Source: Enterobacteria phage ATK47. Taken from it: a stretch of 64,000 bases of DNA. The stretch lies in the sequence record NC_055708.1, one strand, 5' to 3'. The translations under genes were made by a program, and so were the position numbers. This document shows, in pieces, positions 1 to 64,000 of this stretch (positions are counted from its first letter, which is position 1; the number at the start of each line of letters is the position of its first letter). Below the pieces are notes generated by a model. The model did no database searches, was not told where the DNA came from, and saw only the letters and a program-made list of their open reading frames with translations.

Positions 1-2
1 AG

Positions 3-503
3 TTGGATGTTATTGAATTATTGGAAGAAGCGCTAATTTATTTGCAAAGTCAATATTTACCGATTAATAATGTTAAAGTATTATCATCGTTAGAAGGTGG
101 ATATTCGTATCTAGATATTAAACCATATGAAGCCCTGCGTGAAGCTATAAATAATATCAACGACACATGGTCAATCCGCCGTCTTATGCAAGCCCTCGGT
201 ACGGATGTTGTCGTTAATTTATTTGACCGTATGTATTGGGTTAAACTTTTTGCATTAAACTATATGGATTATATTGGAAGTGATTTCGATTACTATGTTG
301 TGACCGATACACGCCAAGTCCATGAAATGGAAACCGCTAGAGCGATGGGTGCTACAGTTATTCATGTGGTTCGCTCTGGTACGGAATCCACCGATAAACA
401 TATTACAGAAGCTGGGTTGCCTATTGAAGAAGGTGATTTAGTTATTACAAACGACGGCTCTTTAGAAGAGCTTTATTCTAAAATTGAAACAATCTTAAGG
501 TAA
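3..503 (+). CDS. 1: dNMP kinase gp1, 5'-truncated at window edge
   Basis: Translation matches remembered T4 gp1 C-terminal half (WSIRRLMQALGTD, DRMYWVKLFAL, ARAMGATVIHVVR, GDLVITNDGSLEEL). Confidence 0.8.
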   Translation: MDVIELLEEALIYLQSQYLPINNVKVLSSLEGGYSYLDIKPYEALREAINNINDTWSIRRLMQALGTDVVVNLFDRMYWVKLFALNYMDYIGSDFDYYVVTDTRQVHEMETARAMGATVIHVVRSGTESTDKHITEAGLPIEEGDLVITNDGSLEELYSKIETILR

Positions 504-507
504 TAAA

Positions 508-1193
<686 letters not shown>

Positions 1194-1204
1194 TTTTACA
1201 AAAC

Positions 1205-1244
1205 AGTTTACATAAGGATGATGGCGTGTTACTATCATCCTATC
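1205..1244 (+). promoter_or_regulatory. early promoter (GTTTAC -35, TACTAT -10) inside palindrome ggatgat/atcatcc
   Basis: -35/-10 spacing and flanking inverted repeat read directly. Confidence 0.5.
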
Positions 1245-1269
1245 AAATAAACGACCTCAAGGAAATAAA

Positions 1270-1557
1270 ATGAAAACCTATAAAGAATTTATATCACCTG
1301 ATGCTAACGTTTCTACTCTGACCGAAGCGACCCTTACTTCCGAAGTTATTAAAGCAAATAAAGGACGTGAGGGTAAACCAATGATTAGTCTGGTTGACGG
1401 CGAAGAAGTAAAAGGTACTGTTTACTTAGGGGATGGATGGTCTGCTAAGAAAGATGGCGCTACTATTGTTATCTCTCCGGCTGAAGAGACTGCACTGTTT
1501 AAAGCTAAGCATATTTCTGTAGCTCAGCTTAAAATTATTGCAAAAACCCTTCTGTAA
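1270..1557 (+). CDS. internal-protein-like (capsid-targeting N-terminus MKTYKEFI)
   Basis: N-terminus matches T4 internal protein capsid targeting sequence consensus MKTYQEFIAE; LxE sites for prohead protease. Confidence 0.6.
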   Translation: MKTYKEFISPDANVSTLTEATLTSEVIKANKGREGKPMISLVDGEEVKGTVYLGDGWSAKKDGATIVISPAEETALFKAKHISVAQLKIIAKTLL

Positions 1558-1560
1558 GTA

Positions 1561-1600
1561 GTTTACATGCTGATAGGATTATGGTATAGTAGTCCTATCA
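1561..1600 (+). promoter_or_regulatory. early promoter with -10 inside palindrome ataggatta/tagtcctat
   Basis: GTTTACA then TATAGT; inverted repeat flanks -10. Confidence 0.5.
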
Positions 1601-1620
1601 AAATTAATTAGGAAAATAAA

Positions 1621-1929
1621 ATGAAAACTTTCAAAGAATTTATCAATGAAGCGGCTGCACCAAAGACATTCGTTATTAATACTCAAGCGAGTCTTGATGA
1701 TGAGTACGCGGATGCAATTCTGAGGTCACTTGCTAAGAACGGCGTTGAAGTATCTGCATCAGACTTTAAGAAAGGGTCTTCCGAGATGTTTATTTCTATA
1801 GTTAAAGGATCTAAAGCTAAGATTAAATCATCATTCGGAGTTGCTCGTACCGATCAAATCGACAGTCATGACTTTAAACAAACCGGCGTTAAACGGCAGA
1901 ATACGATTGCATCACGCGGAATAAAATAG
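1621..1929 (+). CDS. internal-protein-like (MKTFKEFINE N-terminus)
   Basis: CTS-like N-terminus; SD AGGAAAA upstream. Confidence 0.6.
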   Translation: MKTFKEFINEAAAPKTFVINTQASLDDEYADAILRSLAKNGVEVSASDFKKGSSEMFISIVKGSKAKIKSSFGVARTDQIDSHDFKQTGVKRQNTIASRGIK

Positions 1930-1940
1930 TTTATAAAACC

Positions 1941-1980
1941 GTTTACTTTTAGATAGGGTAGTGATACTATTACCCTATCA
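1941..1980 (+). promoter_or_regulatory. early promoter with palindrome tagggta/taccctat
   Basis: GTTTAC -35, TACTAT -10, inverted repeat. Confidence 0.5.
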
Positions 1981-1998
1981 ACTACTGAGGAGAATAAA

Positions 1999-2184
1999 AT
2001 GAAACGCGCTGAACTGATTCGTAATGTTGCTGTAGTAATTGCTTCAATGGCTTTTAGTTTTTCGATGTTTGTAGGATTCATTTGTGGACTACTGACAACA
2101 ACTGAAAATTCTATCTCATTGGTAGTAGCATTTCTAATCGGTTTAATCGCTATTGTTATGGATAAAATTGCAAAAGGTGAGTAA
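1999..2184 (+). CDS. small hydrophobic membrane protein
   Basis: 61 aa ORF with SD GAGGAG; two hydrophobic segments. Confidence 0.45.
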   Translation: MKRAELIRNVAVVIASMAFSFSMFVGFICGLLTTTENSISLVVAFLIGLIAIVMDKIAKGE

Positions 2185-2185
2185 A

Positions 2186-2548
2186 ATGAAATATCACGTA
2201 TATGCGGATTTTGAAGCAAATCCTTCTAAAGACCCGGATTGTCGTTTATTCCGTAATCCGTTTGATTCAGCAGCTCAAGCATGGGCCTGGATTAAAACTT
2301 GTACTCCTTCTTACACTTTCTTTGAAGTGGTAGATGATAATGGTGTTTTGCATCCAGAACCTACAGAAACTATTAATTTCCTTCTGTTTGCTGGTTATGA
2401 CTGTTATCCTCTTGGTGGTATTGACGACCTTGTTGCTACAGGAAAAACTGTTGAAGCTCTTCGCGAAATTTATAAAAACGCAGAAGAAAATTTTGACTGG
2501 TATCATATTGTTGATGCTCATACCTTTGAAGTGGTGGAACATTCATGA
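2186..2548 (+). CDS. hypothetical protein
   Basis: ORF with SD GGTGAG before ATG at 2186; tight packing. Confidence 0.5.
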   Translation: MKYHVYADFEANPSKDPDCRLFRNPFDSAAQAWAWIKTCTPSYTFFEVVDDNGVLHPEPTETINFLLFAGYDCYPLGGIDDLVATGKTVEALREIYKNAEENFDWYHIVDAHTFEVVEHS

Positions 2549-2835
2549 TTCTTTATGCTAAGGTAAAATCCGTTGAGAATGGATATGAAAGCGATCAACG
2601 TGCAGCTAAAGCACTAGTCGATTACTATGGTATTTTGACCCACTTTGAAGTTGAAAAGGTTTACGTCGACCGTTCATCTTCACAGGTTAAATTACTTTGG
2701 GAAGACCGCAAATTTAATAGTGTGAACTTTGATTTCTTTATTGAAACAGAAAAAGGTCCTCTTGAATATGATATTTTCAAGAATCCTTTAAATCTTGAAT
2801 GTATTGAGTATAATTACATTAATATGGTACGGTGA
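2545..2835 (+). CDS. hypothetical protein
   Basis: 96 aa ORF, ATGA overlap with upstream gene. Confidence 0.5.
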   Translation: MILYAKVKSVENGYESDQRAAKALVDYYGILTHFEVEKVYVDRSSSQVKLLWEDRKFNSVNFDFFIETEKGPLEYDIFKNPLNLECIEYNYINMVR

Positions 2836-2839
2836 GTAA

Positions 2840-3355
2840 ATGAATATTTGTTTAGGCAGTACAATTCCTAAGGGTTATGTAATTGATGTCACTACCTATG
2901 AAAATGACGGGGACAACTATAAAACCAAAACATTGTTTGAAGTGGAAGAGCATGAGCTCCAACAGTTTAAATATCTCTTGAAGAAATTTAAGAGTCGTCA
3001 TTCCAGCACTAAAGCTGAACGTTACTGTGGTAATACACCATTCAGTGACTGCTCGCTTATTATCTACGAATATCTGGTTGAAGGGCTGTTCTCAGACCAA
3101 CTCCGACCAGAATTTATTAAAAAGGTCTTTGGCATCGAAGTAGACCTTGGTGATAAATCTGAAGAAGACGAAGCCCGCGTATTCGACCTGTTCTTTGTGA
3201 AAGGCGATGAGATATCTCAAGGACTTATTGATATTCTTGGCTATGCTTCTGAATACTATGATTACGATTTCTTGCGTGTAGTTGAACGTGTCGAATTTGC
3301 TTATATTGAAGAAGAAATTGTTTTGCCAACTGTTAAAATGATTGATTTGCTTTAA
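2840..3355 (+). CDS. hypothetical protein
   Basis: 171 aa ORF, SD GGTGAG upstream. Confidence 0.5.
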   Translation: MNICLGSTIPKGYVIDVTTYENDGDNYKTKTLFEVEEHELQQFKYLLKKFKSRHSSTKAERYCGNTPFSDCSLIIYEYLVEGLFSDQLRPEFIKKVFGIEVDLGDKSEEDEARVFDLFFVKGDEISQGLIDILGYASEYYDYDFLRVVERVEFAYIEEEIVLPTVKMIDLL

Positions 3356-3434
3356 GAATTATGTGTTATTATTAATTCATACCCTCTATTACCAAAGGTG
3401 CTCTAAAGTGCCTTTCATAATAGAAAGTTATTAA

Positions 3435-3509
3435 GGCCCTGTAGCTCAATGGGAGAGCTGTCAGCTCATAACTGATAGGTAGCTGGATCGAAACCAGCCA
3501 GGGTCACCA
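3435..3509 (+). tRNA. tRNA with CAU anticodon (Met or lysidine-modified Ile), includes encoded CCA
   Basis: Hand-folded cloverleaf: acceptor ggccctg/cagggtc, D stem gctc/gagc, anticodon stem gtcag/ctgat, loop CTCATAA, T stem gctgg/ccagc. Confidence 0.75.
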
Positions 3510-3512
3510 ATT

Positions 3513-3589
<77 letters not shown>

Positions 3590-3607
3590 ACTTCAAGTGA
3601 GGAAAAT

Positions 3608-3952
3608 ATGAAAGGTAATATTTATCTGGTAGTTCATGATTTAACGTTTTATTTTAACGAACAGGATACAGTTATTTCCGACCGGTTGATTAATTCATTA
3701 TATCAACACGCTGATTACGTTTATTTCCAAAATGAATTTGGCCATTGGAAGTTTCTTAAAAACCGTTCCGGGTTAACTAGTTTTGAATACTTTGACCGTA
3801 AAGACCTTTTAAACGAAATCCCATTGCAACATCGGTTCCAGAAACGCGAATCACTATACTATTGTCGCCATATACCAAATGCTGAATGTGTTTATGAAGC
3901 GATTAATCTATGGCGTCGGCGTCGAGAGCAAATTGATGATATGCCAAAATAA
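3608..3952 (+). CDS. hypothetical protein
   Basis: ORF with SD GAGGAAAA before ATG at 3608; upstream part of tracked ORF overlaps the tRNA. Confidence 0.45.
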   Translation: MKGNIYLVVHDLTFYFNEQDTVISDRLINSLYQHADYVYFQNEFGHWKFLKNRSGLTSFEYFDRKDLLNEIPLQHRFQKRESLYYCRHIPNAECVYEAINLWRRRREQIDDMPK

Positions 3953-4263
3953 GAAGCCGGGTCGCTACCGGCAAGTCGTCGGACTGATGTTCCCTGAGTA
4001 AGGACTGGTCTTAATAAATCTTTATGATTTGTTAATATCCCCTTACATCACAGCAGAAACGGCGCACAAAATTATCGATTCGAGGAAATATCTTTGCCGT
4101 AATCCGAGTAGCGTTTTTGACGGAACGTTCGGATATGGTCGAGATATGGCCTTTTAAAAATATTGAGTAGCGTCAACTGCTTAATAACCAGGTTCAAATC
4201 CCGGCGTTTCGTACAAACACTTGCCTTAGCAGGTGGAACCCCGACAAGGTTGCCGCAAGGCTT

Positions 4264-4290
4264 AGCCCCTTCCGAAAGGTTGGGGCTTTT
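4264..4290 (+). terminator. rho-independent terminator hairpin (gcccc..GAAA..ggggc + T-run), copy 1 of 3
   Basis: GC stem, tetraloop, U-run. Confidence 0.55.
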
Positions 4291-4335
4291 GGCATAATAA
4301 TAAATAGATAAGTTAATTAACTTAGGAAAAGCAAC

Positions 4336-4800
4336 ATGAAATCATACGCTGAATTTTTGACTGAACAATCTAGTTCAGATGTAAAAGCCGCTGCGATTGC
4401 AGCAATTCAAGCAGGTAAATATTCTTACAAAGACGCCTCTGATGAAGAACGTTTCCGTTTTATTAGAGATTTTAAAGCCGAAGGTTTTACTAATGCTAAT
4501 ACTGTTAGCCGAGTTTTTAAAAGCCTAGCTGCATCAGGTGAATTGTTCCAGAAAGCTACAGGTAAAGCACCTGCGCCAAAAACAGACCCTAAAGCAGCTC
4601 AAGAAAAAAATATCGCCAAAGGAATTATTTCTAAGTATGAAGCAATTCTTAAAGAGCTTTTAGTAATCAAAACAGAAGGCCAGAAACTGGCACGAGCACA
4701 TAGCTTCAAAGATAATCCTCACGCTCATAGCCTTGAGTATGTTGAAGATATCCAAAAACTTATTAAAGACCGTATCTGGTCTGCTAAACAAATTAAATAA
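4336..4800 (+). CDS. internal-protein-like (MKSYAEFLTE N-terminus)
   Basis: CTS-like N-terminus; SD AGGAAAAG. Confidence 0.55.
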   Translation: MKSYAEFLTEQSSSDVKAAAIAAIQAGKYSYKDASDEERFRFIRDFKAEGFTNANTVSRVFKSLAASGELFQKATGKAPAPKTDPKAAQEKNIAKGIISKYEAILKELLVIKTEGQKLARAHSFKDNPHAHSLEYVEDIQKLIKDRIWSAKQIK

Positions 4801-4806
4801 TAGAAT

Positions 4807-4834
4807 GCCCCTTCCTTATGGTTGGGGCCTTTTG
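4807..4834 (+). terminator. rho-independent terminator, copy 2 of conserved hairpin
   Basis: gcccc ttcc ttat gg tt ggggc followed by CTTTT. Confidence 0.55.
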
Positions 4835-4866
4835 GTATCTAGGGCATAAAAATATTTCATAAAGAT

Positions 4867-4906
4867 GTTTACTTCTTCCCTAGATGTGTTACTATAGATT
4901 TATCAA
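4867..4906 (+). promoter_or_regulatory. early promoter (GTTTAC, TACTAT)
   Basis: consensus elements upstream of 4924 gene. Confidence 0.5.
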
Positions 4907-4923
4907 CCACAGAGGAAAATATT

Positions 4924-5427
4924 ATGAGTCTTTACACTGAACTGAATAAAAAATCTGAAGAATCTGCTGAAACTATTTTTAAAAACGTGCAAAAGCGTAT
5001 TTTGGAAAAGATGTACGATGCAGCATCTAAAGGTGAAAAATCTTGCCGGTTTCCGATGAGGTGTTCTTCTGATTTATGCGCAAATACTATTGAATGGCTG
5101 GAAAGTGAAGGTCTTACGGTAGAGAAAAACCCGGCGACTTCTATTGACAGTGAATCATATATTAGTATTTCTTGGGATAAATCAAGGGTAGAAGAGAAAG
5201 ATGGTGATTGGGTTGTAGATGTTAAAACTTCTGATGGTGGACGTTCTGTTGAAGTTTCAGCTGTAGTTAAAGGTACCCACGGACAAAGGACTTGGGGTTG
5301 GGGTGGTGAAGAAAAAGAAATTGTTCTTAGTGTGATTGCAAGGTCTACTAGCAATAAAATTGCCCAGAGCATCATCTATGCTGCATGTATCGAAGCTGGA
5401 AAAATTTGCAAAATTAAAAATAAATGA
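4924..5427 (+). CDS. hypothetical protein
   Basis: 167 aa ORF with SD AGAGGAAAA; the antisense ORF 4932..5375 is treated as its shadow. Confidence 0.5.
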   Translation: MSLYTELNKKSEESAETIFKNVQKRILEKMYDAASKGEKSCRFPMRCSSDLCANTIEWLESEGLTVEKNPATSIDSESYISISWDKSRVEEKDGDWVVDVKTSDGGRSVEVSAVVKGTHGQRTWGWGGEEKEIVLSVIARSTSNKIAQSIIYAACIEAGKICKIKNK

Positions 5428-5485
5428 TGTACAAACACCATGGACGGTGTTACTATAGACCTATCAAATCAAGAGGAGAAACAAA

Positions 5486-5713
5486 ATGGCTAAAGTTAGT
5501 ATTGATGTCGTTGATTATGAATACACAGAAGAAGTTATTCGCAACCGTCACCCTGAAGTTCGTATCGATTCAGTACAAGATTCCAAGTTCTGGACAACTG
5601 AGCTTAATCTGAGTGGTCCTTATGAAGCTGTTAAGAAGTTCATGGTTGAAGAATACTGCGAAGGAATGCACCCGGAAGACGCCAAGTTTTATGTCAATTT
5701 GATTAAAAAATAA
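5486..5713 (+). CDS. hypothetical protein
   Basis: 75 aa ORF with SD AGAGGAG. Confidence 0.5.
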   Translation: MAKVSIDVVDYEYTEEVIRNRHPEVRIDSVQDSKFWTTELNLSGPYEAVKKFMVEEYCEGMHPEDAKFYVNLIKK

Positions 5714-5748
5714 TTTACAAACTCTTGAGAGCAGAGTATAATGCTCTC
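5714..5748 (+). promoter_or_regulatory. promoter cassette: TTTACAAACTCTTGAGAG..GAGTATAAT with -10 inside palindrome gagagca/tgctctc
   Basis: near-identical second copy at 36017-36052 with compensatory stem changes. Confidence 0.5.
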
Positions 5749-5783
5749 ATTGGATAATAAACCACCAATTGAAAGGTAATAAT

Positions 5784-6377
5784 ATGAACACACTGAAGAA
5801 ACTTGTTGAATTCATCCGCACTAAACTGGGTACTGCTATGGCTAAAAATCTGACTGTCGAAGAACAGTATAACGCAGCTGCAGATAAGTTGATTACCCAA
5901 ATCAAAGAACTAAAAACGGCTTCTGTTAAATCTATTAATGAAGAAAAACGTATTCGCGAACTTGTTAATGAAAAGAACAAGCAAGCCGCTTCTAAGGAAC
6001 GTGAAATTCGTAAGCTCCTGGCTGAAGGACAAGATGTTACCATGCATGCTAAGCTTGGTCTTCTGTATCGTCGAACTGCCGAACAACTTAATACAAAAGC
6101 TGACGGGTATGCCGCTATGCGAATTGAAATTGCTCGTAAGGTGGTTGAACTTGATGATGCTCGTCAGAACCTGGCAATCAAACTCGAATACATTCGTGAA
6201 ACTCGAGCAGCCAATGCCCTTGGTATCTCTACGGCTGATGATGTAATTGAAATCGCTGCACTGACTAAGGTTGATATCGAAGACACTCTGACTCGTGTTG
6301 AAACGTTCAATGGCACTCCAGCTGGTGTCGAAACCACTTCTGCTGATGTACAAGAATATATTAACTCTTTGAAATAA
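5784..6377 (+). CDS. coiled-coil protein of unknown function
   Basis: 197 aa, heptad-rich, SD AAAGGTAA. Confidence 0.5.
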
Positions 6378-6385
6378 AATAATAC

Positions 6386-6408
6386 GGAGGACTCCGGTCC
6401 TCCTTTTG
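6386..6408 (+). terminator. rho-independent terminator (ggaggac tccg gtcctcc TTTT)
   Basis: perfect 7 bp stem and T-run. Confidence 0.6.
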
Positions 6409-6426
6409 GATAATAAAGGAGTTAAC

Positions 6427-7029
6427 ATGCGAAACCAAAATAATGATATTGACTCAATGTTCGAAGAGTTCCGAGATAAGGTAAATCCACCTACGTCCTT
6501 AGTTGATTCATTACGATATGTTGCAACCGGACGTAAATGGTACTGGTCGTCTTCTTATGAGACCACCGAGAAAACGGCTAGCCATAGCAGAAAATCTTTA
6601 TTAGCCCCAGGTATTATGATTCATGATATCGGAGCTATTGCTAAACTAGTTGCAGACCATGATATTAGATTCACTGATTTCGTTGCTCCTACGTGGTCTG
6701 TTTGTTGTTTAAACACTGAATGGGAATATATCAGCGAACGCTCTGAAGATTATTATGGTTTTAGAGATAAGCTTCTGAGGTCTAATATGTTTTATATCGA
6801 TACAGAAGTTCTAGTCGATAATAAAAAATATTACTTTACGTTAATCATCGATTCTGAAACTATGTATGAAGGCAAGCCTTTGCTTAAAAGAGTTGATGCT
6901 TTAAGTGCTATTGATGCGCTTTATGAAACTATGGTTGTTAGTCCTAATTTCACTAACAATTTAATCCTTGAGCAATTTATTATGGAATGTAGAGAATATG
7001 TCAAAGCCAACCCTATACATGCCAAGTAA
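6427..7029 (+). CDS. hypothetical protein with FIMECR motif
   Basis: 200 aa ORF, SD AAAGGAG. Confidence 0.5.
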   Translation: MRNQNNDIDSMFEEFRDKVNPPTSLVDSLRYVATGRKWYWSSSYETTEKTASHSRKSLLAPGIMIHDIGAIAKLVADHDIRFTDFVAPTWSVCCLNTEWEYISERSEDYYGFRDKLLRSNMFYIDTEVLVDNKKYYFTLIIDSETMYEGKPLLKRVDALSAIDALYETMVVSPNFTNNLILEQFIMECREYVKANPIHAK

Positions 7030-7393
7030 GCCCTGGGCGTATGAATACAAGCGTAAATTAATCCCAAATGAAGTACTATTTGGCCCTATTTTAGCTTTAG
7101 CATTTTTAATCTTTATGATTATAGGAGCTGTTTTAGATTCTAGTGAAGTTATATCGTCTGATGCAGCATTTTCATTAATGTTCGTCGCACCACTTATTGT
7201 ACCGTTTTTATTAATGCCTATTAATTGGGCGGGATATTGGCACCAAGGCCGTCATCACAGAGCCCGATTAAGAGAATGGAAAGTTCAGTGCGCAAAAGCC
7301 CAAGCTCAGTATGATGAAGCTGTTAAAAAGTATGAATATGAAGAAGCTATGGAATTCGTTAAGGAAATAAGATGCAAAAGCCTCAACTCTTAA
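7019..7393 (+). CDS. membrane protein, variant C-terminal motif (EFVKEIRC)
   Basis: hydrophobic segments; start uncertain (6998 or 7019). Confidence 0.4.
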   Translation: MPSKPWAYEYKRKLIPNEVLFGPILALAFLIFMIIGAVLDSSEVISSDAAFSLMFVAPLIVPFLLMPINWAGYWHQGRHHRARLREWKVQCAKAQAQYDEAVKKYEYEEAMEFVKEIRCKSLNS

Positions 7394-7731
7394 CCGTATG
7401 GCCTTCTCTTGGTGAGAACATTCTAATTTTTATTATGAGTATTGGCATGGGATTTGCCTTTGGATTAGTTGGATTTCTTATTGACGGCGTTGTGTTAGGA
7501 TTTATAGGGAACACTGGTGGATTCACAGACCAATGGCAGGACTTACGGTATACCCAAGCCTTTGCATCCATCGCATCATTTTGTACTGTAGTCTATTTTT
7601 ACTACGATTTTATAAACCACAACAAGAAAAATAAAAAGGTTTACGCTTCTCAAATGATTAGTTATAATGAACTCCTAGCTAGACGTGAAAATGAAACAAT
7701 CGAAAACTTTATTAAGGAATGTAGAAAATGA
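7372..7731 (+). CDS. membrane protein, C-terminal NFIKECR motif family
   Basis: two TM segments; C-terminus IENFIKECRK. Confidence 0.45.
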   Translation: MQKPQLLTVWPSLGENILIFIMSIGMGFAFGLVGFLIDGVVLGFIGNTGGFTDQWQDLRYTQAFASIASFCTVVYFYYDFINHNKKNKKVYASQMISYNELLARRENETIENFIKECRK

Positions 7732-8033
7732 GTAAGATTATTGAAATTAAAGTACCAGAGTTTAATGATGCCAAATCCGCTTCAGATGCAATTTATAAAC
7801 TTCTGAATCAAGCTGAACGTATCGAAGAAGAAGCAACAAAGATCGCAGACCAATATGCCGTATCATTTTCTGTAGGTGATTATGGTAGTGGTCGTACTTA
7901 TTATCCTAAGGGTGAAATCGTATCCCAGTGGATGAAAGATGAAATTGAAAATAATGGCGGCGATGTTAAGCGTGAAGGTAATGGATACGTTATTACTGAA
8001 GGTGCTTGGGTTTCGTCTTCTGCGTTGTGCTAA
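7728..8033 (+). CDS. small protein, C-terminal GAWVSSSALC (paralog 1 of 3)
   Basis: tandem paralogs share C-terminal motif. Confidence 0.5.
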   Translation: MSKIIEIKVPEFNDAKSASDAIYKLLNQAERIEEEATKIADQYAVSFSVGDYGSGRTYYPKGEIVSQWMKDEIENNGGDVKREGNGYVITEGAWVSSSALC

Positions 8034-8042
8034 GGAATCATT

Positions 8043-8315
8043 ATGTCTAAAGAACAAACCGAACTGGCTGAAGCTGTAGCAAAAATCTATGCAGCTATTG
8101 AGGCTGCCAAAGAAATTGCTGATAAACAAAACACAACATTCGACTTGTATCCAGCTTATGGTATGGGTGGAACCTATCATTCACCAGGACATCTTAAAGC
8201 CGATCTTGAACGTTGTACAAAAAACGGTTATGCCGAATGGGCTGACGTTTACCAATACGACTACAACCTGAGCCTCGAAACTGGTGGTTGGGTCGCATCT
8301 TCTCACACTTGCTAA
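8043..8315 (+). CDS. small protein, C-terminal GGWVASSHTC (paralog 2 of 3)
   Basis: SD AAGGAA; shared motif. Confidence 0.5.
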   Translation: MSKEQTELAEAVAKIYAAIEAAKEIADKQNTTFDLYPAYGMGGTYHSPGHLKADLERCTKNGYAEWADVYQYDYNLSLETGGWVASSHTC

Positions 8316-8324
8316 GGAAACAAT

Positions 8325-8522
8325 ATGTCTCGTGAATTAGATTGTGCTGTACGTACGGCAGTAGCTGCTCTGGAAAACCTGTTCCAAATTGCAACAGAAG
8401 AACGCGAAGAAGTTACATTATGGATTGAAGATAACGCAGGTCTGAATCTCCAGGACGCGATCTCATTATCCCACAATAGTATCACTGTTCAAGGCTGGGT
8501 ATCATCTAGTTATTCTTGCTAA
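8325..8522 (+). CDS. small protein, C-terminal QGWVSSSYSC (paralog 3 of 3)
   Basis: SD AAGGAAA; shared motif. Confidence 0.5.
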   Translation: MSRELDCAVRTAVAALENLFQIATEEREEVTLWIEDNAGLNLQDAISLSHNSITVQGWVSSSYSC

Positions 8523-8526
8523 AACA

Positions 8527-8566
8527 GTTTACAACAAGATAGGGCTATGTTATAGTAGTCCTATCA
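8527..8566 (+). promoter_or_regulatory. early promoter with -10 inside palindrome
   Basis: GTTTACA, TATAGT, inverted repeat atagggcta/tagtcctat. Confidence 0.5.
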
Positions 8567-8584
8567 AAACAAATGGAGTCCACA

Positions 8585-8824
8585 ATGATTTATTACGAAA
8601 GTATCGGAACCAAAGTGGTTGGTAAAACCATTACTCGTGAAAAGTTTGCAAAGATATTCGATATGCGTTATAAAAAATCTGAACACAAAGGCATCCGATT
8701 CGAAGATGCGCACTGTACAATTTGCCCTTATAATGAAGACATAAACGGTACAATCGTTCCATTGGTAGAGGCTTCACATGATGACCTCTGGGATGAATAT
8801 AATATCGCATGTCGTGAAATTTAA
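8585..8824 (+). CDS. hypothetical protein
   Basis: SD GGAG 6 nt before ATG at 8585. Confidence 0.45.
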   Translation: MIYYESIGTKVVGKTITREKFAKIFDMRYKKSEHKGIRFEDAHCTICPYNEDINGTIVPLVEASHDDLWDEYNIACREI

Positions 8825-8852
8825 GTTAATGAATTAATCCGAGGAAAATATT

Positions 8853-9809
8853 ATGATGTTAGTTATTGGTTCTCGTGCACTTCACTATCACGGTCTTATT
8901 GATTCTAGCGCTATTAAAAATAGTGATTGGGACTTTATTGCGGACCAAGGTTCTTGGAATGTATTCAAAAATCAAATGATGGGTGTATATGTTCACCAAG
9001 ATAACCCTGATGTCCAAGTTTTCAAATGCTTCCATAACGGACGCGAAACTCATTTTGAAGCATACATCGTTCCGGCTATCACTAACGTTCGCGAACTAGT
9101 CGGTGAACTCACTCCTGAAGATTTCACGTCTTCTTATGACCTTTTAAAATACGCCAAGAAAAATTTGACTAAAGACCGTTTGAACGGGTTTTACTGGGCA
9201 ACTCCTGAGATATGTCTTGCAATTAAGATGTCTCATCGTTTCAAGAAAAATAATCCATTCTTTTTAAAGACTATGAACCATATTCAGTATCTTCGTGGTA
9301 AAGGTGTTACACTGAACGATGAACTTACTGAAATTATGCTGAAACGCCAGAAAGAAACCTTGAATTATGCTCACCCAGTTCTTGACACTTCTAAAAGTGC
9401 GTTCTTTAAAGATGACATCTATACATATGACCATGATACTATTCATGAAGCCATTGCACTAACAGACCGTCCAGCGTATACATTTTATATGAAAGATGGT
9501 TCTGAAGTCATGACCTCACGCGAGAAGTTCGAATCATTACCAGAAATGGTCAAATTGGCCGGCGTATACGAAGAATCATGTGTACTAGCGTTAGAACGTT
9601 CTCAGATTCCTAATAACTTTGAAATCCATCCACGTGATAGTTTTATGATGGCCCTTGAAAAGGTCTGCACATCAATCACATCAGGATGGTTCCGTGAGTT
9701 CGCTTGGGAAAATTATAGCAAAGTAGTAAGTATGTACCAAAGCTTAGGACACGACGATTACGTCAAGCGTTTCAAACAAAACTTTCATATGGTAAAACCT
9801 TTCAAATAA
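8853..9809 (+). CDS. hypothetical protein (318 aa)
   Basis: long ORF with SD GAGGAAAA. Confidence 0.55.
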   Translation: MMLVIGSRALHYHGLIDSSAIKNSDWDFIADQGSWNVFKNQMMGVYVHQDNPDVQVFKCFHNGRETHFEAYIVPAITNVRELVGELTPEDFTSSYDLLKYAKKNLTKDRLNGFYWATPEICLAIKMSHRFKKNNPFFLKTMNHIQYLRGKGVTLNDELTEIMLKRQKETLNYAHPVLDTSKSAFFKDDIYTYDHDTIHEAIALTDRPAYTFYMKDGSEVMTSREKFESLPEMVKLAGVYEESCVLALERSQIPNNFEIHPRDSFMMALEKVCTSITSGWFREFAWENYSKVVSMYQSLGHDDYVKRFKQNFHMVKPFK

Positions 9810-9821
9810 TTTCACAAAACA

Positions 9822-9860
9822 GTTTACAAGGTCTGTAGTTGTTGATACTATAGACCTATC
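9822..9860 (+). promoter_or_regulatory. early promoter with palindrome aggtct/agacct
   Basis: GTTTACA, TACTAT. Confidence 0.5.
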
Positions 9861-9889
9861 AAAACAAATGAGTGAATGGAGATATAAAA

Positions 9890-10090
9890 ATGACTACTTT
9901 GAATAAACGTTTCGGTAAAGCTAAACCTGGTTGTGCAGCAGAACGTCGTTATGTTTTCGCTCAGTTAGAAGATGTAGAGTATCAGATTAATCAAGTTCAC
10001 ATTACTGGTATCGAGCCTATGTGTGGCCTTGAAGCTCTTCGTGAAGTTCGTGATGGGTATCGTCGTGACATCGAAGAAATGTCAAAATAA
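9890..10090 (+). CDS. hypothetical protein
   Basis: 66 aa ORF from ATG at 9890. Confidence 0.45.
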   Translation: MTTLNKRFGKAKPGCAAERRYVFAQLEDVEYQINQVHITGIEPMCGLEALREVRDGYRRDIEEMSK

Positions 10091-10130
10091 GTGTACAAAC
10101 TGATAGGACTATGTTATAGTAGTCCTATTA
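10091..10130 (+). promoter_or_regulatory. early promoter with palindrome ataggacta/tagtcctat
   Basis: GTGTACA, TATAGT, 9 bp inverted repeat. Confidence 0.5.
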
Positions 10131-10148
10131 AAACATGAGGAGAATATT

Positions 10149-10454
10149 ATGAAATTAGGCGAAACCAACCGAATTGGTCTTTTAACAATATTTGTATCAC
10201 TTTTTTACGCAGCTCTTTCTGTTGCAGTATTACAAAAGGCTTACAGTATGGATGGTGTTCCTGGTTTTGTATTCTTATCGCCGTTTTTGCTATTCGTTGG
10301 AGCATTGTTATTATATGCCACGACTAGTTTCGACCATAACGTCTGGGTCAATTATAAATGTAAATTGTCTGAAGAAGAACACGCAGAAGCTCGTAAAAAA
10401 GCTATTGAATCTACCAATCTAGAAAATTTCATTAAAGAATGTCGAGGAAAATAA
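10149..10454 (+). CDS. membrane protein, C-terminal NFIKECR motif family
   Basis: two TM segments; C-terminus LENFIKECRGK. Confidence 0.5.
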   Translation: MKLGETNRIGLLTIFVSLFYAALSVAVLQKAYSMDGVPGFVFLSPFLLFVGALLLYATTSFDHNVWVNYKCKLSEEEHAEARKKAIESTNLENFIKECRGK

Positions 10455-10455
10455 T

Positions 10456-11142
10456 ATGAATAGTTCTAAAGTGTTTAATAGTCAAGCTCGTGCAGTAGGT
10501 GGTTTTGCTCATGCGATTAAAAATGACCAGATTAAAAACGAGCCTATGTTCTTTAATTGCGATTTGAATTTTGCTTTTGATAACGGCGGTCCAATTACTC
10601 GTAGCTTTATCCAAAATCTCCCTGACGATTGGAAAGACTCGGATGTAGTATTTGATTCACGAGTCCATATGCTGATGCCTGGTTGGTATCCTGCTATTCC
10701 TGGTTATCACCATGATGACGTACCACGCCCGGATATTCCGGTTGGTCAACATTTTATTACTGCAGGACAACCTGACTATGACAATCCTCGCTATTTGTCT
10801 GAACATATTCTTGGTCTTGTTAACGCTGATGTGTGTCCTACTCATTTTGCAACAGGAACTGCAGAGTTCAGTCAGATTCCTGATGGCGAACTTATCTATC
10901 GCCAGTGTCACAAAGAAGTCCTCGAAAAAATTGAAAAAGGTGAACTAGAGAAATGGGAAGCTCCAGATCGTACTCTTCTTCAGTTTGATTGGCAAACATG
11001 GCACACTGGTTCTCGTGCAATTAGTAATGGATGGCGTTGGTTCGGACGTGTATCTCGTAATACAGACCGAGTTAAAAAGATTACCAATGAAATTCGTGTC
11101 AATGCTCAAGTTTATCTGGAATTCCCTATGGAAGGCTGGTAA
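10456..11142 (+). CDS. hypothetical protein (228 aa)
   Basis: ORF with SD GAGGAAAA. Confidence 0.5.
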   Translation: MNSSKVFNSQARAVGGFAHAIKNDQIKNEPMFFNCDLNFAFDNGGPITRSFIQNLPDDWKDSDVVFDSRVHMLMPGWYPAIPGYHHDDVPRPDIPVGQHFITAGQPDYDNPRYLSEHILGLVNADVCPTHFATGTAEFSQIPDGELIYRQCHKEVLEKIEKGELEKWEAPDRTLLQFDWQTWHTGSRAISNGWRWFGRVSRNTDRVKKITNEIRVNAQVYLEFPMEGW

Positions 11143-11633
11143 TGATTAACAAAACATATTGGTCTAATATAGACGATGGCAACGAAGGTATTTCGTACTA
11201 TTCAGTGGATTGGACAGGATGTCCATCCTACTTAGTGAAACGTATTTGCCAAGAATTTAAAATCGACCAGCCAGCAGGTATTATCGTGAACAGATACATT
11301 AATGGATATCAACCTATCGATGAAGTAATACGAACAACTCAAGCTGAGCTTGAAAAGTTTTTCAATAAGTGCCAATGGATAACAGGATGGATTATATTTG
11401 TACCGTCGGTATGGTTTTTCAGTACTAAGGTGAGTTCTTTCGGATTTGTTGATATTATTGCTATCTTATTAGCATCTAGTATCGTAAGTGTTGTTGGTGG
11501 CATCATTGGCGGCGGTACCGCCGCCATCATTATTAATCTTATTAAAAGTAGTTTACAAGAACATAAAGACAAGATAAAAGCCAAGAATAATGAAGTTGAA
11601 CGTTTTATTACCGAATGCAGGAATTTGAGATGA
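11142..11633 (+). CDS. membrane protein, C-terminal RFITECR motif family
   Basis: hydrophobic C-terminal half; motif VERFITECRNLR. Confidence 0.5.
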   Translation: MINKTYWSNIDDGNEGISYYSVDWTGCPSYLVKRICQEFKIDQPAGIIVNRYINGYQPIDEVIRTTQAELEKFFNKCQWITGWIIFVPSVWFFSTKVSSFGFVDIIAILLASSIVSVVGGIIGGGTAAIIINLIKSSLQEHKDKIKAKNNEVERFITECRNLR

Positions 11634-11866
11634 GTATAGCAATTTACATTAAATCAGAATCATGTGATAGTTATCTGTACACATATGATAAAGATGTGTC
11701 AGAAGAAAAAATCAAAGACGACCTTAATACGGACCTTGATATGTTCTGTCCTATTGCAGATTACAAACTTGCGGTCTCTAATAGTGAAAGTCCATCTAAA
11801 GAAACGCGCATTGAAGAATTTATGTCTGAATTAATGGCCAAATCATGGGACCGAGATGATGAGTAA
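11630..11866 (+). CDS. hypothetical acidic protein
   Basis: ORF from ATG at 11630 overlapping upstream stop. Confidence 0.4.
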   Translation: MSIAIYIKSESCDSYLYTYDKDVSEEKIKDDLNTDLDMFCPIADYKLAVSNSESPSKETRIEEFMSELMAKSWDRDDE

Positions 11867-12314
11867 GAAAAATAAAGTGAAAGAGCTATCAGCCGGTATT
11901 ATTTTCCTTACCGAAGATAAAGAGTTATTCATGGGGCGTGTAACTGGTTCTCGTCCTAAAGGTGCATTAACTCATCGGTGGGATATTCCTAAAGGCCGTG
12001 TCGAACCTGGCGAATCTCCTATTGAAGCCGCTATTCGTGAATGCGAAGAAGAAACTGGGTTTACACAATATGACCCTGCCTTCCTGAAAGACCTAGGTGA
12101 ACATCATTACTCAGACAATAAGAATATTCATCTGTTCCTATATACCATCCCTGTAGAGCACGAGCAATTCAGAAACAGTGTTTGTAATTCCTATCATACA
12201 TTCCAAGACGGACGACAGATTCCTGAATTTGATGCATTCGCTTTAATTAAACCTTCTCAATGGGAATATGTAATGGGCAAATCGTTATATAAGGTGCTCA
12301 CTACCCTCCTATAA
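11856..12314 (+). CDS. nudE: Nudix hydrolase (NudE, e.1-like)
   Basis: Nudix box GRVEPGESPIEAAIRECEEETG; sits directly upstream of e as in T4. Confidence 0.75.
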   Translation: MMSKKNKVKELSAGIIFLTEDKELFMGRVTGSRPKGALTHRWDIPKGRVEPGESPIEAAIRECEEETGFTQYDPAFLKDLGEHHYSDNKNIHLFLYTIPVEHEQFRNSVCNSYHTFQDGRQIPEFDAFALIKPSQWEYVMGKSLYKVLTTLL

Positions 12315-12315
12315 G

Positions 12316-12347
12316 TAATAAATACCTCCTATAAACGTGGGAGGTAT
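12316..12347 (+). promoter_or_regulatory. late-promoter-like AATAAATA plus hairpin sequestering the lysozyme SD
   Basis: tacctcc/ggaggta stem occludes GGAGG; matches the known T4 e regulatory layout. Confidence 0.4.
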
Positions 12348-12348
12348 T

Positions 12349-12837
12349 ATGAATATATTTGAAATGCTTCGTAATGACGAAGGTCTTAGACTGACTTTAT
12401 ACAAAGACACTGAAGGCTTTTGGACGATTGGCATAGGCCATTTAGTAACAAAGAACCCGTCTTTAGCCGTAGCTAAAGCTGAACTTGACAGAATGATCGG
12501 CCGTAAATGCAACGGTACAATTACCCTTGATGAGGCTGAAAAGCTATTTAATGAAGACGTTGATAAAGCTGTCCGCGGAATCTTGGGTAATGCTAAACTT
12601 AAACCGGTATATGATTCTTTAGATGCAGTTCGTCGGTGTGCATTGGTCAATATGGTCTTCCAAATGGGTGTAGCAGGAGTCGCCGGTTTTACTAATTCTC
12701 TTCGTATGCTTAAACAGAAACGTTGGGATGAAGCGGCAGTAAATCTAGCTCAATCTAAATGGTATCGTCAGACACCTAATCGCGCGAAACGCGTAATCTC
12801 AACATTTAAAACAGGAACTTGGAAAGCGTATATATGA
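12349..12837 (+). CDS. e: endolysin (T4 lysozyme e)
   Basis: [48 protein letters not shown]; near-identical to remembered T4 lysozyme. Confidence 0.9.
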
Positions 12838-13115
12838 AAACATATAGTGAATTTTTATCAGAATCTATTCTTAACGAAGCTACTGACACATTTGCAACTA
12901 AGCTAGGTGCAGCTTTGGTTGAAGCTGAAAGTCTATTAGCACGTATTTCTGAACTTGCTAGTAAGATAGATACTCGCAAATTTGAACGTACCAGCGATAT
13001 CGCTAAGCTTGAAGCCTTGTTGCGTATGTGCGATAAACCAGAAGAAATCGCTAAGAACGGCTCGCTGATGAAACAACGTCTTGAAAAATATATTTCAGGC
13101 GCTTCAGAAAAATAG
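12834..13115 (+). CDS. internal-protein-like ([11 protein letters not shown]-terminus)
   Basis: CTS-like N-terminus; at T4 ipIII/ipII position. Confidence 0.55.
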
Positions 13116-13116
13116 T

Positions 13117-13168
13117 GTTTACTTCCTCCAAGGGTTTTGATACTATACATTCATCAACTACTTGGAGG
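13117..13168 (+). promoter_or_regulatory. early promoter with palindrome ttcctccaag/cttggaggaa
   Basis: GTTTAC, TACTAT; 10 bp inverted repeat whose 3' arm carries the SD. Confidence 0.5.
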
Positions 13169-13587
13169 AAATTATGACTCGTATCAATTTAACACTTGTT
13201 TCTGAACTGTCCGACCAACATCTTATGGCTGAGTATCGTGAATTACCACGCGTATTTGGTGCAGTCCGTAAACATGTTCAAAACGGTAAACGTGTAAAGG
13301 ATTTTAAAATCTCTCCAACATTTATCTTAGGCACAGGTCACGTAACATTCTTTTACGACAAACTCGAATTTTTACGTTTACGTCAAATCGAGCTAATCGC
13401 TGAATGTTTGAAACGTGGTTTCAAAATCAAGGACACGACAGTCCAGGATATTTCCGACATCCCTGCCGAATTTCGTAATAATTATGTCCCGTCCGAAGCG
13501 TCCATTGCGATAAGTCAAGCACGCTTAGATGAAAAAATTGCTCAACGTCCGACTTGGTACAAATACTATGGTAAATCAATTTACTAA
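13162..13587 (+). CDS. denV: endonuclease V, pyrimidine-dimer DNA glycosylase (DenV)
   Basis: [35 protein letters not shown]; near-identical to remembered T4 DenV. Confidence 0.9.
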
Positions 13588-13594
13588 GGAAAAA

Positions 13595-13924
13595 ATGAAA
13601 ACATATCAAGAGTTTATCACTGAAGTTACATTATCTGCGGAACAGAAAGCTGCTATCGAAGAAAGTAAAAATCCCAAAGTAACATATAAAGTAAATAGTA
13701 AAGGCGTTTTTGATGGCTTGGTTCAAGACCCTGAATTGAAAAAAGCTCTTTCTAAAACTAATGCGTACTTTGCTCCTAAATTTAACACAGCCGGTGTACT
13801 TATTGGATTGGATGTATTCAACTCTAAAGGTGTTCTATCTAATGCCTTTGGCTATGCCGCTAACAAAATTACCAAAGCCGCATGGGAATCCAATACCAAA
13901 CAAGCTCAAAAGCCTAGAGTATAA
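13595..13924 (+). CDS. internal-protein-like (MKTYQEFITE N-terminus)
   Basis: exact CTS-like start; SD AAGGAAAAA. Confidence 0.6.
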   Translation: MKTYQEFITEVTLSAEQKAAIEESKNPKVTYKVNSKGVFDGLVQDPELKKALSKTNAYFAPKFNTAGVLIGLDVFNSKGVLSNAFGYAANKITKAAWESNTKQAQKPRV

Positions 13925-14096
13925 TTCTTGTCTAATAAAGGGAAACGCAACCTCTCCTTATGAACGTCGAGTCCTCTGAGTGATGTACCTTTTCCAACCT
14001 GTAATAAGGTCGAGCGCAATGCGGTAATGGGTTTACATAGCGAGTCGAAGGACCTAACATGTGCCACGGAATGGCCCAAACCTTAAGAGAAATAAT

Positions 14097-14636
14097 ATGA
14101 GAACATTTTTAACTGGACCTTATCTATCCCTGATGAATGCTTTTACACACCATTCTGATGCTAGAGTAGAAGAAATTTGTAAGAACGGTTATATCCCACC
14201 ATTTGAAGACGTACTCAAGCAGTACTGTACACTTCGTTTAGACGGCGGCAGACAATCAGGTAAATCAATTGCTGTGACTAACTTTGCTGCTAATTGGCTG
14301 TACGATGGTGGAACAGTTATTATTCTTTCTAATACTTCAGCTTATGCTAAAATTTCTGCTGGCAACATTGAAAAAGAATTTTCTCGTTATTCTAGCGACA
14401 ATATTCGATTCCGTTTATTTACTGATTCTGTCCGTAGTTTTATTGGCAATGAAGGTTCTAAATTCCGTGGATTAACGCTTTCTCGTATTCTGTATATAAT
14501 TGACGAGCCTATTAAAGCTCCTGATATGGATAAGATTTACAATGTCCATATTAAAACAGTACAGTACTGCTGCAAAAGCAAATATTGCATCGGCGGTAAT
14601 TCTCGTCCTCAATTTTTTGTGATTGGAATGCAATGA
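14097..14636 (+). CDS. P-loop NTPase-like protein
   Basis: Walker A GGRQSGKS, Walker B-like IIDEP. Confidence 0.45.
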   Translation: MRTFLTGPYLSLMNAFTHHSDARVEEICKNGYIPPFEDVLKQYCTLRLDGGRQSGKSIAVTNFAANWLYDGGTVIILSNTSAYAKISAGNIEKEFSRYSSDNIRFRLFTDSVRSFIGNEGSKFRGLTLSRILYIIDEPIKAPDMDKIYNVHIKTVQYCCKSKYCIGGNSRPQFFVIGMQ

Positions 14637-14941
14637 TGACCACTATTGAAGTTTTTGAATATTGTTATAACAGCCCAGTATGCAATAAAAGGGCTCTTGT
14701 AGAAAATTATGAGATTTACCATTTTAAACCTAAACGATATCGTTTGACTAAAGGCCCGTTCGCAGGGCAGCAGGTTCTTTGTACTGCTCCTAATGCACGG
14801 TTGATGACTAGTATTCCGCATTTCAAAATGGAATTTATTGATGGGCCATTTAAGGGATTAATCACTCAAAGTTTAATGGCGTTTAATTCCGACCCATTTT
14901 TGATTAAAGAAAAATCTTGGATAAATTTATTTTCTAATTGA
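14633..14941 (+). CDS. hypothetical protein
   Basis: 102 aa ORF, ATGA overlap. Confidence 0.4.
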   Translation: MMTTIEVFEYCYNSPVCNKRALVENYEIYHFKPKRYRLTKGPFAGQQVLCTAPNARLMTSIPHFKMEFIDGPFKGLITQSLMAFNSDPFLIKEKSWINLFSN

Positions 14942-14947
14942 GGTTAT

Positions 14948-15310
14948 ATGAAAGCATATCAAATTCTTGAAGGTGAACATAAAGGCACTATTTATTTTGA
15001 AGACTGTACTCAAGCCCGGATTATTGTCTCTAAGACTTTTAAAGAAGACGCTATTGTAGATCCAGAAATTTTCTACGGTTTGAATGCTCGTGAAATTGAA
15101 ATTGAACATCAACCTAAAGTTAAAATTGAAGGTGGTCAACACCTGAACGTTAACGTTCTGCGTCGCGAAACTCTGGAAGATGCAGTTAAGCATCCAGAAA
15201 AATATCCGCAGCTGACCATCCGTGTATCCGGTTATGCAGTTCGCTTTAACTCTCTGACTCCGGAACAGCAGCGCGACGTTATCGCTCGTACCTTTACCGA
15301 GAGTCTATAA
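14948..15310 (+). CDS. grcA: autonomous glycyl-radical cofactor (GrcA/YfiD-like)
   Basis: C-terminus [59 protein letters not shown] matches enterobacterial GrcA glycyl-radical domain; host-like codon usage in 3' half. Confidence 0.8.
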
Positions 15311-15534
15311 TGGCTAAATTGATTATAGAAGGGTCTGAAGATGTTTTAAAATGTTTTGCCGCCTGGTTTAGTTGCTCAGGCGAGCAATCATTCATTGAAG
15401 CATTTAGAATGGGTGATATTACTGGAAACTATCCGACAACTGATATCACTGTACGTGGATATGGTATTAATGAGCCTATCCAATTGGTCGAATATGACCT
15501 TGCCACAGATGAGGAAATTCCTTATGTCGATTGA
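15310..15534 (+). CDS. hypothetical protein
   Basis: 74 aa ORF, TAATG overlap. Confidence 0.4.
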   Translation: MAKLIIEGSEDVLKCFAAWFSCSGEQSFIEAFRMGDITGNYPTTDITVRGYGINEPIQLVEYDLATDEEIPYVD

Positions 15535-15790
15535 AGATATTAAAGGCTACAAGCCACATACCGACGATAAAATCAGTAAAGTGAACGCTATTAAAGATGC
15601 AGAAGTCCGTCTTGGATTGATGTTTGATGCTCTGATTGAAGAAGCATATATCTTAAAAGAAAATGAAACAGAGCAACAAACCAAAGAAGATATGGATGCA
15701 GTGCAGGCTCTTAAGTATGCTAAGCAACATCTAAAAGAAGCTAGTATGTGGGCTTGTCGTGCGGTATTTCAACCAGAGGAAAAATACTAA
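15524..15790 (+). CDS. hypothetical protein
   Basis: ORF from ATG at 15524. Confidence 0.4.
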
Positions 15791-16089
15791 TGGCTCAAAT
15801 CCTATCAGGCTTTGGAACTCATTATGAAGCATCTCGACGCATAACTGAAAGCAATCCTTTTGGCCTTGTTCCGAAGCACAAGAAAATTCAAAGCCTTGAT
15901 GACTTTGAGAATCGCCTATGGGCCCTCTTTAATGAGTACAAGGCATATCTGAAAGAAGACGCTGACGATTGTCTTGAAGAAGATGAGATTGCGTATTACG
16001 AACAACGCCTTGAACAGCTCAAGAACTTCCACCAGGTTCGTGACGAAGTATCTAAAGCAGTTAAAAAGTTAATTCCTTTCAAAGAGTAG
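15789..16089 (+). CDS. hypothetical protein
   Basis: ORF from ATG at 15789. Confidence 0.4.
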
Positions 16090-16137
16090 TTTACTTCTCC
16101 TCTAGTTGTGTTACTATAGACCTGTCAACTAGAGGAG
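16089..16137 (+). promoter_or_regulatory. early promoter with 12 bp palindrome ctcctctagttg/caactagaggag
   Basis: GTTTAC, TACTAT; longest palindrome of the set. Confidence 0.55.
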
Positions 16138-16145
16138 AAATCAAA

Positions 16146-16604
16146 ATGACTATCAATTCAGACGTTTTTATCCGCCGCAATAAACTCCGTCGAATCTTTG
16201 AAACGGAGTTCCGCAAAATAAATGCCAGTATAAAAGATGCTGCAAAGTCTCTTGGACTACCAGGCTTTCATATCAAGTATTCTCAACATCTCTTAGATCG
16301 TGCCATCCAGAGAGAAATAGATGAGAATTACGTTTTTGAATTATTTCGTAAAGTAAAAAATCATGTTAAAGAAGTTGCAGAATTTTTATCAATGCCGGCA
16401 CGTCCAGATGTTGATGAAGATTTTGTCGAAGGTGTAGAATATCGCCCAGGCCGTTTAGAAATAACTGATGGAAATCTTTGGTTAGGACTTACAGTTTGTC
16501 GCGAAAATCCGGCATTCAAAATGAAGACTCTTCAATGCAGAATGGCTATTATTAACAATAAACGACTACCAGGAAAAGCTTCTAAAGCAGTGATTAAAAT
16601 CTAG
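16146..16604 (+). CDS. regB: RegB site-specific endoribonuclease
   Basis: MTINSDVFIRRNKLRR..KYSQHLLDRAIQREIDE..GVEYRPGRLEITDGNLWLG..RLPGKASKAVIK matches remembered T4 RegB. Confidence 0.85.
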   Translation: MTINSDVFIRRNKLRRIFETEFRKINASIKDAAKSLGLPGFHIKYSQHLLDRAIQREIDENYVFELFRKVKNHVKEVAEFLSMPARPDVDEDFVEGVEYRPGRLEITDGNLWLGLTVCRENPAFKMKTLQCRMAIINNKRLPGKASKAVIKI

Positions 16605-16612
16605 AGGTAAAC

Positions 16613-17155
16613 ATGAGAAAAGCACTACTCGCTGGTCTATTTGCTCTTTCATTATCAGCACATAGCTCCGAGCATACTTTTAGTAATGTCCAACTCGATA
16701 ACTTGAATTATGCTTATCAGTTTGGGGAACAGTTTTCTAAGGATGGAAAATTTAAAACGCATGAAAATATGCATAAGAAAGGACTTGGATACATAATGGC
16801 CGCAATACTATGGCAGGAATCATCTGCTGGTATTAATCTTAAAGATAAGAAAGGTCACCATGCGTATGGAATGTTCCAAAATTATCTACCAACAATGAGG
16901 GCAAGAATTAACCAGCTTGGTTATAATATGACTGATGCCCAAATTAAGAAAATGCTATCTAAGCGGTCTAATTCAACCAGATGGGCTTATATCGAATTTT
17001 CTTATTGGTTAAATATACATAATGGGGATATAAGAAAAGCTATATCCTCATACAATGCGGGATGGAAGACAAGTGCTGGAAGTAAATATGCTTCTGAAGT
17101 CCTAGAAAAGGCTAATTACCTTAAATCAAATAAACTACTGGAAATAAAAGAATGA
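16613..17155 (+). CDS. secreted lytic-transglycosylase-like protein (SLT-type motifs)
   Basis: signal peptide; QESSAG, GMFQ and SYNAG resemble family 1 lytic transglycosylase motifs. Confidence 0.5.
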   Translation: MRKALLAGLFALSLSAHSSEHTFSNVQLDNLNYAYQFGEQFSKDGKFKTHENMHKKGLGYIMAAILWQESSAGINLKDKKGHHAYGMFQNYLPTMRARINQLGYNMTDAQIKKMLSKRSNSTRWAYIEFSYWLNIHNGDIRKAISSYNAGWKTSAGSKYASEVLEKANYLKSNKLLEIKE

Positions 17156-17499
17156 CCAAAATGTTAGCTTTAATAGTTGGCTTGGTTTCATTTAACGCTC
17201 TTGCTAATACTACATATACTGATGTAACGGAGTATACAAACAGAACGGCGTCTGATTATTGTGGTAAAAGTCAAGAGTGTAAAGTAGATTTTTCACAAAA
17301 ATTGTTATATGCGTATAAAGACGGAGAAAAAGATGGGGCGTCTAGTAGGTTCAAGGCGTCTACCTTAATTAAAAGATACTATAAAAAATGGCAAATATTA
17401 GAATGCTCGGTGGCGGAACCTAAAGATAAGGCAGCATGCAATTCTATGGTGGACCGCCTAGTTGACTCTTATACTAGAGGACTTGCAGCAAGTGATTAA
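17152..17499 (+). CDS. secreted protein with signal peptide
   Basis: N-terminal MTKMLALIVGLVSFNALA. Confidence 0.45.
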   Translation: MTKMLALIVGLVSFNALANTTYTDVTEYTNRTASDYCGKSQECKVDFSQKLLYAYKDGEKDGASSRFKASTLIKRYYKKWQILECSVAEPKDKAACNSMVDRLVDSYTRGLAASD

Positions 17500-17959
17500 A
17501 AACTATATCAAGGGCGATATTGTCGCCCTGTTTTCTAAAGGTAATAATATTGCTCATGGGTGTAATTGTTTTCATACAATGGGCGCCGGTGTGGCAGGAC
17601 AATTAGCAAAGGCTTATCCAAAAATTCTGGAAGCCGATAAACTTCAAACCGAATTCGGAGACGAGTCTAAACTCGGGACTTATTCGGTTTATGAAAAATA
17701 TTTTAAGACCCATAAAGCTTATTGCTTTAATCTTTATACGCAGTTTGAGCCGGGACCTAATTTTGAGTACTCTGCTTTAATGAATTGTATAATAGAATTA
17801 AATGAATTTGGAAAGAATAAGATAACAAAGCCTGTAATTTATATGCCAAGAATTGGTGCAGGTATTGGTGGTGGAAACTGGGATGTCATCGAAGAGATTT
17901 TAGATACGTATTCCACTAAACTAGAAATTGTGATTGTTGATTGGGAACCGTTATTATGA
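17483..17959 (+). CDS. macro-domain protein (ADP-ribose binding/hydrolase fold)
   Basis: NIAHGCNCFHTMGAGVAGQL and RIGAGIGGGNWDVI resemble macro-domain glycine-rich loops; start approximate (non-ATG). Confidence 0.55.
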   Translation: MQQVIKNYIKGDIVALFSKGNNIAHGCNCFHTMGAGVAGQLAKAYPKILEADKLQTEFGDESKLGTYSVYEKYFKTHKAYCFNLYTQFEPGPNFEYSALMNCIIELNEFGKNKITKPVIYMPRIGAGIGGGNWDVIEEILDTYSTKLEIVIVDWEPLL

Positions 17960-18168
17960 ATATACATTATCCACATCCATATGATCCAAAGAATAAGGCA
18001 GTAATTATTCGTCAATGGGAACGCATTTGTCGTACTAAATGTCCAATTAATAGTCCACATGATGTAGATAAAGACTACATCGGAACATTCGTTGAATATA
18101 CCTTTATTGATAAGAAAGGCCGTAAACAACATGTAGAAGAATATTGCTTAAAGGTGACATGGCTATGA
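17956..18168 (+). CDS. hypothetical protein
   Basis: ORF from ATG at 17956. Confidence 0.4.
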   Translation: MNIHYPHPYDPKNKAVIIRQWERICRTKCPINSPHDVDKDYIGTFVEYTFIDKKGRKQHVEEYCLKVTWL

Positions 18169-18371
18169 GTCAAACAAAAATTCTTACAGGTGCTAAATGC
18201 GAAAAATGCGAATGGCCTGTAGTTTTTGCTTTATGCAATGACGAAATGGCTTGTGATTTTGATTATTGGTGTTACTGTTCGAACAAAGGTTGTAGCAATC
18301 ATAAAGGTGAAGGGTTTTACTCAGGATTTTACCCTTACCCAGATTTCGTTAAAGAAGGTGAACCTAAATGA
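18159..18371 (+). CDS. Cys-rich small protein (putative Zn-binding)
   Basis: CEKCEW...CNDEMACDFDYWCYCSNKGC. Confidence 0.45.
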   Translation: MAMSQTKILTGAKCEKCEWPVVFALCNDEMACDFDYWCYCSNKGCSNHKGEGFYSGFYPYPDFVKEGEPK

Positions 18372-18550
18372 AATTGACTAAAGAAGAGAAAACTAAACTG
18401 TTTGAACTTATCCATGACCTATTGGATGAGCAAGCAGCCACCAATGCGTATGATGAATATGCTCCTTTGACGGACGAAGAATATCAAGCATTGTTGGAAT
18501 CATTTGACAGGAAAGAACAAGAACTCATTGACTACGTGAATTCGTTATGA
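18368..18550 (+). CDS. hypothetical acidic protein
   Basis: 60 aa ORF, ATGA overlap. Confidence 0.4.
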   Translation: MKLTKEEKTKLFELIHDLLDEQAATNAYDEYAPLTDEEYQALLESFDRKEQELIDYVNSL

Positions 18551-18732
18551 TTACTCGCCAACAGAAAGAAGAAATAATTTATTTGTCTAATGAAATACGG
18601 TTAGCAGAACAAGCTTATGAATGGGAACATTCATCGTATTTCTCGTCTAAACTGGCAAAACAACTTGCAACACAAGAATTGGAAGATGCTCAAAAAGCAT
18701 TGGATGATTATTTAGAACGAATTACCGAATAA
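18547..18732 (+). CDS. hypothetical protein
   Basis: 61 aa ORF, ATGA overlap. Confidence 0.4.
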   Translation: MITRQQKEEIIYLSNEIRLAEQAYEWEHSSYFSSKLAKQLATQELEDAQKALDDYLERITE

Positions 18733-18740
18733 GGACTCTT

Positions 18741-19322
18741 ATGGCTAGTTTAATTTTTACATATGCCGCTATGAACGCTGGTAAGTCTGCTTCATTACTT
18801 ACTGCTGCACATAACTATAAAGAACGTGGCATGGGTGTATTAGTTCTTAAACCGGCTATTGATACTCGTGATTCAAAAGGTGAAATAGTCTCTCGTATTG
18901 GTATTCGTCAGGATGCCAATATAATTACAAAAGACATGGATATCTTTGAATTCTATAAATGGGCTGCAGCACAAAAGGATATTCACTGTGTATTTGTTGA
19001 CGAAGCTCAGTTCTTAACTACTGAAAAGGTGTATCAACTTAGTCGTATTGTTGACGTATACAATGTGCCGGTAATGGCATATGGACTACGAACAGATTTT
19101 AAAGGTAATCTATTTGAAGGTTCTCAAGCATTAATGGCTATTGCCGATAAGCTTGTTGAACTTAAAGGTGTCTGTCATTGCGGTAAAAAGGCCACAATGG
19201 TAGCTAGAGTCACGGAAGACGGACTTCCAATTACAGATGGCAGTCAAATTGAAATTGGTGATACCGATAGATACGTGTCATTATGCCGGAAGCATTGGAA
19301 TGATTTGACAGGGTTGTTATAA
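18741..19322 (+). CDS. tk: thymidine kinase
   Basis: P-loop YAAMNAGKS, VFVDEAQF, C-terminal Zn ribbon CHCGKKA...CRKHW; 193 aa as in T4 Tk. Confidence 0.9.
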   Translation: MASLIFTYAAMNAGKSASLLTAAHNYKERGMGVLVLKPAIDTRDSKGEIVSRIGIRQDANIITKDMDIFEFYKWAAAQKDIHCVFVDEAQFLTTEKVYQLSRIVDVYNVPVMAYGLRTDFKGNLFEGSQALMAIADKLVELKGVCHCGKKATMVARVTEDGLPITDGSQIEIGDTDRYVSLCRKHWNDLTGLL

Positions 19323-19349
19323 ATACTAATATCTAACCAAGAGGTATAT

Positions 19350-19562
19350 ATGCAGCAATTAAACGAAAGACAACTTCGTAATCTTACTGTAACCCAATTG
19401 GATGAAATCCGAAGAGAATTAGGACATTCTATTTCTCATTTAAACGAGGATATCCGTCAAACTGGTTCTAAAGCTGATTATACACGCAAGCGCAAGCTGG
19501 AAAAATACCTCGCAGATGTTAAGGCCGTCCAAAGGCGAAAAATAAATACTGGCCAAAATTAA
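19350..19562 (+). CDS. hypothetical protein
   Basis: 70 aa ORF with SD AAGAGG. Confidence 0.45.
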
Positions 19563-19574
19563 CAGGAGGCCTAT

Positions 19575-19877
19575 ATGGCCTTAAGAGCGATAGCTGTCAT
19601 GGCGATGCTGGGGTTTTTTGCAGCAACAACTCCTATCGTTGGTACTGCACATATTGACCCATATTTTGATAACTTTATGGAATCAGGGATTAAAAACGTA
19701 TATACTTTGTTTGAAATTCAAAATGTCGAGAATTCTGAAAAATTCTATAAGTATATGGCAAAGCATTACAAAAATAGCCCCTGTGATGATGCATTTGAAT
19801 GTCATGAACAAGGCATAAAAACTGCCAGACAATTTGCTGAGTTCATGAAAATAAAATTAGAGCCTACATCTATCTAA
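19575..19877 (+). CDS. secreted protein with signal peptide
   Basis: N-terminal hydrophobic signal; SD AGGAGG. Confidence 0.45.
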   Translation: MALRAIAVMAMLGFFAATTPIVGTAHIDPYFDNFMESGIKNVYTLFEIQNVENSEKFYKYMAKHYKNSPCDDAFECHEQGIKTARQFAEFMKIKLEPTSI

Positions 19878-19884
19878 TTTACTA

Positions 19885-19911
19885 GCCCCTTCCTTATGGT
19901 TGGGGCTTTTT
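19885..19911 (+). terminator. rho-independent terminator, copy 3 of conserved hairpin
   Basis: gcccc ttcc ttat gg tt ggggc + TTTTT. Confidence 0.55.
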
Positions 19912-19922
19912 GGCATTTAACA

Positions 19923-19972
19923 GTTTACTTCTCCTTGAGATGTGTTATAGTAGTCCTTACTTACTAGAGGAG
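19923..19972 (+). promoter_or_regulatory. early promoter with inverted repeat flanking -10
   Basis: GTTTAC, TATAGT, ctcct...aggag arms. Confidence 0.5.
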
Positions 19973-19977
19973 AACGT

Positions 19978-20158
19978 TATGACACGTAAAGAAAAGATTT
20001 CTAAGTTGATGTTTTTGATTGAAGAGTACGCTAATGCGGTATCTGATTGGGAAAATGCTCATGGTTGCGAAGATGGAGACATCGACATTAACAGAGCTAT
20101 GAAAAAGATGGCCGACGCTCACACCGAATTGCAAATGTATGTTAACGAGATTATGTGA
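19978..20158 (+). CDS. hypothetical protein
   Basis: ORF from ATG at 19978. Confidence 0.4.
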
Positions 20159-20165
20159 GGATATT

Positions 20166-20372
20166 ATGCTTTACGATTATACTGGAAAATCTGAAGACGG
20201 TGTGCTTGAACTTTTACCTGAAAGCGCTGAAGATGATGATATGGTGGCAATGTTTTGTAAAAATGGTCCTGGGGATAAGGGATGGATTTATCTTCGCCAA
20301 GAAAATGACCTAATTGTTTTAGACCCAAAACAAGTTGAAGAACTTTATCAACATTTAAAACACAATCGGTAG
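20166..20372 (+). CDS. hypothetical acidic protein
   Basis: ORF from ATG at 20166. Confidence 0.4.
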   Translation: MLYDYTGKSEDGVLELLPESAEDDDMVAMFCKNGPGDKGWIYLRQENDLIVLDPKQVEELYQHLKHNR

Positions 20373-20410
20373 TTTACATCTTGGTAGGACTATGTTATAG
20401 TAGTCCTACC
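20373..20410 (+). promoter_or_regulatory. early promoter with 10 bp palindrome ggtaggacta/tagtcctacc
   Basis: GTTTACA, TATAGT. Confidence 0.5.
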
Positions 20411-20535
20411 AAAACAAACGGAGAACAAAATGAAACTTTTGCTTATCGCTTATGTTGTAGTACAATACAATTATCCGATGTTTACTTATAACATGGTAAA
20501 CGGCATAGTGAATCTTATTGAAACGAGTATGGTAA

Positions 20536-20715
20536 AATGACCCGTGAACAAGCTAATAAATTGATGGACCTTATCCGTGACCTACGTGAAGCCGATTCAG
20601 ATTTGAATGATGTAGCTTATCACGCGGTAAATGATAACGGAGACTTTTATGAAAATCAGGTTGATGCGTGCCAGAATGCTTTGGTGAATTTTGTTGAAAC
20701 TTTAATTGGTGAATA
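20536..20715 (+). CDS. hypothetical small protein (59 aa, below ORF-track cutoff)
   Basis: translated by hand from ATG at 20536. Confidence 0.35.
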
Positions 20716-20717
20716 AT

Positions 20718-21248
20718 ATGAAAATTGTAATTGAAACAACCGAGTTGTTTGGTGATTTATGTATCGAAAAACGTGGTTATGCTTACGTTCTGACACAAGA
20801 AGATGATTCTGTTACTATTCTTCCTATGGAACTGGACAAGATTTTGAAACTCAATCCGCCAGGCCATGCATCTGTAATTAACATCGATGAAGACCTTCAA
20901 GTTCGTTTTTATCACGGTCTTTATAGTGGGGTTAATATCGAAACAGAAGATGAATGCCTTTCTATCAATAATTGGAAAACATTCGTCACTAAGGTGAAAG
21001 AATTAATGGAATCTGAAATAGCCAAAAAGGCCAAACTTCAATGGGCTAAATGCCGTAATGCTTTTATTACAAATCAGGACCGCCCTGACTATACAACGGT
21101 CCTAGGCGTTAATCCTTCTTATGAAGATGGCGATGTTGTAGTTATTCGTCAAATTGATGACCTTCGTCAACATATCGTTACATTAGACAAAGATGAAGCA
21201 GTTGCTCTTAAAGCTTATCTCGATTCTATTATCCCAACTTTGAAATAA
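20718..21248 (+). CDS. hypothetical protein
   Basis: ORF from ATG at 20718. Confidence 0.5.
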   Translation: MKIVIETTELFGDLCIEKRGYAYVLTQEDDSVTILPMELDKILKLNPPGHASVINIDEDLQVRFYHGLYSGVNIETEDECLSINNWKTFVTKVKELMESEIAKKAKLQWAKCRNAFITNQDRPDYTTVLGVNPSYEDGDVVVIRQIDDLRQHIVTLDKDEAVALKAYLDSIIPTLK

Positions 21249-21257
21249 GGAATTATT

Positions 21258-21731
21258 ATGATTATCAATGAAAACTCTTGGCACTTTAAAATTTATGCCG
21301 CGTTCAATAGTACATGGAATCGTCCGAAAACGTTGTGTGCTTATTTTTGGAAAACGTTAATCCCGGTATTGGCTGTTTCAATTATTGGATTTGCGATTTT
21401 AGCAGCAGTCACAATCATTGGCCAGGAAATTTTAACTAAATTCTTTGTTTTTAGCAGTCTATGGACATTAGTTCCAGCCTCAATTGGTGTAGGCATTTTA
21501 ATTGTAGCAGTCATGGCTTTTATTGCTACCGGGTTAGTAATTGGTCCGTCTTGGTTGTTAGACAAATATAACGACAGAAAATATTATAAAGAAATTGAGC
21601 TCATTGCGCAAAACCAAGAACGAATTAAAAATGGACTTGAGCCTATTGAACGTAAGAAATCATTAATAGGTGAATACCTTAAAGCTCGTAAAGAAAAAGT
21701 CTGTCCTACTCTTGAATATAAGGCTAAATGA
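21258..21731 (+). CDS. membrane protein
   Basis: multiple hydrophobic segments. Confidence 0.5.
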   Translation: MIINENSWHFKIYAAFNSTWNRPKTLCAYFWKTLIPVLAVSIIGFAILAAVTIIGQEILTKFFVFSSLWTLVPASIGVGILIVAVMAFIATGLVIGPSWLLDKYNDRKYYKEIELIAQNQERIKNGLEPIERKKSLIGEYLKARKEKVCPTLEYKAK

Positions 21732-22717
21732 TGAAAACAATTATGAAAGGCTACTTTGGTAGCCACCTTTATGGAACGTCTACTCCTGAATCTGACGTCG
21801 ATTTTAAAGAAATTTATGTCCCTCATGCTCGTGATATTTTGACCGGTAACGTTAAAGAACATATGAGCAAGAACACGAATAACACATCTTCTAAGAACAC
21901 AAAAGACGACGTAGACCATGAGTTGTATAGTCTAAAATATTTCTTTAAACTAGCTGCGGATGGTGAAACCGTCGCATTAGATATGCTTCATACTCCACCA
22001 AGTCTAGTAGTTAAATCTGATTTGCCTGATGTATGGAAGTATATTCAAGATAACAGGTCTCGTTTCTATACCACTAACATGAAATCTTATTTAGGGTACG
22101 TCCGTAAGCAAGCTTCTAAATACGGTGTCAAGGGTTCTCGACTGGCTGTTCTTCGTCAAGCCCTTAAACGTTCTAATGAATGGGGACAATACTTTGATAA
22201 TGGTGCAGTAATTCGTTTATCACATATGAAGAATGTTCTACCTGTAGGTGAATTTGCTTCATGGGTTGAAACCGAAAACGAGAAAACAGGTAAGCAAACA
22301 TTCTATAGTCTGTTAGACCGTAAATTCCAAGACACGTTAACCAATAAAGAGTTCAATGCTATCCTGGTTAAACTGGAAGAGAACTATGGTGAACGTGCTC
22401 GTAAAGCAGAAGCTAACGAAGGTATTGACTGGAAAGCATTGAGTCATGCATGTCGTGGTGGACTTCAATTATTGGAAATTTACAAAACCGGCGACCTGGT
22501 TTACCCACTTCAGGATGCTCCATTTATTCTCGATGTTAAGCTTGGTAAACATACGTTTAAAACTGTACAAGAATTCCTAGAAGATATCGTTGACCAAGTT
22601 GAACATGCGTCAGAACAAGCTGCCAAGAATGGTATGCAACAAAAAGTAGATACGAGTTTCTGGGATGATTTCCTTGAGCAAGTCTATCTCGAAAATCATA
22701 ATTCTTACTATAAATAA
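21728..22717 (+). CDS. Pol-beta-superfamily nucleotidyltransferase-fold protein
   Basis: GS-x12-DVD motif (GYFGSHLYGTSTPESDVDF). Confidence 0.5.
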   Translation: MMKTIMKGYFGSHLYGTSTPESDVDFKEIYVPHARDILTGNVKEHMSKNTNNTSSKNTKDDVDHELYSLKYFFKLAADGETVALDMLHTPPSLVVKSDLPDVWKYIQDNRSRFYTTNMKSYLGYVRKQASKYGVKGSRLAVLRQALKRSNEWGQYFDNGAVIRLSHMKNVLPVGEFASWVETENEKTGKQTFYSLLDRKFQDTLTNKEFNAILVKLEENYGERARKAEANEGIDWKALSHACRGGLQLLEIYKTGDLVYPLQDAPFILDVKLGKHTFKTVQEFLEDIVDQVEHASEQAAKNGMQQKVDTSFWDDFLEQVYLENHNSYYK

Positions 22718-22748
22718 GTAGATAAATAACCCTTAACTTGAGGTAAAT

Positions 22749-23009
22749 ATGAAAAAATTAGCAATTGGTTTATTCGCAGTAATGATGGCATTCTCTGTTG
22801 GTGCTACCACAGGAGCTGGTGGTAACCAGTCTTCTGGGCCTTCCAACGGTTCGGTAAATGCATCACATTCTCAGGGTATTGAGAATATCAAATCGAGCTA
22901 TATTAATAGCACTGCCGGACAAGCAACTGAAGCATGGTCAAAGGGTCGAGTAGTTACACGCTCCGTATTCTGTGATATGCCTAATTATGTTGCTAAGTGC
23001 GATAAGTAA
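22749..23009 (+). CDS. secreted small protein
   Basis: signal peptide MKKLAIGLFAVMMAFSVGA. Confidence 0.45.
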   Translation: MKKLAIGLFAVMMAFSVGATTGAGGNQSSGPSNGSVNASHSQGIENIKSSYINSTAGQATEAWSKGRVVTRSVFCDMPNYVAKCDK

Positions 23010-23012
23010 ATG

Positions 23013-23034
23013 TGGGGACCTTCGGGTCCCTTTA
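23013..23034 (+). terminator. rho-independent terminator (gggacc ttcg ggtccc TTT)
   Basis: UUCG tetraloop hairpin. Confidence 0.55.
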
Positions 23035-23060
23035 GGGGGTCAAAATATTTTTAAAAAGTA

Positions 23061-23098
23061 GTGTACATGCTTTTAGGATATGATACTATAGACCTATC
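23061..23098 (+). promoter_or_regulatory. early promoter
   Basis: GTGTACA, TACTAT, aggata...tagacctat. Confidence 0.45.
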
Positions 23099-23127
23099 GA
23101 AACGAAATGAGTAAATTGGAGAATAAA

Positions 23128-24108
23128 ATGTTCAACGTTCAAATCAAAAAAGGTATCTATCGTAATAACGAAATCTCTGGTTCTTATGTTGCCACAAAGA
23201 CATGGTTCCCGGCAAAGCTTAATCCTGAATGTTCCCACTTAGGTGATGGTAAAATTTTCGTTATGATTGATGGTTCTGAACGTGGAGTATGGGTCTTCAA
23301 ATCAGACATCGTAATGGAAGGAGTTGAGACGTCACCAGTTGCAGTTGTTGAAAGCACTGAAGATATGAAAACTCGTATCAACAAACGCTTTAAAGTAATG
23401 AACATGATGACGAATGGCATTATTGATGGCAAAATTCGTTCACTCATTATTTCAGGTGCAGCTGGTATTGGTAAGACGTATTCTCTGGATAAAGCACTTA
23501 ATAATGCTAATGATAATGGTTTCATCAAATACAAAAGCATTAATGGTAAAATCTCCGGTATTGGCCTTTACGAACAACTTTGGCTCAACCGTGATGAAGA
23601 CAGCGTTCTCTTAATCGATGACGTTGACGTATTCTCAGATATGGACATCCTGAACCTTCTTAAAGCAGCATTAGATACCGGAGATAAACGCAAAGTTTGT
23701 TGGAGCACTGCGTCATCTTATCTCGAGGATAAGGGTATTGATAAAGAATTTGAGTTTGAAGGTACTATCGTTTTCATTACAAACGTTGATATCGATAAAG
23801 AGTTAGAACGGGGTTCGAAACTTGCTCCACACCTTCAAGCTTTAGTATCTCGTTCAGTGTATCTCGACCTTGGAGTACACTCTAATGAAGAGATTATGGT
23901 TCGAGTTGAAGATGTAATATTATCTACTGATATGATGCAGAAACGTGGCTTGACTGATGCTGAAACGTATAAAGCATTGTCCTGGATGAAGGCTAATGTA
24001 TCTCGTCTTCGCAATGTATCATTACGTACGGCTCTTTATGTAGCAGATTTTATTTCAACCGATAAAGATGGTTGGGAGGAAATCTCCGAAGTAACTTTAC
24101 TGAAATAA
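23128..24108 (+). CDS. AAA/P-loop ATPase
   Basis: Walker A GAAGIGKT, Walker B VLLIDDVD. Confidence 0.6.
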   Translation: MFNVQIKKGIYRNNEISGSYVATKTWFPAKLNPECSHLGDGKIFVMIDGSERGVWVFKSDIVMEGVETSPVAVVESTEDMKTRINKRFKVMNMMTNGIIDGKIRSLIISGAAGIGKTYSLDKALNNANDNGFIKYKSINGKISGIGLYEQLWLNRDEDSVLLIDDVDVFSDMDILNLLKAALDTGDKRKVCWSTASSYLEDKGIDKEFEFEGTIVFITNVDIDKELERGSKLAPHLQALVSRSVYLDLGVHSNEEIMVRVEDVILSTDMMQKRGLTDAETYKALSWMKANVSRLRNVSLRTALYVADFISTDKDGWEEISEVTLLK

Positions 24109-24245
24109 GCTTATAGGAAGTTCTGAGGTAACAAAAGCCATAAAGATGAATAATCATATGGCTTACCTCAAAGAAGGACACCAGGAACCTACTGAGGGCA
24201 TAGAAATATTTAAAATAATGATGTACAAATCAAAGAGGATATGTT

Positions 24246-24533
24246 ATGGATTTTATGCAAAAAATTAAAGCCGCAGTCGAACTCTATGCTCATCGTATGG
24301 TTAGTTCTACGATGCAATATAGCGAGGAGGTTCGCCAGGACTCTTCCTTGAAAGGAAAAACTAAAGCCTTAATTACCTTAGATCGTTTGCAAAAGAATGC
24401 CATAGAGATGCTCCAGTACGACAAGGGTGTATATAAGAAAGAACAGGAAGAGAAACTTAAATCTGAAAAATTACAAAAAATCCCGAAGTCGGTTTGGTTC
24501 AGTGGAAAAAATACCGAAAAAAGTTTCTTTTAG
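24246..24533 (+). CDS. hypothetical protein
   Basis: 95 aa ORF with SD AGAGGA. Confidence 0.4.
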   Translation: MDFMQKIKAAVELYAHRMVSSTMQYSEEVRQDSSLKGKTKALITLDRLQKNAIEMLQYDKGVYKKEQEEKLKSEKLQKIPKSVWFSGKNTEKSFF

Positions 24534-24535
24534 TT

Positions 24536-24575
24536 GTTTACAAGGTCTATGGTTATGTTATTATAGACCTATCAA
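24536..24575 (+). promoter_or_regulatory. early promoter with palindrome aggtctat/atagacct
   Basis: GTTTACA, TATTAT. Confidence 0.5.
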
Positions 24576-24591
24576 CTACTGGAGGTAAAAC

Positions 24592-25119
24592 ATGAACGCT
24601 AAAGATATTTTCAACCTGGTAAATTATAACGACGGTAAATTTAAATCTGAAGCACAAAGCAAGTTCTTTAATGACGTTGCTTATGGTAACGAGATTACCG
24701 TAGATGGAGGTCAGATTTTCAAATCTCGCTGGAATTGGATTGTTATCATCGATTCAGTTGGAATTGTGGAAGTCTACAAAAACACTAACAAAAACCGTAC
24801 ATTATTCTGGTCTCGTGAAACTAACGAGCAGTACAAAAAGGATAAAGCATCTCGTTTATCCAAAGTAACCCAGGAAGATATCGAGTTTATTAAGAAAGAT
24901 ATCGAGATGTACGAAAATTTAATCGCTGAAGACCAGGCAGTACTCGATAAGTTTGATGAAATTAAAGCTTCTCGTGAAATCCCTGACTTCATGAAAGAAA
25001 CAGTAAACGAACGATACGCTCTCACTTCAGAACGTATTGCAAACTATACAAAACAGAAAGCAGAACGTATTAGTACTCTTCGGAAATTTGAAGAACGTTT
25101 AAAGACGGTTCACGCATAA
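24592..25119 (+). CDS. hypothetical protein
   Basis: 175 aa ORF with SD GGAGG. Confidence 0.5.
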   Translation: MNAKDIFNLVNYNDGKFKSEAQSKFFNDVAYGNEITVDGGQIFKSRWNWIVIIDSVGIVEVYKNTNKNRTLFWSRETNEQYKKDKASRLSKVTQEDIEFIKKDIEMYENLIAEDQAVLDKFDEIKASREIPDFMKETVNERYALTSERIANYTKQKAERISTLRKFEERLKTVHA

Positions 25120-25148
25120 ACGCTTTACCCAAGGACGGGTTATAATGG
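25119..25148 (+). promoter_or_regulatory. middle-type promoter (MotA-box-like CGCTTTA at about -30, TATAAT)
   Basis: resembles T4 middle promoter layout. Confidence 0.45.
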
Positions 25149-25181
25149 TTTTGAGTTCCAATTCAATCTGAGGAAATAGTT

Positions 25182-26177
25182 ATGAGCATTACATCTGATG
25201 CGATAAAACATGAAATTAACGGTTTATGTGCTTCACAGATTAAAGTGTGGTTTAAAGACCATAATGATCGCAGAGCGCTTAATTATGAACGAATTGCTAT
25301 CCAAGTTCATCAATTACTGGTTAGTAAATTTGATTTTCATATGCCGTCTGAAATCTATACTAATCTACCGCGAGCGCTTATTAAAGCGTGTAAAGGCTAC
25401 GGAAAATCAATGGCTGACGGAATCTTCAGCGCGCTGAATAAACTTAACGTTCTGTCGATGATTAACTCTAACAATATCCTGCGTAATCTAGGACGTACTG
25501 ATTTGTTCGGTCGTGAACAGTGTAAAATGCCTTTGAAACGGATTGTTGCTCATCTTAACGAGAACCAAACACGTTTTATGGCCGTAACAGCACGTTTACA
25601 AATGGGCCTAGATCGTCAGATGAACTTTAAAACTCATCCACGTTATTCAGGTTCAACAGACTTTTATAAATGTGAGCTTCAAAAGGTTGGTGGTAAAACT
25701 GTCTTAGTAGTTCGTGTAACGTTTGAAGGACGACGTCAAGGATATTTTGACATAATCGGCTCTGGTCTTAAACATTGTGGATTTATCGACGAAGTTGATA
25801 TCAAGCGAGACGGCATTGGATACCGTATTGGGTATGTTTGTACTCTTAAAGAAGAGATTTCAGGACCAGCTCCAGGACTAAAAGACGTTAGATATAAAGA
25901 CGAGCTCGTTGAAGAAATAAAAGAAGTTGAATATGATATCAACCAAGAAGATGCTCTTAAAGACCTTATTGATGAACTGAACCAAGATGTTATTCCTGTT
26001 CAGAAATTTGAATCAAAACATGCTGAGCAAATCAAATACTTTGAAGCTTTGATTAACGAACTTAATGTAACTATTCAACAGACTGACGATGAAATCTCAC
26101 GATTAGCAGGCTTAAACGGTAAAAATAAAACAGAACGAGCTAATCTTATTCAAGTAGTAAAACTTCTTAAGGAATGA
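25182..26177 (+). CDS. hypothetical protein with C-terminal coiled coil
   Basis: 331 aa ORF; first of three similar-sized tandem genes. Confidence 0.5.
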   Translation: MSITSDAIKHEINGLCASQIKVWFKDHNDRRALNYERIAIQVHQLLVSKFDFHMPSEIYTNLPRALIKACKGYGKSMADGIFSALNKLNVLSMINSNNILRNLGRTDLFGREQCKMPLKRIVAHLNENQTRFMAVTARLQMGLDRQMNFKTHPRYSGSTDFYKCELQKVGGKTVLVVRVTFEGRRQGYFDIIGSGLKHCGFIDEVDIKRDGIGYRIGYVCTLKEEISGPAPGLKDVRYKDELVEEIKEVEYDINQEDALKDLIDELNQDVIPVQKFESKHAEQIKYFEALINELNVTIQQTDDEISRLAGLNGKNKTERANLIQVVKLLKE

Positions 26178-26208
26178 TGTACAACCAAGGATGGTTGGAG
26201 TATAATAA
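26176..26208 (+). promoter_or_regulatory. promoter cassette AACCAAGGATGGTTGGAGTATAAT
   Basis: near-identical element at 27196-27228. Confidence 0.45.
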
Positions 26209-26232
26209 ATTTTTCAACATGAGGAATATAAA

Positions 26233-27192
26233 ATGGCTTTTATTACACGTAGAGAACTTATCAAAGAATTTACCTCGAACGCATATACTCCAGGACCTAA
26301 TCCTATCCGTATGCCTGTAAAGACTCCTGAAGAGATTGAGGAAATCTGTTCATATTATGGGATTACTTCTCGTATGTTTACCCAATTTGAATGCGTTACT
26401 AACACACCCGTTAAAGAGTTCATTAAAAATGGTGAGTTCAGCCGTTTATTGGCCAAACAGAAACTTCGTAATTTTTGTATTGGCGGTGAAGGTCAATATT
26501 TCGCTAAGCAGTTCCGGAATAACCTTAACAATCTGATGGCCATTGCTTCTCGTATTCGTCCTCAAGCAATTAACATGAAACATTTGAAATATACTTACGA
26601 TAAGTTAGAAATCATGGTTATCAGTGAGAACGAGTTCACTCTTACGTATAAACCTAAGAATGATAACGTTGCTCGTGTATTCCACCAAGCGTTGGAAGTT
26701 TTAGGTGATAATATCCACCAGATTAAAGCAATTTATTCTCGTGAGCTTAATATTATCGACCCTATCAAGAATAAGGGCCATATCGCTATCCAGGCTCGTG
26801 TATCTATTGGTAAAAAGGTTCCTGCACCATGGTGGCACAAAGACTCTGAATATTATCAAAATCTTAAAAAGGAAAATGCAACATTTGAAGCGTCAATTAC
26901 TGCAACCCCAATTGGTAATGCTGAAGTTCTAGGTTCATATTCTACTTCGGGTAAATCAATGTTTAAAGGTTTGCCAAATGTGTGCAAACTGTCTGCAGTA
27001 AAACTAAATGTTTCTAATGACCTTCTTCCGGTCGAAGATTACCATTACAATCAAATCAAGGCCACTATGGACCAACTGTCTGTTGAACTTGACAAAGCAC
27101 AAGCTAAGCTTCGTGATGCTCAAAGTGTTGTAACGAATCTCCAGTTGCAGTACTCTAAACTTTTTAACGCAATGAATGCATTAAAATCATAA
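26233..27192 (+). CDS. hypothetical protein with C-terminal coiled coil
   Basis: 319 aa ORF. Confidence 0.5.
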   Translation: MAFITRRELIKEFTSNAYTPGPNPIRMPVKTPEEIEEICSYYGITSRMFTQFECVTNTPVKEFIKNGEFSRLLAKQKLRNFCIGGEGQYFAKQFRNNLNNLMAIASRIRPQAINMKHLKYTYDKLEIMVISENEFTLTYKPKNDNVARVFHQALEVLGDNIHQIKAIYSRELNIIDPIKNKGHIAIQARVSIGKKVPAPWWHKDSEYYQNLKKENATFEASITATPIGNAEVLGSYSTSGKSMFKGLPNVCKLSAVKLNVSNDLLPVEDYHYNQIKATMDQLSVELDKAQAKLRDAQSVVTNLQLQYSKLFNAMNALKS

Positions 27193-27195
27193 AAC

Positions 27196-27228
27196 GGTTT
27201 ACAACCAAGGACGGTTGGAGTATAATGA
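27196..27228 (+). promoter_or_regulatory. promoter cassette GTTTACAACCAAGGACGGTTGGAGTATAAT
   Basis: second copy of 26176 element. Confidence 0.45.
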
Positions 27229-27254
27229 ATCTATCTTAACGAGAGGAAAATATT

Positions 27255-28205
27255 ATGACACGTTCACATTACATTGAATACTTTGCCGGGCTTATCGCTA
27301 ACGTTCATGCTCAGCGCGCTACTGGTGCACTAGGATTTGATGTTCCACACCGAGATGTAGTAAGTGGTATTCTTCGCGATTTTGGTACATACACAGGCCA
27401 AGAAAATCATATCTGTAAAGATACTCAAAATGCATATTCTCATTCATTAGGGACGCTGCTTCAATGGTTCAAACGTTCTCGTTTATTATCTTCTACTGTA
27501 GCTCGCGATAACATTAAAAACTTTATGAAGCCGAGCTTTATTAAATCTGTGACATCTAAAACCGATTTGGTTGAATTCACTATTGTTAATGATGTTAAAA
27601 AGACTCATTTGGCTGATTGGTTATCTACCATTCCTGAAACTAAATTTGCTGATAAATTTGCTTGTGAATTCAATAACCAAGTGAATATGCTTTTTAAACA
27701 TTCTCGTAAATTATTCACGGGCGGTGATGGTCGTACAAATAAAGTTCATGTTAAAGATTGGGTTACTGCAGTATTCAAACCGACCGGTAATGGTAACGCA
27801 TCATTATCAATTGATATCCAGGTTCCTTATTACTACTCACGTAATCTCGGTACCATGAAAGCCGAAGAAATTAATAAGCACAACAAAACCGTTCGTTCAT
27901 TGTCTTATAAACTTATTACATTGTTAGAGACTATGGATGTTGTTGAAACGTTCGACGAATCCGAAGATAACGGTTCAATGTTATACAGTTCTCGTACCAG
28001 AATTAAGCTGAAGAACCCTAACGAGTATAAACTTAAGACTATTAAAGAACCTAAAGTAGAAAAAGTTGACAACTTGAGCGAAGAACGTGAATACCTCAAA
28101 TCTCGTCTGAAAGAAGTCGAAGCCCAGATTAAAGAACAAACTAAATCGTTAAAAGCTCTTAATGCGAAAGCGGATGGTTTACGAAATGCCATTGAGGTTT
28201 TATAA
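27255..28205 (+). CDS. hypothetical protein with C-terminal coiled coil
   Basis: 316 aa ORF. Confidence 0.5.
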   Translation: MTRSHYIEYFAGLIANVHAQRATGALGFDVPHRDVVSGILRDFGTYTGQENHICKDTQNAYSHSLGTLLQWFKRSRLLSSTVARDNIKNFMKPSFIKSVTSKTDLVEFTIVNDVKKTHLADWLSTIPETKFADKFACEFNNQVNMLFKHSRKLFTGGDGRTNKVHVKDWVTAVFKPTGNGNASLSIDIQVPYYYSRNLGTMKAEEINKHNKTVRSLSYKLITLLETMDVVETFDESEDNGSMLYSSRTRIKLKNPNEYKLKTIKEPKVEKVDNLSEEREYLKSRLKEVEAQIKEQTKSLKALNAKADGLRNAIEVL

Positions 28206-28510
28206 TGAAACTACGTCTTTTAGAGGATATTGATATGAACACTAATCACAGCTTGGTTAAGTTTATTGACGATAGTTCAAAGATTGAATTTGTTCAGCGA
28301 GATAAAATCCACGGTGAAGAAGAGTTCGTTCCTCCAGCATGGAACGAAATCATGAAAATGGTTGAACGACGTGAAAATGCTGCCAAATCGGCAGCAAAAC
28401 ACCCATGTCCGGAATGTGGAACTATCCAAGTCCAACTGGTTAACTGGACCACTGATAACTTGAAATTGAAATGCCGTAAATGCTTCCACAATTTTGAGAG
28501 AACATTATAA
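28205..28510 (+). CDS. zinc-ribbon protein
   Basis: CPECG...CRKCFH. Confidence 0.45.
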   Translation: MKLRLLEDIDMNTNHSLVKFIDDSSKIEFVQRDKIHGEEEFVPPAWNEIMKMVERRENAAKSAAKHPCPECGTIQVQLVNWTTDNLKLKCRKCFHNFERTL

Positions 28511-28923
28511 TGAGATATAGCCTTCGTTGTTTTATCGCAGCTTTAGTTTTTGCTATTATTCCATTCATTTGGAACAGCCAGAATACTTACATGGAAACTA
28601 AAGTAATTCCTGTGGAGGTAGTGGAATTAATCTCAGGACAATCTACAGGAAAATATTCTAAATTGGAATTTATTGCAGTCTATAAAGATGAGCAAGGACG
28701 AGTTTTTGACAGGCGTGTATCGCCATCGTTTTATACGCTTCTGAATAAAGGTGATACGATAGCTATAGAAATTCGTGAGATGGATATCAAACAAACTACT
28801 AAAGATAACTTGATTTGGTTCTTTGGTACAGTGTTGTTGGTTTCTATCTGTATCACAGGTTTTATTACATGTATTGTATTTGGCGTTGCATATTTAATCG
28901 ATGAAAGGAAAAATAATGTTTAA
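28510..28923 (+). CDS. membrane protein
   Basis: N- and C-terminal TM segments. Confidence 0.45.
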   Translation: MRYSLRCFIAALVFAIIPFIWNSQNTYMETKVIPVEVVELISGQSTGKYSKLEFIAVYKDEQGRVFDRRVSPSFYTLLNKGDTIAIEIREMDIKQTTKDNLIWFFGTVLLVSICITGFITCIVFGVAYLIDERKNNV

Positions 28924-29179
28924 AGTGTACGGGTACGACTCTACTATTCATAAATGCATTTATTGCGATAATGCGAAACGATTGCTGACTGTTAAGAAAC
29001 AGCCATTCGAATTCATTAATGTTATGCCGGAAAAAGGTGTTTTTGATGATGAGAAAATTGCTGAGCTTCTGGCTAAGCTTGGACGTGAAACACATGTTGG
29101 ATTGACGATGCCTCAGGTGTTTGCTCCTGACGGAAGTCACATTGGTGGATTTGACCAACTACGAGAATATTTTAAATGA
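28916..29179 (+). CDS. nrdC: glutaredoxin/thioredoxin NrdC
   Basis: MFKVYGYDS..IHKCIYCDNAKRLL..MPQVFAPDGSHIGGFDQLREYFK matches remembered T4 NrdC; 87 aa. Confidence 0.85.
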   Translation: MFKVYGYDSTIHKCIYCDNAKRLLTVKKQPFEFINVMPEKGVFDDEKIAELLAKLGRETHVGLTMPQVFAPDGSHIGGFDQLREYFK

Positions 29180-29472
29180 GTATTGATTTAACTTTCCCTG
29201 GCCCTTATGACCAGGGTGAATTAGAAGCTTTATTATATCAAGAAATGTGCTCTCGTGCCAAGAACGATATTCAGTATGCTATCGATAATCCATGGGGCGA
29301 ATTTCGAGTAATGATGGGTAATCGAATCATCGGTGTCCAATGGCGATTCGTTGGCCTTGAGCCTGAGGACTATGAAGAAAACGAGCACGGTGACTGGATT
29401 CCCGTTGGTGAATATCACTGGGAATACGGTGGTCCTGATTTTGAAGTCTCTTGTTCATGGGTAGAACAATAA
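29176..29472 (+). CDS. hypothetical protein
   Basis: 98 aa ORF, ATGA overlap. Confidence 0.45.
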   Translation: MSIDLTFPGPYDQGELEALLYQEMCSRAKNDIQYAIDNPWGEFRVMMGNRIIGVQWRFVGLEPEDYEENEHGDWIPVGEYHWEYGGPDFEVSCSWVEQ

Positions 29473-29490
29473 CCTGCGAGAAAATTTTAA

Positions 29491-29847
29491 ATGACATATT
29501 CATTAAATCTTAAAGATTTCCAGGATGTATACGAAGTTTGTGCCAATGAACTTGGTCCTGATGCTCCAACTATTATTGAAGTTTTAAATGTGCTACCTTC
29601 AACATTAGCTTACGAAGCCAAATCATGGGGATGGAACGACACTGTCGTTCGTGATGACCTTTACATCCTGATGAACGATATGATTGTTAAAAAGGCAGAA
29701 CCGGTTGCACCAATGGTTACCATTACCGTTGAAGAATATAATCGCCTGCAAGCCATTGAAGAGCTTCTGTGGAACATTGAATGTGACCTGCCGTCAGGGC
29801 TAGAATCCTGGATTGATTATGAAGAGCTCAATAAACTCCGGGGTTAA
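29491..29847 (+). CDS. hypothetical protein
   Basis: 118 aa ORF. Confidence 0.45.
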   Translation: MTYSLNLKDFQDVYEVCANELGPDAPTIIEVLNVLPSTLAYEAKSWGWNDTVVRDDLYILMNDMIVKKAEPVAPMVTITVEEYNRLQAIEELLWNIECDLPSGLESWIDYEELNKLRG

Positions 29848-29975
29848 ACCGTGGTATTCTGCTCGATGGGAGACTGTCGAGCCAGACGTTGAAACGGTTT
29901 ACAACGACGAAGAACCATGTTATGATGAACCTTCAATAAATGAATTAATTGATATGGAAATGGGAAGAGATTATT

Positions 29976-30146
29976 ATGCAAGTTAAATTATTGTACCGTT
30001 TATTAAAAAACGGCAAACATGATTGGTATTTGCTTATTAAAACCGATCCGAATTTTTTCTCTGGACAACCATTTACAGTTCGTCCTACTAAACGTCAGCT
30101 TCGCAAAGCTAAACGTTCTCATCGTAACTTTTATAGAGAATATTGA
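29976..30146 (+). CDS. small basic protein (paralog of 30571 gene)
   Basis: shared C-terminal RPTKR..R..K..R..FY..Y pattern. Confidence 0.35.
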   Translation: MQVKLLYRLLKNGKHDWYLLIKTDPNFFSGQPFTVRPTKRQLRKAKRSHRNFYREY

Positions 30147-30147
30147 T

Positions 30148-30561
30148 ATGAATATTTCTGAAACTCGCGGTAAATGGTTCAAGATTGTTAAAGAAGATGA
30201 AGAACTACAAGTCAAGTTTCCTGAATTAAAGAAAGGAACAATCATCAAGGTAATTGGTACTACTACCGAAGATGGTTATGGCGACCATGGCATTATCGAA
30301 GTGATGTTGAACACAGGTGAGAAACTTTGCATCTATGACCGTGATACTTCTCTTTGGTGCTTCTGGGAATCCCATTCAATAGATGAACTCGAAGAAATTG
30401 ACCAAGTAGTTTGTGATGGTGGACTTGGCGAATTCGAAGGTGAACGTATTTCTTATGCTTTAGCTAAATTAGCTGGTCAAGAAAATAATGACGGTTATGA
30501 AGGTAATCTGATGCAAGCCGCAGCGGAATACATTGAATACTTAGAAAGACGTTTAAGTTAA
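30148..30561 (+). CDS. hypothetical acidic protein
   Basis: ORF from ATG at 30148. Confidence 0.45.
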   Translation: MNISETRGKWFKIVKEDEELQVKFPELKKGTIIKVIGTTTEDGYGDHGIIEVMLNTGEKLCIYDRDTSLWCFWESHSIDELEEIDQVVCDGGLGEFEGERISYALAKLAGQENNDGYEGNLMQAAAEYIEYLERRLS

Positions 30562-30570
30562 AGGTTTATT

Positions 30571-30750
30571 ATGAAAACTGAACTATTTTATGGTGAAAGA
30601 AAAAATGGGCAAAAATCCTGGAAATTTATTATGATTGGGGCCCCAAACAATCCAAATATGAGGACTTCAATTATTTCAGAAACTCGTCCTACTAAAAGAA
30701 TGATTCGTCAGTATAAGCGTTTCCATCGAGACTTTTATAACGTTTACTAA
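30571..30750 (+). CDS. small basic protein (paralog of 29976 gene; 59 aa, below ORF-track cutoff)
   Basis: translated by hand; conserved C-terminal motif. Confidence 0.35.
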   Translation: MKTELFYGERKNGQKSWKFIMIGAPNNPNMRTSIISETRPTKRMIRQYKRFHRDFYNVY

Positions 30751-30752
30751 AT

Positions 30753-30789
30753 TATAAATACCCTTATCTATTTAAGGTAAGGGTTTATC
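30753..30789 (+). promoter_or_regulatory. late promoter TATAAATA plus hairpin ccctta/taaggg before gene 49
   Basis: exact T4 late promoter consensus at 30753-30760. Confidence 0.5.
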
Positions 30790-31263
30790 ATGTTATTATC
30801 AGGCGCAAAATATAAAGAAGAAAAACAAAAATTTTATGATGCACAGAACGGTAAGTGTCCTATTTGCCACCGTGAATTAGACCCTGATGTTCAAGGTAAC
30901 CATCTTGACCATGACCACGAATTAAAAGGGCCAAAAGCCGGTAGAGTTCGTGGTTTACTATGTAACCTGTGCAATGCAGCAGAAGGTCAAATGAAGCATA
31001 AGTTCAACCGTTCCGGTTTGAAAGGTCAAAACGTTGACTACTTAGAATGGCTTGAAGCTCTTCTTGCTTATTTGAAACAAGATTATTCTGATAATAATAT
31101 CCATCCTAATTTTGTTCCGGATAAAACTAAAGAGTTCTCAAGACTAGGTAAAGAGGAAATGATGACCGAGATGCTTCAAAGAGGATTTGAATATAATGAA
31201 TCTGATACTAAAACACAATTAATAGCTTCATTCAAAAAGCAGCTTAGAAAGAGTTTAAAATGA
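30790..31263 (+). CDS. 49: endonuclease VII (Holliday junction resolvase)
   Basis: MLLSGAKYKEEKQKFYDAQNGKCPIC..HLDHDHEL..LCNLCNAAEGQ; near-identical to remembered T4 gp49; 157 aa. Confidence 0.9.
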   Translation: MLLSGAKYKEEKQKFYDAQNGKCPICHRELDPDVQGNHLDHDHELKGPKAGRVRGLLCNLCNAAEGQMKHKFNRSGLKGQNVDYLEWLEALLAYLKQDYSDNNIHPNFVPDKTKEFSRLGKEEMMTEMLQRGFEYNESDTKTQLIASFKKQLRKSLK

Positions 31264-33077
31264 AAATTGAAAAAGAAATTGAAGGATTAATTTATAAAAC
31301 TAATAAAGATCTTTTGAACGAGAATGCTAATAAAGATTCTCGTGTTTTTCCAACTCAACGGGACCTTATGGCTGGTATTGTGTCTAAGCACATTGCCAAA
31401 AATATGGTCCCGTCTTTTATTATGAATGCGCATGAAAGCGGAATCATTCATATGCATGATATTGATTATTCTCCTGCTCTTCCATTTACTAATTGCTGTT
31501 TAGTCGATTTAAAGGGGATGCTTGAGAATGGATTTAAATTAGGCAATGCTCAAATTGAAACGCCTAAATCGATTGGTGTTGCTACTGCAATTATGGCACA
31601 AATTACTGCACAAGTTGCTTCCCATCAATACGGCGGAACGACTTTTGCTAATGTAGATAAAGTACTTTCTCCTTATGTTAAACGCACCTATGCAAAACAT
31701 ATTGAGGATGCAGAAAAATGGCAAATCGCTGATGCGTTGAATTATGCTCAATCCAAAACAGAAAAAGATGTCTATGACGCATTCCAAGCTTATGAATATG
31801 AAGTAAATACTCTCTTTAGTTCAAACGGACAAACGCCTTTTGTAACAATTACATTTGGTACTGGAACTGATTGGACCGAACGAATGATTCAGAAGGCAAT
31901 TCTTAAAAACCGCATTAAAGGTCTTGGTCGTGATGGAATAACTCCTATTTTCCCTAAACTTGTTATGTTTGTCGAAGAGGGTGTTAATCTTTATAAAGAC
32001 GATCCGAACTATGATATTAAGCAACTCGCTCTAGAGTGTGCAAGCAAAAGAATGTATCCTGACATTATTTCTGTTAAGAATAATAAAGCTATTACCGGTT
32101 CTTCAGTTCCAGTTTCTCCAATGGGTTGCCGTAGTTTCTTGAGCGTATGGAAAGATTCGACCGGTAATGAAATTCTTGATGGACGTAATAATCTCGGTGT
32201 TGTAACACTGAATCTTCCTCGTATCGCATTAGATTCTTATATTGGAACACAGTTCAATGAACAGAAATTTGTTGAATTATTCAACGAACGAATGGATCTG
32301 TGCTTTGAAGCTTTGATGTGTAGAATTAGTTCCTTAAAAGGAGTTAAAGCGACTGTTGCTCCTATTCTTTACCAAGAAGGTGCATTCGGGGTTCGTCTTA
32401 AACCTGACGACGATATAATTGAGTTATTTAAAAACGGTAGAAGTTCAGTGTCTTTAGGATACATTGGTATTCATGAATTGAATATTCTTGTTGGCCGTGA
32501 TATTGGACAAGAAATTTTAACTAAGATGAATGCTCATCTTAAACAGTGGACTGAAAGAACTGGATTTGCTTTTAGCTTGTATTCTACACCTGCTGAAAAC
32601 CTTTGTTATCGTTTCTGTAAACTCGACACAGAAAAATACGGAAGTGTAAAGGATGTCACTGATAAAGGCTGGTACACTAATAGTTTCCATGTTTCAGTAG
32701 AAGAAAATATTACTCCGTTTGAAAAGATTTCTCGTGAAGCGCCATATCATTTCATTGCGACAGGTGGTCACATTTCTTATGTTGAACTTCCAGATATGAA
32801 AAACAATTTAAAGGGACTTGAGGCTGTCTGGGATTATGCTGCACAACATTTAGATTATTTTGGTGTTAATATGCCAGTAGATAAGTGTTTTACATGCGGA
32901 AGCACCCATGAAATGACTCCTACTGAAAACGGATTTGTTTGTTCAGTTTGCGGAGAAACTGATCCTAAAAAGATGAACACTATAAGAAGGACCTGCGGTT
33001 ATTTGGGAAATCCGAACGAGCGCGGATTTAATCTAGGCAAAAATAAAGAAATCATGCATAGGGTTAAACACCAATGA
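31260..33077 (+). CDS. nrdD: anaerobic ribonucleoside-triphosphate reductase NrdD
   Basis: 605 aa; C-terminal glycyl-radical motif RRTCGYLG and Zn ribbon CFTCGS..CSVCG. Confidence 0.9.
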   Translation: MKIEKEIEGLIYKTNKDLLNENANKDSRVFPTQRDLMAGIVSKHIAKNMVPSFIMNAHESGIIHMHDIDYSPALPFTNCCLVDLKGMLENGFKLGNAQIETPKSIGVATAIMAQITAQVASHQYGGTTFANVDKVLSPYVKRTYAKHIEDAEKWQIADALNYAQSKTEKDVYDAFQAYEYEVNTLFSSNGQTPFVTITFGTGTDWTERMIQKAILKNRIKGLGRDGITPIFPKLVMFVEEGVNLYKDDPNYDIKQLALECASKRMYPDIISVKNNKAITGSSVPVSPMGCRSFLSVWKDSTGNEILDGRNNLGVVTLNLPRIALDSYIGTQFNEQKFVELFNERMDLCFEALMCRISSLKGVKATVAPILYQEGAFGVRLKPDDDIIELFKNGRSSVSLGYIGIHELNILVGRDIGQEILTKMNAHLKQWTERTGFAFSLYSTPAENLCYRFCKLDTEKYGSVKDVTDKGWYTNSFHVSVEENITPFEKISREAPYHFIATGGHISYVELPDMKNNLKGLEAVWDYAAQHLDYFGVNMPVDKCFTCGSTHEMTPTENGFVCSVCGETDPKKMNTIRRTCGYLGNPNERGFNLGKNKEIMHRVKHQ

Positions 33078-33544
33078 ATTATGATAGATTTTATCCTTGC
33101 GATTTTGTGAATGGCCCTGGTTGTAGGGTCGTTCTTTTCGTTACAGGGTGTTTGCATAAATGCGAAGGGTGTTATAATAAATCAACATGGAATGCTAGAA
33201 ATGGTGTTCCATTCACTGGTGAAACACTAGAACAATTAATTGAATGTTTGAATAATGATTATATAGAAGGATTAACTATAACCGGAGGTGACCCTCTCTA
33301 TCCTGATAACCGAGATGTTATTCATTGCATTGTTCAAACAGTAAAAAATCTTTATCCTAATAAAAGCATTTGGTTGTGGACAGGATATACGTTTGAAGAT
33401 ATTAAACAACTAGAAATGCTTAAATATGTTGATGTTATTATTGATGGGAAGTATGAGAAAAATCTTCCGACCAAAAAACTGTGGCGAGGATCAGATAATC
33501 AGCGACTTTGGTCAAATACCGATGGGGTGTGGAAACATGATTAA
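33074..33544 (+). CDS. nrdG: anaerobic RNR activating protein NrdG (radical SAM)
   Basis: Cys cluster GCLHKCEGCYN; downstream of nrdD. Confidence 0.8.
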   Translation: MNYDRFYPCDFVNGPGCRVVLFVTGCLHKCEGCYNKSTWNARNGVPFTGETLEQLIECLNNDYIEGLTITGGDPLYPDNRDVIHCIVQTVKNLYPNKSIWLWTGYTFEDIKQLEMLKYVDVIIDGKYEKNLPTKKLWRGSDNQRLWSNTDGVWKHD

Positions 33545-33655
33545 ATTGAACTACATTATGGATACTATAAATGATATGATTTTTCATTTTGGTCCAGAAT
33601 TTTATTCGCAATATGGTTTGCTTATCAACGCTTGGTTAATTAATTAAGGGTAAAT

Positions 33656-33871
33656 ATGTATAAATTTCGTAAAGGTTTAGCTGATTTTCTTACAACTGTA
33701 ACATTCTTTCTGTTTATGGCAGTTGGAGCTATTTTTCTTATTCCTTTTACTGGTGTATTTTTCGTGATTAGTTTAATTTCTCCGGAAAAGGGTTTATCCT
33801 CCAGCGAATTCAATGAACGTTTGGATAAAATTACTAACAAACTGAATTCTGTTCTTGATAAAAAGGCTTAA
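33656..33871 (+). CDS. small membrane protein
   Basis: two TM segments. Confidence 0.4.
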   Translation: MYKFRKGLADFLTTVTFFLFMAVGAIFLIPFTGVFFVISLISPEKGLSSSEFNERLDKITNKLNSVLDKKA

Positions 33872-33873
33872 TT

Positions 33874-34185
33874 ATGATTAGTTTTGAGCGGTACGTGGTA
33901 GAGAGTTGGAAGGGTTTTGACATGTTCGGTAATGACTATTATTTCTATGAATGTAGTCTGAACCCAAGCTTCTGGGCTGGACGTGAACAAGACCTCGAAG
34001 AAATCAACGCTCGTGCCGATTTGTTAGGTGAACTGCCTACTACTTATTTCACCTTTGATGAATCCGGCTTCGTTATCCAGGTTTATTTCCCTGAAGAAAA
34101 TTCTGGTGATGATTCTGTTAATCCTCCTTATTGGGCTTACCAAGGAATTATTTCTCGTGGAACAAAACTCGAACTTAAAGAATAA
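33874..34185 (+). CDS. hypothetical protein
   Basis: 103 aa ORF. Confidence 0.45.
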   Translation: MISFERYVVESWKGFDMFGNDYYFYECSLNPSFWAGREQDLEEINARADLLGELPTTYFTFDESGFVIQVYFPEENSGDDSVNPPYWAYQGIISRGTKLELKE

Positions 34186-34186
34186 G

Positions 34187-34480
34187 ATTGAAGTCTATGG
34201 CATCCCTGAAGAAGTTGGACGTTGTCCAGGATGTTATACCGTTACAAAACTTTTAAAGGAGCTCAATGCTCCTTATACATTTTATAAAGTCCTCACTAAT
34301 AATGGTAAGATTGAATATGATCGTCCTTTAATCGTATCTCTTGCTAAACGTGCAGGATTCACTTCACTTAATATTCGTTATCCTGTCATATTTTTAAATG
34401 ATAAGAAACAAAAGAATATTGCAGAGTTTAAAAAGTCCTTGATTTCATTAGGATACGACTCTGATATCATAGAAGATTGA
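34187..34480 (+). CDS. glutaredoxin-like protein (CPGC active site), start codon unresolved (possible ATT)
   Basis: KIEVYGIPEEVGRCPGCY is a thioredoxin-fold active site; no in-frame ATG/GTG/TTG between upstream stop and the conserved N-terminus. Confidence 0.45.
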   Translation: MEVYGIPEEVGRCPGCYTVTKLLKELNAPYTFYKVLTNNGKIEYDRPLIVSLAKRAGFTSLNIRYPVIFLNDKKQKNIAEFKKSLISLGYDSDIIED

Positions 34481-34503
34481 CCAGGTGCCGCCTGGTCTTC
34501 TTT
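34479..34503 (+). terminator. rho-independent terminator (gaccagg tgccg cctggtc TTCTTT)
   Basis: 7 bp stem + T-rich tail. Confidence 0.55.
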
Positions 34504-34588
34504 ATCCTATTTCTAATATAATCCATTAGAATCTTCACTTCACTATCTCCTTGTGCCCCTCTCAAATCAAAAATATTTTCATAAAACA

Positions 34589-34640
34589 GTTTACATCCTC
34601 AATAGATGTGTTAAGATTAAACCATCTGCTATAGAGGAAA
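34589..34640 (+). promoter_or_regulatory. early promoter with inverted repeat
   Basis: GTTTACA; cctc...gagg arms. Confidence 0.4.
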
Positions 34641-34645
34641 ACAAA

Positions 34646-34828
34646 ATGAAAATTGAAGATAAAGAAATTAAGGTTGACCAGTATTATTCTGTCAATGGTA
34701 ATGCAGTACGGATAACCAGAATTTCAAGCCTGGATGTTTGGTATCGTTCAATCAAATATCCAGAAATTGGTGAAATGCTTTGTGACCGTAGTATCTTCTG
34801 TTCAATTGCGAAGGAAATTAAGCCATGA
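34646..34828 (+). CDS. hypothetical protein
   Basis: ORF from ATG at 34646. Confidence 0.4.
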   Translation: MKIEDKEIKVDQYYSVNGNAVRITRISSLDVWYRSIKYPEIGEMLCDRSIFCSIAKEIKP

Positions 34829-35073
34829 TTAGTTTGGATTCAAAGAAGGTTGTTCTAACCCTTAAAGTTAATGATGAGCGACCGGTATTCGTTACCATTT
34901 CAGATTTGCATGTTGAAATTGCTAATGGCGTTCGTACTTATCAAACGTCTAAAACTCAATGGGACTATATCCCAATGTTGACGCTTACTCAGCGTTTAGA
35001 ATCAATCGGTCTTAAAGACCTTTCAGTAAGTGAAGTGAATTTTATCAAACGCATTGTATCAATCAACCTCTGA
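34825..35073 (+). CDS. hypothetical protein
   Basis: 82 aa ORF. Confidence 0.4.
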   Translation: MISLDSKKVVLTLKVNDERPVFVTISDLHVEIANGVRTYQTSKTQWDYIPMLTLTQRLESIGLKDLSVSEVNFIKRIVSINL

Positions 35074-35080
35074 GGTACTT

Positions 35081-35374
35081 ATGGGTAAAACATATCGTCG
35101 TAAAGATTTGAAAGTTCGCGATTACGACTATTTTGGTAAGCGTAAAGCTCCTGACGGTGTTAGCCACAAAGACATGGTTGAAAACATCTTCCGCTCAGAT
35201 AAATGGAAACGTATGAAAGGTGTTGATTCTGAAGTCAAGAATGAAATGAATCGACAACTCCGCAAAGAGGTTCGTAAGTTGAAAAAAGATGTTTACAGTA
35301 AAGAAGAGTATGATTATAATACTTCTCATACTGAAGCCAAACGTAAAGCTAACGAATGTTATCGTTACAGTTGA
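35081..35374 (+). CDS. basic hypothetical protein
   Basis: ORF from ATG at 35081. Confidence 0.4.
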   Translation: MGKTYRRKDLKVRDYDYFGKRKAPDGVSHKDMVENIFRSDKWKRMKGVDSEVKNEMNRQLRKEVRKLKKDVYSKEEYDYNTSHTEAKRKANECYRYS

Positions 35375-35512
35375 GGAAATTATGAATATTAAACGAATGC
35401 TTTTTAAGCAAGGATTATATACTTTAAATGTTAATCCAAAGGGTGATACAACTAAATGGTCTGTAAATGACTGGATTAAGTTCATCGATGAAAATGGGGC
35501 GTGGAATACAAA

Positions 35513-35713
35513 ATGAATCCTGAATCTATGTTATCGCAAAAGCTTCGTGAAGAACGTGCCGAATTCTTTGCCAATATGAAACTCAACGGCGTTGAGGATG
35601 AAGACTTCTTACGCTGGTTCTGGATTTACAAATACAAAGAATGCCAGCACGCTGTACTATTGACTTGTGCAGCTATGTACGAAGGCTGGAAAGGCGCTAA
35701 AAAGTTCGGTTAA
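35513..35713 (+). CDS. hypothetical protein
   Basis: ORF from ATG at 35513. Confidence 0.4.
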   Translation: MNPESMLSQKLREERAEFFANMKLNGVEDEDFLRWFWIYKYKECQHAVLLTCAAMYEGWKGAKKFG

Positions 35714-35776
35714 CAATGTACAACGATAGGAAGACATGTTATTATCTTCCTATCGTCTTAAAATGAGGAAAATATC

Positions 35777-36016
35777 ATGGCCCAAGAATTAGATTTTATC
35801 AAATTCAAAAAACACCTCGACGTTAAAATTGGGGATTCAATTGTTAGGATTGAGTATGACATTTTAACAGATGCTATTACTGTTAGTTGTGATGGAAATA
35901 GTTTCAGCTTCGATACAACCGAAAACAAATACCCAATCTATAAAGGTATCTTTGATATGGGTGTTGATATTACTCCACGTGATACAAATTACTTACTTTT
36001 CATGCTTAAAAAATAA
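35777..36016 (+). CDS. hypothetical protein
   Basis: 79 aa ORF with SD GAGGAAAA. Confidence 0.4.
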   Translation: MAQELDFIKFKKHLDVKIGDSIVRIEYDILTDAITVSCDGNSFSFDTTENKYPIYKGIFDMGVDITPRDTNYLLFMLKK

Positions 36017-36052
36017 TATACAAACTCTTGAGAGATGAGTATAATTCTCTCA
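36017..36052 (+). promoter_or_regulatory. second copy of TACAAACTCTTGAGAG..GAGTATAAT cassette, palindrome gagaga/tctctc
   Basis: direct comparison with 5714-5748. Confidence 0.5.
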
Positions 36053-36082
36053 TCGGATAATAAAATAACCGAGGAAAATAAT

Positions 36083-36415
36083 ATGTCTACTAAAATCAAA
36101 AACGTAGTTAATTCTTTCGCTTTCGATAAAGTTGTTGCTCTTCTGGAATCCGGCAATATTGTTACTCCTCAAGTTCTTGACGCATGGGAATTCCGTCTTT
36201 ATGAAATCATGCAAAAACACGACCAGAAAATTGGACGTAATTCTATTCGTGAAATTCTAGTGCAATATATTCTTTCTGAATTTGACGTTGCTGCATTTGG
36301 TGTTGAATCTAAAGCTTATCAGAAACATGAAATCTCTGAAAAGACTATCCGTCGTATGAAAAATCAACGTAAGAAAAAATTCGTTGACCTGAAAATTGTT
36401 AAGGCGGTAAAATGA
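36083..36415 (+). CDS. hypothetical protein
   Basis: ORF from ATG at 36083. Confidence 0.45.
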   Translation: MSTKIKNVVNSFAFDKVVALLESGNIVTPQVLDAWEFRLYEIMQKHDQKIGRNSIREILVQYILSEFDVAAFGVESKAYQKHEISEKTIRRMKNQRKKKFVDLKIVKAVK

Positions 36416-36639
36416 GCGTATTAACAGAAACTTTGATTAATGACCTGCGTCTAGCTGGTTACGAAGTTGGTACAAATAGTCTAGGTCTTCCTCAGATTGA
36501 AGGGCCTGGATTTATCCTAGAATATGAATTCAAACAATGGTGGTTATATGCTACGGTTGACGATGCGTTGAATATTGATTTCGTTGACCAATTTGATTCG
36601 TTGGATGCTGCTCTTGAAGCAGCAAAGGAACTAGAATGA
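36412..36639 (+). CDS. hypothetical acidic protein
   Basis: 75 aa ORF. Confidence 0.4.
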   Translation: MSVLTETLINDLRLAGYEVGTNSLGLPQIEGPGFILEYEFKQWWLYATVDDALNIDFVDQFDSLDAALEAAKELE

Positions 36640-36905
36640 AATTAACTCGAATCAGTATAACTGAAGAAAAGCTGGGCGAATTTTACATCGACAACTTTAT
36701 GAAAGTCACGTATTTTCCATTCGTTAAAGGTGTTGGTTTTTGGGAAACTCATGTATCTCAATTAAACGAAGGCGACTATAACGAAACACATGAGAACTTT
36801 TTAGATTTTCTTTATAACGCCGGTCTTACTGAGCTTTATATCGATATCCATGAGTTCAAACGTTTAATGGAAAAAGTGTTTCAGGCTTATTGTTTGCTCC
36901 GATAG
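36636..36905 (+). CDS. hypothetical protein
   Basis: 89 aa ORF. Confidence 0.4.
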   Translation: MKLTRISITEEKLGEFYIDNFMKVTYFPFVKGVGFWETHVSQLNEGDYNETHENFLDFLYNAGLTELYIDIHEFKRLMEKVFQAYCLLR

Positions 36906-36911
36906 TATCTC

Positions 36912-36957
36912 GTGCTTTAAGATAGGTCTCTAAATATTATGATATAATAGACCTATG
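36912..36957 (+). promoter_or_regulatory. promoter before gene 55 (GCTTTAA box, TATAAT inside palindrome ataggtct/agacctat)
   Basis: motifs read directly. Confidence 0.45.
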
Positions 36958-36977
36958 AATTGAGCCAAGAGGTACTT

Positions 36978-37535
36978 ATGACTGAACAAAAACCTAAAAA
37001 TAACTATGTGAATAATAAAGAGCTTCTCGCTGCTATAATCGAGTGGAAAAAGGAGCTCTTAAATAATAAAGACCCAAACAAAATTATTCGTCAGAATGAT
37101 ACCATCGGTTTAGCAATTATGCTTATCGCCGAAGGCCTGTCCAAACGTTTCAACTTTTCAGGATATACCCAGTCTTGGAAGCAGGAGATGATTGCAGATG
37201 GGATTGAAGCCTCTATTAAGGGACTTCATAATTTCGACGAAACTAAGTACAATAACCCACATGCATACATAACTCGAGCTTGTTTTAATGCTTTTGTCCA
37301 ACGTATCAAAAAAGAACGTAAGGAAGTTGCAAAGAAATATAGTTACTTCGTTCATAACGTCTACGACAGTCATGACGATGATATGGTAGCGTTGGTAGAT
37401 GAAACGTTTATTCAAGACATCTACGATAAAATGACGCATTATGAAGAATCCGCTTATAAAGCTCCTGGGGCTGAAAAGAAGGAAGTTGTTAGCGATTCGC
37501 CTAGTTTGGATTTTTTATATGAGGATGACAATTGA
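36978..37535 (+). CDS. 55: late-transcription sigma factor gp55
   Basis: [70 protein letters not shown]; near-identical to remembered T4 gp55; 185 aa from ATG at 36978. Confidence 0.9.
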
Positions 37536-37734
37536 TATCTCTAACTACTTAGAAGAACCTTTTGACGAAGCAATCCCTTATTTGGTAAAACTGTTGGGCC
37601 GAGAATTTAAAATTAATTTTGACATCGACCCTTTGAACCCACATGACGTGTCATTTTCGATAAATGGGACTCCAGTTGAGTACGAGTTCTGTATTGAAGA
37701 GGACGGACGTTTTTATTTTAATTTAATGAGATAA
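37523..37734 (+). CDS. hypothetical protein
   Basis: ORF overlapping the gp55 stop. Confidence 0.35.
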
Positions 37735-37735
37735 T

Positions 37736-38059
37736 ATGACTACCGAGATTATTGAAAATAAAGAAGCAGAAGATGCAGTAGCTAAAATGCTACAAGAAAT
37801 CCAAAAGAAAAACGAAGCTGAAGCACGTAAAAAATCCGAAAAGATTCTTAAAAAGAATCGTTTTGAACTAAACCGTCTTTATGCTCATGCTCAAGAAGCA
37901 GCAATTCAAAACAACTTCGAAGCTTACGAATACGCTATTAAGAAATCTCGGGATATTCTACGACAACCATATAATGACAAGTTAATTAAAATCCAGTGGG
38001 TTACTACTCGTCAGGCTATTGAGGACATCATTAATGGCGCTAGTTCAAACAAAGTTTAA
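37736..38059 (+). CDS. hypothetical protein
   Basis: 107 aa ORF. Confidence 0.45.
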   Translation: MTTEIIENKEAEDAVAKMLQEIQKKNEAEARKKSEKILKKNRFELNRLYAHAQEAAIQNNFEAYEYAIKKSRDILRQPYNDKLIKIQWVTTRQAIEDIINGASSNKV

Positions 38060-38240
38060 ACGTCTGAAGCTGAACGCAGGGTTCACCGTTAAATTGGGTG
38101 GTCCTCTTTGTGTTAAAATTTCTGAAAAGGAATATCACGACGGTTCTATTACAGAAATTTGTCCGCCTATTGTAAAGGCAGACCCAAAACAACTCGTGTG
38201 GGTTGATTCATTTCAAGTTAAGAAATGGTGGAAACGATGA
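38034..38240 (+). CDS. hypothetical protein
   Basis: ORF from ATG at 38034. Confidence 0.35.
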   Translation: MALVQTKFKRLKLNAGFTVKLGGPLCVKISEKEYHDGSITEICPPIVKADPKQLVWVDSFQVKKWWKR

Positions 38241-38279
38241 GAGAAATCGATTTAGGCATTTTCCGAGAGGTGCTTATGC

Positions 38280-38453
38280 ATGATGAACATCCCGACTTCT
38301 GAAAATTTCGATAAAATCCGTAAAGGCAAAGCAGAAAGAATGAGACGTTTTAAAGAGTCTTATGATAAAGCTAAAGCCGAAGGAACTATTACGTACAAGC
38401 CCATTCGATTTAAAAGTCCAAATGAGCCTCTGTACGGTGTACTATGTGGATAG
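38280..38453 (+). CDS. hypothetical small protein (57 aa, below ORF-track cutoff)
   Basis: translated by hand; followed by terminator. Confidence 0.3.
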   Translation: MMNIPTSENFDKIRKGKAERMRRFKESYDKAKAEGTITYKPIRFKSPNEPLYGVLCG

Positions 38454-38476
38454 GAACTCTTCGGAGTTCCTTTTTT
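38453..38476 (+). terminator. rho-independent terminator (ggaactc ttcg gagttcc TTTTTT)
   Basis: UUCG hairpin + T6. Confidence 0.6.
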
Positions 38477-38522
38477 GCTTTATAAACGGATGATAGAATG
38501 AATTAACTAATGAGGAAATAAT

Positions 38523-39542
38523 ATGAAAATTTTGCACTTAGGAGACTTCCATATCGGAGTCAAACAAGATGACCCATGGGTTCAAGATATTCAACGTGAT
38601 GGTATTCGTCAAGCAATTGAATACTCTAAGAAACACGGGATTAAAACTTGGATTCAGTACGGTGATTGGTTCGACGTCCGTAAAGCAATAACACATCGTA
38701 CAATGGAATTCAATCGTGAAATCGTTGATATGATTTCTAAAGCAGGCATTCACGTTCATGTCACGATAGGAAACCATGACATGGCGTTTAAGAATACAAT
38801 AACACCTAACACTGTTTCTGAATTGTTAACTCAATTTGAAAACTTTACTATTTACGAACATCCAACTACTGTAGATTTTGATGGATGTCTGATTGATATC
38901 GTTCCATGGATGTGTGAAGAAAATACAGGTGAAATCTTAGAGCATATCAAGACTTCTTCTGCTGCGTATTGTGTTGGGCACTGGGAACTGAATGGCTTTT
39001 ATTTCTATAAAGGAATGAAGTCTCATGGGCTTGAACCTGATTTCTTAAAGACCTATAAACAAGTCTGGTCCGGCCACTTCCACACAATCTCTGAAGCTGC
39101 TAACGTCAAATATATTGGGACACCATGGACCCTTACTGCAGGTGACGAGAACGACCCACGTGGATTCTGGGTATTTGACACTGATGTTGAACGTATGGAA
39201 TTTATTCCTAATGAAACGACATGGCATCGACGAATCACTTATCCATTTAAAGGCAAAATCAATTATTCTGATTATACTAATCTAGCCGTACGTGTTATAG
39301 TATCAGAAATTGATTCAGAGTTGACTAAGTTTGAATCTGAACTTGAAAAAGTAGTTCACTCTCTTCGTATGGTTTCTAAAGTTGATAACAGTGTTGAATC
39401 TGATGACGACCAGGAAATCGAGATTAAATCACTTCAAGATATCATTAAAGAATATATTGACGCGATTCCAGATATCTCAGACGAAGACAGAGAAGCGCTG
39501 GTCAAATATTCCAACGAACTTTATATTGAGGCAACACAATGA
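38523..39542 (+). CDS. 47: recombination nuclease subunit gp47 (Mre11/SbcD-like)
   Basis: phosphoesterase motifs LGDFHIG, GDWFD, GNHD; 339 aa as T4 gp47. Confidence 0.9.
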   Translation: MKILHLGDFHIGVKQDDPWVQDIQRDGIRQAIEYSKKHGIKTWIQYGDWFDVRKAITHRTMEFNREIVDMISKAGIHVHVTIGNHDMAFKNTITPNTVSELLTQFENFTIYEHPTTVDFDGCLIDIVPWMCEENTGEILEHIKTSSAAYCVGHWELNGFYFYKGMKSHGLEPDFLKTYKQVWSGHFHTISEAANVKYIGTPWTLTAGDENDPRGFWVFDTDVERMEFIPNETTWHRRITYPFKGKINYSDYTNLAVRVIVSEIDSELTKFESELEKVVHSLRMVSKVDNSVESDDDQEIEIKSLQDIIKEYIDAIPDISDEDREALVKYSNELYIEATQ

Positions 39543-39796
39543 CTTTAGATGAATTTAACAATGCTGGGCTTGGGCTTGAAGTTGAAATAGACGTTAAAGA
39601 TGATGATGGATTCGAGAACACTATCAAGTATTGGATTGAGCCATTACGCGTTGAAGGCAATGAAGTTAAAGCCGTTCATGTCTGTACCGACTGGGCTATT
39701 GAATTTAGCTTTAATATAATGGACAACGATACTCCTGGCTCTATTCTTAAAATGGCTGAAGCGTGTATTGAGGATGCGTATAATGACGAAGACTGA
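39539..39796 (+). CDS. hypothetical acidic protein
   Basis: 85 aa ORF between 47 and 46. Confidence 0.45.
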   Translation: MTLDEFNNAGLGLEVEIDVKDDDGFENTIKYWIEPLRVEGNEVKAVHVCTDWAIEFSFNIMDNDTPGSILKMAEACIEDAYNDED

Positions 39797-40022
39797 CTAT
39801 GAAATCCATCGTCACGAATTTAGTATTGGTGACGGTTATATTGGTATCGTTGAATGGACTGAGAATTACGAGGAATCAACTCCTCGTTTCTTTGGAACAA
39901 TGTATGTTACCTGTGAGTACGCACCAGGTGTTGTTATGTATGCAGAACTAGATGAATATTTTGCTGATAGGGATGACATGTTAAAATATGTAGAGGACTT
40001 CATTCGAAGAGAATACATATGA
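39780..40022 (+). CDS. hypothetical protein
   Basis: ORF from ATG at 39780. Confidence 0.4.
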   Translation: MMTKTDYEIHRHEFSIGDGYIGIVEWTENYEESTPRFFGTMYVTCEYAPGVVMYAELDEYFADRDDMLKYVEDFIRREYI

Positions 40023-41707
40023 AATCATTTAAATTAAATCGTGTTCGTTATCAAAACATCATGTCGGTAGGTGGGAATCCTATTGATATCCAATTAGATA
40101 AAGTCCAAAAGACATTAATCACTGGTAAAAATGGTGGTGGTAAATCTACGATGTTAGAAGCCATTACTTTCGGACTTTTCGGTAAACCATTTCGTGATGT
40201 TAAGAAAGGACAAATCATTAATAGCACGAACAAGAAAGAGCTCTTAGTTGAGCTTTGGATGGAATTCGATGATAAAAAATACTTCATTAAACGAGGCCAA
40301 AAGCCCAATATTTTCGAAATCTCCGTTGACGGTGTTCGTCTTGATGAATCTGCCAGCAGTCGTGACTTCCAAGAAGAATTTGAACGTAGCATCGGAATGT
40401 CATACGCGTCTTTTAAACAGATCGTTGTGCTTGGGACGGCAGGGTATACCCCTTTCATGGCTCTTAGCACCCCTGCTCGCAGAAAGCTTGTTGAAGACTT
40501 ATTAGAAGTTGGAACACTAGCTGAAATGGATAAAATCAATAAGTCTCAAGTTCGAGAACTTAATTCCCAGGGACAAGTTCTCGATGCCAAGAAAGATGGT
40601 ATTATCCAACAAATTAAGATTTATAACGAGAATATCGAACGTCAAAAGAAATTATCTGGCGATAATGTAGCGCGTCTACAGAATATGTATGACGACCTAG
40701 CCAAAGAAGCTCGTTCATTAAAAGCAGAAATTGAAGAAGCTAACGAGCGTCTACTTAATATCGTTCTTGACGAAGACCCTACTGAGGCATTCAACAAGAT
40801 CGGACAAGAAGCATTCTTGATTAAATCTAAAATTGACTCATATAACAAAGTTATTAAGATGTATCATGATGGCGGTACATGTCCTACTTGCGCATCACAG
40901 TTGCACCAGGGTGACCCTATTGTCTCTAAGATTACCGATAAGCTTCATGAATGTAATCACTCATTCGAGCAACTTACCTGCCACAGAGATAATCTGAGTG
41001 TCCTAGTGGACGAATATCGAGCTAATGTTAAGACTAAACAGGACCTTGCATCCGATATCCGTACCAAGAAACAAGCAATGATTGCCACTATTGATAAAGC
41101 TAAGAAAGTTAAAGCTGCAATAGAGCAAGCCTCGGCGGAATTTATCGACCATGCCGATGAGATAGCTTTGCTTCAAAAAGAACTTGATAAAATCATTAAA
41201 ACAAAATCAGATATCGTTCTTGAAAAATACCATCGTGGTATTATCACAGATATGTTAAAAGATTCTGGTATTAAAGGTGCTATCATTAAAAAATATGTGC
41301 CTCTGTTCAACAAGCAGATTAACCATTATCTTAAAATCATGGAAGCCGATTACGTGTTTTCTATTGATGAAGAATTCAATGAATCTATAAAATCACGTGG
41401 TCGTGAAGATTTTAGTTATGCTTCATTTAGTCAAGGTGAAAAGGCACGTATCGATATCGCATTGTTGTTTACATGGCGAGATATTGCTGAAAAGGTCTCT
41501 GGTGTTAGAATCAATACATTAATTATGGACGAAGTCATGGATTCCGCGACTGATTCTGAAGGTATTAAAGCTATTTCAACAATTCTTAACTCTCTAACCG
41601 ATGCAAACGTGTTTATAATTAGTCACAGAGACCATGACCCACAAGCTTATGGACAACATCTTCAGATGAGTAAAGTTGGACGATTTACTGTAATGTCTGT
41701 TTCATAA
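40019..41707 (+). CDS. 46: recombination nuclease ATPase subunit gp46 (Rad50/SbcC-like)
   Basis: Walker A GKNGGGKST, long coiled coil with Zn hook CPTC, C-terminal signature/Walker B LIMDEV; 562 aa. Confidence 0.9.
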   Translation: MKSFKLNRVRYQNIMSVGGNPIDIQLDKVQKTLITGKNGGGKSTMLEAITFGLFGKPFRDVKKGQIINSTNKKELLVELWMEFDDKKYFIKRGQKPNIFEISVDGVRLDESASSRDFQEEFERSIGMSYASFKQIVVLGTAGYTPFMALSTPARRKLVEDLLEVGTLAEMDKINKSQVRELNSQGQVLDAKKDGIIQQIKIYNENIERQKKLSGDNVARLQNMYDDLAKEARSLKAEIEEANERLLNIVLDEDPTEAFNKIGQEAFLIKSKIDSYNKVIKMYHDGGTCPTCASQLHQGDPIVSKITDKLHECNHSFEQLTCHRDNLSVLVDEYRANVKTKQDLASDIRTKKQAMIATIDKAKKVKAAIEQASAEFIDHADEIALLQKELDKIIKTKSDIVLEKYHRGIITDMLKDSGIKGAIIKKYVPLFNKQINHYLKIMEADYVFSIDEEFNESIKSRGREDFSYASFSQGEKARIDIALLFTWRDIAEKVSGVRINTLIMDEVMDSATDSEGIKAISTILNSLTDANVFIISHRDHDPQAYGQHLQMSKVGRFTVMSVS

Positions 41708-41748
41708 ACGCTTTAACACGATGTGGTTATAATGACCACATCAAATTA
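41708..41748 (+). promoter_or_regulatory. middle-type promoter (GCTTTA box, TATAAT inside palindrome gatgtggt/accacatc)
   Basis: motifs read directly. Confidence 0.45.
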
Positions 41749-41761
41749 AATGGAGAACAAC

Positions 41762-41950
41762 ATGGAGTATTCAACCGGTCAACATCTTCTCGTTGTCCCT
41801 GAAATTAAAAAATATGTTTTGACCAATACGTTTTCAGGTGAAGAACATATTGTTACTGAACAAATGCTCAAATCTGCTTTTAAAGATGAGTATAATAAAA
41901 TAATGTCTAATCGCAATTCCGCATGGACAGTTACTGACTTCTACGAATAA
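41762..41950 (+). CDS. hypothetical protein
   Basis: ORF from ATG at 41762 after SD GGAG. Confidence 0.4.
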   Translation: MEYSTGQHLLVVPEIKKYVLTNTFSGEEHIVTEQMLKSAFKDEYNKIMSNRNSAWTVTDFYE

Positions 41951-41962
41951 GAGAGAAATAAT

Positions 41963-42379
41963 ATGTTTACTACTGCTAAAGGTTTCACTGCTGCTGATCT
42001 GAAAGTTACTTCTATCCGTACTGACGCTAACCCACATAACCATAATCGTGTTCGTAAAGCATGGGTCCTGCATTGTGATGACGCAAGTGCTAAAAAGCTT
42101 CAATCTTTGCCACAAGAAACTCGTTTTATGATTTATGGTTTTATTGATAACGATGTATCTGATATGTGGATTCATCTGATGCGTAAGCACTATAAAGATT
42201 CTATTGAAGCTGGTGGAAAAATCGTTCTTGATAAAGATGGTTCTGAGCGTCTGGAAGATTTCTACTGTGTTGATGCCGACGAACAATTAATTGCAGCCGG
42301 CGAAATTGTTGCTTCTAAAATTCCAGAATATATTGAATCGCTGCCTGAAGCTATTAAAAAGCAGATGGTTGCTGCGTAA
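41963..42379 (+). CDS. hypothetical protein at T4 rpbA position
   Basis: 138 aa ORF between 46 and 45; synteny only. Confidence 0.45.
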   Translation: MFTTAKGFTAADLKVTSIRTDANPHNHNRVRKAWVLHCDDASAKKLQSLPQETRFMIYGFIDNDVSDMWIHLMRKHYKDSIEAGGKIVLDKDGSERLEDFYCVDADEQLIAAGEIVASKIPEYIESLPEAIKKQMVAA

Positions 42380-42419
42380 TAAATTTGTTATACTTTGAAT
42401 TGTCTTGAAAGGAAATAAA

Positions 42420-43106
42420 ATGAAACTGTCTAAAGATACTATCGCTATTCTGAAAAACTTTGCCTCTATTAACTCCGGTATTCTGCTGAGTCAAGGTAAA
42501 TTTATTATGACCCGTGCAGTTAATGGCACCACTTATGCGGAAGCAAATATCTCTGATGAAATTGATTTTGACGTAGCACTTTATGATTTGAATAGCTTCT
42601 TAAGCATTTTGAGTCTAGTGTCTGATGATGCTGAAATTTCAATGCACACTGATGGCAATATTAAAATTGCAGATACACGTTCCACAGTTTATTGGCCTGC
42701 TGCCGACAAGAGCACCATTGTTTTTCCTAATAAGCCAATTCAATTCCCAGTGGCTTCTGTGATTACTGAAATTAAAGCTGAAGACCTTCAACAATTGCTT
42801 CGAGTTTCACGTGGTCTCCAGATTGATACAATTGCTATTACAAATAAAGATGGTAAAATTGTTATCAATGGTTACAATAAAGTTGAAGATTCTGGCTTGA
42901 CTCGTCCTAAGTATTCTTTGACTCTTACCGATTATGATGGTTCTAACAACTTTAACTTCGTAATCAATATGGCTAATATGAAAATCCAGCCAGGTAACTA
43001 TAAAGTAATGTTGTGGGGAGCTGGTGATAAAGTTGCAGCCAAGTTTGAAAGCTCTCAAGTAAGTTATGTTATTGCAATGGAAGCCGATTCTACTCACGAC
43101 TTCTAA
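42420..43106 (+). CDS. 45: sliding clamp gp45
   Basis: 228 aa; MKLSKDTIAILKNFASINSGILL...; synteny with 44/62. Confidence 0.9.
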   Translation: MKLSKDTIAILKNFASINSGILLSQGKFIMTRAVNGTTYAEANISDEIDFDVALYDLNSFLSILSLVSDDAEISMHTDGNIKIADTRSTVYWPAADKSTIVFPNKPIQFPVASVITEIKAEDLQQLLRVSRGLQIDTIAITNKDGKIVINGYNKVEDSGLTRPKYSLTLTDYDGSNNFNFVINMANMKIQPGNYKVMLWGAGDKVAAKFESSQVSYVIAMEADSTHDF

Positions 43107-43181
43107 GTCAAAGCTTTACGTTTAATGTAGTACGATTATGGAGGAGAAATCCTCCAGATTAATGATAATGAGGAAAATTAC

Positions 43182-44144
43182 ATGATTACTATCAATTCCA
43201 AAGAACACATTCTAGAACAGAAATATCGTCCTTCTTCCATCGACGAATGTATTCTGCCTGCGTATGACCATGAAACATTCAAGTCTTTAGTATCTAAAGG
43301 AAAACTTCCTCATATTATTTTGCACTCTCCTTCTCCTGGTACAGGTAAAACAACCGTAGCAAAAGCATTATGTAATGATATCAATGCCGAAATGATGTTC
43401 GTCAACGGTTCTGATTGTAAGATTGATTTTGTGCGTGGTCCGTTAACTGCATTCGCTCGTTCAGTCTCAATGGAAGGCAAGCCTAAAGTTATTGTTATTG
43501 ATGAATTTGACCGTAGTGGCCTCGCCGAATCACAACGTCACCTTCGTACGTTTATGGAAGAATTCTCTAGTAACTGCTCTATTATTATCACTGCTAACAA
43601 TATTGATGGAATTATTGAACCATTACGTAGTCGTTGTCGAGTTATCGAATTCGGTCGTCCGACTGAAGAAGATAAAATCTCGATGATGAAGAAAATGATT
43701 CATCGTATGGTTGAAATCTGTAAGAACGAAAATATCGAAATCGCTGATATGAAAGTTGTTGCAGCTCTGGTTAAAAAGAACTTCCCAGACTTTCGTCGTA
43801 CAATTGGCCAATTAGACCAGTACTCGTCTAAAGGTGTTCTTGATGCAGGTATTCTGTCTATCGTAACTAATGACCGTGGCACAGTCTCTGATGTTATCGA
43901 AGCAATGAAGAACAAAGATATCAAACAACTTCGTGCATTAGCTCCAAAATATGCTGCAGATTATTCATGGTTCATCGATAAATTAGTTTCAGAATGTTAC
44001 GACCAAGTTGCACCTGGTAAAAGTATTATTTCGCTTTACGAAATTGCAGGCGAAAATAATAAGTTTCATGGACTAGCAAGTAATATTGAATTACATGTTA
44101 TGTATATGCTTCTTCAACTGACCTGTGAACTGACTTGGAAATAA
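43182..44144 (+). CDS. 44: clamp loader large subunit gp44 (AAA+)
   Basis: Walker [10 protein letters not shown], Walker [12 protein letters not shown]-like motif. Confidence 0.9.
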
Positions 44145-44145
44145 T

Positions 44146-44709
44146 ATGAACTTATTCGATGATGACGTCCAGCTTAACGAGCACCAAATTGCATGGAAGT
44201 CTAATGACGCTGATGCGATTCAAAAATGTGCTGATATGTTTAAAGAAAAACCTGAGAATGAATTCTTTAAAATCATTAATGCTATTAATGAAAAGAAATC
44301 TATGTCAATTGCTCAGGTCGACTACTCAAAATTTATGGTTGAGAACTCATTATCCCAGTTCCCAGAATGTATGCCAGCCGTTTACATGATGAACTTAGTC
44401 GGTTCTGAATTAAGTGATGAAGCGCACTTCAACTATATGATGGCGGCAATTCCACGTGGTCGTCGATTCTCTAAATGGGCTAAACTAGTCGAAGACACTT
44501 CAGAGTTACTAGTTATCAAACTGTTGATGAAACATTACACAATCAACATGAACGATGCTACCGAGTATAAGCGGCTCCTTGAAAAAAATAACAAGTTGCC
44601 AATAGTCCTTAAAGAACTGAAGGCCATGGTCACTGATGAATTTCTCAAAGAAGTTACTAAAAACGTAAAAGAACAAAAACAATTTAAAAAATTAGCATTG
44701 GAATGGTAA
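44146..44709 (+). CDS. 62: clamp loader small subunit gp62
   Basis: 187 aa immediately after gp44; synteny. Confidence 0.8.
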
Positions 44710-44711
44710 AA

Positions 44712-45080
44712 ATGATTGAAATTAAATTGAAGAACCCTGAAGATTTTCTTAAAGTCAAAGAGACTTTGACCCGTATGGGCATCGCTAATAACAAAGATAA
44801 AGTCCTTTACCAGTCTTGTCATATCCTCCAAAAGCAAGGTAAGTACTATATTGTCCACTTTAAAGAAATGTTGCGTATGGACGGACGTCAGGTTGATATT
44901 GATGGTGAAGACTATCAGCGACGTGATTCGATTGCTCAGTTGCTTGAAGACTGGGGATTGATTGTTATTGAAGACTCTGCTCGTGAAGATCTGTTTGGCC
45001 TGACTAATAACTTCCGTGTTATCTCTTTTAAACAGAAAGATGACTGGACTTTGAAAGCAAAATATACAATTGGTAATTAA
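44712..45080 (+). CDS. regA: translational repressor RegA
   Basis: MIEIKLKNPEDFLKVKETLTRMGIANNKDKVLYQSCHILQK; near-identical to remembered T4 RegA; 122 aa. Confidence 0.9.
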   Translation: MIEIKLKNPEDFLKVKETLTRMGIANNKDKVLYQSCHILQKQGKYYIVHFKEMLRMDGRQVDIDGEDYQRRDSIAQLLEDWGLIVIEDSAREDLFGLTNNFRVISFKQKDDWTLKAKYTIGN

Positions 45081-45085
45081 AGCAA

Positions 45086-45104
45086 TGGGACTTCGGTCCC
45101 ATTT
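45086..45104 (+). terminator. hairpin tgggac ttcg gtccca + TTT (terminator/operator before gene 43)
   Basis: UUCG hairpin. Confidence 0.5.
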
Positions 45105-45161
45105 GGAGTATAATAAGTTCATCAACAAACAAAAGACAATAACTCGTCTAAAGGAAATTAA

Positions 45162-47873
45162 ATGAAAGAATTTTACTTAACGGTTGAACAGATTGGTGAT
45201 TCAATTTTTGAACGTTACATCGATTCTAATGGCCGTGAACGTACTCGTGAAGTAGAATATAAACCATCACTGTTTGCTCATTGTCCAGAAAGTCAGGCTA
45301 CTAAATATTTCGATATCTACGGTAAACCTTGTACTCGTAAGTTGTTCGCTAATATGCGTGATGCCTCCCAATGGATTAAACGCATGGAAGATATCGGACT
45401 TGAAGCACTTGGCATGGACGATTTCAAATTGGCGTATTTGTCTGACACTTATAACTATGAAATCAAATATGACCATACAAAAATTCGTGTGGCTAACTTC
45501 GACATCGAAGTAACATCCCCGGATGGGTTCCCTGAGCCGTCACAAGCAAAACATCCGATTGATGCTATCACCCATTATGACTCAATTGACGACAGGTTCT
45601 ACGTATTTGATCTATTGAATTCTCCATATGGCAATGTAGAAGAATGGTCTATCGAAATTGCGGCTAAGCTTCAAGAACAAGGTGGTGATGAAGTTCCATC
45701 TGAAATTATCGATAAAATCATTTATATGCCGTTTGATAATGAAAAAGAATTATTGATGGAATATCTCAACTTCTGGCAACAGAAAACTCCTGTCATTTTG
45801 ACTGGATGGAACGTTGAGTCATTTGATATTCCATATGTGTATAATCGAATCAAGAATATTTTTGGTGAATCCACAGCAAAACGGTTGTCGCCACATCGTA
45901 AAACTCGTGTTAAAGTTATCGAAAACATGTATGGTTCTCGTGAAATCATTACATTGTTCGGTATCTCTGTTCTTGATTACATTGACCTTTACAAAAAATT
46001 CTCTTTCACAAACCAACCGTCGTATTCTCTGGATTACATTTCAGAATTTGAATTGAACGTTGGTAAACTGAAATATGACGGCCCTATTTCTAAGCTTCGT
46101 GAAAGCAATCACCAACGATATATTTCTTATAACATTATCGACGTATATCGTGTATTGCAAATTGATGCTAAACGCCAGTTCATTAACTTGAGCTTGGACA
46201 TGGGTTATTATGCTAAGATACAGATTCAATCTGTGTTTAGCCCAATTAAAACATGGGATGCTATTATTTTTAATAGCCTTAAAGAGCAGAACAAGGTGAT
46301 TCCACAAGGTCGTTCTCACCCGGTTCAACCTTATCCTGGCGCTTTTGTTAAGGAACCTATTCCAAATCGATACAAATATGTAATGAGTTTCGACCTTACA
46401 TCTCTGTATCCAAGTATTATTCGCCAAGTGAATATTAGCCCAGAAACAATAGCAGGAACGTTTAAAGTAGCTCCATTGCATGATTATATTAACGCAATCG
46501 CTGAACGTCCTTCAGATGTGTACAGTTGCTCTCCTAACGGCATGATGTATTATAAAGACCGTGACGGTGTAGTTCCAACTGAAATCACTAAGGTCTTTAA
46601 TCAACGTAAAGAACATAAAGGTTATATGCTTGCGGCTCAACGTAATGGTGAAATAATTAAAGAGGCGTTGCATAATCCTAATCTTTCTGTTGACGAACCA
46701 TTAGATGTTGATTATCGTTTCGACTTCACTGACGAGATTAAAGAAAAGATTAAAAAGTTGTCTGCTAAATCTCTTAATGAAATGTTGTTTAGAGCTCAAC
46801 GTACTGAAGTTGCAGGTATGACTGCACAAATTAACCGTAAATTGCTTATCAACTCGCTTTATGGTGCACTTGGTAACGTATGGTTCCGTTATTACGATTT
46901 GCGTAATGCTACTGCAATCACAACATTCGGGCAAATGGCTTTACAGTGGATTGAACGTAAAGTTAATGAATATCTGAATGAAGTTTGTGGTACAGAAGGT
47001 GAAGCTTTCGTTCTTTATGGTGATACAGACTCTATTTACGTATCTGCTGATAAAATTATCGATAAGGTTGGTGAATCTAAATTCCGTGATACCAACCATT
47101 GGGTAGACTTCTTAGATAAGTTTGCACGTGAACGTATGGAACCAGCTATTGATAAAGGTTTCCGTGAAATGTGTGAATACATGAACAATAAACAACACTT
47201 AATGTTCATGGACCGAGAAGCTATCGCTGGTCCTCCGCTCGGTTCTAAAGGTATTGGTGGATTCTGGACCGGTAAGAAACGTTATGCATTAAACGTGTGG
47301 GATATGGAAGGAACTAGATACGCTGAGCCTAAACTCAAAATCATGGGTCTCGAAACACAGAAATCTTCGACCCCTAAAGCAGTACAGAAAGCTCTTAAAG
47401 AATGTATTCGTCGTATGCTTCAAGAAGGTGAAGAATCATTACAAGAATATTTTAAAGAGTTTGAAAAAGAATTCCGTCAATTGAATTATATTAGCATCGC
47501 GTCAGTATCTTCTGCGAATAACATTGCTAAATATGACGTTGGTGGATTCCCTGGTCCTAAATGCCCGTTCCATATTCGTGGAATTCTGACATATAACAGA
47601 GCTATCAAAGGTAATATTGATGCTCCACAAGTTGTAGAAGGTGAAAAAGTATATGTTCTGCCTTTACGTGAAGGAAACCCATTCGGTGATAAATGTATCG
47701 CATGGCCTTCTGGTACTGAAATCACAGATTTAATTAAAGACGACGTACTTCATTGGATGGACTACACTGTTCTCCTTGAGAAGACATTTATTAAACCACT
47801 TGAAGGATTCACATCAGCAGCGAAACTCGATTACGAGAAGAAAGCATCTCTGTTCGATATGTTCGATTTTTGA
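45162..47873 (+). CDS. 43: DNA polymerase gp43 (family B, with 3'-5' exonuclease)
   Basis: 903 aa; exo motif FDIEV; polymerase motifs SLYPSII, YGDTDS. Confidence 0.95.
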   Translation: MKEFYLTVEQIGDSIFERYIDSNGRERTREVEYKPSLFAHCPESQATKYFDIYGKPCTRKLFANMRDASQWIKRMEDIGLEALGMDDFKLAYLSDTYNYEIKYDHTKIRVANFDIEVTSPDGFPEPSQAKHPIDAITHYDSIDDRFYVFDLLNSPYGNVEEWSIEIAAKLQEQGGDEVPSEIIDKIIYMPFDNEKELLMEYLNFWQQKTPVILTGWNVESFDIPYVYNRIKNIFGESTAKRLSPHRKTRVKVIENMYGSREIITLFGISVLDYIDLYKKFSFTNQPSYSLDYISEFELNVGKLKYDGPISKLRESNHQRYISYNIIDVYRVLQIDAKRQFINLSLDMGYYAKIQIQSVFSPIKTWDAIIFNSLKEQNKVIPQGRSHPVQPYPGAFVKEPIPNRYKYVMSFDLTSLYPSIIRQVNISPETIAGTFKVAPLHDYINAIAERPSDVYSCSPNGMMYYKDRDGVVPTEITKVFNQRKEHKGYMLAAQRNGEIIKEALHNPNLSVDEPLDVDYRFDFTDEIKEKIKKLSAKSLNEMLFRAQRTEVAGMTAQINRKLLINSLYGALGNVWFRYYDLRNATAITTFGQMALQWIERKVNEYLNEVCGTEGEAFVLYGDTDSIYVSADKIIDKVGESKFRDTNHWVDFLDKFARERMEPAIDKGFREMCEYMNNKQHLMFMDREAIAGPPLGSKGIGGFWTGKKRYALNVWDMEGTRYAEPKLKIMGLETQKSSTPKAVQKALKECIRRMLQEGEESLQEYFKEFEKEFRQLNYISIASVSSANNIAKYDVGGFPGPKCPFHIRGILTYNRAIKGNIDAPQVVEGEKVYVLPLREGNPFGDKCIAWPSGTEITDLIKDDVLHWMDYTVLLEKTFIKPLEGFTSAAKLDYEKKASLFDMFDF

Positions 47874-47913
47874 TATAATGCCATGGACGGTAAACTAATT
47901 AAATGAGAGAAAT

Positions 47914-48549
47914 ATGAAAACTACACCAATCACTATCGCTATTGACGCAATCGTAAAACAAGCTTCTTCTTTGGCTACTATGGCCAAAGTAATTAGTCAA
48001 AACCCTGCTCGTTATAATGCTATTCTAGAAACTCTTCGACGCCCAGGACTTAGTAATTATGAAAGCCGAGTAATTATTACAGGTGTTGGTAAGAATGCTA
48101 ATATTGCAACTAAAGCTTCTGAGACATTTGCTTCACTCGGTATCCCAAGTATGTACTTGAACACCGGGCATTATTCTCACGGTGATGCAGGATTCATTGC
48201 GCCTAATGATGTGTTGATTCATATTAGTCGTTCTGGTAAGACTGAAGAAATGATAGGTGTTGCTAAACATCTTCGTATGATTCGTCCTCAGGTTAAACAG
48301 ATTCTGTTACATTGTAACCCTGACATTCCACAAGAATACGAAGCTCTTTTTGATTATACGTTCTGTACCGGTATCGCGGTAGAAGTTGACGAGAACTCTT
48401 TAGCTCCGACAATGTCCACTACATTGTTGTTAGCGCTTATCGATACGTTCGCTATCAACCTTTCGTCTGAACGCGGATTTACCTCTAATGACTTCCTTAA
48501 GTTCCACCCTGGTGGTGCACTAGGTGCCATGTTACGAGGCGAGCAATGA
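47914..48549 (+). CDS. SIS-domain sugar-phosphate isomerase (KdsD/GutQ arabinose-5-phosphate isomerase-like, no CBS domains)
   Basis: ITGVGKNANIATK, HGDAGFI, ISRSGKTEE, LAPTMSTT and FHPGGALG match SIS-domain isomerase motifs. Confidence 0.7.
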   Translation: MKTTPITIAIDAIVKQASSLATMAKVISQNPARYNAILETLRRPGLSNYESRVIITGVGKNANIATKASETFASLGIPSMYLNTGHYSHGDAGFIAPNDVLIHISRSGKTEEMIGVAKHLRMIRPQVKQILLHCNPDIPQEYEALFDYTFCTGIAVEVDENSLAPTMSTTLLLALIDTFAINLSSERGFTSNDFLKFHPGGALGAMLRGEQ

Positions 48550-48689
48550 AAGCAATAACAATAGGACTTTTACTATTGATGCTTGTCATGACTATCTACT
48601 GGAGCTTAACGGCTCCAGTAATGATTCCGACTCTTATAATCGGATGGATTATGATTGGACTACAAGCAAAGTATGAATGCTTTAACTAG
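48546..48689 (+). CDS. small hydrophobic protein (47 aa, below ORF-track cutoff)
   Basis: translated by hand; ATGA overlap with upstream stop. Confidence 0.3.
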   Translation: MKAITIGLLLLMLVMTIYWSLTAPVMIPTLIIGWIMIGLQAKYECFN

Positions 48690-48730
48690 AATAGTGTACA
48701 ATACACCTACTTACCAATGAGGACCACAAC

Positions 48731-50416
48731 ATGAAAAAAGCTGTTATTCTTGGTGCTGGACTGGCAACTCGTTTGTATCCAATAACGCATCATATTCCTA
48801 AGGTGCTTGTTAACTATAAACAAGACACTATTCTGAGCAATTTGTATACAATTTATTCTGACCTTGGCGCAGATGAAATTATTGTAGTAGTTCATTCAAA
48901 ATTTGCTGAAACTGTTCGAGCTTATTGCGAGCAAGAAGGGTTCAATGCGACTATTCGTACAGTTGATGAAGCGTATGGTTCTGCTTATGCTCTTGCTAAA
49001 TTATACAAAGATTTAGATGGCCATAATGTAATTGTTAACTGGTGTGATATTATTCCTGATTTTGGTTCATGGTCTTGGAATGTTAACGCAATCTATGTTA
49101 AGGGTGATGAATGTCGATATAATTTCGATGGTGAAAATATCACTAACGTAGGTTCAACAGGCGGTAATGTTGTAGGAATTTATCAGTTCAAAGACTGGGA
49201 ATTCTACATGGGTTCTACTGATGAGGAAATTCACGAATACTGCAAAGGACGTGATTTCGTAGAATTCCTTTACGGCAGTGCATTCAATAAATCAGAGCTT
49301 ATGAATCTAATTGATTTAGGTGATATGCCTAAACTTGAAAAAGCTCATGAAGTTCGTGAACTTAATCGTAGTTTTAATGCAGTTGAAATTGGCGAAGAAA
49401 CTGTAACTAAATTCGCGTTAACCGAACAAGGTCGAGCTCTTCAGAAAGATGAGATTTCATGGTATTTGAAAGTGAAATCAGATTCAGTCCCTCAGTTAGT
49501 TTCTGTTAATGAAAATAACTTTGAAATGGAACGTATTAAAGGTAAGCCGGCATTTGAATATATTAAATCCAAATCAAGTCTTGCTCGTCCACAAATTGTT
49601 GATGCAATTTTAGATGCACTGAAATTCAGCACAGACACTTATTTTGTAAGTCCTGAAACTGTTCGCCGTGATTTCACTAAAGAGTTCTATACGAAAGTTA
49701 TTGATCGTTGTGAAAGCATTCAGCCATTGATTGATTCATTTGGTAAAATCACACACGTGAACTACACTAAGATTGGACGTCTGAAGCCAATGTTGAAACA
49801 AGCTTTAGAACATCTTATTCGTTATCATAACCGTTCTCAGGGACAGTACTCTGTTATTCACGGTGATCCGAACTTCAGTAATACTATGATTACTGATAAC
49901 GGCGAAGTCAAGTTTATCGACCCTCGTGGATATTTTGGTGAAACCAAGATTTACGGACCAAAATTGTATGATGAAGCTAAAGTGCTTTATGCTGTTTCAG
50001 GTTATGATGAATTCAACGCTAATCCGACCTGGGGCCAGTTTATTATTGATGAAACAACTTGTAATGTGACTATTAACATCAATCCATTAGTTTACAAATA
50101 TGGAAAGATGAGTTCGTTTAACGAGTATCATCATTTGGCAGTAGCAATTATCTGGATTGCATTAGGTGGTTATTTCAAGAATAATCCACTTAAAGCGGTA
50201 GCCGCATATTATAAAGGTATGGAACTTCTGACTAAGCAATTACGTAACATGGGCCGTGTACTTCAAGATGGCTCTATTAGTTATGACGTAGCAGAACCTG
50301 TAACGGCTACTCTGATTACAAAAAATCCTGGTAAATGGGTACTAACTGATAAAGAAACTGGTGTTTCCTATCGTCCAATCGGTGGCGATATCACTCATCA
50401 ATGGGAACGAATCTAA
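48731..50416 (+). CDS. bifunctional sugar-1-phosphate nucleotidyltransferase (N-terminal) / anomeric sugar kinase (C-terminal)
   Basis: N-terminal AVILGAGLATRL as in LicC/RmlA-type nucleotidyltransferases; C-terminal HGDPNFSNTMI...FIDPRG as in choline/aminoglycoside/AmgK kinases. Confidence 0.7.
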   Translation: MKKAVILGAGLATRLYPITHHIPKVLVNYKQDTILSNLYTIYSDLGADEIIVVVHSKFAETVRAYCEQEGFNATIRTVDEAYGSAYALAKLYKDLDGHNVIVNWCDIIPDFGSWSWNVNAIYVKGDECRYNFDGENITNVGSTGGNVVGIYQFKDWEFYMGSTDEEIHEYCKGRDFVEFLYGSAFNKSELMNLIDLGDMPKLEKAHEVRELNRSFNAVEIGEETVTKFALTEQGRALQKDEISWYLKVKSDSVPQLVSVNENNFEMERIKGKPAFEYIKSKSSLARPQIVDAILDALKFSTDTYFVSPETVRRDFTKEFYTKVIDRCESIQPLIDSFGKITHVNYTKIGRLKPMLKQALEHLIRYHNRSQGQYSVIHGDPNFSNTMITDNGEVKFIDPRGYFGETKIYGPKLYDEAKVLYAVSGYDEFNANPTWGQFIIDETTCNVTININPLVYKYGKMSSFNEYHHLAVAIIWIALGGYFKNNPLKAVAAYYKGMELLTKQLRNMGRVLQDGSISYDVAEPVTATLITKNPGKWVLTDKETGVSYRPIGGDITHQWERI

Positions 50417-50802
50417 TGCACCGTGTAGAAAACATGCTTAATCTTTGTTTTGATGTCGATGATTGTATAACAGAGTGGAATAACAATCGTGATTATGTGA
50501 ACTTCAAACCAGACGTCGAAATGGTGACCGCCATTAATGCCCTGTATGATGCAGGGCATACCATAACGCTTTACACTGCTCGTGGTATGAAGTCGGTAGG
50601 TCCTGGTCGTATAGCAATTGACATTCTCCCAAGTCTGATTCAGAACTTGGAAAACATTGGTTTGAAGTACCATAATTTGCTAACACATAAACCAGTATAT
50701 GATTGGATTATCGACGACAAAGCTATGCGTCCTGACGAATTCAAAGCTCTTATGAATAAAGGCGAATTCGAAACATTTAAATCGTATAAACCGAATCTAT
50801 AA
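50416..50802 (+). CDS. HAD-superfamily phosphatase
   Basis: motif I FDVDDCIT; small cap-less HAD architecture; TAATG overlap with upstream gene. Confidence 0.55.
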   Translation: MHRVENMLNLCFDVDDCITEWNNNRDYVNFKPDVEMVTAINALYDAGHTITLYTARGMKSVGPGRIAIDILPSLIQNLENIGLKYHNLLTHKPVYDWIIDDKAMRPDEFKALMNKGEFETFKSYKPNL

Positions 50803-50853
50803 TAATTTAAGTAAGACCTGCAAAAAAAAACCCATCGCATCAATTAACGCGAG

Positions 50854-52023
50854 ATGCAAAAAATGAATACTTTTAAAATCGGAACGAATTTTGATTTAGC
50901 TCTTCTTGATAAAATCGTAGAGCTCAATAAAACTTATCCTAATAGCTTGATAAATGAAGTATACGGCTCTACAAGAGAAATGGCTTTTGTAGCAGCCAGA
51001 CCTGATTTTAGGCTTCCTGACGTTGACAAAAAGATGTTAGAAGACTACGTTAAACGTTGTAACGAATTAGGTATTTGCTTTAACTATACACTCAACACGA
51101 TAAATCCTGGTTCAAAAAGAGAACTAGTTGAGTGGAAGAAGAAAGCTATTCAGGATTATGTTCAGTATCTTTGGTCAATAGGCGTATGGCGTATTACTAT
51201 CGCTAACCCTGTTGTTATGGAAATTGTTCGTGAAGTCAATAAAGACATTGAGATTGAAGTTTCAACAATTCTACATGTTGATGCTGTAACTCAAATCAAA
51301 TACTTGCACGACCAATATAACATCAAAAAAGTCTGTTGCGGAATTCATAAGAACCGTTCAGTTTCTTTCCTGAAGCGTGCAGCAGAGTTTTGCAATAAGA
51401 ACAATATAATATTTGAAGTTCTTGTAAATGAGTTCTGTTCTAATGCTGGTAAAGGGTATACAACACATTGTAGCTATCGTGACTCTTGCTATATTTTCCA
51501 TAGTACTGATGTTACCGCTGATGATGCTAAATCCTTAAATGGATATCCTATGCAGCACTGTATTAAAGCTCGTGATACAGACCCATTTAACTGGCTGAGA
51601 ACTCGTTTTGTTCGTCCTCAAGATTTGAAACTTTATAATGATATTGGTATCACTCAATTCAAAGTTTCAGGACGTACAGGTAGCACAGACTACATTTTGA
51701 AAGTTCTTGAAGCATACGCTTCTGAAAAGTTTGAAGGTAATTTGTTAGAACTGTGGAAGCCTTTAGAGACTATTTTCACTCTTGAAAATGAGACTGAGTT
51801 TTCACATACAGTAAATATTGAAACCTCATTGTTAGACGGTTTTTTAGAAAAAAGGTGGTTCAGACATCCAGATTTCGATTGTGCTAATGAAATCTGCGGG
51901 ACGACGTGTACATATTGTGAAAGATATTATAAACGTCAGTTATCTAAAAATGGGTTATCAGAAAACTCTATATCTATTATTGATATAACTAACTCTGATG
52001 ACGCTTTGAGGTACCCGGAATGA
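50854..52023 (+). CDS. hypothetical protein, Cys-rich C-terminus (candidate sugar-modifying or transferase enzyme)
   Basis: 389 aa ORF inside the island; CANEICGTTCTYC cluster; function not recognisable. Confidence 0.45.
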   Translation: MQKMNTFKIGTNFDLALLDKIVELNKTYPNSLINEVYGSTREMAFVAARPDFRLPDVDKKMLEDYVKRCNELGICFNYTLNTINPGSKRELVEWKKKAIQDYVQYLWSIGVWRITIANPVVMEIVREVNKDIEIEVSTILHVDAVTQIKYLHDQYNIKKVCCGIHKNRSVSFLKRAAEFCNKNNIIFEVLVNEFCSNAGKGYTTHCSYRDSCYIFHSTDVTADDAKSLNGYPMQHCIKARDTDPFNWLRTRFVRPQDLKLYNDIGITQFKVSGRTGSTDYILKVLEAYASEKFEGNLLELWKPLETIFTLENETEFSHTVNIETSLLDGFLEKRWFRHPDFDCANEICGTTCTYCERYYKRQLSKNGLSENSISIIDITNSDDALRYPE

Positions 52024-52259
52024 TTTCTAGAAAAACTTTTAACCACCAACTTAATGAAGAGATTTTGACTATAAAACTGAACACTAACGAACAAATTCTT
52101 AAAAAGGCCCTTATGGGCCTGTTTGAAACCAAAGCGGCTAAAGTGATTAAAGAACCTGTTCAATTGGAATACTACACTGATGCATTCCTTCATAGTGTTC
52201 TTGGAAGTATAGATTCTGAAGCTTTACGTTATATCAACATTGCCAAGAAATTCAAATAA
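52020..52259 (+). CDS. hypothetical protein
   Basis: 79 aa ORF, ATGA overlap. Confidence 0.4.
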   Translation: MISRKTFNHQLNEEILTIKLNTNEQILKKALMGLFETKAAKVIKEPVQLEYYTDAFLHSVLGSIDSEALRYINIAKKFK

Positions 52260-52301
52260 GCTTTACGAATTGAGTATATAATAAATTGTATTGAGGTAAA
52301 C

Positions 52302-53018
52302 ATGGGAAAACATAACACAATGAAATATATCAAAGCCGCAGATTTTCAAGCCGCATTTAAAGCAGTCAATCGTGAAATTTTAGAAAATCCTGAATTCGTA
52401 ACTGATTCTCGTATTGGACGTTGTAATGAAATCGGGTCCATGACAGTAGTTGTTGACAATCCATCATCATTCAAAATGACCGACCCACGTATTAACCGCA
52501 TCTCTTATGAATATGCCGAAGACTTCTGGAAGTTTATGATTTCTGGTGGTACTGATGCAGAAGAAGCGTTTAAGGCATATCCTAATGTCGCTAAATTTAT
52601 TTCTAAACCTAAATCAGACGCTTTGCCGGCGAACTTCAACACTTTCTATGGTCCTCGCATTGCGGCCCAATTACCAGCTCTTCTAAAAGAACTTAAAGAG
52701 AAACCTAACTCTCGAAGAGTTGTGTTCCAAATTCTAGAAAGTTCTGATCAGGCTTTGCTTGATTCGGACGAAACACTTGAATATCCATGTACTGACTCAG
52801 TGACTTATTATATTCGCGATGGTAAGCTTTATACCCACTGTCATATGCGTTCTCAGAACTGTGCTGTTGTTATGCAGTTGGATTTTTATCTCCAAGGAAA
52901 ATTACTTCATTATATCGCTAACGAATGCGGCGTAGAAGTTGGTGATTATACTCATACCATGGTAAGTGCCCATGTGTTTGAACGTGATTTTGATTATGTT
53001 AAAGGATTCCTTGACTAA
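52302..53018 (+). CDS. thymidylate-synthase-family deoxypyrimidylate hydroxymethylase (gp42-like, divergent)
   Basis: KPNSRRVVF, nucleophile motif YPCTDSVTYYIRD, MRSQN...QLDFY align to remembered T4 dCMP hydroxymethylase NPDSRR / MCTNTVQYLIRD / MRSND...RNDY. Confidence 0.7.
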   Translation: MGKHNTMKYIKAADFQAAFKAVNREILENPEFVTDSRIGRCNEIGSMTVVVDNPSSFKMTDPRINRISYEYAEDFWKFMISGGTDAEEAFKAYPNVAKFISKPKSDALPANFNTFYGPRIAAQLPALLKELKEKPNSRRVVFQILESSDQALLDSDETLEYPCTDSVTYYIRDGKLYTHCHMRSQNCAVVMQLDFYLQGKLLHYIANECGVEVGDYTHTMVSAHVFERDFDYVKGFLD

Positions 53019-53917
53019 TGGCTATTTTCCGCGTACCAATCTTGAGTATGCGGTCTTATGAAACTGGACAGTATGCTATCCTTAAGGATGGCAACTTCCA
53101 ACTTCATTTGCACCGTGCTAATCCAGGTGATGTGATTACATATCCACGTAATGCATCTGATATTAAAGAATGTGAACGTCTTTTCCCGGAATTTAAGTTT
53201 GTTCCATTATGGTATAAAGATAACGCGTATAACACTCGTAAATATTTCTGGTCTGAAAATGAATTTGTGGTTGATTCATTAATTGCTTATTATGATTGTG
53301 ATTTTCTAATAACAGATATCACTGGATATGACGGCGCTTTTGATGTAGAATTCAATTTCAATATCACTGCAGACCCTAATAAACCACGTTTTTATATTGA
53401 TGAATTCTTAAAAACCGATATGTTGTCGGTTAATCGTTCACTTCAAACTACTGTGTTGAATGAACGTCAAAAAGAAGTGCTGGTTAACGCCGGTGCAGAT
53501 GGTAATAAGATTATCGTAACGCAGAAAGTTATACGTCCTTCCATCATGCAGCGTCTTGTAGGTGATTTGGCTCCTATTCATGTAGATGGTATTTTTCATC
53601 CATTTCGAATTAGTGATCCGTGTTATCATTTTGAACAAGTGGTTGAATGTGCAATTCAATTAGGTCAACCGCTTTATATAACTGATCCAAATAATAGCTT
53701 TGACAGAAATAAGTATCCTGAAGAAGCGCTGATTCGAATTTTTAAACCAACTAAAACTGAGTACTATCAAATTCTTAAAGGACGTCCGAAGATTCAATAT
53801 TTCGAAAATCCTGAAGAAGTATTCCATCCAGGTCTTGGTGAGTTCATCTACTTTAATGCTTTAATTTCTTCGCCGTATAATATACCTAAATACGAAGATG
53901 TCGTAATCGAGGAATAA
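53018..53917 (+). CDS. hypothetical protein at T4 beta-gt position (candidate DNA glycosyltransferase)
   Basis: 299 aa ORF, position only; no motif recognised. Confidence 0.4.
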   Translation: MAIFRVPILSMRSYETGQYAILKDGNFQLHLHRANPGDVITYPRNASDIKECERLFPEFKFVPLWYKDNAYNTRKYFWSENEFVVDSLIAYYDCDFLITDITGYDGAFDVEFNFNITADPNKPRFYIDEFLKTDMLSVNRSLQTTVLNERQKEVLVNAGADGNKIIVTQKVIRPSIMQRLVGDLAPIHVDGIFHPFRISDPCYHFEQVVECAIQLGQPLYITDPNNSFDRNKYPEEALIRIFKPTKTEYYQILKGRPKIQYFENPEEVFHPGLGEFIYFNALISSPYNIPKYEDVVIEE

Positions 53918-53918
53918 A

Positions 53919-54467
53919 ATGGCTAAAATTATTTTAGTAGATGGCCCAGATAATGCTGGTAAAACAACTTTCATTAATGACATAATGGAAATTAGTGAAA
54001 GATATGTAAAGATTGATTTCCCTAAACGAACAGTTGATGGACGTTTCGATGTTAAGTCTCGAAATGAAGTTGGCTGTTTCGAAACGATGTTGAATTATTT
54101 AGACCCTACTAAGATTTATCTGTTAGACCGTGGATATATTAGTAACTGGGTTTATGGACGTATTCGACAAGATGCGGACTCGGTTCTTGACGTTTATGAA
54201 CAGGACTATGTTCGTCTTTGCCAAAACCATGATGTGTTCACAATTATTTTAACACGTAACGAAATGACTGAAAGTTTTGAAGACGACCTTATTACTTTGT
54301 CTTCATTCGGTTTTAATACAGTCATTTCACATTTTGAAGAGTTTGCAATTCATAACAAAATCCAAACGTATCAATTACTTAATCATGATGGTGCTAACAA
54401 AGTTATAGGATTTAATGCAAGCGAACGTAATTATTTGATTACAGAAATTATCAAATGGGCTCGTTAA
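53919..54467 (+). CDS. thymidylate-kinase-like P-loop nucleotide kinase
   Basis: P-loop VDGPDNAGKTT and LDRGYISNWVYG (DRY-type motif) resemble dTMP kinase family. Confidence 0.55.
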   Translation: MAKIILVDGPDNAGKTTFINDIMEISERYVKIDFPKRTVDGRFDVKSRNEVGCFETMLNYLDPTKIYLLDRGYISNWVYGRIRQDADSVLDVYEQDYVRLCQNHDVFTIILTRNEMTESFEDDLITLSSFGFNTVISHFEEFAIHNKIQTYQLLNHDGANKVIGFNASERNYLITEIIKWAR

Positions 54468-54565
54468 GAGCCATTTAAAGTTTTAAATGCTGTATAACCA
54501 TTAGTATATAATTGTCTTATCTTTTAAACATGAGTAAAATATAATGATGCCTATGGAAAAATACA

Positions 54566-55738
54566 ATGTCTGATTTAAAATCTCGTCTGATTAAAGCTTC
54601 TACTTCTAAAATGACTGCCGACTTGACCAAGTCTAAGCTCTTTAATAATCGTGATGAAGTCCCTACTCGTATTCCGATGTTGAATATTGCACTAGGTGGT
54701 GCTCTGAATGCAGGATTGCAATCAGGCTTGACTATTTTTGCTGCACCTTCTAAACACTTTAAAACATTGTTTGGGCTGACTATGGTTGCAGCGTATATGA
54801 AGAAATATAAAGATGCAATCTGTTTGTTTTATGACTCGGAATTTGGTGCTTCAGAATCTTATTTTCGTTCAATGGGTGTTGATTTAGACCGTGTAGTTCA
54901 CACACCAATTCAGTCCGTCGAACAACTTAAAGTTGATATGACTAATCAGCTTGACGCTATTGAACGCGGTGATAAAGTTATTATCTTTATCGATTCAATC
55001 GGTAATACTGCATCTAAGAAAGAAACCGAAGATGCATTGAACGAGAAAGTTGTAGGTGATATGTCTCGTGCTAAGGCACTTAAATCTCTGTTCCGTATTG
55101 TGACTCCTTATCTGACTATTAAAGATATTCCGTGTGTTGCAATCAACCATACAGCAATGGAAATCGGCGGACTATATCCTAAAGAGATTATGGGCGGTGG
55201 TACAGGTATTCTTTACTCTGCTAACACTGTATTCTTTATCTCTAAACGTCAGGTTAAAGAAGGTACAGAATTGACAGGTTATGACTTCACGTTGAAAGCA
55301 GAAAAATCTCGTACTGTTAAAGAAAAATCTACTTTCCCGATCACGGTTAATTTTGATGGCGGTATTGATCCATTCAGTGGCTTGTTAGAAATGGCAACTG
55401 AAATTGGATTTGTTGTTAAGCCTAAAGCTGGTTGGTATGCTCGTGAATTCCTTGACGAAGAAACAGGCGAAATGATTCGTGAAGAAAAATCATGGCGTGC
55501 TAAAGCTACTGATTGTGTAGAATTCTGGGGGCCGTTGTTTAAACACAAACCTTTCCGAGATGCAATTGAAACTAAATATAAACTAGGTGCTATCTCTTCT
55601 ATTAAAGAAGTTGATGACGCTGTTAACGACCTTATTAATTGCAAAGCAACAACTAAAGTTCCGGTTAAAGCTTCTGATGCTCCGTCTGCAGCAGATATAG
55701 AAAACGACCTTGACGAAATGGAAGATTTCGATGAATAA
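54566..55738 (+). CDS. uvsX: recombinase UvsX (RecA-like)
   Basis: 390 aa; MSDLKSRLIKAS...; Walker A FAAPSKHFKT; near-identical to remembered T4 UvsX. Confidence 0.95.
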   Translation: MSDLKSRLIKASTSKMTADLTKSKLFNNRDEVPTRIPMLNIALGGALNAGLQSGLTIFAAPSKHFKTLFGLTMVAAYMKKYKDAICLFYDSEFGASESYFRSMGVDLDRVVHTPIQSVEQLKVDMTNQLDAIERGDKVIIFIDSIGNTASKKETEDALNEKVVGDMSRAKALKSLFRIVTPYLTIKDIPCVAINHTAMEIGGLYPKEIMGGGTGILYSANTVFFISKRQVKEGTELTGYDFTLKAEKSRTVKEKSTFPITVNFDGGIDPFSGLLEMATEIGFVVKPKAGWYAREFLDEETGEMIREEKSWRAKATDCVEFWGPLFKHKPFRDAIETKYKLGAISSIKEVDDAVNDLINCKATTKVPVKASDAPSAADIENDLDEMEDFDE

Positions 55739-56072
55739 TCTTGATGATTTAAATCTAGAAATCGTTGATGAATCCCCTTCTTCGGAAGGGGAAGACATTC
55801 GCAAAGAACGAGTGTTTAATGAATCTCTTAAAATTATCCGTTCAGCAATGGAAAATGTCATTCAAGAGATTCTGATTACACTTGAAGACGGTTCTCATCA
55901 TATAGTCTATATTACAAAACTAGACTGGGTTGATGGTAAAATCGTAATGGACTTTGCAGTTCTTGACCAGGACAGAAAAGCAGAACTTGCACCGCATGTT
56001 GAAAAATGTGTTACAATGCAGGTACAACAAGCTTTTAATGAACGAACCAAGAAAAAATTTAAATTCTTTTAA
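55731..56072 (+). CDS. 40: gp40 head vertex assembly chaperone
   Basis: 113 aa ORF between uvsX and 41; synteny. Confidence 0.6.
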   Translation: MNNLDDLNLEIVDESPSSEGEDIRKERVFNESLKIIRSAMENVIQEILITLEDGSHHIVYITKLDWVDGKIVMDFAVLDQDRKAELAPHVEKCVTMQVQQAFNERTKKKFKFF

Positions 56073-56081
56073 GGAGTTATC

Positions 56082-57524
56082 GTGGTAGAAATTATTTTGT
56101 CTCATCTAGTATATGACCAGGCTTATTTTTCTAAGGTCTGGCCTTATATGGATTCTGAGTATTTTGAGCGTGGACCGGCAAAAAACGTCTTTAAAATTAT
56201 AAAGAACCACGTTAACGAATATAATGCAATGCCATCTATCAATGCATTAAAGGTGGCTTTAGATAACAGTTCTTTAACTGAAGCCGAATATAAAGGAACT
56301 TCAGACCTAATTGAAAAATTGGCTGACACTCCTGAAGACCACGAATGGTTGGTTAAAGAAACTGAGAAATATGTCCAGCAAAAAGCGATGTATAATGCTA
56401 CGTCCAAAATCATTGAGATTCAGACTAATGCTGAACTACCTCCAGAACAACGTAACAAGAAAATGCCTGACGTAGGAGCTATTCCTGATATTATGCGTCA
56501 AGCACTTTCAATTTCGTTTGATAGTTATGTTGGTCATGACTGGATGGAAGACTATGAAGCACGCTGGCTTTCTTATCTAAATAAAGCACGTAAGGTCCCG
56601 TTCAAATTAAACATTCTGAATAAAATCACCAAAGGTGGTGCAGAAACAGGTACACTGAACGTTTTAATGGCCGGTGTTAACGTTGGTAAATCTTTAGGCC
56701 TTTGTTCACTTGCTGCAGATTATCTTCAAACAGGACATAATGTTCTTTATATTTCCATGGAAATGGCTGAAGAAGTTTGTGCTAAGCGTATAGACGCAAA
56801 CATGCTTGACGTATCACTCGATGATATCGACGATGGTAACGTATCTTATGCTGAATATAAAGCCAAGATGGAAAAATGGCGTTCAAAAACAACATTAGGA
56901 CGTTTAGTAGTTAAACAGTATCCTACTGGTGGAGCTAATGCTAATACATTTCGTGCATTGCTTAATGAGTTAAAACTTAAGAAGAACTTTGTGCCATCTG
57001 TAATCATGGTTGATTACTTAGGTATTTGTGGGTCTTGTCGTATCAGAGTTTACACTGAAAATAGCTACACATTAGTTAAAGCTATCGCAGAAGAACTTCG
57101 TGCATTAGCAGTAGAATCTGAAACAGTTCTATGGACTGCAGCTCAAGTAGGACGTGCAGCCTGGGATGCTTCAGACATGAACATGAGTGATATCGCAGAA
57201 TCAGCAGGTTTACCAGCAACAGCAGATTTCATGTTGGCCGTAATTGAAACCGAAGAACTTGCACAAGCTGAACAACAACTTATCAAACAAATCAAATCAC
57301 GATACGGTGATAAGAATAAGTGGAATAAATTCCTGATGGGTGTACGTAAAGGCAATCAGAAATGGGTTGAGATTGAGCAAGAAGGCATGAACACACCTAA
57401 CACAGTAAATGAAAACGCAGGTGCTCAGATGCGTCAGGCAGAGGTGAATCGCACGGAACGCGTAGGTAAAGCCAAAGCAACACGTGCTGACCTAGATAGC
57501 TTAGCCAATGAGTTAAAATTTTAA
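56082..57524 (+). CDS. 41: replicative DNA helicase gp41 (DnaB-like), GTG start
   Basis: MVEIILSHL...; Walker A GVNVGKSLG; near-identical to remembered T4 gp41. Confidence 0.95.
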   Translation: MVEIILSHLVYDQAYFSKVWPYMDSEYFERGPAKNVFKIIKNHVNEYNAMPSINALKVALDNSSLTEAEYKGTSDLIEKLADTPEDHEWLVKETEKYVQQKAMYNATSKIIEIQTNAELPPEQRNKKMPDVGAIPDIMRQALSISFDSYVGHDWMEDYEARWLSYLNKARKVPFKLNILNKITKGGAETGTLNVLMAGVNVGKSLGLCSLAADYLQTGHNVLYISMEMAEEVCAKRIDANMLDVSLDDIDDGNVSYAEYKAKMEKWRSKTTLGRLVVKQYPTGGANANTFRALLNELKLKKNFVPSVIMVDYLGICGSCRIRVYTENSYTLVKAIAEELRALAVESETVLWTAAQVGRAAWDASDMNMSDIAESAGLPATADFMLAVIETEELAQAEQQLIKQIKSRYGDKNKWNKFLMGVRKGNQKWVEIEQEGMNTPNTVNENAGAQMRQAEVNRTERVGKAKATRADLDSLANELKF

Positions 57525-57531
57525 TAAAAAA

Positions 57532-57550
57532 GGAGACTTCGGTCTCCTTT
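57532..57550 (+). terminator. rho-independent terminator (ggagac ttcg gtctcc TTT)
   Basis: UUCG hairpin after gene 41. Confidence 0.6.
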
Positions 57551-57554
57551 CGGG

Positions 57555-57590
57555 GTTTACATCTTCCTCTAGGCATGATATGATGTACTT
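57555..57590 (+). promoter_or_regulatory. early promoter (GTTTACA, TATGAT)
   Basis: consensus elements. Confidence 0.45.
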
Positions 57591-57613
57591 ACACCAACCA
57601 AGAGGAAAACATT

Positions 57614-57988
57614 ATGAATATGTCTCAAGCAATTTTTACTGCAATCACCGAAAACACAACTGTTGAAGTAGTTTCTCCGCTGGCAACCTACGTTATTCTT
57701 GCTCCTAAATCTATTGTATCTCGTATGGAAAACATGGGCAAACGTATCGTACAAATCGTTGGAGCCGGAAATCAAAAACTTGATTATCTGCGAACCATCA
57801 AAGCTTATGAACATTTCCAACTCGAAAAAGGTTCTCCTATCCAGGTAGAACTCGTAAATGGTGATATCGTTCGAGCAATGTTCCATCATTTCTATGCATT
57901 GAATGACCCATCTAAAGCGGTTCGTTTAATTGCATACGACGCAAACCAAAACGAAATCAACGCAGATATATCTAAATTACGTTTTTAA
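57614..57988 (+). CDS. hypothetical protein
   Basis: 124 aa ORF with SD AAGAGGAAAA. Confidence 0.45.
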   Translation: MNMSQAIFTAITENTTVEVVSPLATYVILAPKSIVSRMENMGKRIVQIVGAGNQKLDYLRTIKAYEHFQLEKGSPIQVELVNGDIVRAMFHHFYALNDPSKAVRLIAYDANQNEINADISKLRF

Positions 57989-58038
57989 GTTTACTTCTCC
58001 AGTAGTTGTGTTATTATAGACCTATCAACTACTGGAGA
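57989..58038 (+). promoter_or_regulatory. early promoter with 10 bp palindrome ccagtagttg/caactactgg
   Basis: GTTTAC, TATTAT. Confidence 0.5.
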
Positions 58039-58043
58039 ACAAA

Positions 58044-58361
58044 ATGAAAACCATCGATTGTAAAGCAGAATTTAAGATTTTTTATCACGGTTCAAGTAGT
58101 TCAGCTAACATCGAAAACATGCTTTGTCCTCCTGAAGAAACAGGAGTTCTGTCTGAAACTGGACGTAAGAAAAACTTGAATCGTGTATTCTTTACTGAAG
58201 ATATCGGTTTAGCAAAGATTTATGCAGGACGAGCAGCACGCTCTTATGGAGGTGAACCACGTCTCTATCGAGTAATTTCTCCGGTAGACGTAGTTCAAAT
58301 GAATAATACTAAAGGTGCTACAGTTTATCACGCTGAATGGGCATTTTGCGAGGAAATATGA
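58044..58361 (+). CDS. hypothetical protein with YHGSS motif (possible NAD-binding/ADP-ribosyltransferase-like fold)
   Basis: motif-level resemblance only. Confidence 0.4.
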   Translation: MKTIDCKAEFKIFYHGSSSSANIENMLCPPEETGVLSETGRKKNLNRVFFTEDIGLAKIYAGRAARSYGGEPRLYRVISPVDVVQMNNTKGATVYHAEWAFCEEI

Positions 58362-58546
58362 GCAAATTAACTAAAGTTACTTTTATCGGTTGGTTTAAAA
58401 GCGGCGAGATGTTCACTAAAGATATCATGCTATCAGGTGATCGCGAAGAAATCGAGTGGGTTACGGTACAACTTGCTGAAGTGAACAATGCATTAGTTAA
58501 AGCATTTATTAATGACGAGAAAGTTTTCGAAGCAGATTTTCGATAA
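58358..58546 (+). CDS. dmd: Dmd-like antitoxin (discriminator of mRNA degradation)
   Basis: VTFIGWFKSGEMFTKDIM...AEVNNALVKAFINDEKVFEADFR resembles remembered T4 Dmd; located next to gene 41. Confidence 0.65.
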   Translation: MSKLTKVTFIGWFKSGEMFTKDIMLSGDREEIEWVTVQLAEVNNALVKAFINDEKVFEADFR

Positions 58547-58559
58547 TTTTAAAATAACT

Positions 58560-58600
58560 GTTTACAAGCACCACATACTGTGTTACTATCTTTCTATCAA
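58560..58600 (+). promoter_or_regulatory. early promoter
   Basis: GTTTACA, TGTTACTAT. Confidence 0.45.
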
Positions 58601-58617
58601 CTACAGAGGAAATTGAA

Positions 58618-58986
58618 ATGAAAAAATTAATCGCTTTAGCAATGGTATTTGGATTAACCGGATGTGGTGCCCATGGCTTTATCCCTAATAACGTCGGCCA
58701 ATTGATTTACAATCCGAATGTTAAACAGTACGACCAACCTAAAGTTGAAGTGGAAGACCCGGTTACTGTAGGTAATCGAATGATTCAAGCTGATGCCCAT
58801 GCTCAACGTTATCGTGATTCTGATACTGTAGCATTGTCAAAAGAACAACGCGTTAAAGAACATTGCTTACAGGCTACTGAAATCGCATTCATTCGCTATG
58901 TTGAAACAACTGGTAAAGAGCCTTCCCAGAAACAAATCGCGAATAACTACGTCCAGTGTATTGAACGTTTAAACAAATTTAATTAA
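58618..58986 (+). CDS. lipoprotein (lipobox LTGC)
   Basis: signal peptide MKKLIALAMVFGLTGC. Confidence 0.5.
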   Translation: MKKLIALAMVFGLTGCGAHGFIPNNVGQLIYNPNVKQYDQPKVEVEDPVTVGNRMIQADAHAQRYRDSDTVALSKEQRVKEHCLQATEIAFIRYVETTGKEPSQKQIANNYVQCIERLNKFN

Positions 58987-58989
58987 TTG

Positions 58990-59025
58990 GTTTACACCAA
59001 AGTTAAAATAAGATACTATAAACAT
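58990..59025 (+). promoter_or_regulatory. early promoter
   Basis: GTTTACA, GATACTAT. Confidence 0.45.
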
Positions 59026-59047
59026 AACAAATCAAGAGGAAATTAAC

Positions 59048-59296
59048 ATGGAATTATTCGTAGCTAGTTCAGTAGCAGTTTTAATCGCAGGTATTGGTTC
59101 AATCATCATTTACATGTTGCCTTGGGTAATCGCACTTATTCGTGGCACAAAAAGCACAACAGCAATCTTCTTTGTATCTTTGCTCTTTAACTGGACGATG
59201 GTTGGTTGGATTGGAACTTTAATTTGGTCTATCGTTGCCGAAAAGAAATCTGCTCAGCAGCCTCAACAAGTAATTATTATTCGCGAAAAAGAATAA
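59048..59296 (+). CDS. imm: superinfection-immunity (Imm)-like membrane protein
   Basis: two TM segments; PWVIALIRGTKSTTAIFFVSLLFNWTMVGWIGTLIWS resembles the Imm family pattern. Confidence 0.5.
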   Translation: MELFVASSVAVLIAGIGSIIIYMLPWVIALIRGTKSTTAIFFVSLLFNWTMVGWIGTLIWSIVAEKKSAQQPQQVIIIREKE

Positions 59297-59300
59297 ACTT

Positions 59301-59340
59301 GTTTACATTATAGATGGACTATAGTATAGTAGTCCTATCA
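59301..59340 (+). promoter_or_regulatory. early promoter with palindrome ggacta/tagtcc
   Basis: GTTTACA, TATAGT. Confidence 0.5.
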
Positions 59341-59359
59341 AATCAACTAAGGAGTTAAA

Positions 59360-59653
59360 ATGAAAAAGTTATCATTGGCAGCAATCTTACTCGCAGTATC
59401 ATGTGCACCAGCTCCAGTTACAGCAGGTTATGATAAAGACCTCTGTGAGTGGTCAATGACTGCAAATCAAGAAGATGTTGAACATCAAATCTTCGCTGAT
59501 ATCATGAACATTACTAAACGAGACCGTCCTAATATGGTTAATAAAGTTGTTGAACAACTTAAGTCTGGCGGTATCATGCAGTACAACTATGTTTTGTATT
59601 GTGACCCTAATTTCGATAACAAAGATATCGTAACCGAAATCACAGGTGAATAA
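59360..59653 (+). CDS. sp: Spackle (periplasmic inhibitor of gp5 lysozyme, superinfection exclusion)
   Basis: 97 aa with signal peptide; GYDKDLCEWSMTA...SGGIMQYNYVLYCD matches remembered T4 Sp. Confidence 0.7.
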   Translation: MKKLSLAAILLAVSCAPAPVTAGYDKDLCEWSMTANQEDVEHQIFADIMNITKRDRPNMVNKVVEQLKSGGIMQYNYVLYCDPNFDNKDIVTEITGE

Positions 59654-59654
59654 T

Positions 59655-60305
59655 ATGATTTATTACATGCACAAAAACGCGCCATTTAAATATGGTAAAT
59701 TTCCTAATGCACAATGTTATAATATAACGCCGAATGAAAATAATAATGGATACCATATTGGTGTAATTTTTGTAATTGTTAAAGATAACGAAATCGTTGC
59801 ATGGGCAGATTTTAAAGGTACAACGTATGACGTTAATCCAGTTCCGTTCACATATTATAATTTAATGGATTTAGCATACGACTATAATTGGTTTACTCAT
59901 GATACTCTAGCACATGTTGAAGGCGTAGGATTTGACATCTCTTATTCTAGTTATTCATTATGTCCTATGAGCCGAGCTCACGGTAAAGATGTATCATATC
60001 TTTCAATTCGGAAACGTGTAAACTTTAAACGTAGTACAGAGTATGTTGGTGGACTCTTTGTTAAAGATAATAAAATAACTCGTATTAGTTATCCTTTAAG
60101 TGTAGGTCAAAAAGATGTTGATGTTGATTTAGACTTAACTGAAAGTAACATTAATCGTATTGCTTCTGTATATTTTGATATCGATGAAAAAATTGTAGTG
60201 TGTGGATACGAATTACCACCTGAAGAAAAGGCTGAAACAATTGAAGTCGAATTAGAAATTTCTGTTGATGACCAAATATTTAATGCATTTATGAATCGAG
60301 GTTAA
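59655..60305 (+). CDS. hypothetical protein
   Basis: 216 aa ORF from ATG at 59655. Confidence 0.5.
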   Translation: MIYYMHKNAPFKYGKFPNAQCYNITPNENNNGYHIGVIFVIVKDNEIVAWADFKGTTYDVNPVPFTYYNLMDLAYDYNWFTHDTLAHVEGVGFDISYSSYSLCPMSRAHGKDVSYLSIRKRVNFKRSTEYVGGLFVKDNKITRISYPLSVGQKDVDVDLDLTESNINRIASVYFDIDEKIVVCGYELPPEEKAETIEVELEISVDDQIFNAFMNRG

Positions 60306-60306
60306 A

Positions 60307-60504
60307 ATGACTACTGCAATTTGCACTGGTTCTAAAATTAGTGTTTTTACAAGTTTTGAAGATTATGAAGTTGTTTCAAAACACCAATGCCATATTAGCG
60401 TAAAAGCTAATGATGGCGTAATTTGGAATATTCCACACTATGAAGACACTACATATGAAGTCACAGATGCGAACGGTGATAAAGCGATCTTTGTGATTGA
60501 TTAA
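60307..60504 (+). CDS. hypothetical protein
   Basis: 65 aa ORF. Confidence 0.4.
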   Translation: MTTAICTGSKISVFTSFEDYEVVSKHQCHISVKANDGVIWNIPHYEDTTYEVTDANGDKAIFVID

Positions 60505-60523
60505 ATATACTCAGGAGGTACCT

Positions 60524-60991
60524 ATGGGTATTATTAACACTGCAATAGATTCAGTTTATGCATATAAGTTTATTCGACTAATGCAAAAACCTTTTACCGA
60601 ATGGAAAGCGTACGAAGCCAAAATCATCGACGAACGTGGAAGTGTTCTTAAACGTCCTTCCACTCCTGAAGAGAAAGCGGCTTATACACCTTTTCATGCT
60701 TCAGTTCGTTCAATGAAGCGAATGATGAGCACTGTTCCGGGTCTTAATGGAATGGCCTCAATGATGTCTGCCTGGAGTGCTGTAGCATCCCGCTATAACA
60801 TTACAGAAGAACAACAGAAAGAAATATTTAAAGAACTCCCTTTATTTGAGGATATGGTTGCTGGTGATTCAGGTGGCAGCCCTCAAGCTATTGCATCAGG
60901 AACAACTACAGGTGCAGTCGTAAATAAAGGTCCAGAACAAATTCCTTCCAAGAAAAGAAAGCGAATTAAAGTAAATATTAATAAGTTGTGA
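60524..60991 (+). CDS. hypothetical protein
   Basis: ORF from ATG at 60524 after SD AGGAGG. Confidence 0.45.
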   Translation: MGIINTAIDSVYAYKFIRLMQKPFTEWKAYEAKIIDERGSVLKRPSTPEEKAAYTPFHASVRSMKRMMSTVPGLNGMASMMSAWSAVASRYNITEEQQKEIFKELPLFEDMVAGDSGGSPQAIASGTTTGAVVNKGPEQIPSKKRKRIKVNINKL

Positions 60992-61030
60992 TATGATGGC
61001 CTTATTAATTTAAGGCCTCTGGAGAATACT

Positions 61031-62053
61031 ATGGCTGAATGGATAGATAATGAATTTGCTTATCGTGCGTTTTCTCACCTCCCTCGTTTTAGACAAATCA
61101 ATAATTCAAGCACATTTAAATTAACGTTTCGTTGTCCAGTTTGTGGCGACTCTCAGACAGATGCAATGAAAGCCCGCGGATGGTATTATGGTGGTACTCC
61201 AGGTAATGTGCATTGCTATAACTGTCAGTATCATAATACAATTTCCGGATACTTAAAAGAGTATGATGAAGAGCTTTATCGCGAGTATCTAATGGAAGTT
61301 CGTAAAGAAAAAGTTAGAATGGAACCAAAGATTGAAAAGGTTCCTGAACATAAACCAGAACCGGAGAAAAAGACTATAAATTCTTTGCCGTCTTGTTCTC
61401 GTCTGGACAAGCTGCCTGAAGAGCATCCTATTGTGAAATATGTTAAGTCTCGGTGTATTCCTAAAGAATCGTGGAACAGATTATGGTTCACATTAGAATG
61501 GCCTAAATTGGTCAACAAGATTCAACCTGGTACGTATAAGAAAGAGATTCCCGAGCCACGTTTAGTGATTCCTATTTTTAATAAAGATGGGAAGGCCGAG
61601 TCATTCCAAGGACGTGCACTTCGTAAAGATGCTCCTCAGAAATATATCACTATTAAAGCGTTTGAGTCTGCAACAAAAATTTATGGTGTTGAACGTGTTA
61701 AGGAAGGAGACGTCTGGGTAATGGAAGGCCCTATTGATAGTTTATTCATACCCAATGCAATCGCTATTACAGGCGGCTCAATAGATTTAGATGTGGTACC
61801 ATTTAAAGAACGTCGGGTATGGGTAATGGATAATGAACCTAGGCATCCAGATACTATAGCTCGCATGAAGCGATTAGTTGATGCAGGCGAACGTGTCATG
61901 TTCTGGGACCGAGCTCCGTGGAGTTCAAAGGATGTGAATGATATGGTAATGAAAGAAAATGCAACACCACAAGAAATTTTAGAATATATGAAACAGAATA
62001 TTTCAAGTGGGTTGCATGCTAAAATGAGATTATCTCGTTATTCGAAGATTTAA
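61031..62053 (+). CDS. 61: DNA primase gp61
   Basis: Zn ribbon CPVCGDS...CYNC; TOPRIM-like region; near-identical N-terminus to remembered T4 gp61. Confidence 0.9.
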   Translation: MAEWIDNEFAYRAFSHLPRFRQINNSSTFKLTFRCPVCGDSQTDAMKARGWYYGGTPGNVHCYNCQYHNTISGYLKEYDEELYREYLMEVRKEKVRMEPKIEKVPEHKPEPEKKTINSLPSCSRLDKLPEEHPIVKYVKSRCIPKESWNRLWFTLEWPKLVNKIQPGTYKKEIPEPRLVIPIFNKDGKAESFQGRALRKDAPQKYITIKAFESATKIYGVERVKEGDVWVMEGPIDSLFIPNAIAITGGSIDLDVVPFKERRVWVMDNEPRHPDTIARMKRLVDAGERVMFWDRAPWSSKDVNDMVMKENATPQEILEYMKQNISSGLHAKMRLSRYSKI

Positions 62054-62247
62054 ACAAGCCCTATAATAGCAAAGGCCAAATCAACTACAGTATCCAACGG
62101 AACAGAAGGAACTATAATACCATGGGCAACTAACAACGGTGCAATCCCGAAGTTCCATGAAATAATGCCACCTACAACTATTGCGGCGATAGCAGTTTTC
62201 TTTTTATTGCCTTTAATAGCGTTGATTAACGATGGAAGTTTAAACAT
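62050..62247 (-). CDS. small two-TM membrane protein on opposite strand
   Basis: minus-strand ORF with strong SD (AAGGAGAT) 7 nt before ATG; AATAAATA late-promoter-like element upstream. Confidence 0.4.
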   Translation of the reverse strand: MFKLPSLINAIKGNKKKTAIAAIVVGGIISWNFGIAPLLVAHGIIVPSVPLDTVVDLAFAIIGLV

Positions 62248-62335
62248 AATATCTCCTTGGTTACCTATTATTTATTACGCTTTATAAAATTAATGTTAGA
62301 ATTAACTCTCTTATACTGAATTGAAAGGAAAAATA

Positions 62336-62857
62336 ATGGCACACTTTAATGAATGTTCACAACTTATTTCTGGTGTTGATAAAGCAGAAGAAGCTTATTT
62401 TAATGCTCTGATTCACGAAGATAAAGACCCACTGCAGGTAATGCTTGATATGCAGAAATCTTTACAGGTTCGTCTGGCAAATGACAAGCCTGAACATAAC
62501 AAACATCCTGATGAATTGGCCACTGCTGGTGATGTTGTTGATTGGCTGCGTAATCAGAAAGATTATATTGATGATGAATTCCGTGAACTGTTGACTTCAC
62601 TTGGTGGTATGAGCAATGGTGAAAAAGCCGCCAGCAGTGTATGGAAGCCATGGAAAGCACAACATGCTGAATATCGAAATCGTCGTATCGATGAACTGTC
62701 TCCTGAAGACCAGCTTGAAATTAAATTTGAAATGATTGATATTCTGCATTTCGTTCTAAATATGTTCCAAGGTCTAGGTCTTTCGGCTGAAGAAATCTTT
62801 AAACTTTACTACTTGAAAAACCAACACAACTTTGAACGTCAGGATAATGGTTACTAA
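62336..62857 (+). CDS. 56: dCTPase/dCDPase gp56 (MazG-like)
   Basis: MAHFNECSQLI...; 173 aa; position next to 61 as in T4. Confidence 0.8.
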   Translation: MAHFNECSQLISGVDKAEEAYFNALIHEDKDPLQVMLDMQKSLQVRLANDKPEHNKHPDELATAGDVVDWLRNQKDYIDDEFRELLTSLGGMSNGEKAASSVWKPWKAQHAEYRNRRIDELSPEDQLEIKFEMIDILHFVLNMFQGLGLSAEEIFKLYYLKNQHNFERQDNGY

Positions 62858-62863
62858 TTAAGT

Positions 62864-62871
62864 TATAAATA
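62864..62871 (+). promoter_or_regulatory. late promoter TATAAATA upstream of soc
   Basis: exact T4 late promoter consensus. Confidence 0.55.
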
Positions 62872-62902
62872 CACCTGTAATTAAACAACAAAGGAGTTAA
62901 TT

Positions 62903-63139
62903 ATGGGTGGTTATGTAAACATCAAAACCTTTACGCATCCTGCTGGTGAAGGCAAAGAAGTTAAAGGTATGGAAGTTTCTGTTCCGTTTGAGATTTATTC
63001 AAACGAACATCGGATTGCAGATTCTCATTACCAAATCTTTCCATCAGAAAAGGCAGCTTATTCTGATGTCGTTTCTGATGCAGCAACTTGGAAAACTAAG
63101 AACGCTGCAATGTTTACCCCTACGCCAGTAAGTGGTTAA
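62903..63139 (+). CDS. soc: small outer capsid protein Soc
   Basis: GYVNIKTF...HYQIFPSEKAAYS matches remembered T4 Soc. Confidence 0.8.
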   Translation: MGGYVNIKTFTHPAGEGKEVKGMEVSVPFEIYSNEHRIADSHYQIFPSEKAAYSDVVSDAATWKTKNAAMFTPTPVSG

Positions 63140-63148
63140 ATAATTTAA

Positions 63149-63172
63149 GGAATCCTTCGGGATTCCTTTTTT
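63149..63172 (+). terminator. rho-independent terminator (ggaatcc ttcg ggattcc TTTTTT)
   Basis: UUCG hairpin + T6. Confidence 0.6.
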
Positions 63173-63183
63173 CGTTTCTAGAG

Positions 63184-63225
63184 TTTACATCCACTAAAAA
63201 CTATGTTAAGATATTCTTACTTACT
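63184..63225 (+). promoter_or_regulatory. early promoter
   Basis: GTTTACA, TATGTTAAGAT. Confidence 0.4.
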
Positions 63226-63240
63226 CAAGAGGAGAACAAT

Positions 63241-63468
63241 ATGTTAAATCGTTGGATTAAACCTAATAACACATTAGGTGCTTTGATTGCTCAAGAAGTT
63301 TCGTTGAAATACGGTCTTGGATATTACGATGATGTAGTCGTACACTCATTCATGATGGATGGTGAAGACGTCAAATTTAATGCCGAAATCCGCTGGGATG
63401 ATGGTGGCGTTCGTTTTGTTCGAGGAACAATTAATGCTTACGATGCTAAAGAAGTTATTTGCTGTTAA
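63241..63468 (+). CDS. hypothetical protein
   Basis: 75 aa ORF with SD AAGAGGAG. Confidence 0.4.
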   Translation: MLNRWIKPNNTLGALIAQEVSLKYGLGYYDDVVVHSFMMDGEDVKFNAEIRWDDGGVRFVRGTINAYDAKEVICC

Positions 63469-63481
63469 ACCAGGCGAAGGT

Positions 63482-63682
63482 ATGATGCCTATTCCTGATA
63501 CACACGAAAAAAGTTGGGAATATATCGGTGACGGAATGATGGAAGAAGTTGTTCGTCCAAAAACAAAACAGGTTAATGCTTCAAGCTCTTCAAGTTATAA
63601 TCATTCATACGTATCGTCTTGGCCTGGTGATTCCGGGTCAAGTTATTCTGATTGTGGTTCAAGCTCAGGGAGCTGCGAATGA
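63482..63682 (+). CDS. hypothetical protein with Ser-rich C-terminus
   Basis: ORF from ATG at 63482. Confidence 0.35.
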   Translation: MMPIPDTHEKSWEYIGDGMMEEVVRPKTKQVNASSSSSYNHSYVSSWPGDSGSSYSDCGSSSGSCE

Positions 63683-63858
63683 ACAAGATAGTTAAATGGT
63701 TTAAAAGCTGGGACGATGGTGTCGGTCCAGAAGATTGGCTGGATGTTCTTGAAGAGAATATGGCTAAAGAATTCCAGAAACATGAAGAAAAGCTCGTCGA
63801 AGATGAAGGCGAACGTATTGTAAAACTTTATATGGGTGAACCATCGAGGAAATTATAA
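63679..63858 (+). CDS. hypothetical protein
   Basis: ORF from ATG at 63679. Confidence 0.35.
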   Translation: MNKIVKWFKSWDDGVGPEDWLDVLEENMAKEFQKHEEKLVEDEGERIVKLYMGEPSRKL

Positions 63859-64000
63859 TGGATGCTATGTTATTTAAAATGTATTTGCTTGAAGCCAAGT
63901 CATTTAAACATATACCAGTAGAAGATAAGACTCCACTAGAAATAGCTATTCTCATTAACAAAAGTCTAAATAATCCGCAATATATCGTAGAAGAATTCTG
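63858..64000 (+). CDS. hypothetical protein, 3'-truncated at window edge
   Basis: open frame from ATG at 63858 to window end. Confidence 0.35.
   Translation, partial: MDAMLFKMYLLEAKSFKHIPVEDKTPLEIAILINKSLNNPQYIVEEF

Follow-up and report, generated by a model that had tools for sequence, protein, structure and literature searches.

Is a short hairpin that recurs in a phage genome a set of terminators that evolved independently, or a single element that has been reused, and what might it do beyond ending transcription? The question is raised by the genome of phage ATK48 (Mosigvirus, RB69-like), of which a stretch of 64,000 nucleotides was analysed and is called the window here (window position = KT184310 record position - 24504). 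An earlier note, made from the letters alone, had proposed that a hairpin with an internal TT/TT mismatch is a shared module present in three copies. Comparison with related phages supports a common origin of the three hairpins, which appear to mark the exact points at which single accessory genes were gained, lost, and moved among these phages.

Three copies of one hairpin in ATK48

The pattern GCCCCTTCC-N4-GGTTGGGGC plus a T-run occurs, as the earlier note had described, in three copies in the window; there are exactly three, all on the + strand. Exact matches to GCCCCTTCCNNNNGGTTGGGGC lie on this strand at 4265-4286 (loop GAAA), 4807-4828 (TTAT), and 19885-19906 (TTAT); no further match appears in the window, even at two mismatches, and 100 dinucleotide-preserving shuffles gave 0 matches against the 3 observed (0 expected by chance). 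The search for further copies across the genome that the note had suggested led back to the same three places: a BLAST of the whole ATK48 genome found no other hairpin copy. The gene contexts were also read correctly, since copy 2 closes an internal-protein-like ORF and copy 3 closes rI. The features concerned are as follows.

4075..4213, + strand: rnaC (species 1 RNA), the last gene of the tRNA/rnaC unit closed by copy 1; annotated in KT184310, with 92.7% identity to the T4 rnaC region
4264..4290, + strand: hairpin copy 1, A-GCCCC-TT-CC-GAAA-GG-TT-GGGGC-T + TTTT; predicted to end the tRNA/rnaC unit as an intrinsic terminator, and forms the left border of a slot with variable gene content
4299..4306, + strand: late-promoter-like AATAAATA, which agrees with the T4 late promoter TATAAATA at 7/8 positions; putative promoter
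4336..4800, + strand: cassette gene, a 154-aa internal-protein-like ORF of phrog_2280 that begins with MKSYAEFLTE and has no annotation in the GenBank record
4807..4833, + strand: copy 2 of the hairpin, with loop TTAT and C-TTTT behind it; forms the repeat on the right-hand side of the cassette and is predicted to terminate its gene
4867..4897, + strand: predicted T4-type early promoter GTTTAC-N17-TACTAT (families D2/D6), 38 nt past copy 2 and upstream of ORF 4924-5427
19575..19877, + strand: rI (lysis inhibition regulator, phrog_1246), closed by copy 3
19884..19911, + strand: copy 3 of the hairpin, with loop TTAT and TTTTT behind it; predicted to terminate transcription after rI, and the place where LF82-4 carries an inserted gene flanked by hairpins
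19923..19951, + strand: predicted T4-type early promoter GTTTAC-N17-TATAGT (family D6), 16 nt past copy 3 and upstream of ORF 19979-20158 (phrog_2758)

Copies 2 and 3 are identical in all 22 nt, loop included, and their likeness continues through the T-run into the early promoter. In copies 1 and 2 the loops differ (GAAA versus TTAT), so that identical runs reach only 9-10 nt, which is little homology for efficient recombination in present-day ATK48. The shared unit is limited to the hairpin and T-run of about 22-35 nt, and a promoter is attached in some copies only. The T-runs (TTTT at 4287-4290, C + TTTT at 4829-4833, and TTTTT at 19907-19911) are short compared with the 5-6 T of relatives.

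Predicted terminators between transcription units

All three sites fold into a G-C stem of 5-6 bp, a 2x2 U.U/U.U internal loop, two C-G pairs, and a tetraloop, which bears out the internal mismatch reported in the note. A simple terminator scanner missed all three copies because of this internal loop and was replaced by our own ViennaRNA scan. The bare hairpins of 22-24 nt have folding energies of -13.7 to -15.5 kcal/mol (z about -3 versus shuffles) and the 46-nt contexts of the three copies -15.8 to -19.2 kcal/mol; the antisense AA/AA hairpin is weaker than the sense one (-12.7 versus -15.5 kcal/mol). Each copy combines the sequence hallmarks of an intrinsic terminator, namely a G+C-rich stem-loop, a U-tract directly 3' of it, and a sense orientation at the 3' end of a unit: copy 1 stands 52 nt past rnaC, copy 2 6 nt past the stop codon of ORF 4336-4800, and copy 3 7 nt past that of rI. 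All three are thus predicted to be intrinsic (Rho-independent) terminators, although their U-tracts are short (4-5 U, then GG), and termination may therefore be partial.

In 4000-5000 and in 19700-20100, Rfam covariance models produced no hit with E <= 1, and the Rfam gathering score was reached in the window by two tRNAs only. Formal covariation, for which the variants are too few, is weak, with one compensatory pair, a number equalled in 52 of 500 shuffles. In the literature searched, the hairpin sequence appears in no paper, and no usable T4 3'-end map came to light. G-quadruplex formation, restriction-site avoidance, and RegB or RNase III sites were considered and dropped, as the sequence contains no supporting motif.

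Hairpins at the junctions of gene insertions and deletions

The T4 site orthologous to copy 1 reads GCCCCGACC-GAAA-GGTTGGGGC + TTTTT. The two terminators share their position past rnaC, the 3' arm, the GAAA loop, and the T-run, whereas in the 5' arm T4 has GA (G.U and A-U, fully paired, -19.8 kcal/mol) and ATK48 has TT (U.U/U.U, -15.5 kcal/mol). T4 and ATK48 thus differ here by a change of two neighbouring letters (GA to TT), the region being 93% identical apart from it.

Two clean hairpin-to-hairpin indels, and only two, have been documented. In the first, rnaC is followed in T4 by one hairpin and its flank, and in HY01, L306, and L315 by a hairpin, TATAAATA, an ORF, and a second hairpin, which in HY01 then carries the flank found in T4. 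ATK48 has the same layout as HY01: ORF 4336-4800 is missing in T4 and lies between two hairpins in HY01, and the downstream flank of copy 2, TTTTGGTATCTAG, is that of the single T4 hairpin. In the second, LF82-4 carries rI, a hairpin, TATAAATA, a 185 aa ORF, and another hairpin before the early promoter. ATK48 has a single hairpin at this place, and the pair of BLAST blocks between these genomes overlaps exactly on 19884-19912. Between L040 and L011 there is a further indel or replacement with its junction in the element, and four comparisons (T4, L011, L040, and L073) lose their homology to ATK48 at 4290, at the T-run. The slot past the rnaC hairpin has four different contents among ten loci, and an exact TATAAATA stands at the equivalent place past the hairpin in HY01, L011, L073, and LF82-4. 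To judge from these comparisons, single genes have been inserted or deleted at the hairpin in the relatives, and it is duplicated at the junctions.

Relocation is suggested by the 185 aa ORF of LF82-4 (phrog_2143), which has a 76%-identical homologue directly after the rnaC hairpin in L011. Through the hairpin, T-run, and late promoter these two loci differ by one 1-nt indel, whereas the ORF is visibly more diverged. Hairpins that flank a gene as a pair match within a genome and differ between genera: they are GA/TT in 3/3 Tequatrovirus-type loci with a pair and TT/TT in ATK48 and Shf125875, and in each of five Slopekvirus-type genomes the loop is TTTC in all hairpin copies. The earlier proposal of a reused module rather than independent terminators is hence supported by the identity of copies 2 and 3, the hairpin-junction indels in relatives, phrog_2143 at two loci, and the matching within genomes. 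It should be mentioned that cassettes in the same slot may end in unrelated hairpins (L011, L073, and L067) and that phrog_2143, in the more distant Felixounavirus, Slopekvirus, and Gelderlandvirus, is accompanied by other terminators; cassettes can therefore do without this hairpin.

A proposed mechanism

On the basis of the sequence identity, predicted fold, gene context, hairpin-to-hairpin indels, T-run breakpoints, and the occurrence of one gene family next to the hairpin in two places, we consider it probable that the copies act both as terminators insulating units and as short homology for cassette shuffling, and that they are related by copying or gene conversion. The three Rho-independent terminators, on the early-transcribed strand, would each insulate neighbouring transcription units from one another. 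Copy 1 would end the tRNA/rnaC unit, copy 2 one internal-protein-like gene, and copy 3 the tk-rI unit, and a promoter about 10-40 nt past each copy (of early type for copies 2 and 3, resembling a late promoter for copy 1) would start the following unit; actual termination and promoter activity are what we infer from this arrangement. Because the same hairpin and T-run of about 22-35 nt recurs, it could double as short homology at which the phage recombination system would insert, delete, and relocate single-gene cassettes (hairpin-promoter-ORF-hairpin), presumably by homologous recombination between hairpins rather than through a dedicated enzyme. If it does so, the copies would be related by copying or gene conversion and not by independent evolution.

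The case offers a clean sequence-level example of how T4-type phages may exchange accessory genes one at a time, in this case genes for injected internal proteins and for a small membrane-type protein, with a predicted terminator of 22-35 nt as both insulator and recombination linker and with one gene family caught at two hairpin-marked sites. It also draws attention to two genes unannotated in the GenBank record.

The mismatched stem in metagenomes and bacteria

In IMG/VR, the U.U/U.U form is found at 83 sites in about 41 contexts, 80/83 of them with a T-run, and the Watson-Crick versions TT/AA and AA/TT at 11 and 2 sites, none with a T-run; these are raw counts without phylogenetic correction. 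The excess of the U.U form is unexplained, and it poses a small question on terminator design. IMG/VR scans by flank gave 3 loci only for the rI flank and, for a 14-mer of the rnaC flank, mostly matches without rnaC context. Two further readings were rejected. A host origin disagrees with 0 matches in 5,426 complete E. coli genomes and with 0 Enterobacteriaceae among 72 matches in 596 Gb of bacterial genomes (at least 3 of these 72 share flanks with phage or IMG/VR loci), and a hairpin travelling with one mobile gene disagrees with the 56 families of flanking proteins and with the other terminators of phrog_2143.

It is conceivable, but unlikely, that the tandem-U.U hairpin GCCCCUUCC-N4-GGUUGGGGC is a selected, horizontally spreading "portable terminator" of phages, whose mismatch has a function of its own. 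Such a function could be to mark a structure-specific recombination site at which cassettes are captured, as in integrons but with no integrase, to bind a factor, or to combine a strong RNA hairpin with a weaker DNA palindrome. If true, it would account for 83 sites against 11 and 2, and for several identical copies per genome.

Alternatively, these may be ordinary terminators without a role in gene shuffling, GCCCCUUCC-loop-GGUUGGGGC being a good design that arises repeatedly. The wide distribution is in keeping with such convergence: in IMG/VR this stem is found with 14 different loops and in about 41 flanking contexts that are unrelated to each other, these contexts have no common gene family (116 flanking proteins fall into 56 families), and the stem recurs in terminator-like settings of unrelated bacteria (Bacteroidota, Vibrio), with a T-run in 40/72 matches. 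However, convergence would not lead us to expect identical loops in copies 2 and 3 of ATK48 with similarity reaching into the flanks, hairpins as duplicated indel ends, a variant and loop common to the copies of one genome, or rnaC hairpins of T4 and ATK48 that differ by one adjacent double change in so similar a region, and we regard it as quite improbable.

Equally improbable is the proposal that the tandem mismatch, U.U in RNA or T.T in folded DNA, is a signature recognized by a protein or nuclease, either as a structure-specific recombination site like integron attC or as an RNA processing or stability signal. The mismatched form prevails in IMG/VR despite a cost of ~4.5 kcal/mol, although, as noted, on uncorrected counts, and at L067 the TT/TT is kept while the basal stem changes from C-G to G-C. 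The layout, in which a fixed slot takes up one ORF and the hairpin 3' of it, is reminiscent of integron cassettes, and Arbiol et al. speculate on a stem-loop-binding recombination protein, citing Mosig's GCCC/GGGC T4 deletion endpoints (PMC2839356). On the contrary, there is no known candidate protein, and the motif is also found in unrelated phages and bacteria; moreover, the fully paired GA/TT hairpins of T4 type show the same cassette behaviour at the orthologous site, and the mismatch is therefore not required for it. A chance repeat without function has nothing but the short length of 22 nt in its favour and, given the empty shuffles and the conservation at orthologous sites in many phages, can hardly be entertained. 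Terminators that also serve as short homology thus remain our preferred reading.

Comparison with known systems

In RB49/phi1, promoter-early stem-loops (PeSLs) recombine into mini-circles, and a reporter assay showed that they terminate transcription (Arbiol et al. 2010, PMC2839356); later work added the phage pairs T4/PST and KVP40/nt-1 (Comeau, Arbiol & Krisch 2014, PMC4122927). A PeSL is a terminator-type stem-loop just upstream of an early promoter, a Shine-Dalgarno sequence, and an ATG, a layout shared by copy 2 (promoter 4867-4897, ATG 4924) and copy 3 (promoter 19923-19951, ATG 19979); copy 1 is followed by the late-promoter-like AATAAATA, not by an early promoter. As with PeSLs, the hairpins are repeated in hyperplastic regions (the tRNA/IP and tk-rI-mobD regions, in both of which gene content varies among relatives), flank single accessory ORFs, and lie at insertion, deletion, or replacement junctions between close relatives, namely T4 versus HY01, ATK48 versus LF82-4, and L040 versus L011, with breakpoints at 4290 and 19884-19912.

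There are also differences. There is no homology to the RB49/phi1 PeSL consensus (GGGG-loop-CCCC, TTGACA-N17-TATAAT): the ATK48 promoter is of the T4 early type, GTTTAC...TAYWRT, and its stem is GCCCC-UU-CC...GG-UU-GGGGC, as against GGGG...CCCC in RB49 and AGNA...TCNT in PST/T4. Because the stem sequences differ, the ATK48 element is a PeSL analogue and not a sequence homologue; likewise, Arbiol et al. call the elements associated with the T-even IP locus analogues (PMC2839356). Furthermore, the host genus, Mosigvirus, differs from the described PeSL phages, copy 1 and the left ends of cassettes have a late-type TATAAATA promoter instead of an early one, and crossovers fall in the hairpin/T-run, whereas in sequenced RB49 mini-circles they fall between the -10 box and the ATG.

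Integron attC cassettes likewise consist of one ORF and an imperfect hairpin on its 3' side, inserted at a fixed place, but ATK48 has no integrase, attI, or conserved attC core, and structure-specific recombination is unsupported here. According to PMC2839356, Mosig et al. 1998 found that GCCC...GGGC inverted repeats coincide with T4 deletions removing small non-essential ORFs; these lie in another T4 region (genes 56 to dda), and the link to the ATK48 hairpin is only a lead. The T-even IP locus, in which variable internal-protein genes are exchanged between T-even phages (Repoila et al. 1994, as discussed in PMC2839356), has, by that account, capsid-targeting N-termini and conserved boundaries of promoter and stem-loop, and resembles the ATK48 case in this. 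The ATK48 case matches this known model of PeSL and T-even IP-locus shuffling, since cassette behaviour has already been described for T4-type elements, and it would extend the PeSL model to Mosigvirus, Dhakavirus, and late-promoter cassettes.

Three copies of one hairpin

The earlier note described a terminator-like hairpin with an internal TT/TT mismatch (the inner dinucleotides of the 5' and 3' arms; U.U/U.U in RNA) at three places, which it read as a shared cassette rather than independent terminators. The window matches Enterobacteria phage ATK48 (KT184310.1), a T4-type, RB69-like Mosigvirus, at 100% identity; subtracting 24504 from a position in that record gives its place in the window. 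A pattern search of the window for GCCCCTTCC-N4-GGTTGGGGC bore out these places with three exact matches on the + strand, against none in 100 dinucleotide-preserving shuffles. Allowing up to two mismatches added no match in the window, and BLAST of the whole ATK48 genome found no copies beyond the three.

Hairpin copies and neighbouring features in the window
4075-4213, rnaC (species 1 RNA gene), annotated; ends 52 nt before copy 1
4265-4286, + strand, hairpin copy 1, loop GAAA
4299-4306, late-promoter-like AATAAATA after copy 1; 7/8 match to the T4 late promoter
4336-4800, internal-protein-like ORF after AATAAATA, 154 aa, phrog_2280; without annotation in the GenBank record
4807-4828, + strand, hairpin copy 2, loop TTAT
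4867-4897, T4 early promoter GTTTAC-N17-TACTAT, 38 nt after copy 2, then ORF 4924-5427
4924-5427, ORF, 167 aa, phrog_6869
19575-19877, rI (lysis inhibition regulator); stop codon 7 nt before the start of copy 3
19885-19906, + strand, hairpin copy 3, loop TTAT
19923-19951, early promoter, 16 nt after copy 3, then ORF 19979-20158

Folding predicts the same stem-loop for every copy: a G-C stem of 5-6 bp, a symmetric 2x2 U.U/U.U internal loop, two C-G pairs and a tetraloop (-13.7 to -15.5 kcal/mol for the bare hairpins), followed by 4-5 U. Re-paired forms (AA/TT, or the T4-type GA/TT) reach about -20 kcal/mol, which puts the cost of the mismatch at about 4.5 kcal/mol; the antisense strand (A.A/A.A) folds at -12.7 kcal/mol. 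In our own scan, compact hairpins resembling terminators numbered about eight on the + strand of the window; three of them are this hairpin, among the strongest. The hairpin sites gave no Rfam match. Copies 2 and 3 are identical across all 22 nt, and their likeness continues through the T-run (TTTTGG[T/C]AT) into the promoter, while the adjoining genes are unrelated.

Copy 1 stands at the end of the tRNA-Met/tRNA-Arg/rnaC unit. The ORF at 4336-4800, whose stop codon lies 6 nt before copy 2, begins with MKSYAEFLTE, a stretch similar to the capsid-targeting sequence of T4 internal proteins. Similar DNA encoding MK(T/S)(Y/F)..EF, as in capsid-targeting sequences, occurs at the ORF starts 1270 (annotated ipI), 1621, 4336, 12834 and 13595, which suggests a large, dispersed set of internal-protein-like genes. 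It should be mentioned that the KT184310 annotation has zero features in 4214-5485, yet this region holds two good ORFs, 4336-4800 and 4924-5427, both annotated as hypothetical proteins in Shigella phage Shf125875. The sequence CCCCGACAAGGTTGCCGC (4239-4256), which immediately precedes copy 1 and is kept in T4, looks like a decayed copy of the T4-type hairpin GCCCCGACCGAAAGGTTGGGGC: CCCCGAC and AAGGTTG occur in both, ordered alike. A past duplication of the hairpin may have left it behind, or it may offer the terminator 3' arm a second way to pair.

Variable genes between hairpins

The slot, the variable gene position directly after the rnaC hairpin, differs among relatives. In T4, rnaC is followed by one hairpin, GCCCCGACC-GAAA-GGTTGGGGC, and then TTTTTGGTATCTAAGCC. 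In the Tequatrovirus HY01, the order is rnaC, the same hairpin as in T4, TATAAATA, a homologue of the internal-protein-like ORF, a second hairpin (loop AAAA) and TTTTTGGTATCTAGACC; the two genomes thus differ by an insertion or deletion that runs exactly from hairpin to hairpin. The HY01 layout recurs in ATK48 but with TT/TT hairpins, and the flank downstream of copy 2, TTTTGGTATCTAGGGC, matches that of T4. Ten distinct loci were compared: T4 and L040 have nothing in the slot, and the others carry phrog_2280, phrog_2143 or, in L073, another internal-protein-like ORF. In T4, L011, L040 and L073, homology to ATK48 ends at 4290. Some cassettes are closed by unrelated hairpins (L011, L073, L067). 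L067 (IMG/VR 2974735671) also carries a variant, GGCCC-TT-CC-GAAA-GG-TT-GGGCC, about 650 nt downstream of its rnaC hairpin and upstream of an early promoter; the TT/TT loop is retained and the basal pair changes from C-G to G-C.

At the rI site, the Mosigvirus LF82-4 has rI, a hairpin (GAAA), TATAAATA, a 185-aa ORF (phrog_2143), a second hairpin (GAAA) and the same early promoter as ATK48. Its alignment with ATK48 falls into two blocks that overlap exactly at 19884-19912, the hairpin plus T-run. Because relatives have either GAAA or TTAT at this site, comparison of the sequences suggests that whole loops are swapped, not mutated base by base. A 76%-identical homologue of the 185-aa ORF lies directly after the rnaC hairpin in locus L011; in other words, one gene family occupies two different hairpin-marked sites. 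L011 and LF82-4 are nearly the same over hairpin, T-run and TATAAATAT, with one 1-nt indel, but visibly more diverged through the ORF.

Escherichia phage vB_EcoM_VR20 carries a phrog_2143 gene at about 68 kb. At larger distances, other terminators stand alongside the gene, often again in tRNA regions, and the family seems to recur in such regions across phage families. We also observed it inside a tRNA gene cluster of an unrelated Felixounavirus group (L490, Escherichia phage pinkbiff) and after a tRNA-like sequence in Gelderlandvirus (L492, Salmonella phage STP4-a). Cassettes are often linked by the hairpin but do not require it.

Flanking hairpins agree within a genome: both are GA/TT in HY01, L306 and L315, and both are TT/TT in ATK48 and Shf125875. 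In five Slopekvirus-type genomes, every copy has the loop TTTC. The shared-cassette reading is thus supported by the identity of copies 2 and 3, by hairpins as indel junctions and by this agreement.

The U.U mismatch

At the orthologous site, the T4 hairpin pairs throughout (G.U plus A-U), and GA/TT phages show the same cassette behaviour, so the mismatch is not needed for it. In raw counts from IMG/VR, uncorrected for kinship, TT/TT occurs at 83 sites (about 41 flanking contexts, 14 different loops) with a T-run in 80, TT/AA at 11 and AA/TT at two, neither with any T-run. The 5' dinucleotide most often found with the 3' arm GGTTGGGGC is TT, followed among the matches listed by GG (at least 13), GA (at least 11) and AG (at least 9). 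Selection may lie behind the TT/TT excess in these uncorrected counts, as may copying within phage lineages, alone or together. If selection acts, strand asymmetry or a weaker DNA palindrome (DNA fold of -7.0 kcal/mol, against -12.2 kcal/mol when paired) could be the reason.

The 5,426 E. coli genomes searched lack the motif, which is rare in bacteria, with 72 matches in unrelated taxa in 596 Gb of genomes, 40 of them with a T-run; at least three share flanks with phage or IMG/VR loci. Two hairpin sites (L268, L286) on contig NZ_JBHSCL010000010.1, titled Flagellimonas marina, have the flanks of Slopekvirus-type T4-like phage loci, and this contig is probably phage sequence inside a bacterial assembly. 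No single gene family accompanying the motif was found.

Other possible reused modules

A 62-nt repeat (5700-5761 and 36003-36064; 90% identical, 30 kb apart) resembles a further regulatory module used more than once. It is a sigma70 promoter close to consensus, TTTACA-N17-TATAAT, with the inverted repeat CTCTTGAGAG...CTCTCA, and the record labels it a host-like promoter. Two + strand terminator-like hairpins share one design, AGGAACTC-TTCG-GAGTTCCT (38452-38471) and AGGAATCC-TTCG-GGATTCCT (63148-63167), with compensatory changes between them; both conform to the AGNA-loop-TCNT stem of the PST/T4 promoter-early stem-loops (PeSLs) (PMC4122927).

Proposed roles and comparison with known PeSLs

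The three ATK48 hairpins would terminate transcription and insulate adjacent units, and their repetition could supply the microhomology through which hairpin-promoter-ORF-hairpin cassettes undergo excision, insertion and gene conversion. The short U-tracts weaken the first reading. As to the second, copies 1 and 2 no longer have the same loop and share identical runs of only 9-10 nt, and the clean hairpin-to-hairpin indels on record number just two. The covariation signal is weak, with a single compensatory pair (C-G to G-C, in L067) that 52 of 500 shuffles also reach.

In RB49/phi1, a lacZ reporter showed that a PeSL stem-loop stops transcription, and flanking PeSLs recombined to give mini-circles and ORF indels; homology shorter than 50 bp suffices for recombination in T4 (PMC2839356). 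A later study described PeSLs for the T4/PST and KVP40/nt-1 pairs (PMC4122927). Copies 2 and 3 agree with PeSLs in structure and in comparison among relatives, as analogues of the RB49 elements, not sequence homologues. In copy 1, orthologous to the T4 rnaC terminator, the hairpin is paired with a late-type promoter. Elements of this kind are already known, and the additions are modest: cassettes with late promoters, one gene family at two hairpin sites, and a dominance of the U.U form in the IMG/VR counts.

Follow-up and report, generated by a model that had tools for sequence, protein, structure and literature searches.

Why would a phage carry nearly the same promoter twice, before unrelated genes, and alter the palindrome around its -10 element without losing the complementarity of the two arms? 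This question is raised by two loci in the 64,000-nucleotide stretch of DNA analysed here (the window). Copy 1, TTTACAAACTCTTGAGAGCAGAGTATAATGCTCTC, was confirmed at positions 5714-5748. Copy 2, TATACAAACTCTTGAGAGATGAGTATAATTCTCTC, is likewise present, but it occupies 36017-36051; the end at 36052 given in the first-pass annotation is one base too far, and the string quoted there actually spans 36019-36051. The two copies had been credited with about 30 common nt, which is true but understated, as alignment of the loci (5703-5761 against 36006-36064) yielded a homology of 59 nt at 91.5% identity. When the window was searched with the pattern TACAAACTCTTGAGAGNNGAGTATAAT, allowing up to three mismatches, exactly two sites were returned, with none expected from 100 shuffles. 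Over window positions 5000-7000, the sequence matches that of Enterobacteria phage ATK48 (KT184310.1) at 100% identity; this phage is RB69-like and belongs to the genus Mosigvirus in the T4 subfamily. Its complete genome of 169,729 bp served for whole-genome counts; window positions equal record positions minus 24504. The KT184310.1 record also contains many implausible short features (attP, lambda OL1/OL2 'repressor-binding sites', an 'IS1b terminal IR', 'StbAB binding sites') and doubtful product names, e.g. ModA.2 as a molybdenum ABC transporter protein; these odd annotations look like pattern-match artefacts.

Copy 1 follows a frd.3-like ORF and precedes an e.6-like gene, and copy 2 separates an ORF resembling RB69 ORF075c from a 55.2-like gene; the parts of both copies given below are on the + strand. 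On BLAST alignment, the shared homology begins within the terminal codons of the upstream ORFs (...KK*) and continues into the 5' UTR. In copy 1, its 5' edge is an A-rich, UP-element-like tract starting at 5703 (TTAAAAAATAA, 5703-5713), within which the frd.3-like ORF runs through its final codons to the TAA stop (5711-5713). A -35 hexamer of the T4 early-promoter type, TTTACA (5714-5719), is followed by a 17-nt spacer that includes the 5' arm of the stem, GAGAGCA (5727-5733), as assigned by folding and covariation. Sequence, fold and promoter scan agree on the -10 element TATAAT (5737-5742). Its positions -12 to -8 fall within a loop of 8 nt, GAGTATAA, which is closed by a pair involving T-7. 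The 3' arm, TGCTCTC (5742-5748; fold and covariation), lies in the discriminator region, and T5726 and A5749 may extend the stem by an optional pair. Judged from the spacing, transcription is predicted to start at A5749, 7 nt after the -10 element and directly past the stem; 20 of the 26 family members have a purine, A or G, in this column. A Shine-Dalgarno sequence, AAAGG, and the ATG of the e.6-like gene (5784-5786) form the 3' end of the cassette (5772-5786).

The same elements recur in copy 2. An A-rich tract (36006-36016) includes the TAA stop (36014-36016) of the ORF075c-like ORF, and is followed by the -35 sequence TATACA (36017-36022), the 5' arm GAGAGA (36030-36035, from the fold, with T36036 unpaired), the -10 sequence TATAAT (36040-36045) and the 3' arm TCTCTC (36046-36051, from the fold), with the predicted start at A36052. 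The 5' UTR (36053-36085) contains a hairpin, TCGG (36053-36056) with CCGA (36069-36072), a Shine-Dalgarno sequence, GAGG (36071-36074), and the ATG of the 55.2-like gene (36083-36085). In both copies, the promoter occupies the interval from a stop codon to the ATG that follows, in the order A-tract with stop, -35, 17-nt spacer ending in the 5' arm, GAG-TATAAT, 3' arm, purine, leader, Shine-Dalgarno sequence and ATG. The 3' arm opens with the last T of the -10 element and fills the discriminator; the start-site purine follows 7 nt after the -10 element. With a leader of ~30 nt, the cassette spans an intergenic gap of roughly 70 nt.

The reading of these segments as a repeated promoter cassette with a palindrome at the -10 element is supported by our analysis. 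In a promoter scan, the TTTACA-N17-TATAAT arrangement of copy 1 scored 11 of 12 matches to the σ70 consensus, and GenBank labels this copy 'similar to consensus host promoter'. The palindrome does differ between the copies while remaining complementary: the C5732-G5743 pair of copy 1 is replaced by A36035-T36046 in copy 2, and the innermost pair, A5733-T5742, corresponds to a T:T mismatch. The predicted stem thus counts 7 bp for copy 1 against 6 for copy 2; an optional outer pair, T5726-A5749 in the former and T36029-A36052 in the latter, raises these lengths to 8 and 7. Folded as RNA, the intergenic regions of copies 1 and 2 gave total minimum free energies of -15.6 and -11.9 kcal/mol respectively. 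As for the flanking genes, which had been called unrelated, the downstream proteins gave no BLASTP alignment, and the upstream proteins have only a terminal ..KK in common, two residues encoded by the A-tract of the cassette.

Downstream of the start, copy 1 contains a weak 5' UTR hairpin that was spotted by eye, ATTGG (5749-5753) with CCAAT (5765-5769). Within Mosigviruses it belongs to a series, UUGG/CCAA (copy 1), UUGG/CCGA (locus L041) and UCGG/CCGA (copy 2). The minimum-free-energy fold recovered the version of copy 2 only, not that of copy 1, and the pairing is conserved neither in the JS98-type or AR1 orthologues nor outside Mosigviruses. We therefore regard this 4-5 bp hairpin as a weak lead to a second conserved structure. 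The first transcribed bases themselves are conserved family-wide as yGGA(T/G)(A/T)ATAAA (window 5750-5761 and 36053-36064; alignment columns 37-41 onward). In several genera, including at T4 motB, these bases read GGAG, the motif of the RegB endoribonuclease; the Mosigvirus copies have GGAT.

To place the two copies in a wider family, we searched the ATK48 genome, a phage collection and IMG/VR. BLAST found four cassette copies in ATK48, two of them beyond the window, before ndd and after pseT.1, and both with the stop-to-ATG layout of copies 1 and 2. The ndd copy is 100% identical to copy 1 over 35 nt, while the stem of the pseT.1 copy, AGGAGCA/TGCTCCT, displays two more double-sided compensatory changes. 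In the phage collection, BLAST returned three to four cassette places per Mosigvirus record and one in T4-like records, upstream of motB. In Tequatrovirus AR1, the cassette separates e.7 from e.6, and its stem reads GGGAGTA/TACTCCC. An IMG/VR scan in which only TACAAACTC and GAGTATAAT were fixed, leaving both arms free, yielded 37 loci from T4-like contigs, in which the cassette again precedes motB, ndd, 55.2 and e.6 orthologues. Across T4, AR1, JS98-like and VR-like phages, the cassette is found 5' of these same four genes; it has been kept before orthologous genes in at least four genera, with compensatory changes in the stem.

These sequences allowed us to ask what is conserved in the palindrome. 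The family set comprised 24 distinct sequences, or 26 once three variant -35 hits had been added; two loci (L051 and L135) with a TTTACC or TTTAGG -35 sequence and no pairing were taken as chance matches and left out. The claim of maintained complementarity was strengthened by this set: the 26 members display 13 stem types, and 95.2% of the cells in their alignment are paired, compared with 36-57% when the partners are slid. Changes on both sides were seen at five of the eight stem pairs, of which the eighth, outermost one is optional (unpaired in 6 of 26 cells). The covariation score of 0.545, against 0.25 ± 0.02 in shuffles, was reached by none of 500 shuffles, a statistic that overstates independence since the sequences are related. 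The independent events that we counted amount to about five wobbles and at least 12 stem changes. As a negative control we used a broader IMG/VR pattern, AACTC-N9-GAGTATAAT, whose listed matches are mostly unrelated contigs; among these matches, the control promoters TTGACA-AACTC-N9-GAGTATAAT from unrelated phages pair at only two to three of the seven positions. Given the variety of stems at orthologous as well as paralogous sites, there is little doubt, despite the relatedness of the sequences, that the stem has been selected.

The changes also carry information about the strand. Counted over the 24 sequences, the 7-bp core contains 157 Watson-Crick, nine G:T, no A:C and two T:T cells, all of its wobbles being G:T on the sense strand. 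This bias identifies a sense-strand hairpin as the selected structure. Consistent with this, the sense strand of family members folds better than the reverse complement (mean -12.9 versus -10.6 kcal/mol; Wilcoxon p = 6e-5), and the same holds for 19 ATK48 promoters (mean -10.2 versus -8.1 kcal/mol; p = 4e-4), a result unaffected by one segment (record 60237) that was mis-registered by 5 nt. At the level of sequence evolution, these data show that pairing on the sense strand is under selection. As the stem ends immediately before the predicted start, only two places are left in which the hairpin could form, namely RNA read through from upstream promoters and the non-template strand of the DNA. 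Sequence alone would fit both; we infer that the molecule in question is the read-through RNA. Rfam 15, run on the whole window at the gathering score, gave no match at the cassettes and reported only tRNAs (3435-3506 and 3513-3586).

Hairpins turned out to be a general property of the early promoters of this phage. Scanning ATK48 for T4-type early promoters followed by a Shine-Dalgarno sequence and an ATG identified 28 sites on the early-gene strand, and the 40-nt promoter cores fold more stably than random genomic 40-mers (mean -8.1 versus -4.3 kcal/mol; Mann-Whitney p = 3.5e-6). The promoters sort into three hairpin families, namely A (the cassette studied here), B and C. Family B, TTTACA...TAGGACTATGnTATAGTAGTCCTATCA, has stems of 10-12 bp, folding at -11 to -19 kcal/mol, in which a -10 element of the sequence TATAGT or TATTAT is partly included; its -10 hexamers are at window positions 1585, 8551, 20396, 24559 and 59325 (record 26089, 33055, 44900, 49063 and 83829), its G:U pairs occur on the sense strand only, and its tails are A-rich. 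In family C, ACCAAGGAyGGTTGGAG, a 5-6 bp stem (CAACC/GGTTG) lies wholly within the spacer; the pattern T(G/T)TACA-ACCAAGGA(T/C)GGTTGGAG-TATAAT describes copies at window 26178-26206 and 27198-27226 and at record 93724, 94281 and 141182. A neighbour of copy 2 on the + strand (35717-35756), which belongs to another family than the cassette studied here, consists of TGTACA, a 17-nt spacer and TATTAT, and its -10 element is enclosed by a 12-bp stem without mismatches, ACGATAGGAAGA/TCTTCCTATCGT. A further promoter, TTTACA-N17-TATAAT (35292-35340, -10 at 35315), whose -10 element is flanked by the arms of a 7-bp stem (AGTATGA/TCATACT), is not intergenic but falls within the 3'-terminal part of the 55.5-like coding region.

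What, then, could the hairpin do? Strong promoters necessarily share hexamers, and the genome is AT-rich, so a chance likeness or a neutral leftover of duplication, lacking a selected structure, has to be considered; it is barely credible here, given that no such sites are expected by chance, that compensatory changes occur in at least four genera and that flank-matched control promoters lack the pairing. The position of the stem between genes and its G+C-rich 7-8 bp are reminiscent of a classical intrinsic (Rho-independent) terminator of the upstream gene that overlaps the next promoter by chance, and the stem of a comparable element in phage RB49 lowered the expression of a downstream lacZ to the same degree as rrnB T1 did (PMC2839356). 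However, a T-run after the stem is absent in all three promoter families, the tails being A-rich (AUUGGAUAAU after the hairpin of copy 1, AUCGGAUAAU after that of copy 2), which argues against a canonical terminator. A terminator-pattern scan passed over the cassette hairpin, though it flagged a terminator at 6386-6403, and the GenBank record has no ARNold-derived terminator annotated on it. Classical termination is therefore an improbable function, and the 'effective terminator' role ascribed to the RB49 stem may not apply here. The element at 6386-6403, GGAGGACTCCGGTCCTCC followed by TTTT, is a canonical intrinsic terminator directly after the e.6-like gene, which leaves the e.6 unit bounded by a promoter-hairpin cassette on one side and by a true terminator on the other. 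Inverted repeats centred on a -10 element are also typical of many operators, and a dimeric phage or host protein bound to duplex DNA might shut off or modulate these early promoters; AsiA does not explain the shut-off of T4 early promoters, and the tendency of each lineage to share one stem variant could reflect co-evolution with such a protein. Against this, it is the pairing and not the sequence that has been kept: the stem occurs in 13 variants, of which ATK48 alone has three (GAGAGCA, GAGAGA and AGGAGCA), and we found no half-site conserved on duplex DNA. The excess of nine G:T over zero A:C cells and the better fold of the sense strand would be meaningless for a duplex operator, and the other ATK48 promoter families have quite different stems in the same or shifted positions. 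We consider an operator very unlikely, and the protein-binding test that had been suggested for the palindrome is not favoured by a conservation of pairing rather than of stem sequence.

A structure in the DNA itself is harder to separate from one in RNA, as the wobble asymmetry fits the non-template strand equally well. A non-template hairpin or a cruciform might offer the bases of the -10 element unpaired to σ70 and thereby accelerate opening of the promoter, or present a target to a recombination enzyme that makes mini-circles, and in both families A and B the loop always holds positions -12 to -9 of the -10 element; for the related elements discussed below, the stem was indeed speculated to be a recombination target, and a crossover was found within the loop (Arbiol et al., 2010; PMC2839356). 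Yet extrusion of a cruciform is disfavoured by the shortness of the stems (6-8 bp) and by the A:C mismatches that G:T pairs become on the opposite strand; nor would a symmetric cruciform be expected to produce a sense-strand asymmetry. Families B and C fit poorly: the stem of family C lies wholly in the spacer and leaves the -10 element unexposed. T-7 is paired, and near-consensus σ70 promoters need no such help. We give structure formation in DNA only a slight chance. Similarly small is the chance of its more specific version, in which a non-template hairpin would pre-open positions -12 to -8 for faster capture by σ70 holoenzyme than at host promoters, and/or would be the substrate of a structure-specific phage nuclease that drives cassette exchange. 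In that case, how strong a promoter is or how genes are shuffled in T4-like phages would depend on DNA secondary structure, a dependence not known from σ70 promoters.

The cassettes agree with a class of elements already described in T4-like phages. In phi1/RB49, Arbiol et al. (2010; PMC2839356) defined promoter-early stem-loops (PeSLs) as a stop codon in an AT-rich tract, a σ70-like promoter, a stem-loop, and a Shine-Dalgarno sequence with ATG; they noted G-T pairs, measured promoter and terminator activity, and connected PeSLs with mini-circles and the shuffling of ORFans. Comeau et al. (2014; PMC4122927) extended PeSLs to PST/T4 (TTTACW-N17-TAYWAT) and nt-1/KVP40, drawing the T4/PST stems just upstream of the promoter and not around the -10 element. 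The cassettes described here are of the PeSL type and belong to the subclass whose stem overlaps the -10 element, rather than to a new kind of element. They possess every sequence-level hallmark of PeSLs. Specifically, they lie in intergenic regions between a stop codon and an ATG (5784 in copy 1, 36083 in copy 2); they carry a σ70-like promoter with ~17-nt spacing, both copies being counted as fitting TTTACW-N17-TAYWAT; their covarying stem-loop flanks the -10 element, as described for PeSLs; they are repeated, with tens of nt conserved among four copies; and small ORFs have been inserted, deleted or replaced next to them, as seen from the breakpoints at 5706 and 35702/36009, the extra ORF of contig L032 and the reuse of flanks detailed below. 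The layout, the repetition, the tolerance of G-T pairs and the turnover of small ORFs are all common to both. A stem overlapping the -10 element is among the two commonest PeSL subclasses of phi1, and this phi1/RB49 subclass is the closest match; the subclass with its stem 'between -35 and -10' corresponds to family C. There are also differences. RB69-like Mosigviruses were analysed in neither PeSL paper, the stems here are of the GAGAGCA and GGGAGCA types rather than the G4...C4 of RB49 and are followed by no T-run, and, unlike the T4/PST stems of the 2014 study, the stem embraces the -10 element both here and at T4 motB.

The promoter part of the cassette resembles T4 early promoters in its GTTTAC-type -35 sequence, its TATAAT -10 element and its A/T-rich upstream region (reviewed by Hinton, 2010; PMC2988021). 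For RB69, 57 early promoters were predicted, with C favoured at -3 to -1, a preference that corresponds to the 3' arm of the present stem (Nolan et al., 2006; PMC1524935). The sites described are located 5' of early-gene orthologues and novel ORFs, as are ours. A term search of Nolan et al. (2006) gave no mention of stem-loops, palindromes or inverted repeats, and neither an inverted repeat nor covariation is described in the passages covered of either paper (PMC2988021, PMC1524935). The cassette differs from these promoters in lacking a TGn extended -10 motif; its sequence is GAG-TATAAT. Like lambdoid-phage morons, the genes behind the cassettes are small accessory genes with their own promoter; unlike them, they come with a conserved, repeated boundary cassette that would supply homology for recombination (PMC2839356).

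Promoter hairpins as such have a precedent outside this group. The promoters of the phage N4 virion RNA polymerase, a phage-encoded single-subunit enzyme, are hairpins in the template strand with 3-nt loops, and their inverted repeat, centred ~10-12 nt upstream of the start, is placed much as it is in the cassette. In contrast, the cassette promoter is of a near-consensus σ70 type, and its asymmetry points to the sense strand.

The second property of the cassettes is their association with changes in gene content. Homology between ATK48 and AR1 starts exactly at 5706, upstream of which the genes differ (frd.3-like versus e.7). At the same place, frd.3 and e.6 are separated in contig L032 by an additional ORF of ~80 codons, which has a cassette on each side, a family-C-like promoter on the left and a family-A cassette on the right, and the two alignments overlap in the -35 region. 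JS98-like phages are without window positions 35702-36008; homology resumes at 36009, and in these phages the stop codon of 55.3 abuts the cassette. The ORF075c-like gene of ATK48 (35777-36016), which is absent from JS98-like phages, is bracketed by the cassette at 35717-35756 and copy 2. In JS98-like contigs, one upstream flank with its cassette is joined to three different downstream ORFs, and in the family at large stem variants cluster by lineage, not by locus. Finally, T4 motB has a family-A cassette as its predicted promoter and the motB candidate of ATK48 an apparent family-C cassette; if this candidate is indeed motB, the cassette in front of an orthologous gene was swapped. The candidate, an unannotated ORF at record ~94323 (locus L004 ~5924) that begins MITIGEIKRVS, resembles the N-terminus of MotB by eye. 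Another unannotated ORF, of ~66 codons (35513-35713, ending ...YEGWKGAKKFG*), is homologous to JS98-like 55.3, and its ATG overlaps the 55.4 stop codon.

At the loci compared, the points at which homology between related phages breaks off, and at which genes have been inserted or deleted, coincide exactly with cassettes. Collectively, the breakpoints, the bracketed ORFs, the reuse of flanks, the clustering by lineage and the motB case point to exchange and homogenisation between cassettes. We infer that homologous recombination between cassettes would account for the insertions and deletions and for the homogenisation, and a candidate partner pair for the formation of a mini-circle is the cassette at 35717-35756 with that at 36017-36051.

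Taken together, the cassettes are probably PeSL-type elements that combine punctuation of read-through RNA with portable homology for recombination. According to this model, a strong σ70 early promoter, T(T/A/G)TACA, 17 nt, TATAAT, would drive the downstream small early gene, and a G+C-rich inverted repeat of 6-8 bp would place one arm in the spacer, the other in the discriminator and the -10 element in the loop. Host RNA polymerase would start directly past the stem, and transcripts of the cassette promoter should therefore be devoid of the hairpin. Read-through transcripts from upstream promoters, however, would carry it, folded as sense-strand RNA. There it would most likely punctuate the read-through RNA, be it by attenuation, by pausing or by providing a processed upstream mRNA with an exonuclease-resistant 3' end; a literature search for public T4 5'/3'-end or termination maps found nothing usable. 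The ~60 nt common to the copies make the cassettes portable homology as well, and comparison among phages suggests that the phage recombination system would use it for the insertion, deletion and exchange of small genes and for the homogenisation of copies.

These findings extend the PeSL concept to RB69-like phages and define a subfamily of PeSLs, with a stem embracing the -10 element, that is conserved across several genera of T-even phages, T4 among them, before motB, ndd, 55.2 and e.6. Quantitative covariation and a wobble pattern confined to the sense strand are apparently absent from the previous PeSL papers, as is the observation of the missing U-tract, which questions the label 'terminator'. 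For T4-like phages used in therapy, the cassettes predict sites at which accessory genes are gained and lost, and for phage engineering they may represent compact, strong modules of promoter plus leader.

Follow-up and report, generated by a model that had tools for sequence, protein, structure and literature searches.

Why do several genes of a T4-like phage, encoding proteins that otherwise look unrelated, end in nearly the same short peptide? A preliminary description of positions 6427 to 11633 of the 64,000-nucleotide stretch analysed here (the window) reported a family of small proteins sharing an (N/R)FI(K/T)ECR motif, and suggested that it could serve in sorting or interaction. All five C-terminal sequences listed there were recovered on the + strand, in the places given. 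The genes concerned, together with the e.6 homologue that lies outside the interval first described, are as follows.

5784..6377, + strand: e.6 homologue, 197 aa, 88% identity to T4 e.6
6427..7029, + strand: e.5 homologue, 200 aa, soluble, C-terminus LILEQFIMECREYVKANPIHAK; phrog_2607, E=1.5e-95
6998..7393, + strand: e.4 homologue, 131 aa from 6998 (annotated start 7019), predicted inner-membrane protein with two transmembrane (TM) helices, C-terminus EEAMEFVKEIRCKSLNS; phrog_2604
7372..7731, + strand: e.3 homologue, 119 aa, predicted 2-TM membrane protein, C-terminus ETIENFIKECRK; phrog_2330
10149..10454, + strand: RB69-type protein, 101 aa, predicted 2-TM membrane protein, C-terminus TNLENFIKECRGK; phrog_9798
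11142..11633, + strand: long e.2, 163 aa, predicted soluble N-domain, TM hairpin and cytoplasmic tail, C-terminus NEVERFITECRNLR; phrog_2203, E=1.1e-54

In the e.5 homologue, FIMECR (6976-6993) is followed by an 11-residue tail, nine residues of which lie beyond FIMECREY, rather than the 13 or so first given. This 200-aa protein has no convincing TM helix and is not the small membrane protein it was taken for. The e.4 homologue probably starts at 6998 rather than 7019, where MSKPTLY matches the T4 e.4 start, MSKPSLY. It carries a degenerate FVKEIR (7355-7372) followed by a Cys codon (7373-7375); the variant noted earlier (EFVKEIRC) is present, with Ile at the Cys position and the Cys displaced by two residues. 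FIKECR lies at 7708-7725 in the e.3 homologue, one residue short of the stop, and at 10428-10445 in the 10149 protein; FITECR lies at 11604-11621 in the 11142 protein, an ORF absent from the KT184310.1 annotation. The T4 counterparts of e.5, e.4 and e.3 end in LLEKFVKECREYVKAITIPSK, MKFVKESRCKSQS and MKEFVIDCRKIK, respectively, and e.3 was matched in 713 phage records by tblastn. T4 e.2 matches the N-terminus of the 11142 protein but is a truncated form that stops past the TM region and has no motif; in other Tequatrovirus contigs, e.2 is 162 aa long and ends in NNFITECRKLK.

The preliminary description allowed that such a motif might be common by chance in AT-rich phage proteomes. A six-frame translation of the window contains four instances of FI.ECR; 300 second-order Markov simulations gave an expectation of 0.023 and never more than one. 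Among ORFs of at least 40 aa in the rebuilt 169,729-bp genome of ATK48, the RB69-like phage of the window, the strict form F[IV]xxCR occurs in just the e.5, e.3, 10149 and 11142 genes, each time at most 11 residues from the stop. A position-specific scoring matrix (PSSM) derived from 59 non-redundant tails scored these four at 27.6-33.1 bits (e.3 homologue, rank 1, 33.1; 10149 protein, 31.5); among 50,319 proteome windows, the runner-up to these reached 10.8 bits. The observation is real and chance is excluded. The e.4 variant, at 1.8 bits (rank 31 of the same 50,319 windows), is alone indistinguishable from the best chance matches; e.4 is perhaps a carrier of the motif on the grounds of position and architecture.

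As reported earlier, the conservation lies in the peptide. The window copies use TTT or TTC for Phe, TGT or TGC for Cys, and AGA, CGA or AGG for Arg; in a set of 109 distinct 27-nt motif windows, TGT and TGC encode Cys 55 and 54 times, respectively, and all six Arg codons are used. This synonymous variation shows that selection acts on the peptide. The wider consensus is Φ-[END]-x-[FYW]-[IV]-x-x-C-[RK], in which position -3, counted from the aromatic residue, is hydrophobic in 114 of 123 cases and position -2 is E, N or D, although the search pattern demanded neither. The mean helical hydrophobic moment is 0.99, compared with 0.76 for shuffled sequences.

The claim of a protein family holds for this C-terminal module and fails for the proteins as wholes. 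Once the tail is trimmed off, BLAST sorts the carriers, soluble and 2-TM alike, into about 29 clusters, of which hhalign joins only those at the e.5 position to one another. The soluble carriers span 72-328 aa and have entirely different N-terminal parts. The five window proteins are each clearly assigned to a PHROG family, labelled just 'membrane protein' in the case of phrog_2203 and of unknown function in the other four; the five families stay separate apart from a weak second match of the 10149 protein to phrog_2203 (E=1.2e-4), and BLASTP matches that protein to e.3 and the 11142 protein over the tail only. No domain over the shared module is reported by Pfam, PHROGs or NCBIfam. By these comparisons the carriers have the C-terminal module in common and not the whole protein, ruling out an ordinary paralogue family. 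Within e.5 itself, an exhaustive profile search found F-[IV]-x-x-C-[RK] near the C-terminus in all 21 cluster representatives fetched, and an alignment spanning 16 genera has just four invariant columns, F184, C188 and R189 among them; the motif is the most conserved part of this fast-evolving family. AF2 gave a poor model of e.5 (pLDDT 54).

The membrane character of e.3, e.4 and the 10149 and 11142 proteins, which the preliminary description asserted for those ending at 7731, 10454 and 11633, is a prediction from hydropathy. In the e.4 homologue the putative helices span residues 26-44 and 57-75, with an acidic loop and a basic tail, and membrane carriers in general have a basic tail and a short acidic loop between the TM helices. 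Given the positive-inside rule, this arrangement places the tail in the cytoplasm, and the motif Phe lies a median of 35 residues past the last TM helix (quartiles 30.5-38). In membrane carriers the motif is C-terminal and is predicted to be cytoplasmic. A sorting tag is unlikely, as the motif occurs on soluble as well as membrane proteins and, in the latter, at the end of a basic cytoplasmic tail.

A search of other T4-like phages found the motif, downstream of e.6, in eight genera (Mosigvirus, Tequatrovirus, Dhakavirus, Kanagawavirus, Jiaodavirus, Tegunavirus, Ishigurovirus and Pseudotevenvirus). In 44 IMG/VR loci, which were located through e.6, the first ORF 3' of e.6 bears the motif in 41; the remaining three have a split gene, with the motif in the following ORF. 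Overall, 136 of 630 ORFs downstream of e.6 carry it, compared with 0 of 600 upstream. Beside even the most divergent e.6 homologues (29-31% identity), the next gene ends in LEKYIDECKTRV or LEQFINECKERV, and adjacency is retained in very divergent arrangements, such as the RB43-like loci beside nrdD. Of 44 further loci, chosen independently by way of nudE, 36 have both e.6 and the motif, five have neither and one has e.6 with only a Cys-less variant. Most phages have two to five carriers per locus, and one locus has seven in tandem; in Pseudotevenvirus-type loci and some of Aeromonas type, the e.5-position protein is the only carrier. Two genomes have intact motif genes with no e.6 within 10 kb: Enterobacter phage CC31, in which a tRNA cluster abuts the first motif gene and which is not among the 31 records whose e.6 shares 95% identity or more with the Karamvirus type, and an RB69-like contig (L066). 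Carriers are therefore not lost at once upon loss of e.6. In genomic position, the motif is closely tied to e.6.

The preliminary description had not taken e.6 into account; the module is confined to the block of genes just downstream of it.

The e.6 protein itself resembles PspA/IM30/Vipp1 in profile, fold and published HHpred comparison. The top four PDB-sequence matches of an eight-sequence e.6 profile are Vipp1/sll0617 (collinear over 3-140 / 3-142, E=0.0055). PF04012 (PspA_IM30) is the commonest Pfam match, found for 12 of 42 e.6 homologues (best E=7e-5); the window's own e.6 has no Pfam PspA match at E<=1. One homologue is named 'phage shock protein A' by JGI, and an HHpred value of 99.9% between an e.6 homologue and PspA 4WHE has been published (PMC7862958). 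The AF2 model of e.6 (pLDDT 75; helices 2-18, 25-80, 86-145, 151-161 and 186-196) has Vipp1 and CdvB2 as its best Foldseek PDB matches (probability 1.0, E=5.6e-3), and e.6 probably belongs to the ESCRT-III superfamily. It contains no Cys, so a disulfide with the invariant motif Cys is impossible, and its own C-terminus resembles the motif only weakly.

Of the two roles first suggested, interaction is the one we favour, although we would put docking on e.6 at somewhat less than an even chance. In this reading a short amphipathic helix at the C-terminus, with the motif as its core, is carried by many unrelated early proteins of T4-like phages and would serve as a common docking peptide for e.6, much as PspC is linked to PspA. 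One kind of carrier is the soluble e.5 family, whose gene immediately follows e.6; the other is a shifting group of small predicted 2-TM proteins of the inner membrane (e.3, long e.2, the 10149 protein and perhaps e.4), with tails extending about 35 residues into the cytoplasm. The membrane carriers might tether or nucleate e.6 at the inner membrane, while soluble e.5 might compete for, or regulate, the same site. Both e.6 binding and any membrane effect are what we infer; the synteny could also reflect shared regulation or descent by local duplication. In T4, e.2-e.6 are early transcripts and every one of the proteins has been detected (PMC9697503 supplements), and docking offers a testable role for T4 genes hitherto without one.

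The carriers might instead bind each other as homo- or hetero-oligomeric helical bundles, in which the Cys is buried in the core or coordinates a metal, giving a membrane complex independent of e.6. Several carriers coexist in most phages, the hydrophobic register at -3, 0, +1 and +4 suits a packing helix, the hydrophobic moment exceeds that of shuffled sequences, and carriers are retained in CC31 and L066, where e.6 is deleted. However, single-carrier loci exclude hetero-oligomerisation as the general function, and self-association accounts neither for the invariable start of the carrier block immediately after e.6 nor for the one universal carrier being the e.6-adjacent gene; we consider it unlikely. 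Somewhat less likely again is that the helix docks on a conserved gamma-proteobacterial host protein (for example PspA, PspF, FtsH or some other membrane protease, or another inner-membrane machine), with e.6 merely co-regulated. Retention of the motif in phages of six host genera (Escherichia, Klebsiella, Enterobacter, Yersinia, Aeromonas and Cronobacter) and the persistence of carriers in CC31 without e.6 would fit, as would their being early genes, a class that usually acts on the host, but searches yielded no candidate host target, and tight e.6 adjacency across divergent genome arrangements is not predicted.

The motif could also be the last trace of common descent, a structural terminal helix left after repeated local duplication, with no shared partner. 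Hyperplastic regions of T4-like phages evolve through duplication and shuffling, the genes are in tandem on one strand and of similar size, and the TM hairpin and tail recur in many membrane carriers. Yet the module is also found on the dissimilar soluble carriers, and an invariant Cys-Arg in a fixed terminal position across subfamilies is unexpected of a residual helix when the remainder is unalignable, which makes this explanation improbable. Very improbable, and effectively refuted as the main cause, is selection on DNA or RNA through translational coupling: the next gene's Shine-Dalgarno does fall inside or just past the motif in the window (AAGGA in the K-E codons of e.4 and e.3, GAGGA in R-G of 10149, AGGA in R-N of 11142), and AGA and AGG make up 46 of the 99 Arg codons at +5, compared with about 15% genome-wide, but the register varies from gene to gene, F, C and R use all synonymous codons, e.5-type proteins have 4-30 more residues between motif and stop, and AAGGA would be encoded by the variable positions +2 and +3.

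Several known systems share some of these features. The T4 internal-protein capsid targeting sequence, MKTYQEFIAE, is N-terminal and is removed by the gp21 protease from late virion proteins. It too is a short peptide, with a similar E-F-I-x-E core, on otherwise unrelated proteins of the same hyperplastic region, but it lacks Cys-Arg, whereas the phage motif is C-terminal, early and often on membrane proteins. The window also holds three capsid-targeting-like genes, at 4336 (MKSYAEFLTE), 12834 and 13595 (MKTYQEFITE). MIM motifs, on ESCRT-III subunits themselves, bind MIT domains of Vps4-type ATPases; they are likewise short C-terminal helical peptides used as docking handles in the ESCRT-III superfamily (PspA, Vipp1 and probably e.6), but the phage motif sits on the putative partners and not on the ESCRT-III-like e.6. 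In Bacillus subtilis, LiaI is a small membrane anchor for the PspA homologue LiaH, encoded adjacently, just as the proposed anchors are encoded beside the PspA-like e.6; LiaI/LiaH differs in having one dedicated anchor, and is not known to involve a soluble carrier or a short peptide common to unrelated proteins. The carriers show no sequence similarity to PspB, PspC, PspF or LiaI. The proposed arrangement would also resemble the Psp envelope-stress system of E. coli and Yersinia, in which PspC contacts PspA through its cytoplasmic C-terminal domain and PspA alternates between soluble PspF and membrane partners (PMC5596341). Unlike Psp, the phage locus is phage-encoded and expressed early, has many interchangeable carriers with one short motif and an invariant Cys-Arg, and its binding is inferred. 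As in Psp, a PspA-family gene stands beside genes for small inner-membrane proteins, e.6 being followed by one soluble protein and several predicted membrane proteins with cytoplasmic C-terminal tails.

Across positions 6000-12400 the window matches, at 100% identity, the RB69-related Mosigvirus Enterobacteria phage ATK48 (KT184310.1), and gene identities were taken from comparison with T4 and from the annotation of relatives.

Genes of the e.6 to e.2 region in the window
5784-6377, + strand: e.6, by comparison with T4 and relatives
6427-7029, + strand: e.5, by comparison with T4 and relatives
6998/7019-7393, + strand: e.4, by comparison with T4 and relatives
7372-7731, + strand: e.3, by comparison with T4 and relatives
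about 7728-11142: RB69-type insert, containing the 10149-10454 gene
11142-11633, + strand: long form of e.2, a 163-aa ORF
beyond long e.2: nudE, then the lysozyme gene e and denV

The long e.2 ORF is unannotated in the ATK48 GenBank record, and relatives label it a membrane protein. For the e.5 homologue, a 97%-identical database protein (P0116) has a precomputed Pfam match, PF26876.1, which the local Pfam copy did not report for the 6427-7029 protein itself. Three tandem paralogues (7728-8033, which is phrog_899, 8043-8315 and 8325-8522) share the ending W-[V/I]-[S/A]-S-S-x-x-C-stop (..GAWVSSSALC, ..GGWVASSHTC and ..QGWVSSSYSC, each followed by the stop codon). This ending recurs in the corresponding gene block of IME08, Q7622 and fHe-Yen9-01, and its bearers are a second C-terminal Cys motif family, distinct from F-I-x-x-C-R.

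The preliminary description had reported related C-terminal peptides in five genes of this region, and all five are present as described. We defined the core of the module as [F/Y/W]-[I/V/L]-x-x-C-[R/K] within 35 residues of the C-terminus. It occurs in the genes starting at 6427 (FIMECR, 11 residues to the end), 7372 (FIKECR, 1), 10149 (FIKECR, 2) and 11142 (FITECR, 3); the e.4 homologue (FVKEIR-C) falls outside it. Counting the aromatic residue as position 0, the residues before it in these four proteins are L-E-Q, I-E-N, L-E-N and V-E-R. This agrees with a preference for L, F, I, V or M at -3 (114 of 123 unique tails) and for E, N or D at -2 (93 of 123), neither of which was demanded by the search pattern; the e.4 homologue, with A-M-E, departs at both. 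Over the 146 unique carriers collected from all loci, the consensus is Φ(-3)-[E/N/D](-2)-x-[F/W](0)-[I/V](+1)-x-x-C(+4)-[R/K](+5). Long e.2 also has an internal echo of the motif, LEKFFNKCQ, at residues 70-78 (11349-11375), just ahead of its first transmembrane (TM) helix.

Chance occurrence in AT-rich phage proteomes, the condition under which the original observation would have lost its meaning, can be rejected by simulation, whole-genome ORFs and a position-specific scoring matrix (PSSM). FI.ECR occurs four times in the six-frame translation of the window versus 0.023 expected from 300 second-order Markov simulations. In the full ATK48 genome (169,729 bp), reconstructed for a motif scan, strict F[IV]xxCR is found in the ORFs of these four genes only, each time at most 11 residues from the stop. 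With a PSSM built from 59 non-redundant tails, the four window tails score 27.6-33.1 bits, and the runner-up among 50,319 windows reaches 10.8 bits; at 1.8 bits, the e.4 variant EFVKEIRC is on its own indistinguishable from background.

Conservation at the peptide level, proposed from synonymous differences within the window, is borne out there, where the motif codons do differ synonymously, and more widely. Among 109 distinct motif windows, Cys is encoded by TGT in 55 and TGC in 54, Phe by TTT in 68 and TTC in 36, and Arg by all six codons; selection therefore acts on the peptide. Within the window, the motif codons contain, or are closely followed by, the next gene's Shine-Dalgarno site, and AGA or AGG encodes the motif Arg in 46 of 99 distinct cases versus about 15% genome-wide. 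A DNA-level constraint from Shine-Dalgarno and start-codon overlap explains only this bias at the Arg codon; the Shine-Dalgarno register varies by gene, and in e.5-type proteins 4-30 residues separate motif and stop. Translational coupling therefore shapes codon choice at most. As a small dual-coding effect, the Arg codon of the motifs at 6976-6993, 7708-7725, 10428-10445 and 11604-11621 doubles as part of the next gene's Shine-Dalgarno site.

The capsid targeting sequence of T4 is the extreme N-terminal MK-T-Y-x-E-F-[IL]-x-E of virion internal proteins. Three window genes (4336-4800, 12834-13115 and 13595-13924), which probably encode internal head proteins, start with sequences resembling it, and their core E-F-[IL]-x-E is superficially like the C-terminal motif. 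We rejected a relation between the two, since the likeness is confined to E-F-I-x-E and involves opposite ends of the proteins, all carriers having their motif at the C-terminus.

A search of other T4-like phages, proposed as a check in the preliminary description, located the motif in T4 and many relatives. T4 e.3 ends ..KEFVIDCRKIK, e.5 contains ..EKFVKECREYV.., and e.4 has a variant form, ..KFVKESRCKSQS. The e.2 protein of T4 (102 aa) is cut off after the TM region and has no motif; a 162-aa e.2 in other Tequatrovirus contigs ends NNFITECRKLK. Further occurrences were found in IME08, Q7622, Mineola, fHe-Yen9-01, Aeromonas phage 65 and Cronobacter leB. The pattern [ENQ]xFI[KTE]ECR[KGN] gave 51 IMG/VR matches, 19 of them inside e.6 loci, a count silent on contexts other than e.6. 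Y is frequent at position 0 in a distant T4-like clade (L102, 6694-9542; L101, 9415-9690; L103, 8982-9511). One of its loci, L102, has seven tandem carriers right behind e.6, and some membrane carriers of the clade have Lys in place of Cys, with the terminal sequences ..SYINSKRGQL, ..NYIETKRK and ..DYIESKRGHN.

The carriers had been presented as a family of small proteins, a description that holds for the C-terminal module and fails for the proteins as wholes. Stripped of their last ~18 or more residues, they separate into 29 BLAST clusters, 11 of soluble proteins (72-326 aa) and 18 of proteins predicted to have one to three TM helices. Comparison by hhalign joins only the clusters at the e.5 position (C0-C3 probability 84%, E=8e-6), so that an ordinary paralogue family is rejected for the whole proteins. 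In an alignment of e.5-position proteins from 16 genera there are four invariant columns, and the motif supplies three of them, its F, C and R. Searched exhaustively with a profile, 1.84 billion cluster representatives yielded only 26 e.5-family clusters, with the motif kept in all 21 that were fetched; the e.3 homologue as query returned three near-identical proteins only, in a word-index search too insensitive for this purpose. No carrier has a significant match in NCBIfam or Pfam, and no domain reported in Pfam, PHROGs or NCBIfam spans the module. Given the separation of the tail-less proteins and the retention of the motif, the shared element is a short C-terminal module on unrelated scaffolds.

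The module is closely tied to e.6. In the window the five genes concerned follow e.6 on the same strand, at distances of 50 bp to 5.3 kb. With e.6 as the entry point, 44 IMG/VR loci were collected; in 41 of them the ORF directly downstream of e.6 carries the motif, and in the other three that gene is split and the motif is in the following ORF. Overall, 136 of 630 downstream ORFs have the motif, versus 0 of 600 upstream ORFs. Even where e.6 is most divergent (29-31% identity, in an RB43-like context), its neighbour, a 328-aa protein, ends ..LEKYIDECKTRV.. or ..LEQFINECKERV... Among 44 loci collected independently, with nudE as anchor, e.6 and the motif are both present in 36 and both absent from five, one has e.6 with a Cys-less variant only (..DYIESKRGHN, at the stop), and two, Enterobacter phage CC31 and the RB69-like contig L066, have motif genes with no e.6 within 10 kb. 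CC31 (L085, 55296-75727 reversed), which is not among the 31 records with a Karamvirus-type e.6, lacks the roughly 7 kb, e.6 and e.5 included, that separate the tRNA cluster from the first motif gene in its relative PG7. Its tRNA cluster now abuts the first motif gene, and three intact motif genes are kept. L066 lacks e.6 to e.3 and keeps the 10149-type and long e.2 genes, its homology to the window starting at 10085.

The e.6 protein, kept in >1,100 phage records, resembles PspA. A genome announcement gave an HHpred probability of 99.9% for an e.6 homologue against E. coli PspA 4WHE (PMC7862958), and thus its PspA-like nature is prior knowledge, already in print though obscure. Our searches agree to varying degree. 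With a profile of eight homologues, the four best matches among PDB sequences were Vipp1/IM30, collinear over residues 3 to 140 (E=0.0055); with a broader profile of 42 sequences, Vipp1 weakened to E=0.27. PF04012 (PspA_IM30) is the commonest Pfam match among e.6 homologues (12 of 42, best E=7e-5), and the window's own e.6 has no PF04012 match at E<=1, short of the curated family threshold. One homologue is named 'phage shock protein A' by JGI. An AF2 model from the 42-sequence alignment (pLDDT 75) has helices at 2-18, 25-80, 86-145, 151-161 and 186-196, the layout of PspA: an N-terminal amphipathic helix, a long alpha1/alpha2-3 hairpin and shorter C-terminal helices. Its top Foldseek matches in the PDB were Vipp1 (7o3w, 7o3x, 8qbr, 9eom, 6zvr) and archaeal CdvB2; probabilities reached 1.0, but E was no better than 5.6e-3 and TM-scores were 0.45-0.52. 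The name 'host specificity protein', given to e.6 in many GenBank records, is apparently a misannotation that has spread.

The C-terminus of e.6 itself (6343-6374, ..V-Q-E-Y-I-N-S-L-K before the stop) follows the hydrophobic and basic register of the motif at -3, 0, +1, +4 and +5, and its YINS is also found in one distant carrier. Its PSSM rank, 76 of 50,319 windows, or 51 without the Cys column, is suggestive and not significant. As a weak lead from sequence likeness, the tails might mimic an intramolecular or inter-subunit helix of e.6.

Topology prediction, another check proposed, places the tail on the cytoplasmic side. In the membrane carriers a short, acidic loop (median 9 residues) joins the TM helices and the tail past the last TM helix is basic, and thus by the positive-inside rule the tail is predicted to be cytoplasmic. 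The motif F follows the last TM helix at a median distance of 35 residues (quartiles 30.5-38). In the AF2 model of soluble e.5 the motif sits in a helix (177-194) with a local pLDDT of about 55; the overall pLDDT of 54 is too poor for a fold search.

In T4, e.2 to e.6 are all early transcripts and were all detected as proteins (PMC9697503 supplements); they are real, co-expressed proteins. The most economical reading, argued from synteny, topology and analogy and held with somewhat less than even confidence, is that the tail may be a docking helix for e.6. The membrane carriers would be anchors for e.6, and e.5 would be a competing or regulating partner. Three findings weaken this reading. CC31 and L066 retain carriers with e.6 deleted; e.6 has no Cys, and docking therefore leaves the invariant Cys of the motif unexplained; and no carrier has homology to PspB, PspC or LiaI in Pfam or NCBIfam at E<=1. 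Carriers that persist in the two e.6-deleted genomes bring up other partners: the tails might hold carriers together by self-association, which we think unlikely, or bind a host target, which is more doubtful. That the tail is a structural remnant of an ancient duplication, left on scaffolds that otherwise fail to align outside the e.5 position, is the least probable of these three. Returning to e.6 docking, an extended form would have T4-like phages equip an ESCRT-III/PspA-like polymer of their own with a system of modular adaptors, the F-I-x-x-C-R helix mimicking the C-terminal helix of e.6; this we put forward as a long shot. Any protein gaining the tail could in that case join the e.6 polymer or cap it, and fast-changing membrane anchors together with one soluble regulator, e.5, would set the place and time at which a membrane-remodelling coat forms during infection.

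T4 is among the best-studied viruses. The literature searched on T4 e.2 to e.6 gave only the PspA note for e.6 and the expression classes, with no description of the shared motif and no interaction data found. What we rate as new is a phage-encoded PspA-family protein with neighbouring candidate partners marked by one shared peptide. Five orphan genes of T4 become one candidate system with clear experiments, because one peptide handle is common to long e.2, e.3 and e.5, probably also to e.4, and tracks e.6, as it does over a broad range of e.6-bearing Straboviridae. If the handle binds something else, the motif would still be a clean route to that partner. Should e.6 be the partner, the genes would form a virus-encoded Psp/ESCRT-III-like membrane system whose adaptors are exchangeable; such a system could have a bearing on how a phage keeps the host inner membrane energised, for example in lysis inhibition, and would provide a short portable tag for recruiting proteins onto a PspA-type scaffold. 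The analogue we propose for docking of the tail onto e.6 is the pair PspC-PspA, in which the cytoplasmic C-terminal domain of PspC binds PspA (PMC5596341); the carriers are not members of the PspB, PspC or LiaI families and would at most be similar to these proteins in their working.

Follow-up and report, generated by a model that had tools for sequence, protein, structure and literature searches.

The small genes A, B and C of coliphage ATK47 and the downstream gene of a MenT/AbiEii-like nucleotidyltransferase (NTase) constitute a conserved, operon-like two-part module. We put the probability at about one half that the NTase recognises the C-terminal tail shared by the small proteins and that these are its acceptor substrates; alternatively, the tail would be an inhibitory plug.

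Three consecutive genes with a common C-terminal tail

The window, i.e. the complete stretch of 64,000 nucleotides (64 kb) of sequence record NC_055708.1 that was analysed, belongs to a Mosigvirus (RB69-like, T4-type) coliphage. The original prediction had described three consecutive genes of 101, 90 and 65 aa, each with its own Shine-Dalgarno sequence and all ending in related decapeptides. The genes were found on the plus strand at exactly the coordinates predicted, the sequence AAGGA precedes each of them and their products carry the common C-terminus:

7728-8033, plus strand: ORF A, 101 aa, type-A; central loop DYGSGRTYYP; tail GAWVSSSALC; phrog_899, E = 1.3e-22
8043-8315, plus strand: ORF B, 90 aa, type-B; canonical loop AYGMGGTY; tail GGWVASSHTC; phrog_899, E = 3.5e-19
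8325-8522, plus strand: ORF C, 65 aa, type-C short form without the YGMGG loop; tail QGWVSSSYSC; phrog_4882, E = 7.7e-37
8007-8030, plus strand: tail of A, W-V-S-S-S-A-L-C, with Trp, Ser at W+3 and terminal Cys all present
8289-8312, plus strand: tail of B, W-V-A-S-S-H-T-C
8496-8519, plus strand: tail of C, W-V-S-S-S-Y-S-C

For B and C, the Shine-Dalgarno sequence overlaps the TAA stop codon of the preceding gene (TGC-TAAGGA-N6-ATG).

That these are not real genes, the ORFs being products of chance or the motif having been spread by a DNA repeat, we regard as extremely improbable. The ORFs are small, and A is missing from the annotation of the ATK48 record (100% identical) and annotated in JK42; nothing further speaks for such a reading. 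Against it, six-frame translation of the 64-kb window contained W-x-[SA]-S-S-x-x-C followed by a stop at three places only, the ends of A, B and C, as compared with a mean of 0.003 matches expected by chance from 300 shuffles. The motif codons of the three genes vary synonymously (GTT/GTC/GTA; TCG/GCA/TCA; TCT/TCT/AGT) and the DNA copies are only 67-73% identical, so that the motif is conserved as protein and its origin from a DNA repeat was rejected. Hundreds of homologs with conserved frame and terminus, a confident AF2 model of B and the PHROG families matched by all three proteins likewise argue against chance ORFs. Searching with the family profile (hmmsearch) retrieved A, B and C with E values of 3.6e-19, 4.2e-23 and 3.8e-07, respectively, and scans of the three proteins against Pfam, NCBIfam and PADLOC gave no credible match.

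The three proteins are true paralogs and have a common fold consisting of an N-terminal helix and a three-stranded sheet. Pairwise BLASTP matches among them were weak but significant as single comparisons (E = 1e-4 to 1e-3), and the similarity of A and B (E = 1e-4) extends beyond the terminal decapeptide and includes YGxGxTY. When homologs were added, the three proteins aligned over their full length: an N-terminal helix (A-x-A-V…I-A-x-E) is followed by a beta-strand (F/V-D-L), a Gly-rich turn, a variable acidic insert and finally the terminal strand with the tail. A and B fall into one PHROG (phrog_899) and C into another (phrog_4882), neither of which has an assigned function. The predicted tandem duplication into divergent paralogs is borne out; the possibility raised with that prediction, namely a likeness limited to the decapeptide and caused by a nucleotide repeat, does not apply, as the codons differ and the likeness extends further. 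The AF2 model of B (pLDDT 87.6, pTM 0.73) has helices at residues 3-29, 48-60 and 66-73 and strands at residues 32-35, 43-46 and 81-85. In this predicted structure, the long helix packs against the three-stranded sheet, whose last strand holds G-G-W-V-A, and the residues S-S-H-T-C stick out.

A phage-restricted family with an invariant tail

A, B and C belong to a large, phage-only, previously undescribed family with an invariant Trp-x-x-Ser…Cys tail. A profile search of 1.84 billion representative sequences yielded 321 proteins at E <= 1e-3. Nearly all representatives of the family (at 50% identity) comprise 65-150 aa, and the profile match runs to their last residue; matches of 2,289 and 639 aa were spurious repeat matches lacking the motif. 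The members are small (about 60-140 aa), acidic proteins of alpha/beta fold. The 143 short representatives listed have a median length of 86 aa and a median net charge of -8; 134 of them end exactly in W-x-[S/A/P]-S-S-x-x-C and 7 more carry one extra residue, GMGG occurs in 125 (consensus AYGMGGTYYP), and in 91 the terminal Cys is the sole Cys.

When all members were pooled, Cys stood at the end of 335 of 355 unique sequences. Among these Cys-ending members, Ser is found at W+3 in 334/335 and at W+4 in 317/335, and the distance from Trp to Cys is 7 (314 sequences), 5 (13) or 8 (7), differing even between paralogs of a single genome. These statistics identify W-x-x-S-[S]…Cys-COOH as the true invariant, in which the spacing from Trp to Ser is fixed and that from Ser to Cys is flexible. 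The family domain is always located at the extreme C-terminus with no sequence after it. Internal W-x-S-S repeats occur within acidic linkers of some members, and scanning of the long members for extra domains, e.g. HTH, found none.

The tail is kept in phages of Enterobacteria, Aeromonas, Pseudomonas and Acinetobacter and in uncultured jumbo phages. A scan of 185,579 species-representative cellular genomes detected no relative, indicating that the family is restricted to phages. The PDB contained no relative either: a profile search of its sequences matched designed helical bundles only, a compositional artefact. A, B and C do not show the beta-grasp fold with C-terminal Gly-Gly that is typical of ubiquitin-like proteins, ThiS and MoaD. 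A literature search under the identifiers of the small family and of DUF7277/DUF7275 retrieved no publication, and broader queries returned general MenT/AbiE papers only.

The partner enzyme is a MenT/AbiEii-like nucleotidyltransferase

The gene to which the small genes are linked encodes a MenT/AbiEii-like Pol-beta NTase that has a conserved helical domain in addition:

8853-9809, plus strand: partner NTase, 318 aa, DUF7277 + DUF7275; Pol-beta fold; G6 S7 … D25 x D27 … E69

The Pol-beta signature G6 S7 … D25 x D27 … E69 is invariant in the alignment of homologs, so the protein combines hG[GS]…DxD and a third carboxylate with a Pol-beta fold (AF2: pLDDT 90.9, pTM 0.85). Judged by this signature, the enzyme appears catalytically intact. 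The C-terminal helical domain is exceptionally conserved, including the motifs SHRxKK, Y-x-HP, Y-DHD-x-x-H, GVYEE-x-CVLALER and KVCTSITSGWFRE. A Pfam scan at E <= 1 matched DUF7275 and DUF7277 alone and not DUF1814/AbiEii; NCBIfam and PADLOC scans and sequence searches of the PDB gave nothing. The family comprises 2,242 clusters at 90% identity, all annotated as 'hypothetical', and is present in 732 isolate genomes.

The small genes and the nucleotidyltransferase are linked in both directions

The most distant homolog found at first, on a 371-kb jumbo-phage contig, likewise belongs to a pair of tandem genes (…GGWVASSQTC, …GRWMGSSDFC) that lies upstream of the gene for a DUF7275 protein. For the forward analysis, 43 loci were assembled, namely 39 viral loci collected through the YGMGGTY motif (24-sequence alignment), the window and 3 more, and all their ORFs were clustered into families. 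A homolog of the protein encoded at 8853-9809 was present in 40 of the 43 loci, forming the sole other broadly common family; the three exceptions are contigs that stop within 900 nt. A cluster of antisense ORFs from 27 loci was an artefact, since these ORFs lie inside the NTase gene. Throughout the forward set, the NTase is encoded downstream of the small genes on the same strand, often with a gap of less than 100 nt; in the window it starts 330 nt past ORF C, also on the same strand. Its identity to the window protein drops to as little as 35%, and the module persists while NTase identity declines to 35-40% and the other neighbours all change.

The reverse analysis comprised 80 loci gathered through motifs of the NTase. 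One to four small genes with the strict motif were located upstream in 69 of them, a number that rises to about 76 when tail variants are counted; profile search and inspection revealed such variant or shortened tails (…GWYSSHC, …NWDGSSC, …SSWVQSSC) in six loci. Only locus L066 and a lineage of the L089 type lacked a partner within 4 kb, their NTase being intact. At 70% identity, the large protein forms 47 clusters, and a partner was found in 41 of the 42 non-remote ones. A locus carries between 1 and 6 small genes. As the small family is tied to the downstream NTase across very different phages, A, B and C are to be considered module components rather than free-standing effectors.

Remote DUF7275 homologs (about 30% identity) from Gordonia, Streptomyces, Vibrio XZ1, DSS3_PM1 and Brevibacillus phages retain the conserved C-terminal domain and have no Cys-tailed partners, and some small gene lies directly upstream of each. 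Genes for RNA ligase, PNKP or tRNA are found near the module in several unrelated phages.

Genomic setting and evolution of the three genes

The trio is located between a homolog of T4 e.3 (7372-7731) and nudE/e, in an accessory, hyperplastic early region adjoining tRNA genes. T4 itself lacks the trio and has just the unrelated e.2 at this position; e.2 (102 aa, likewise situated after e.3) was rejected as an ortholog of ORF A, its sequence being unrelated. The annotation 'sulfurtransferase' in JK42, JK45 and other records is that of the e.4 homolog, which encodes a membrane protein, not of the trio, and is itself unsupported. Over bases 6400-9900, the sequence matches ATK48 at 100% identity, and the other best-matching isolates listed reach 97-99.7%. 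Further features of the region are:

7640-7668, plus strand: T4-early-type promoter-like site GTTTACG-N17-TATAAT upstream of A, proposed by consensus match alone
8528-8556, plus strand: T4-early-type promoter-like site GTTTACA-N17-TATAGT, with TG, between C and the downstream genes, proposed by consensus match alone
8573-8824, plus strand: intervening gene, 83 aa, phrog_3723; lineage-specific, outside the conserved module

Homologs of the phrog_3723 gene were found only in close T4-like relatives; in other lineages, the space separating the small genes from the NTase is occupied by different genes or contains none.

A, B and C represent distinct orthologous groups whose order is kept in T4-like phages of Enterobacter, Klebsiella and Yersinia, and in some genera a fourth type (…GFWFSSSMSC) is inserted between B and C. 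Because the groups have remained separate across genera, the triplication must be old and stably retained rather than recent or lineage-specific. Within Mosigvirus, the three proteins are 96-100% identical. Across genera, identity amounts to 36-50% for A, 51-57% for B and 37-63% for C, whereas the adjacent NTase reaches 65-72% and most other neighbours about 60-85%. Sequence comparison thus indicates that the bodies of the small proteins diverge faster than the NTase and most neighbours, with the tail under extreme purifying selection. The description of the family as rapidly evolving therefore stands as far as divergence relative to the neighbours is concerned, but not for the duplication, which is old and whose orthologous groups are kept, nor for the tail, which is frozen. 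Frameshifts affect single copies in RB69 (RB69ORF139c) and mar005P1, which suggests partial redundancy.

Possible functions of the tail

Linkage that holds in both directions and independently of lineage, an invariant handle, its obligatory C-terminal position and an intact enzyme suggest in combination that the NTase engages the tail. The tail would be the element recognised by the enzyme, and the small proteins would most likely be protein acceptors whose Ser at W+3 is nucleotidylylated or serves as a primer, with Trp as an anchor; the terminal Cys would assist docking through its thiol or carboxylate, perhaps at the metal site. Early in infection, one enzyme would then modify several divergent bodies that carry a common handle, and one can speculate that the modified proteins act in host takeover, anti-defence or RNA/tRNA-related functions. 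We favour the acceptor-substrate model because divergent paralogs with one handle fit many substrates of one enzyme better than many inhibitors, and because enzymes of the MenT/AbiEii class can act on protein serine, as reported for antitoxin-induced auto-phosphorylation (bioRxiv 10.64898/2026.01.19.700257). The chemistry can be proposed only tentatively: the NTase may covalently attach a nucleotide to, or prime an oligonucleotide on, the tail Ser of up to six small proteins, and the free terminal Cys would then be essential to recognition or chemistry. Simple nucleotidylylation of Ser does not account for the terminal Cys, a point that counts against the acceptor model.

The main rival to the acceptor model is an antitoxin-like pseudosubstrate inhibitor, which we consider possible but doubtful. 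The small acidic proteins would hold the NTase inactive, or tune it, by placing the tail in its active site, where the Ser hydroxyl would mimic an acceptor 3'-OH and the Cys thiol or carboxylate would contact the catalytic metals; the substrate of the NTase itself would be RNA, e.g. tRNA 3' ends. The gene order, a small acidic protein followed by an NTase, is that of type II/VII toxin-antitoxin systems and of MenA1-MenT1, and the bodies of the partners change more rapidly than the enzyme does. The RNA ligase, PNKP or tRNA genes near the module in several unrelated phages also fit; they hint that the primary substrate of the NTase could be RNA, recalling the RNA-ligase-associated NTases. The remote NTases, which keep their domain without Cys-tailed partners but still have some small acidic gene upstream, and the few NTases standing alone point in the same direction: the enzyme probably has a function independent of the small proteins, as indicated by the remote homologs, the L089 type and L066, and this favours a regulatory or adaptor role for them. 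From the distribution of the genes, it thus seems probable that the NTase functions also without Cys-tailed proteins. On the other hand, a simple inhibitor would not be expected to come as one to six divergent paralogs for a single enzyme, nor to have A, B and C each kept across genera; the three proteins match neither MenA1 nor AbiEi in sequence or fold, no DNA-binding domain was found, and the benefit of an addiction-type toxin-antitoxin pair to a virulent phage is not evident.

We think it unlikely that the small proteins are free-standing host-interaction or anti-defence effectors whose bodies might be nucleic-acid mimics and whose tail binds a conserved host factor, the adjacent NTase reflecting co-regulation or a shared pathway instead of direct contact. 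Their genes do lie in an early hyperplastic region and are absent from T4, the proteins are strongly acidic (median net charge -8), the internal W-x-S-S repeats in acidic linkers resemble a short linear binding motif, and the frameshifted copies in RB69 and mar005P1 indicate that individual copies are dispensable. Nevertheless, the tail is invariant over a wide range of phages in which the NTase is the only constant neighbour, and a linkage near 100% in both directions is hard to explain without direct functional dependence. Very unlikely, in our view, are RiPP-like precursors in which the tail Ser is dehydrated after adenylylation by the NTase and Cys forms a lanthionine or aminovinyl-cysteine ring. 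S-x-x-C-COOH, present in the canonical tail, resembles the AviCys motif, and several tandem 'precursor' genes precede one enzyme. However, the spacing from Ser to Cys varies within and between genomes, down to …SSC, the proteins have confidently predicted folded domains of 65-100 aa instead of a leader-core organisation, and the neighbourhoods showed no LanB/LanM/LanD, YcaO or radical-SAM genes; together, variable spacing, a folded domain and the absence of cognate enzymes render such a ring unlikely.

Relation to known systems

The closest known system is MenAT1 (MenA1-MenT1) of Mycobacterium tuberculosis, in which a 68-aa protein encoded upstream blocks the active site of the enzyme and the C-terminus of MenA1 is dispensable (PMC10435456). 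The small genes of the phage module share the position of MenA1-type antitoxins directly ahead in gene order of a MenT-like NTase. Comparison of MenA1 with A, B and C, however, revealed no detectable similarity of sequence or fold. MenA1 is encoded in single copy and lacks a conserved C-terminal Cys tail, whereas the phage partner is multi-copy with an invariant Cys tail; MenAT1 is bacterial and chromosomal, whereas the present module resides in a virulent phage; and the phage NTase exceeds MenT1 by about 120 aa, has the extra conserved helical domain and gives no DUF1814 Pfam match. The MenAT1 precedent, in which the small upstream protein is an inhibitor and not a substrate, counts against the acceptor model (PMC10435456).

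The type VII toxin-antitoxin systems AbiE, MenAT3 and MenAT4 differ in that their partner is a protein of roughly 200-300 aa with a wHTH and a C-terminal domain, as compared with the acidic proteins of 65-100 aa described here, and in that the modified serine is located on the NTase itself. AbiE, moreover, is a bacterial abortive-infection defence, whereas the present genes sit on a phage. In HepT-MntA (type VII), a minimal Pol-beta NTase poly-AMPylates its small partner at a hydroxyl side chain within a conserved motif, which would be the same logic as in the acceptor model. In that system, however, the protein modified is a HEPN RNase, the modification is on Tyr, and the NTase has about 130 aa and lacks DUF7275; A, B and C showed neither a HEPN motif nor a HEPN fold. 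In the bacterial metabolic system CitX/MdcG, an enzyme of the NTase superfamily places a nucleotide-derived group on a serine of the small acidic carrier CitD/MdcC, encoded in the same operon, and the thiol comes from the prosthetic group. Compared with CitD/MdcC, carrier fold and motif differ, and here the thiol is that of the protein's own terminal Cys.

RlaP of jumbo phages is a Pol-beta NTase encoded near RNA ligase and RNA-repair genes, and the passage describing it does not mention a Cys-tailed small partner (PMC7824862). Several of the present loci resemble it in having RNA ligase, PNKP or tRNA genes nearby; the window protein, in contrast, matches only DUF7275/DUF7277 in Pfam (E <= 1), and the link to RNA ligase is not general here, no such family being common to most loci. 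Since the module is phage-borne and has a multi-copy partner, a Cys tail, an extra domain and no DUF1814 membership, it represents at least a variant of the theme of an NTase with a small partner.

Both components of the module are widespread, yet annotated merely as 'hypothetical' or 'DUF'. The isolates bearing the NTase include many coliphages that are therapeutic candidates, as well as phages of Klebsiella, Acinetobacter, Aeromonas and Pseudomonas. Enzymes of the MenT/AbiEii class are otherwise familiar as toxins of bacteria and as effectors of abortive infection. Whether the module proves to be a new system of protein nucleotidylylation or an NTase borne by phages and controlled by pseudosubstrate regulators, the outcome would widen the known activities of MenT-like enzymes and give a role to a conserved accessory cassette of T4-like phages. 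If nucleotide tagging proves true, the small proteins would constitute a previously unknown class of nucleotide-tagged phage effectors of early infection.

Organisation of the genes flanking the paralog trio

ORFs A, B and C, the tandem genes for small acidic proteins with a C-terminal W-x-x-S-[S]-x(0-3)-Cys tail, are accompanied in the window by the following features.

6968-7393, e.4 homolog, predicted membrane protein
7640-7668 and 8528-8556, T4-early-type promoter-like sequences (GTTTAC-N17-TATAAT/TATAGT)
8573-8824, 83-aa gene (phrog_3723) between ORF C and the nucleotidyltransferase gene, with C-x-x-C…C residues

The two promoter-like sequences lie on either side of the trio, and no terminator-like site was found on the + strand between the trio and the nucleotidyltransferase gene. 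Both junctions, A to B and B to C, read TGC-TAAGGA-N6-ATG-TCT, such that the AAGGA Shine-Dalgarno sequence of the following gene overlaps the TAA stop codon of A or B (8031-8036 and 8313-8318). This overlap indicates that the junction was part of the duplicated unit; the three genes may also be translationally coupled. In the 100%-identical GenBank entry for ATK48, ORF A (7728-8033) is unannotated, so that the interval from the e.3 homolog to ORF B is left empty. JK42 and further records do list the gene.

Homologs of the phrog_3723 gene were found in close T4-like relatives only. The e.4 homolog is labelled ‘sulfurtransferase’ in some GenBank records (JK42, JK45, JK36 and vB_Eco_F31), which looks like an annotation artefact because the protein has no match in Pfam.

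Variation in paralog number

Frameshift-truncated copies without the Cys tail were identified for type A in RB69 (RB69ORF139c, P0013; 71 aa) and for type B in phage mar005P1 (P0012; 75 aa); therefore, propagated phages can lose single paralogs. A fourth paralog type, absent from the window, is located between B and C in JS98-like and Klebsiella T4-like phages (L047 2673-2882; L053 2896-3132), with the tails …GFWFSSSMSC and …GFWYSSSMQNC. Two related contigs (L040 413-3421; L123 2579-5537) carry six paralogs each, one of them downstream of the nucleotidyltransferase gene, and their tails vary in length (WMSSSDQC, WEGSAC, WTNSSTYC, WKNSSSYC, WYSSHC and WQPSAGTC).

Five loci (L066, L089, L090, L093 and L114) encode intact DUF7277 and DUF7275 domains including the GS…DxD signature, and no recognisable Cys-tailed gene was found within 4 kb upstream of the nucleotidyltransferase. 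Upstream of a remote DUF7275 homolog in Brevibacillus phage Sundance lies the small gene gp088 (L128 2758-3039), whose product ends in the Ser-rich acidic repeat EEEEYSSSYYEEEEYSSSYYEED without Cys or Trp and may be the analogue of a Cys-tailed partner, bearing a tail of another type.

RNA-related neighbours of DUF7275 genes

In several unrelated phages, DUF7275 genes have genes for RNA ligase, metallophosphoesterase and PNKP in their vicinity.

L127 2357-3004, Streptomyces phage Faust, neighbours of this kind
L129 765-2310, DSS3_PM1, neighbours of this kind
L003 2689-5478, jumbo-phage contig, neighbours of this kind
L003 105-1220, Gad2-family (PF26128) protein gene, ~7 kb upstream of the module

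The jumbo-phage contig also encodes Rnl1, PNKP, DNA ligase and a ClpP-like protease. Furthermore, tRNA genes are found near the DUF7275 gene in the window and in Gordonia phage Cucurbita. Judged from the proximity of these RNA ligase, metallophosphoesterase, PNKP and tRNA genes, the nucleotidyltransferase may be linked to RNA or tRNA repair.
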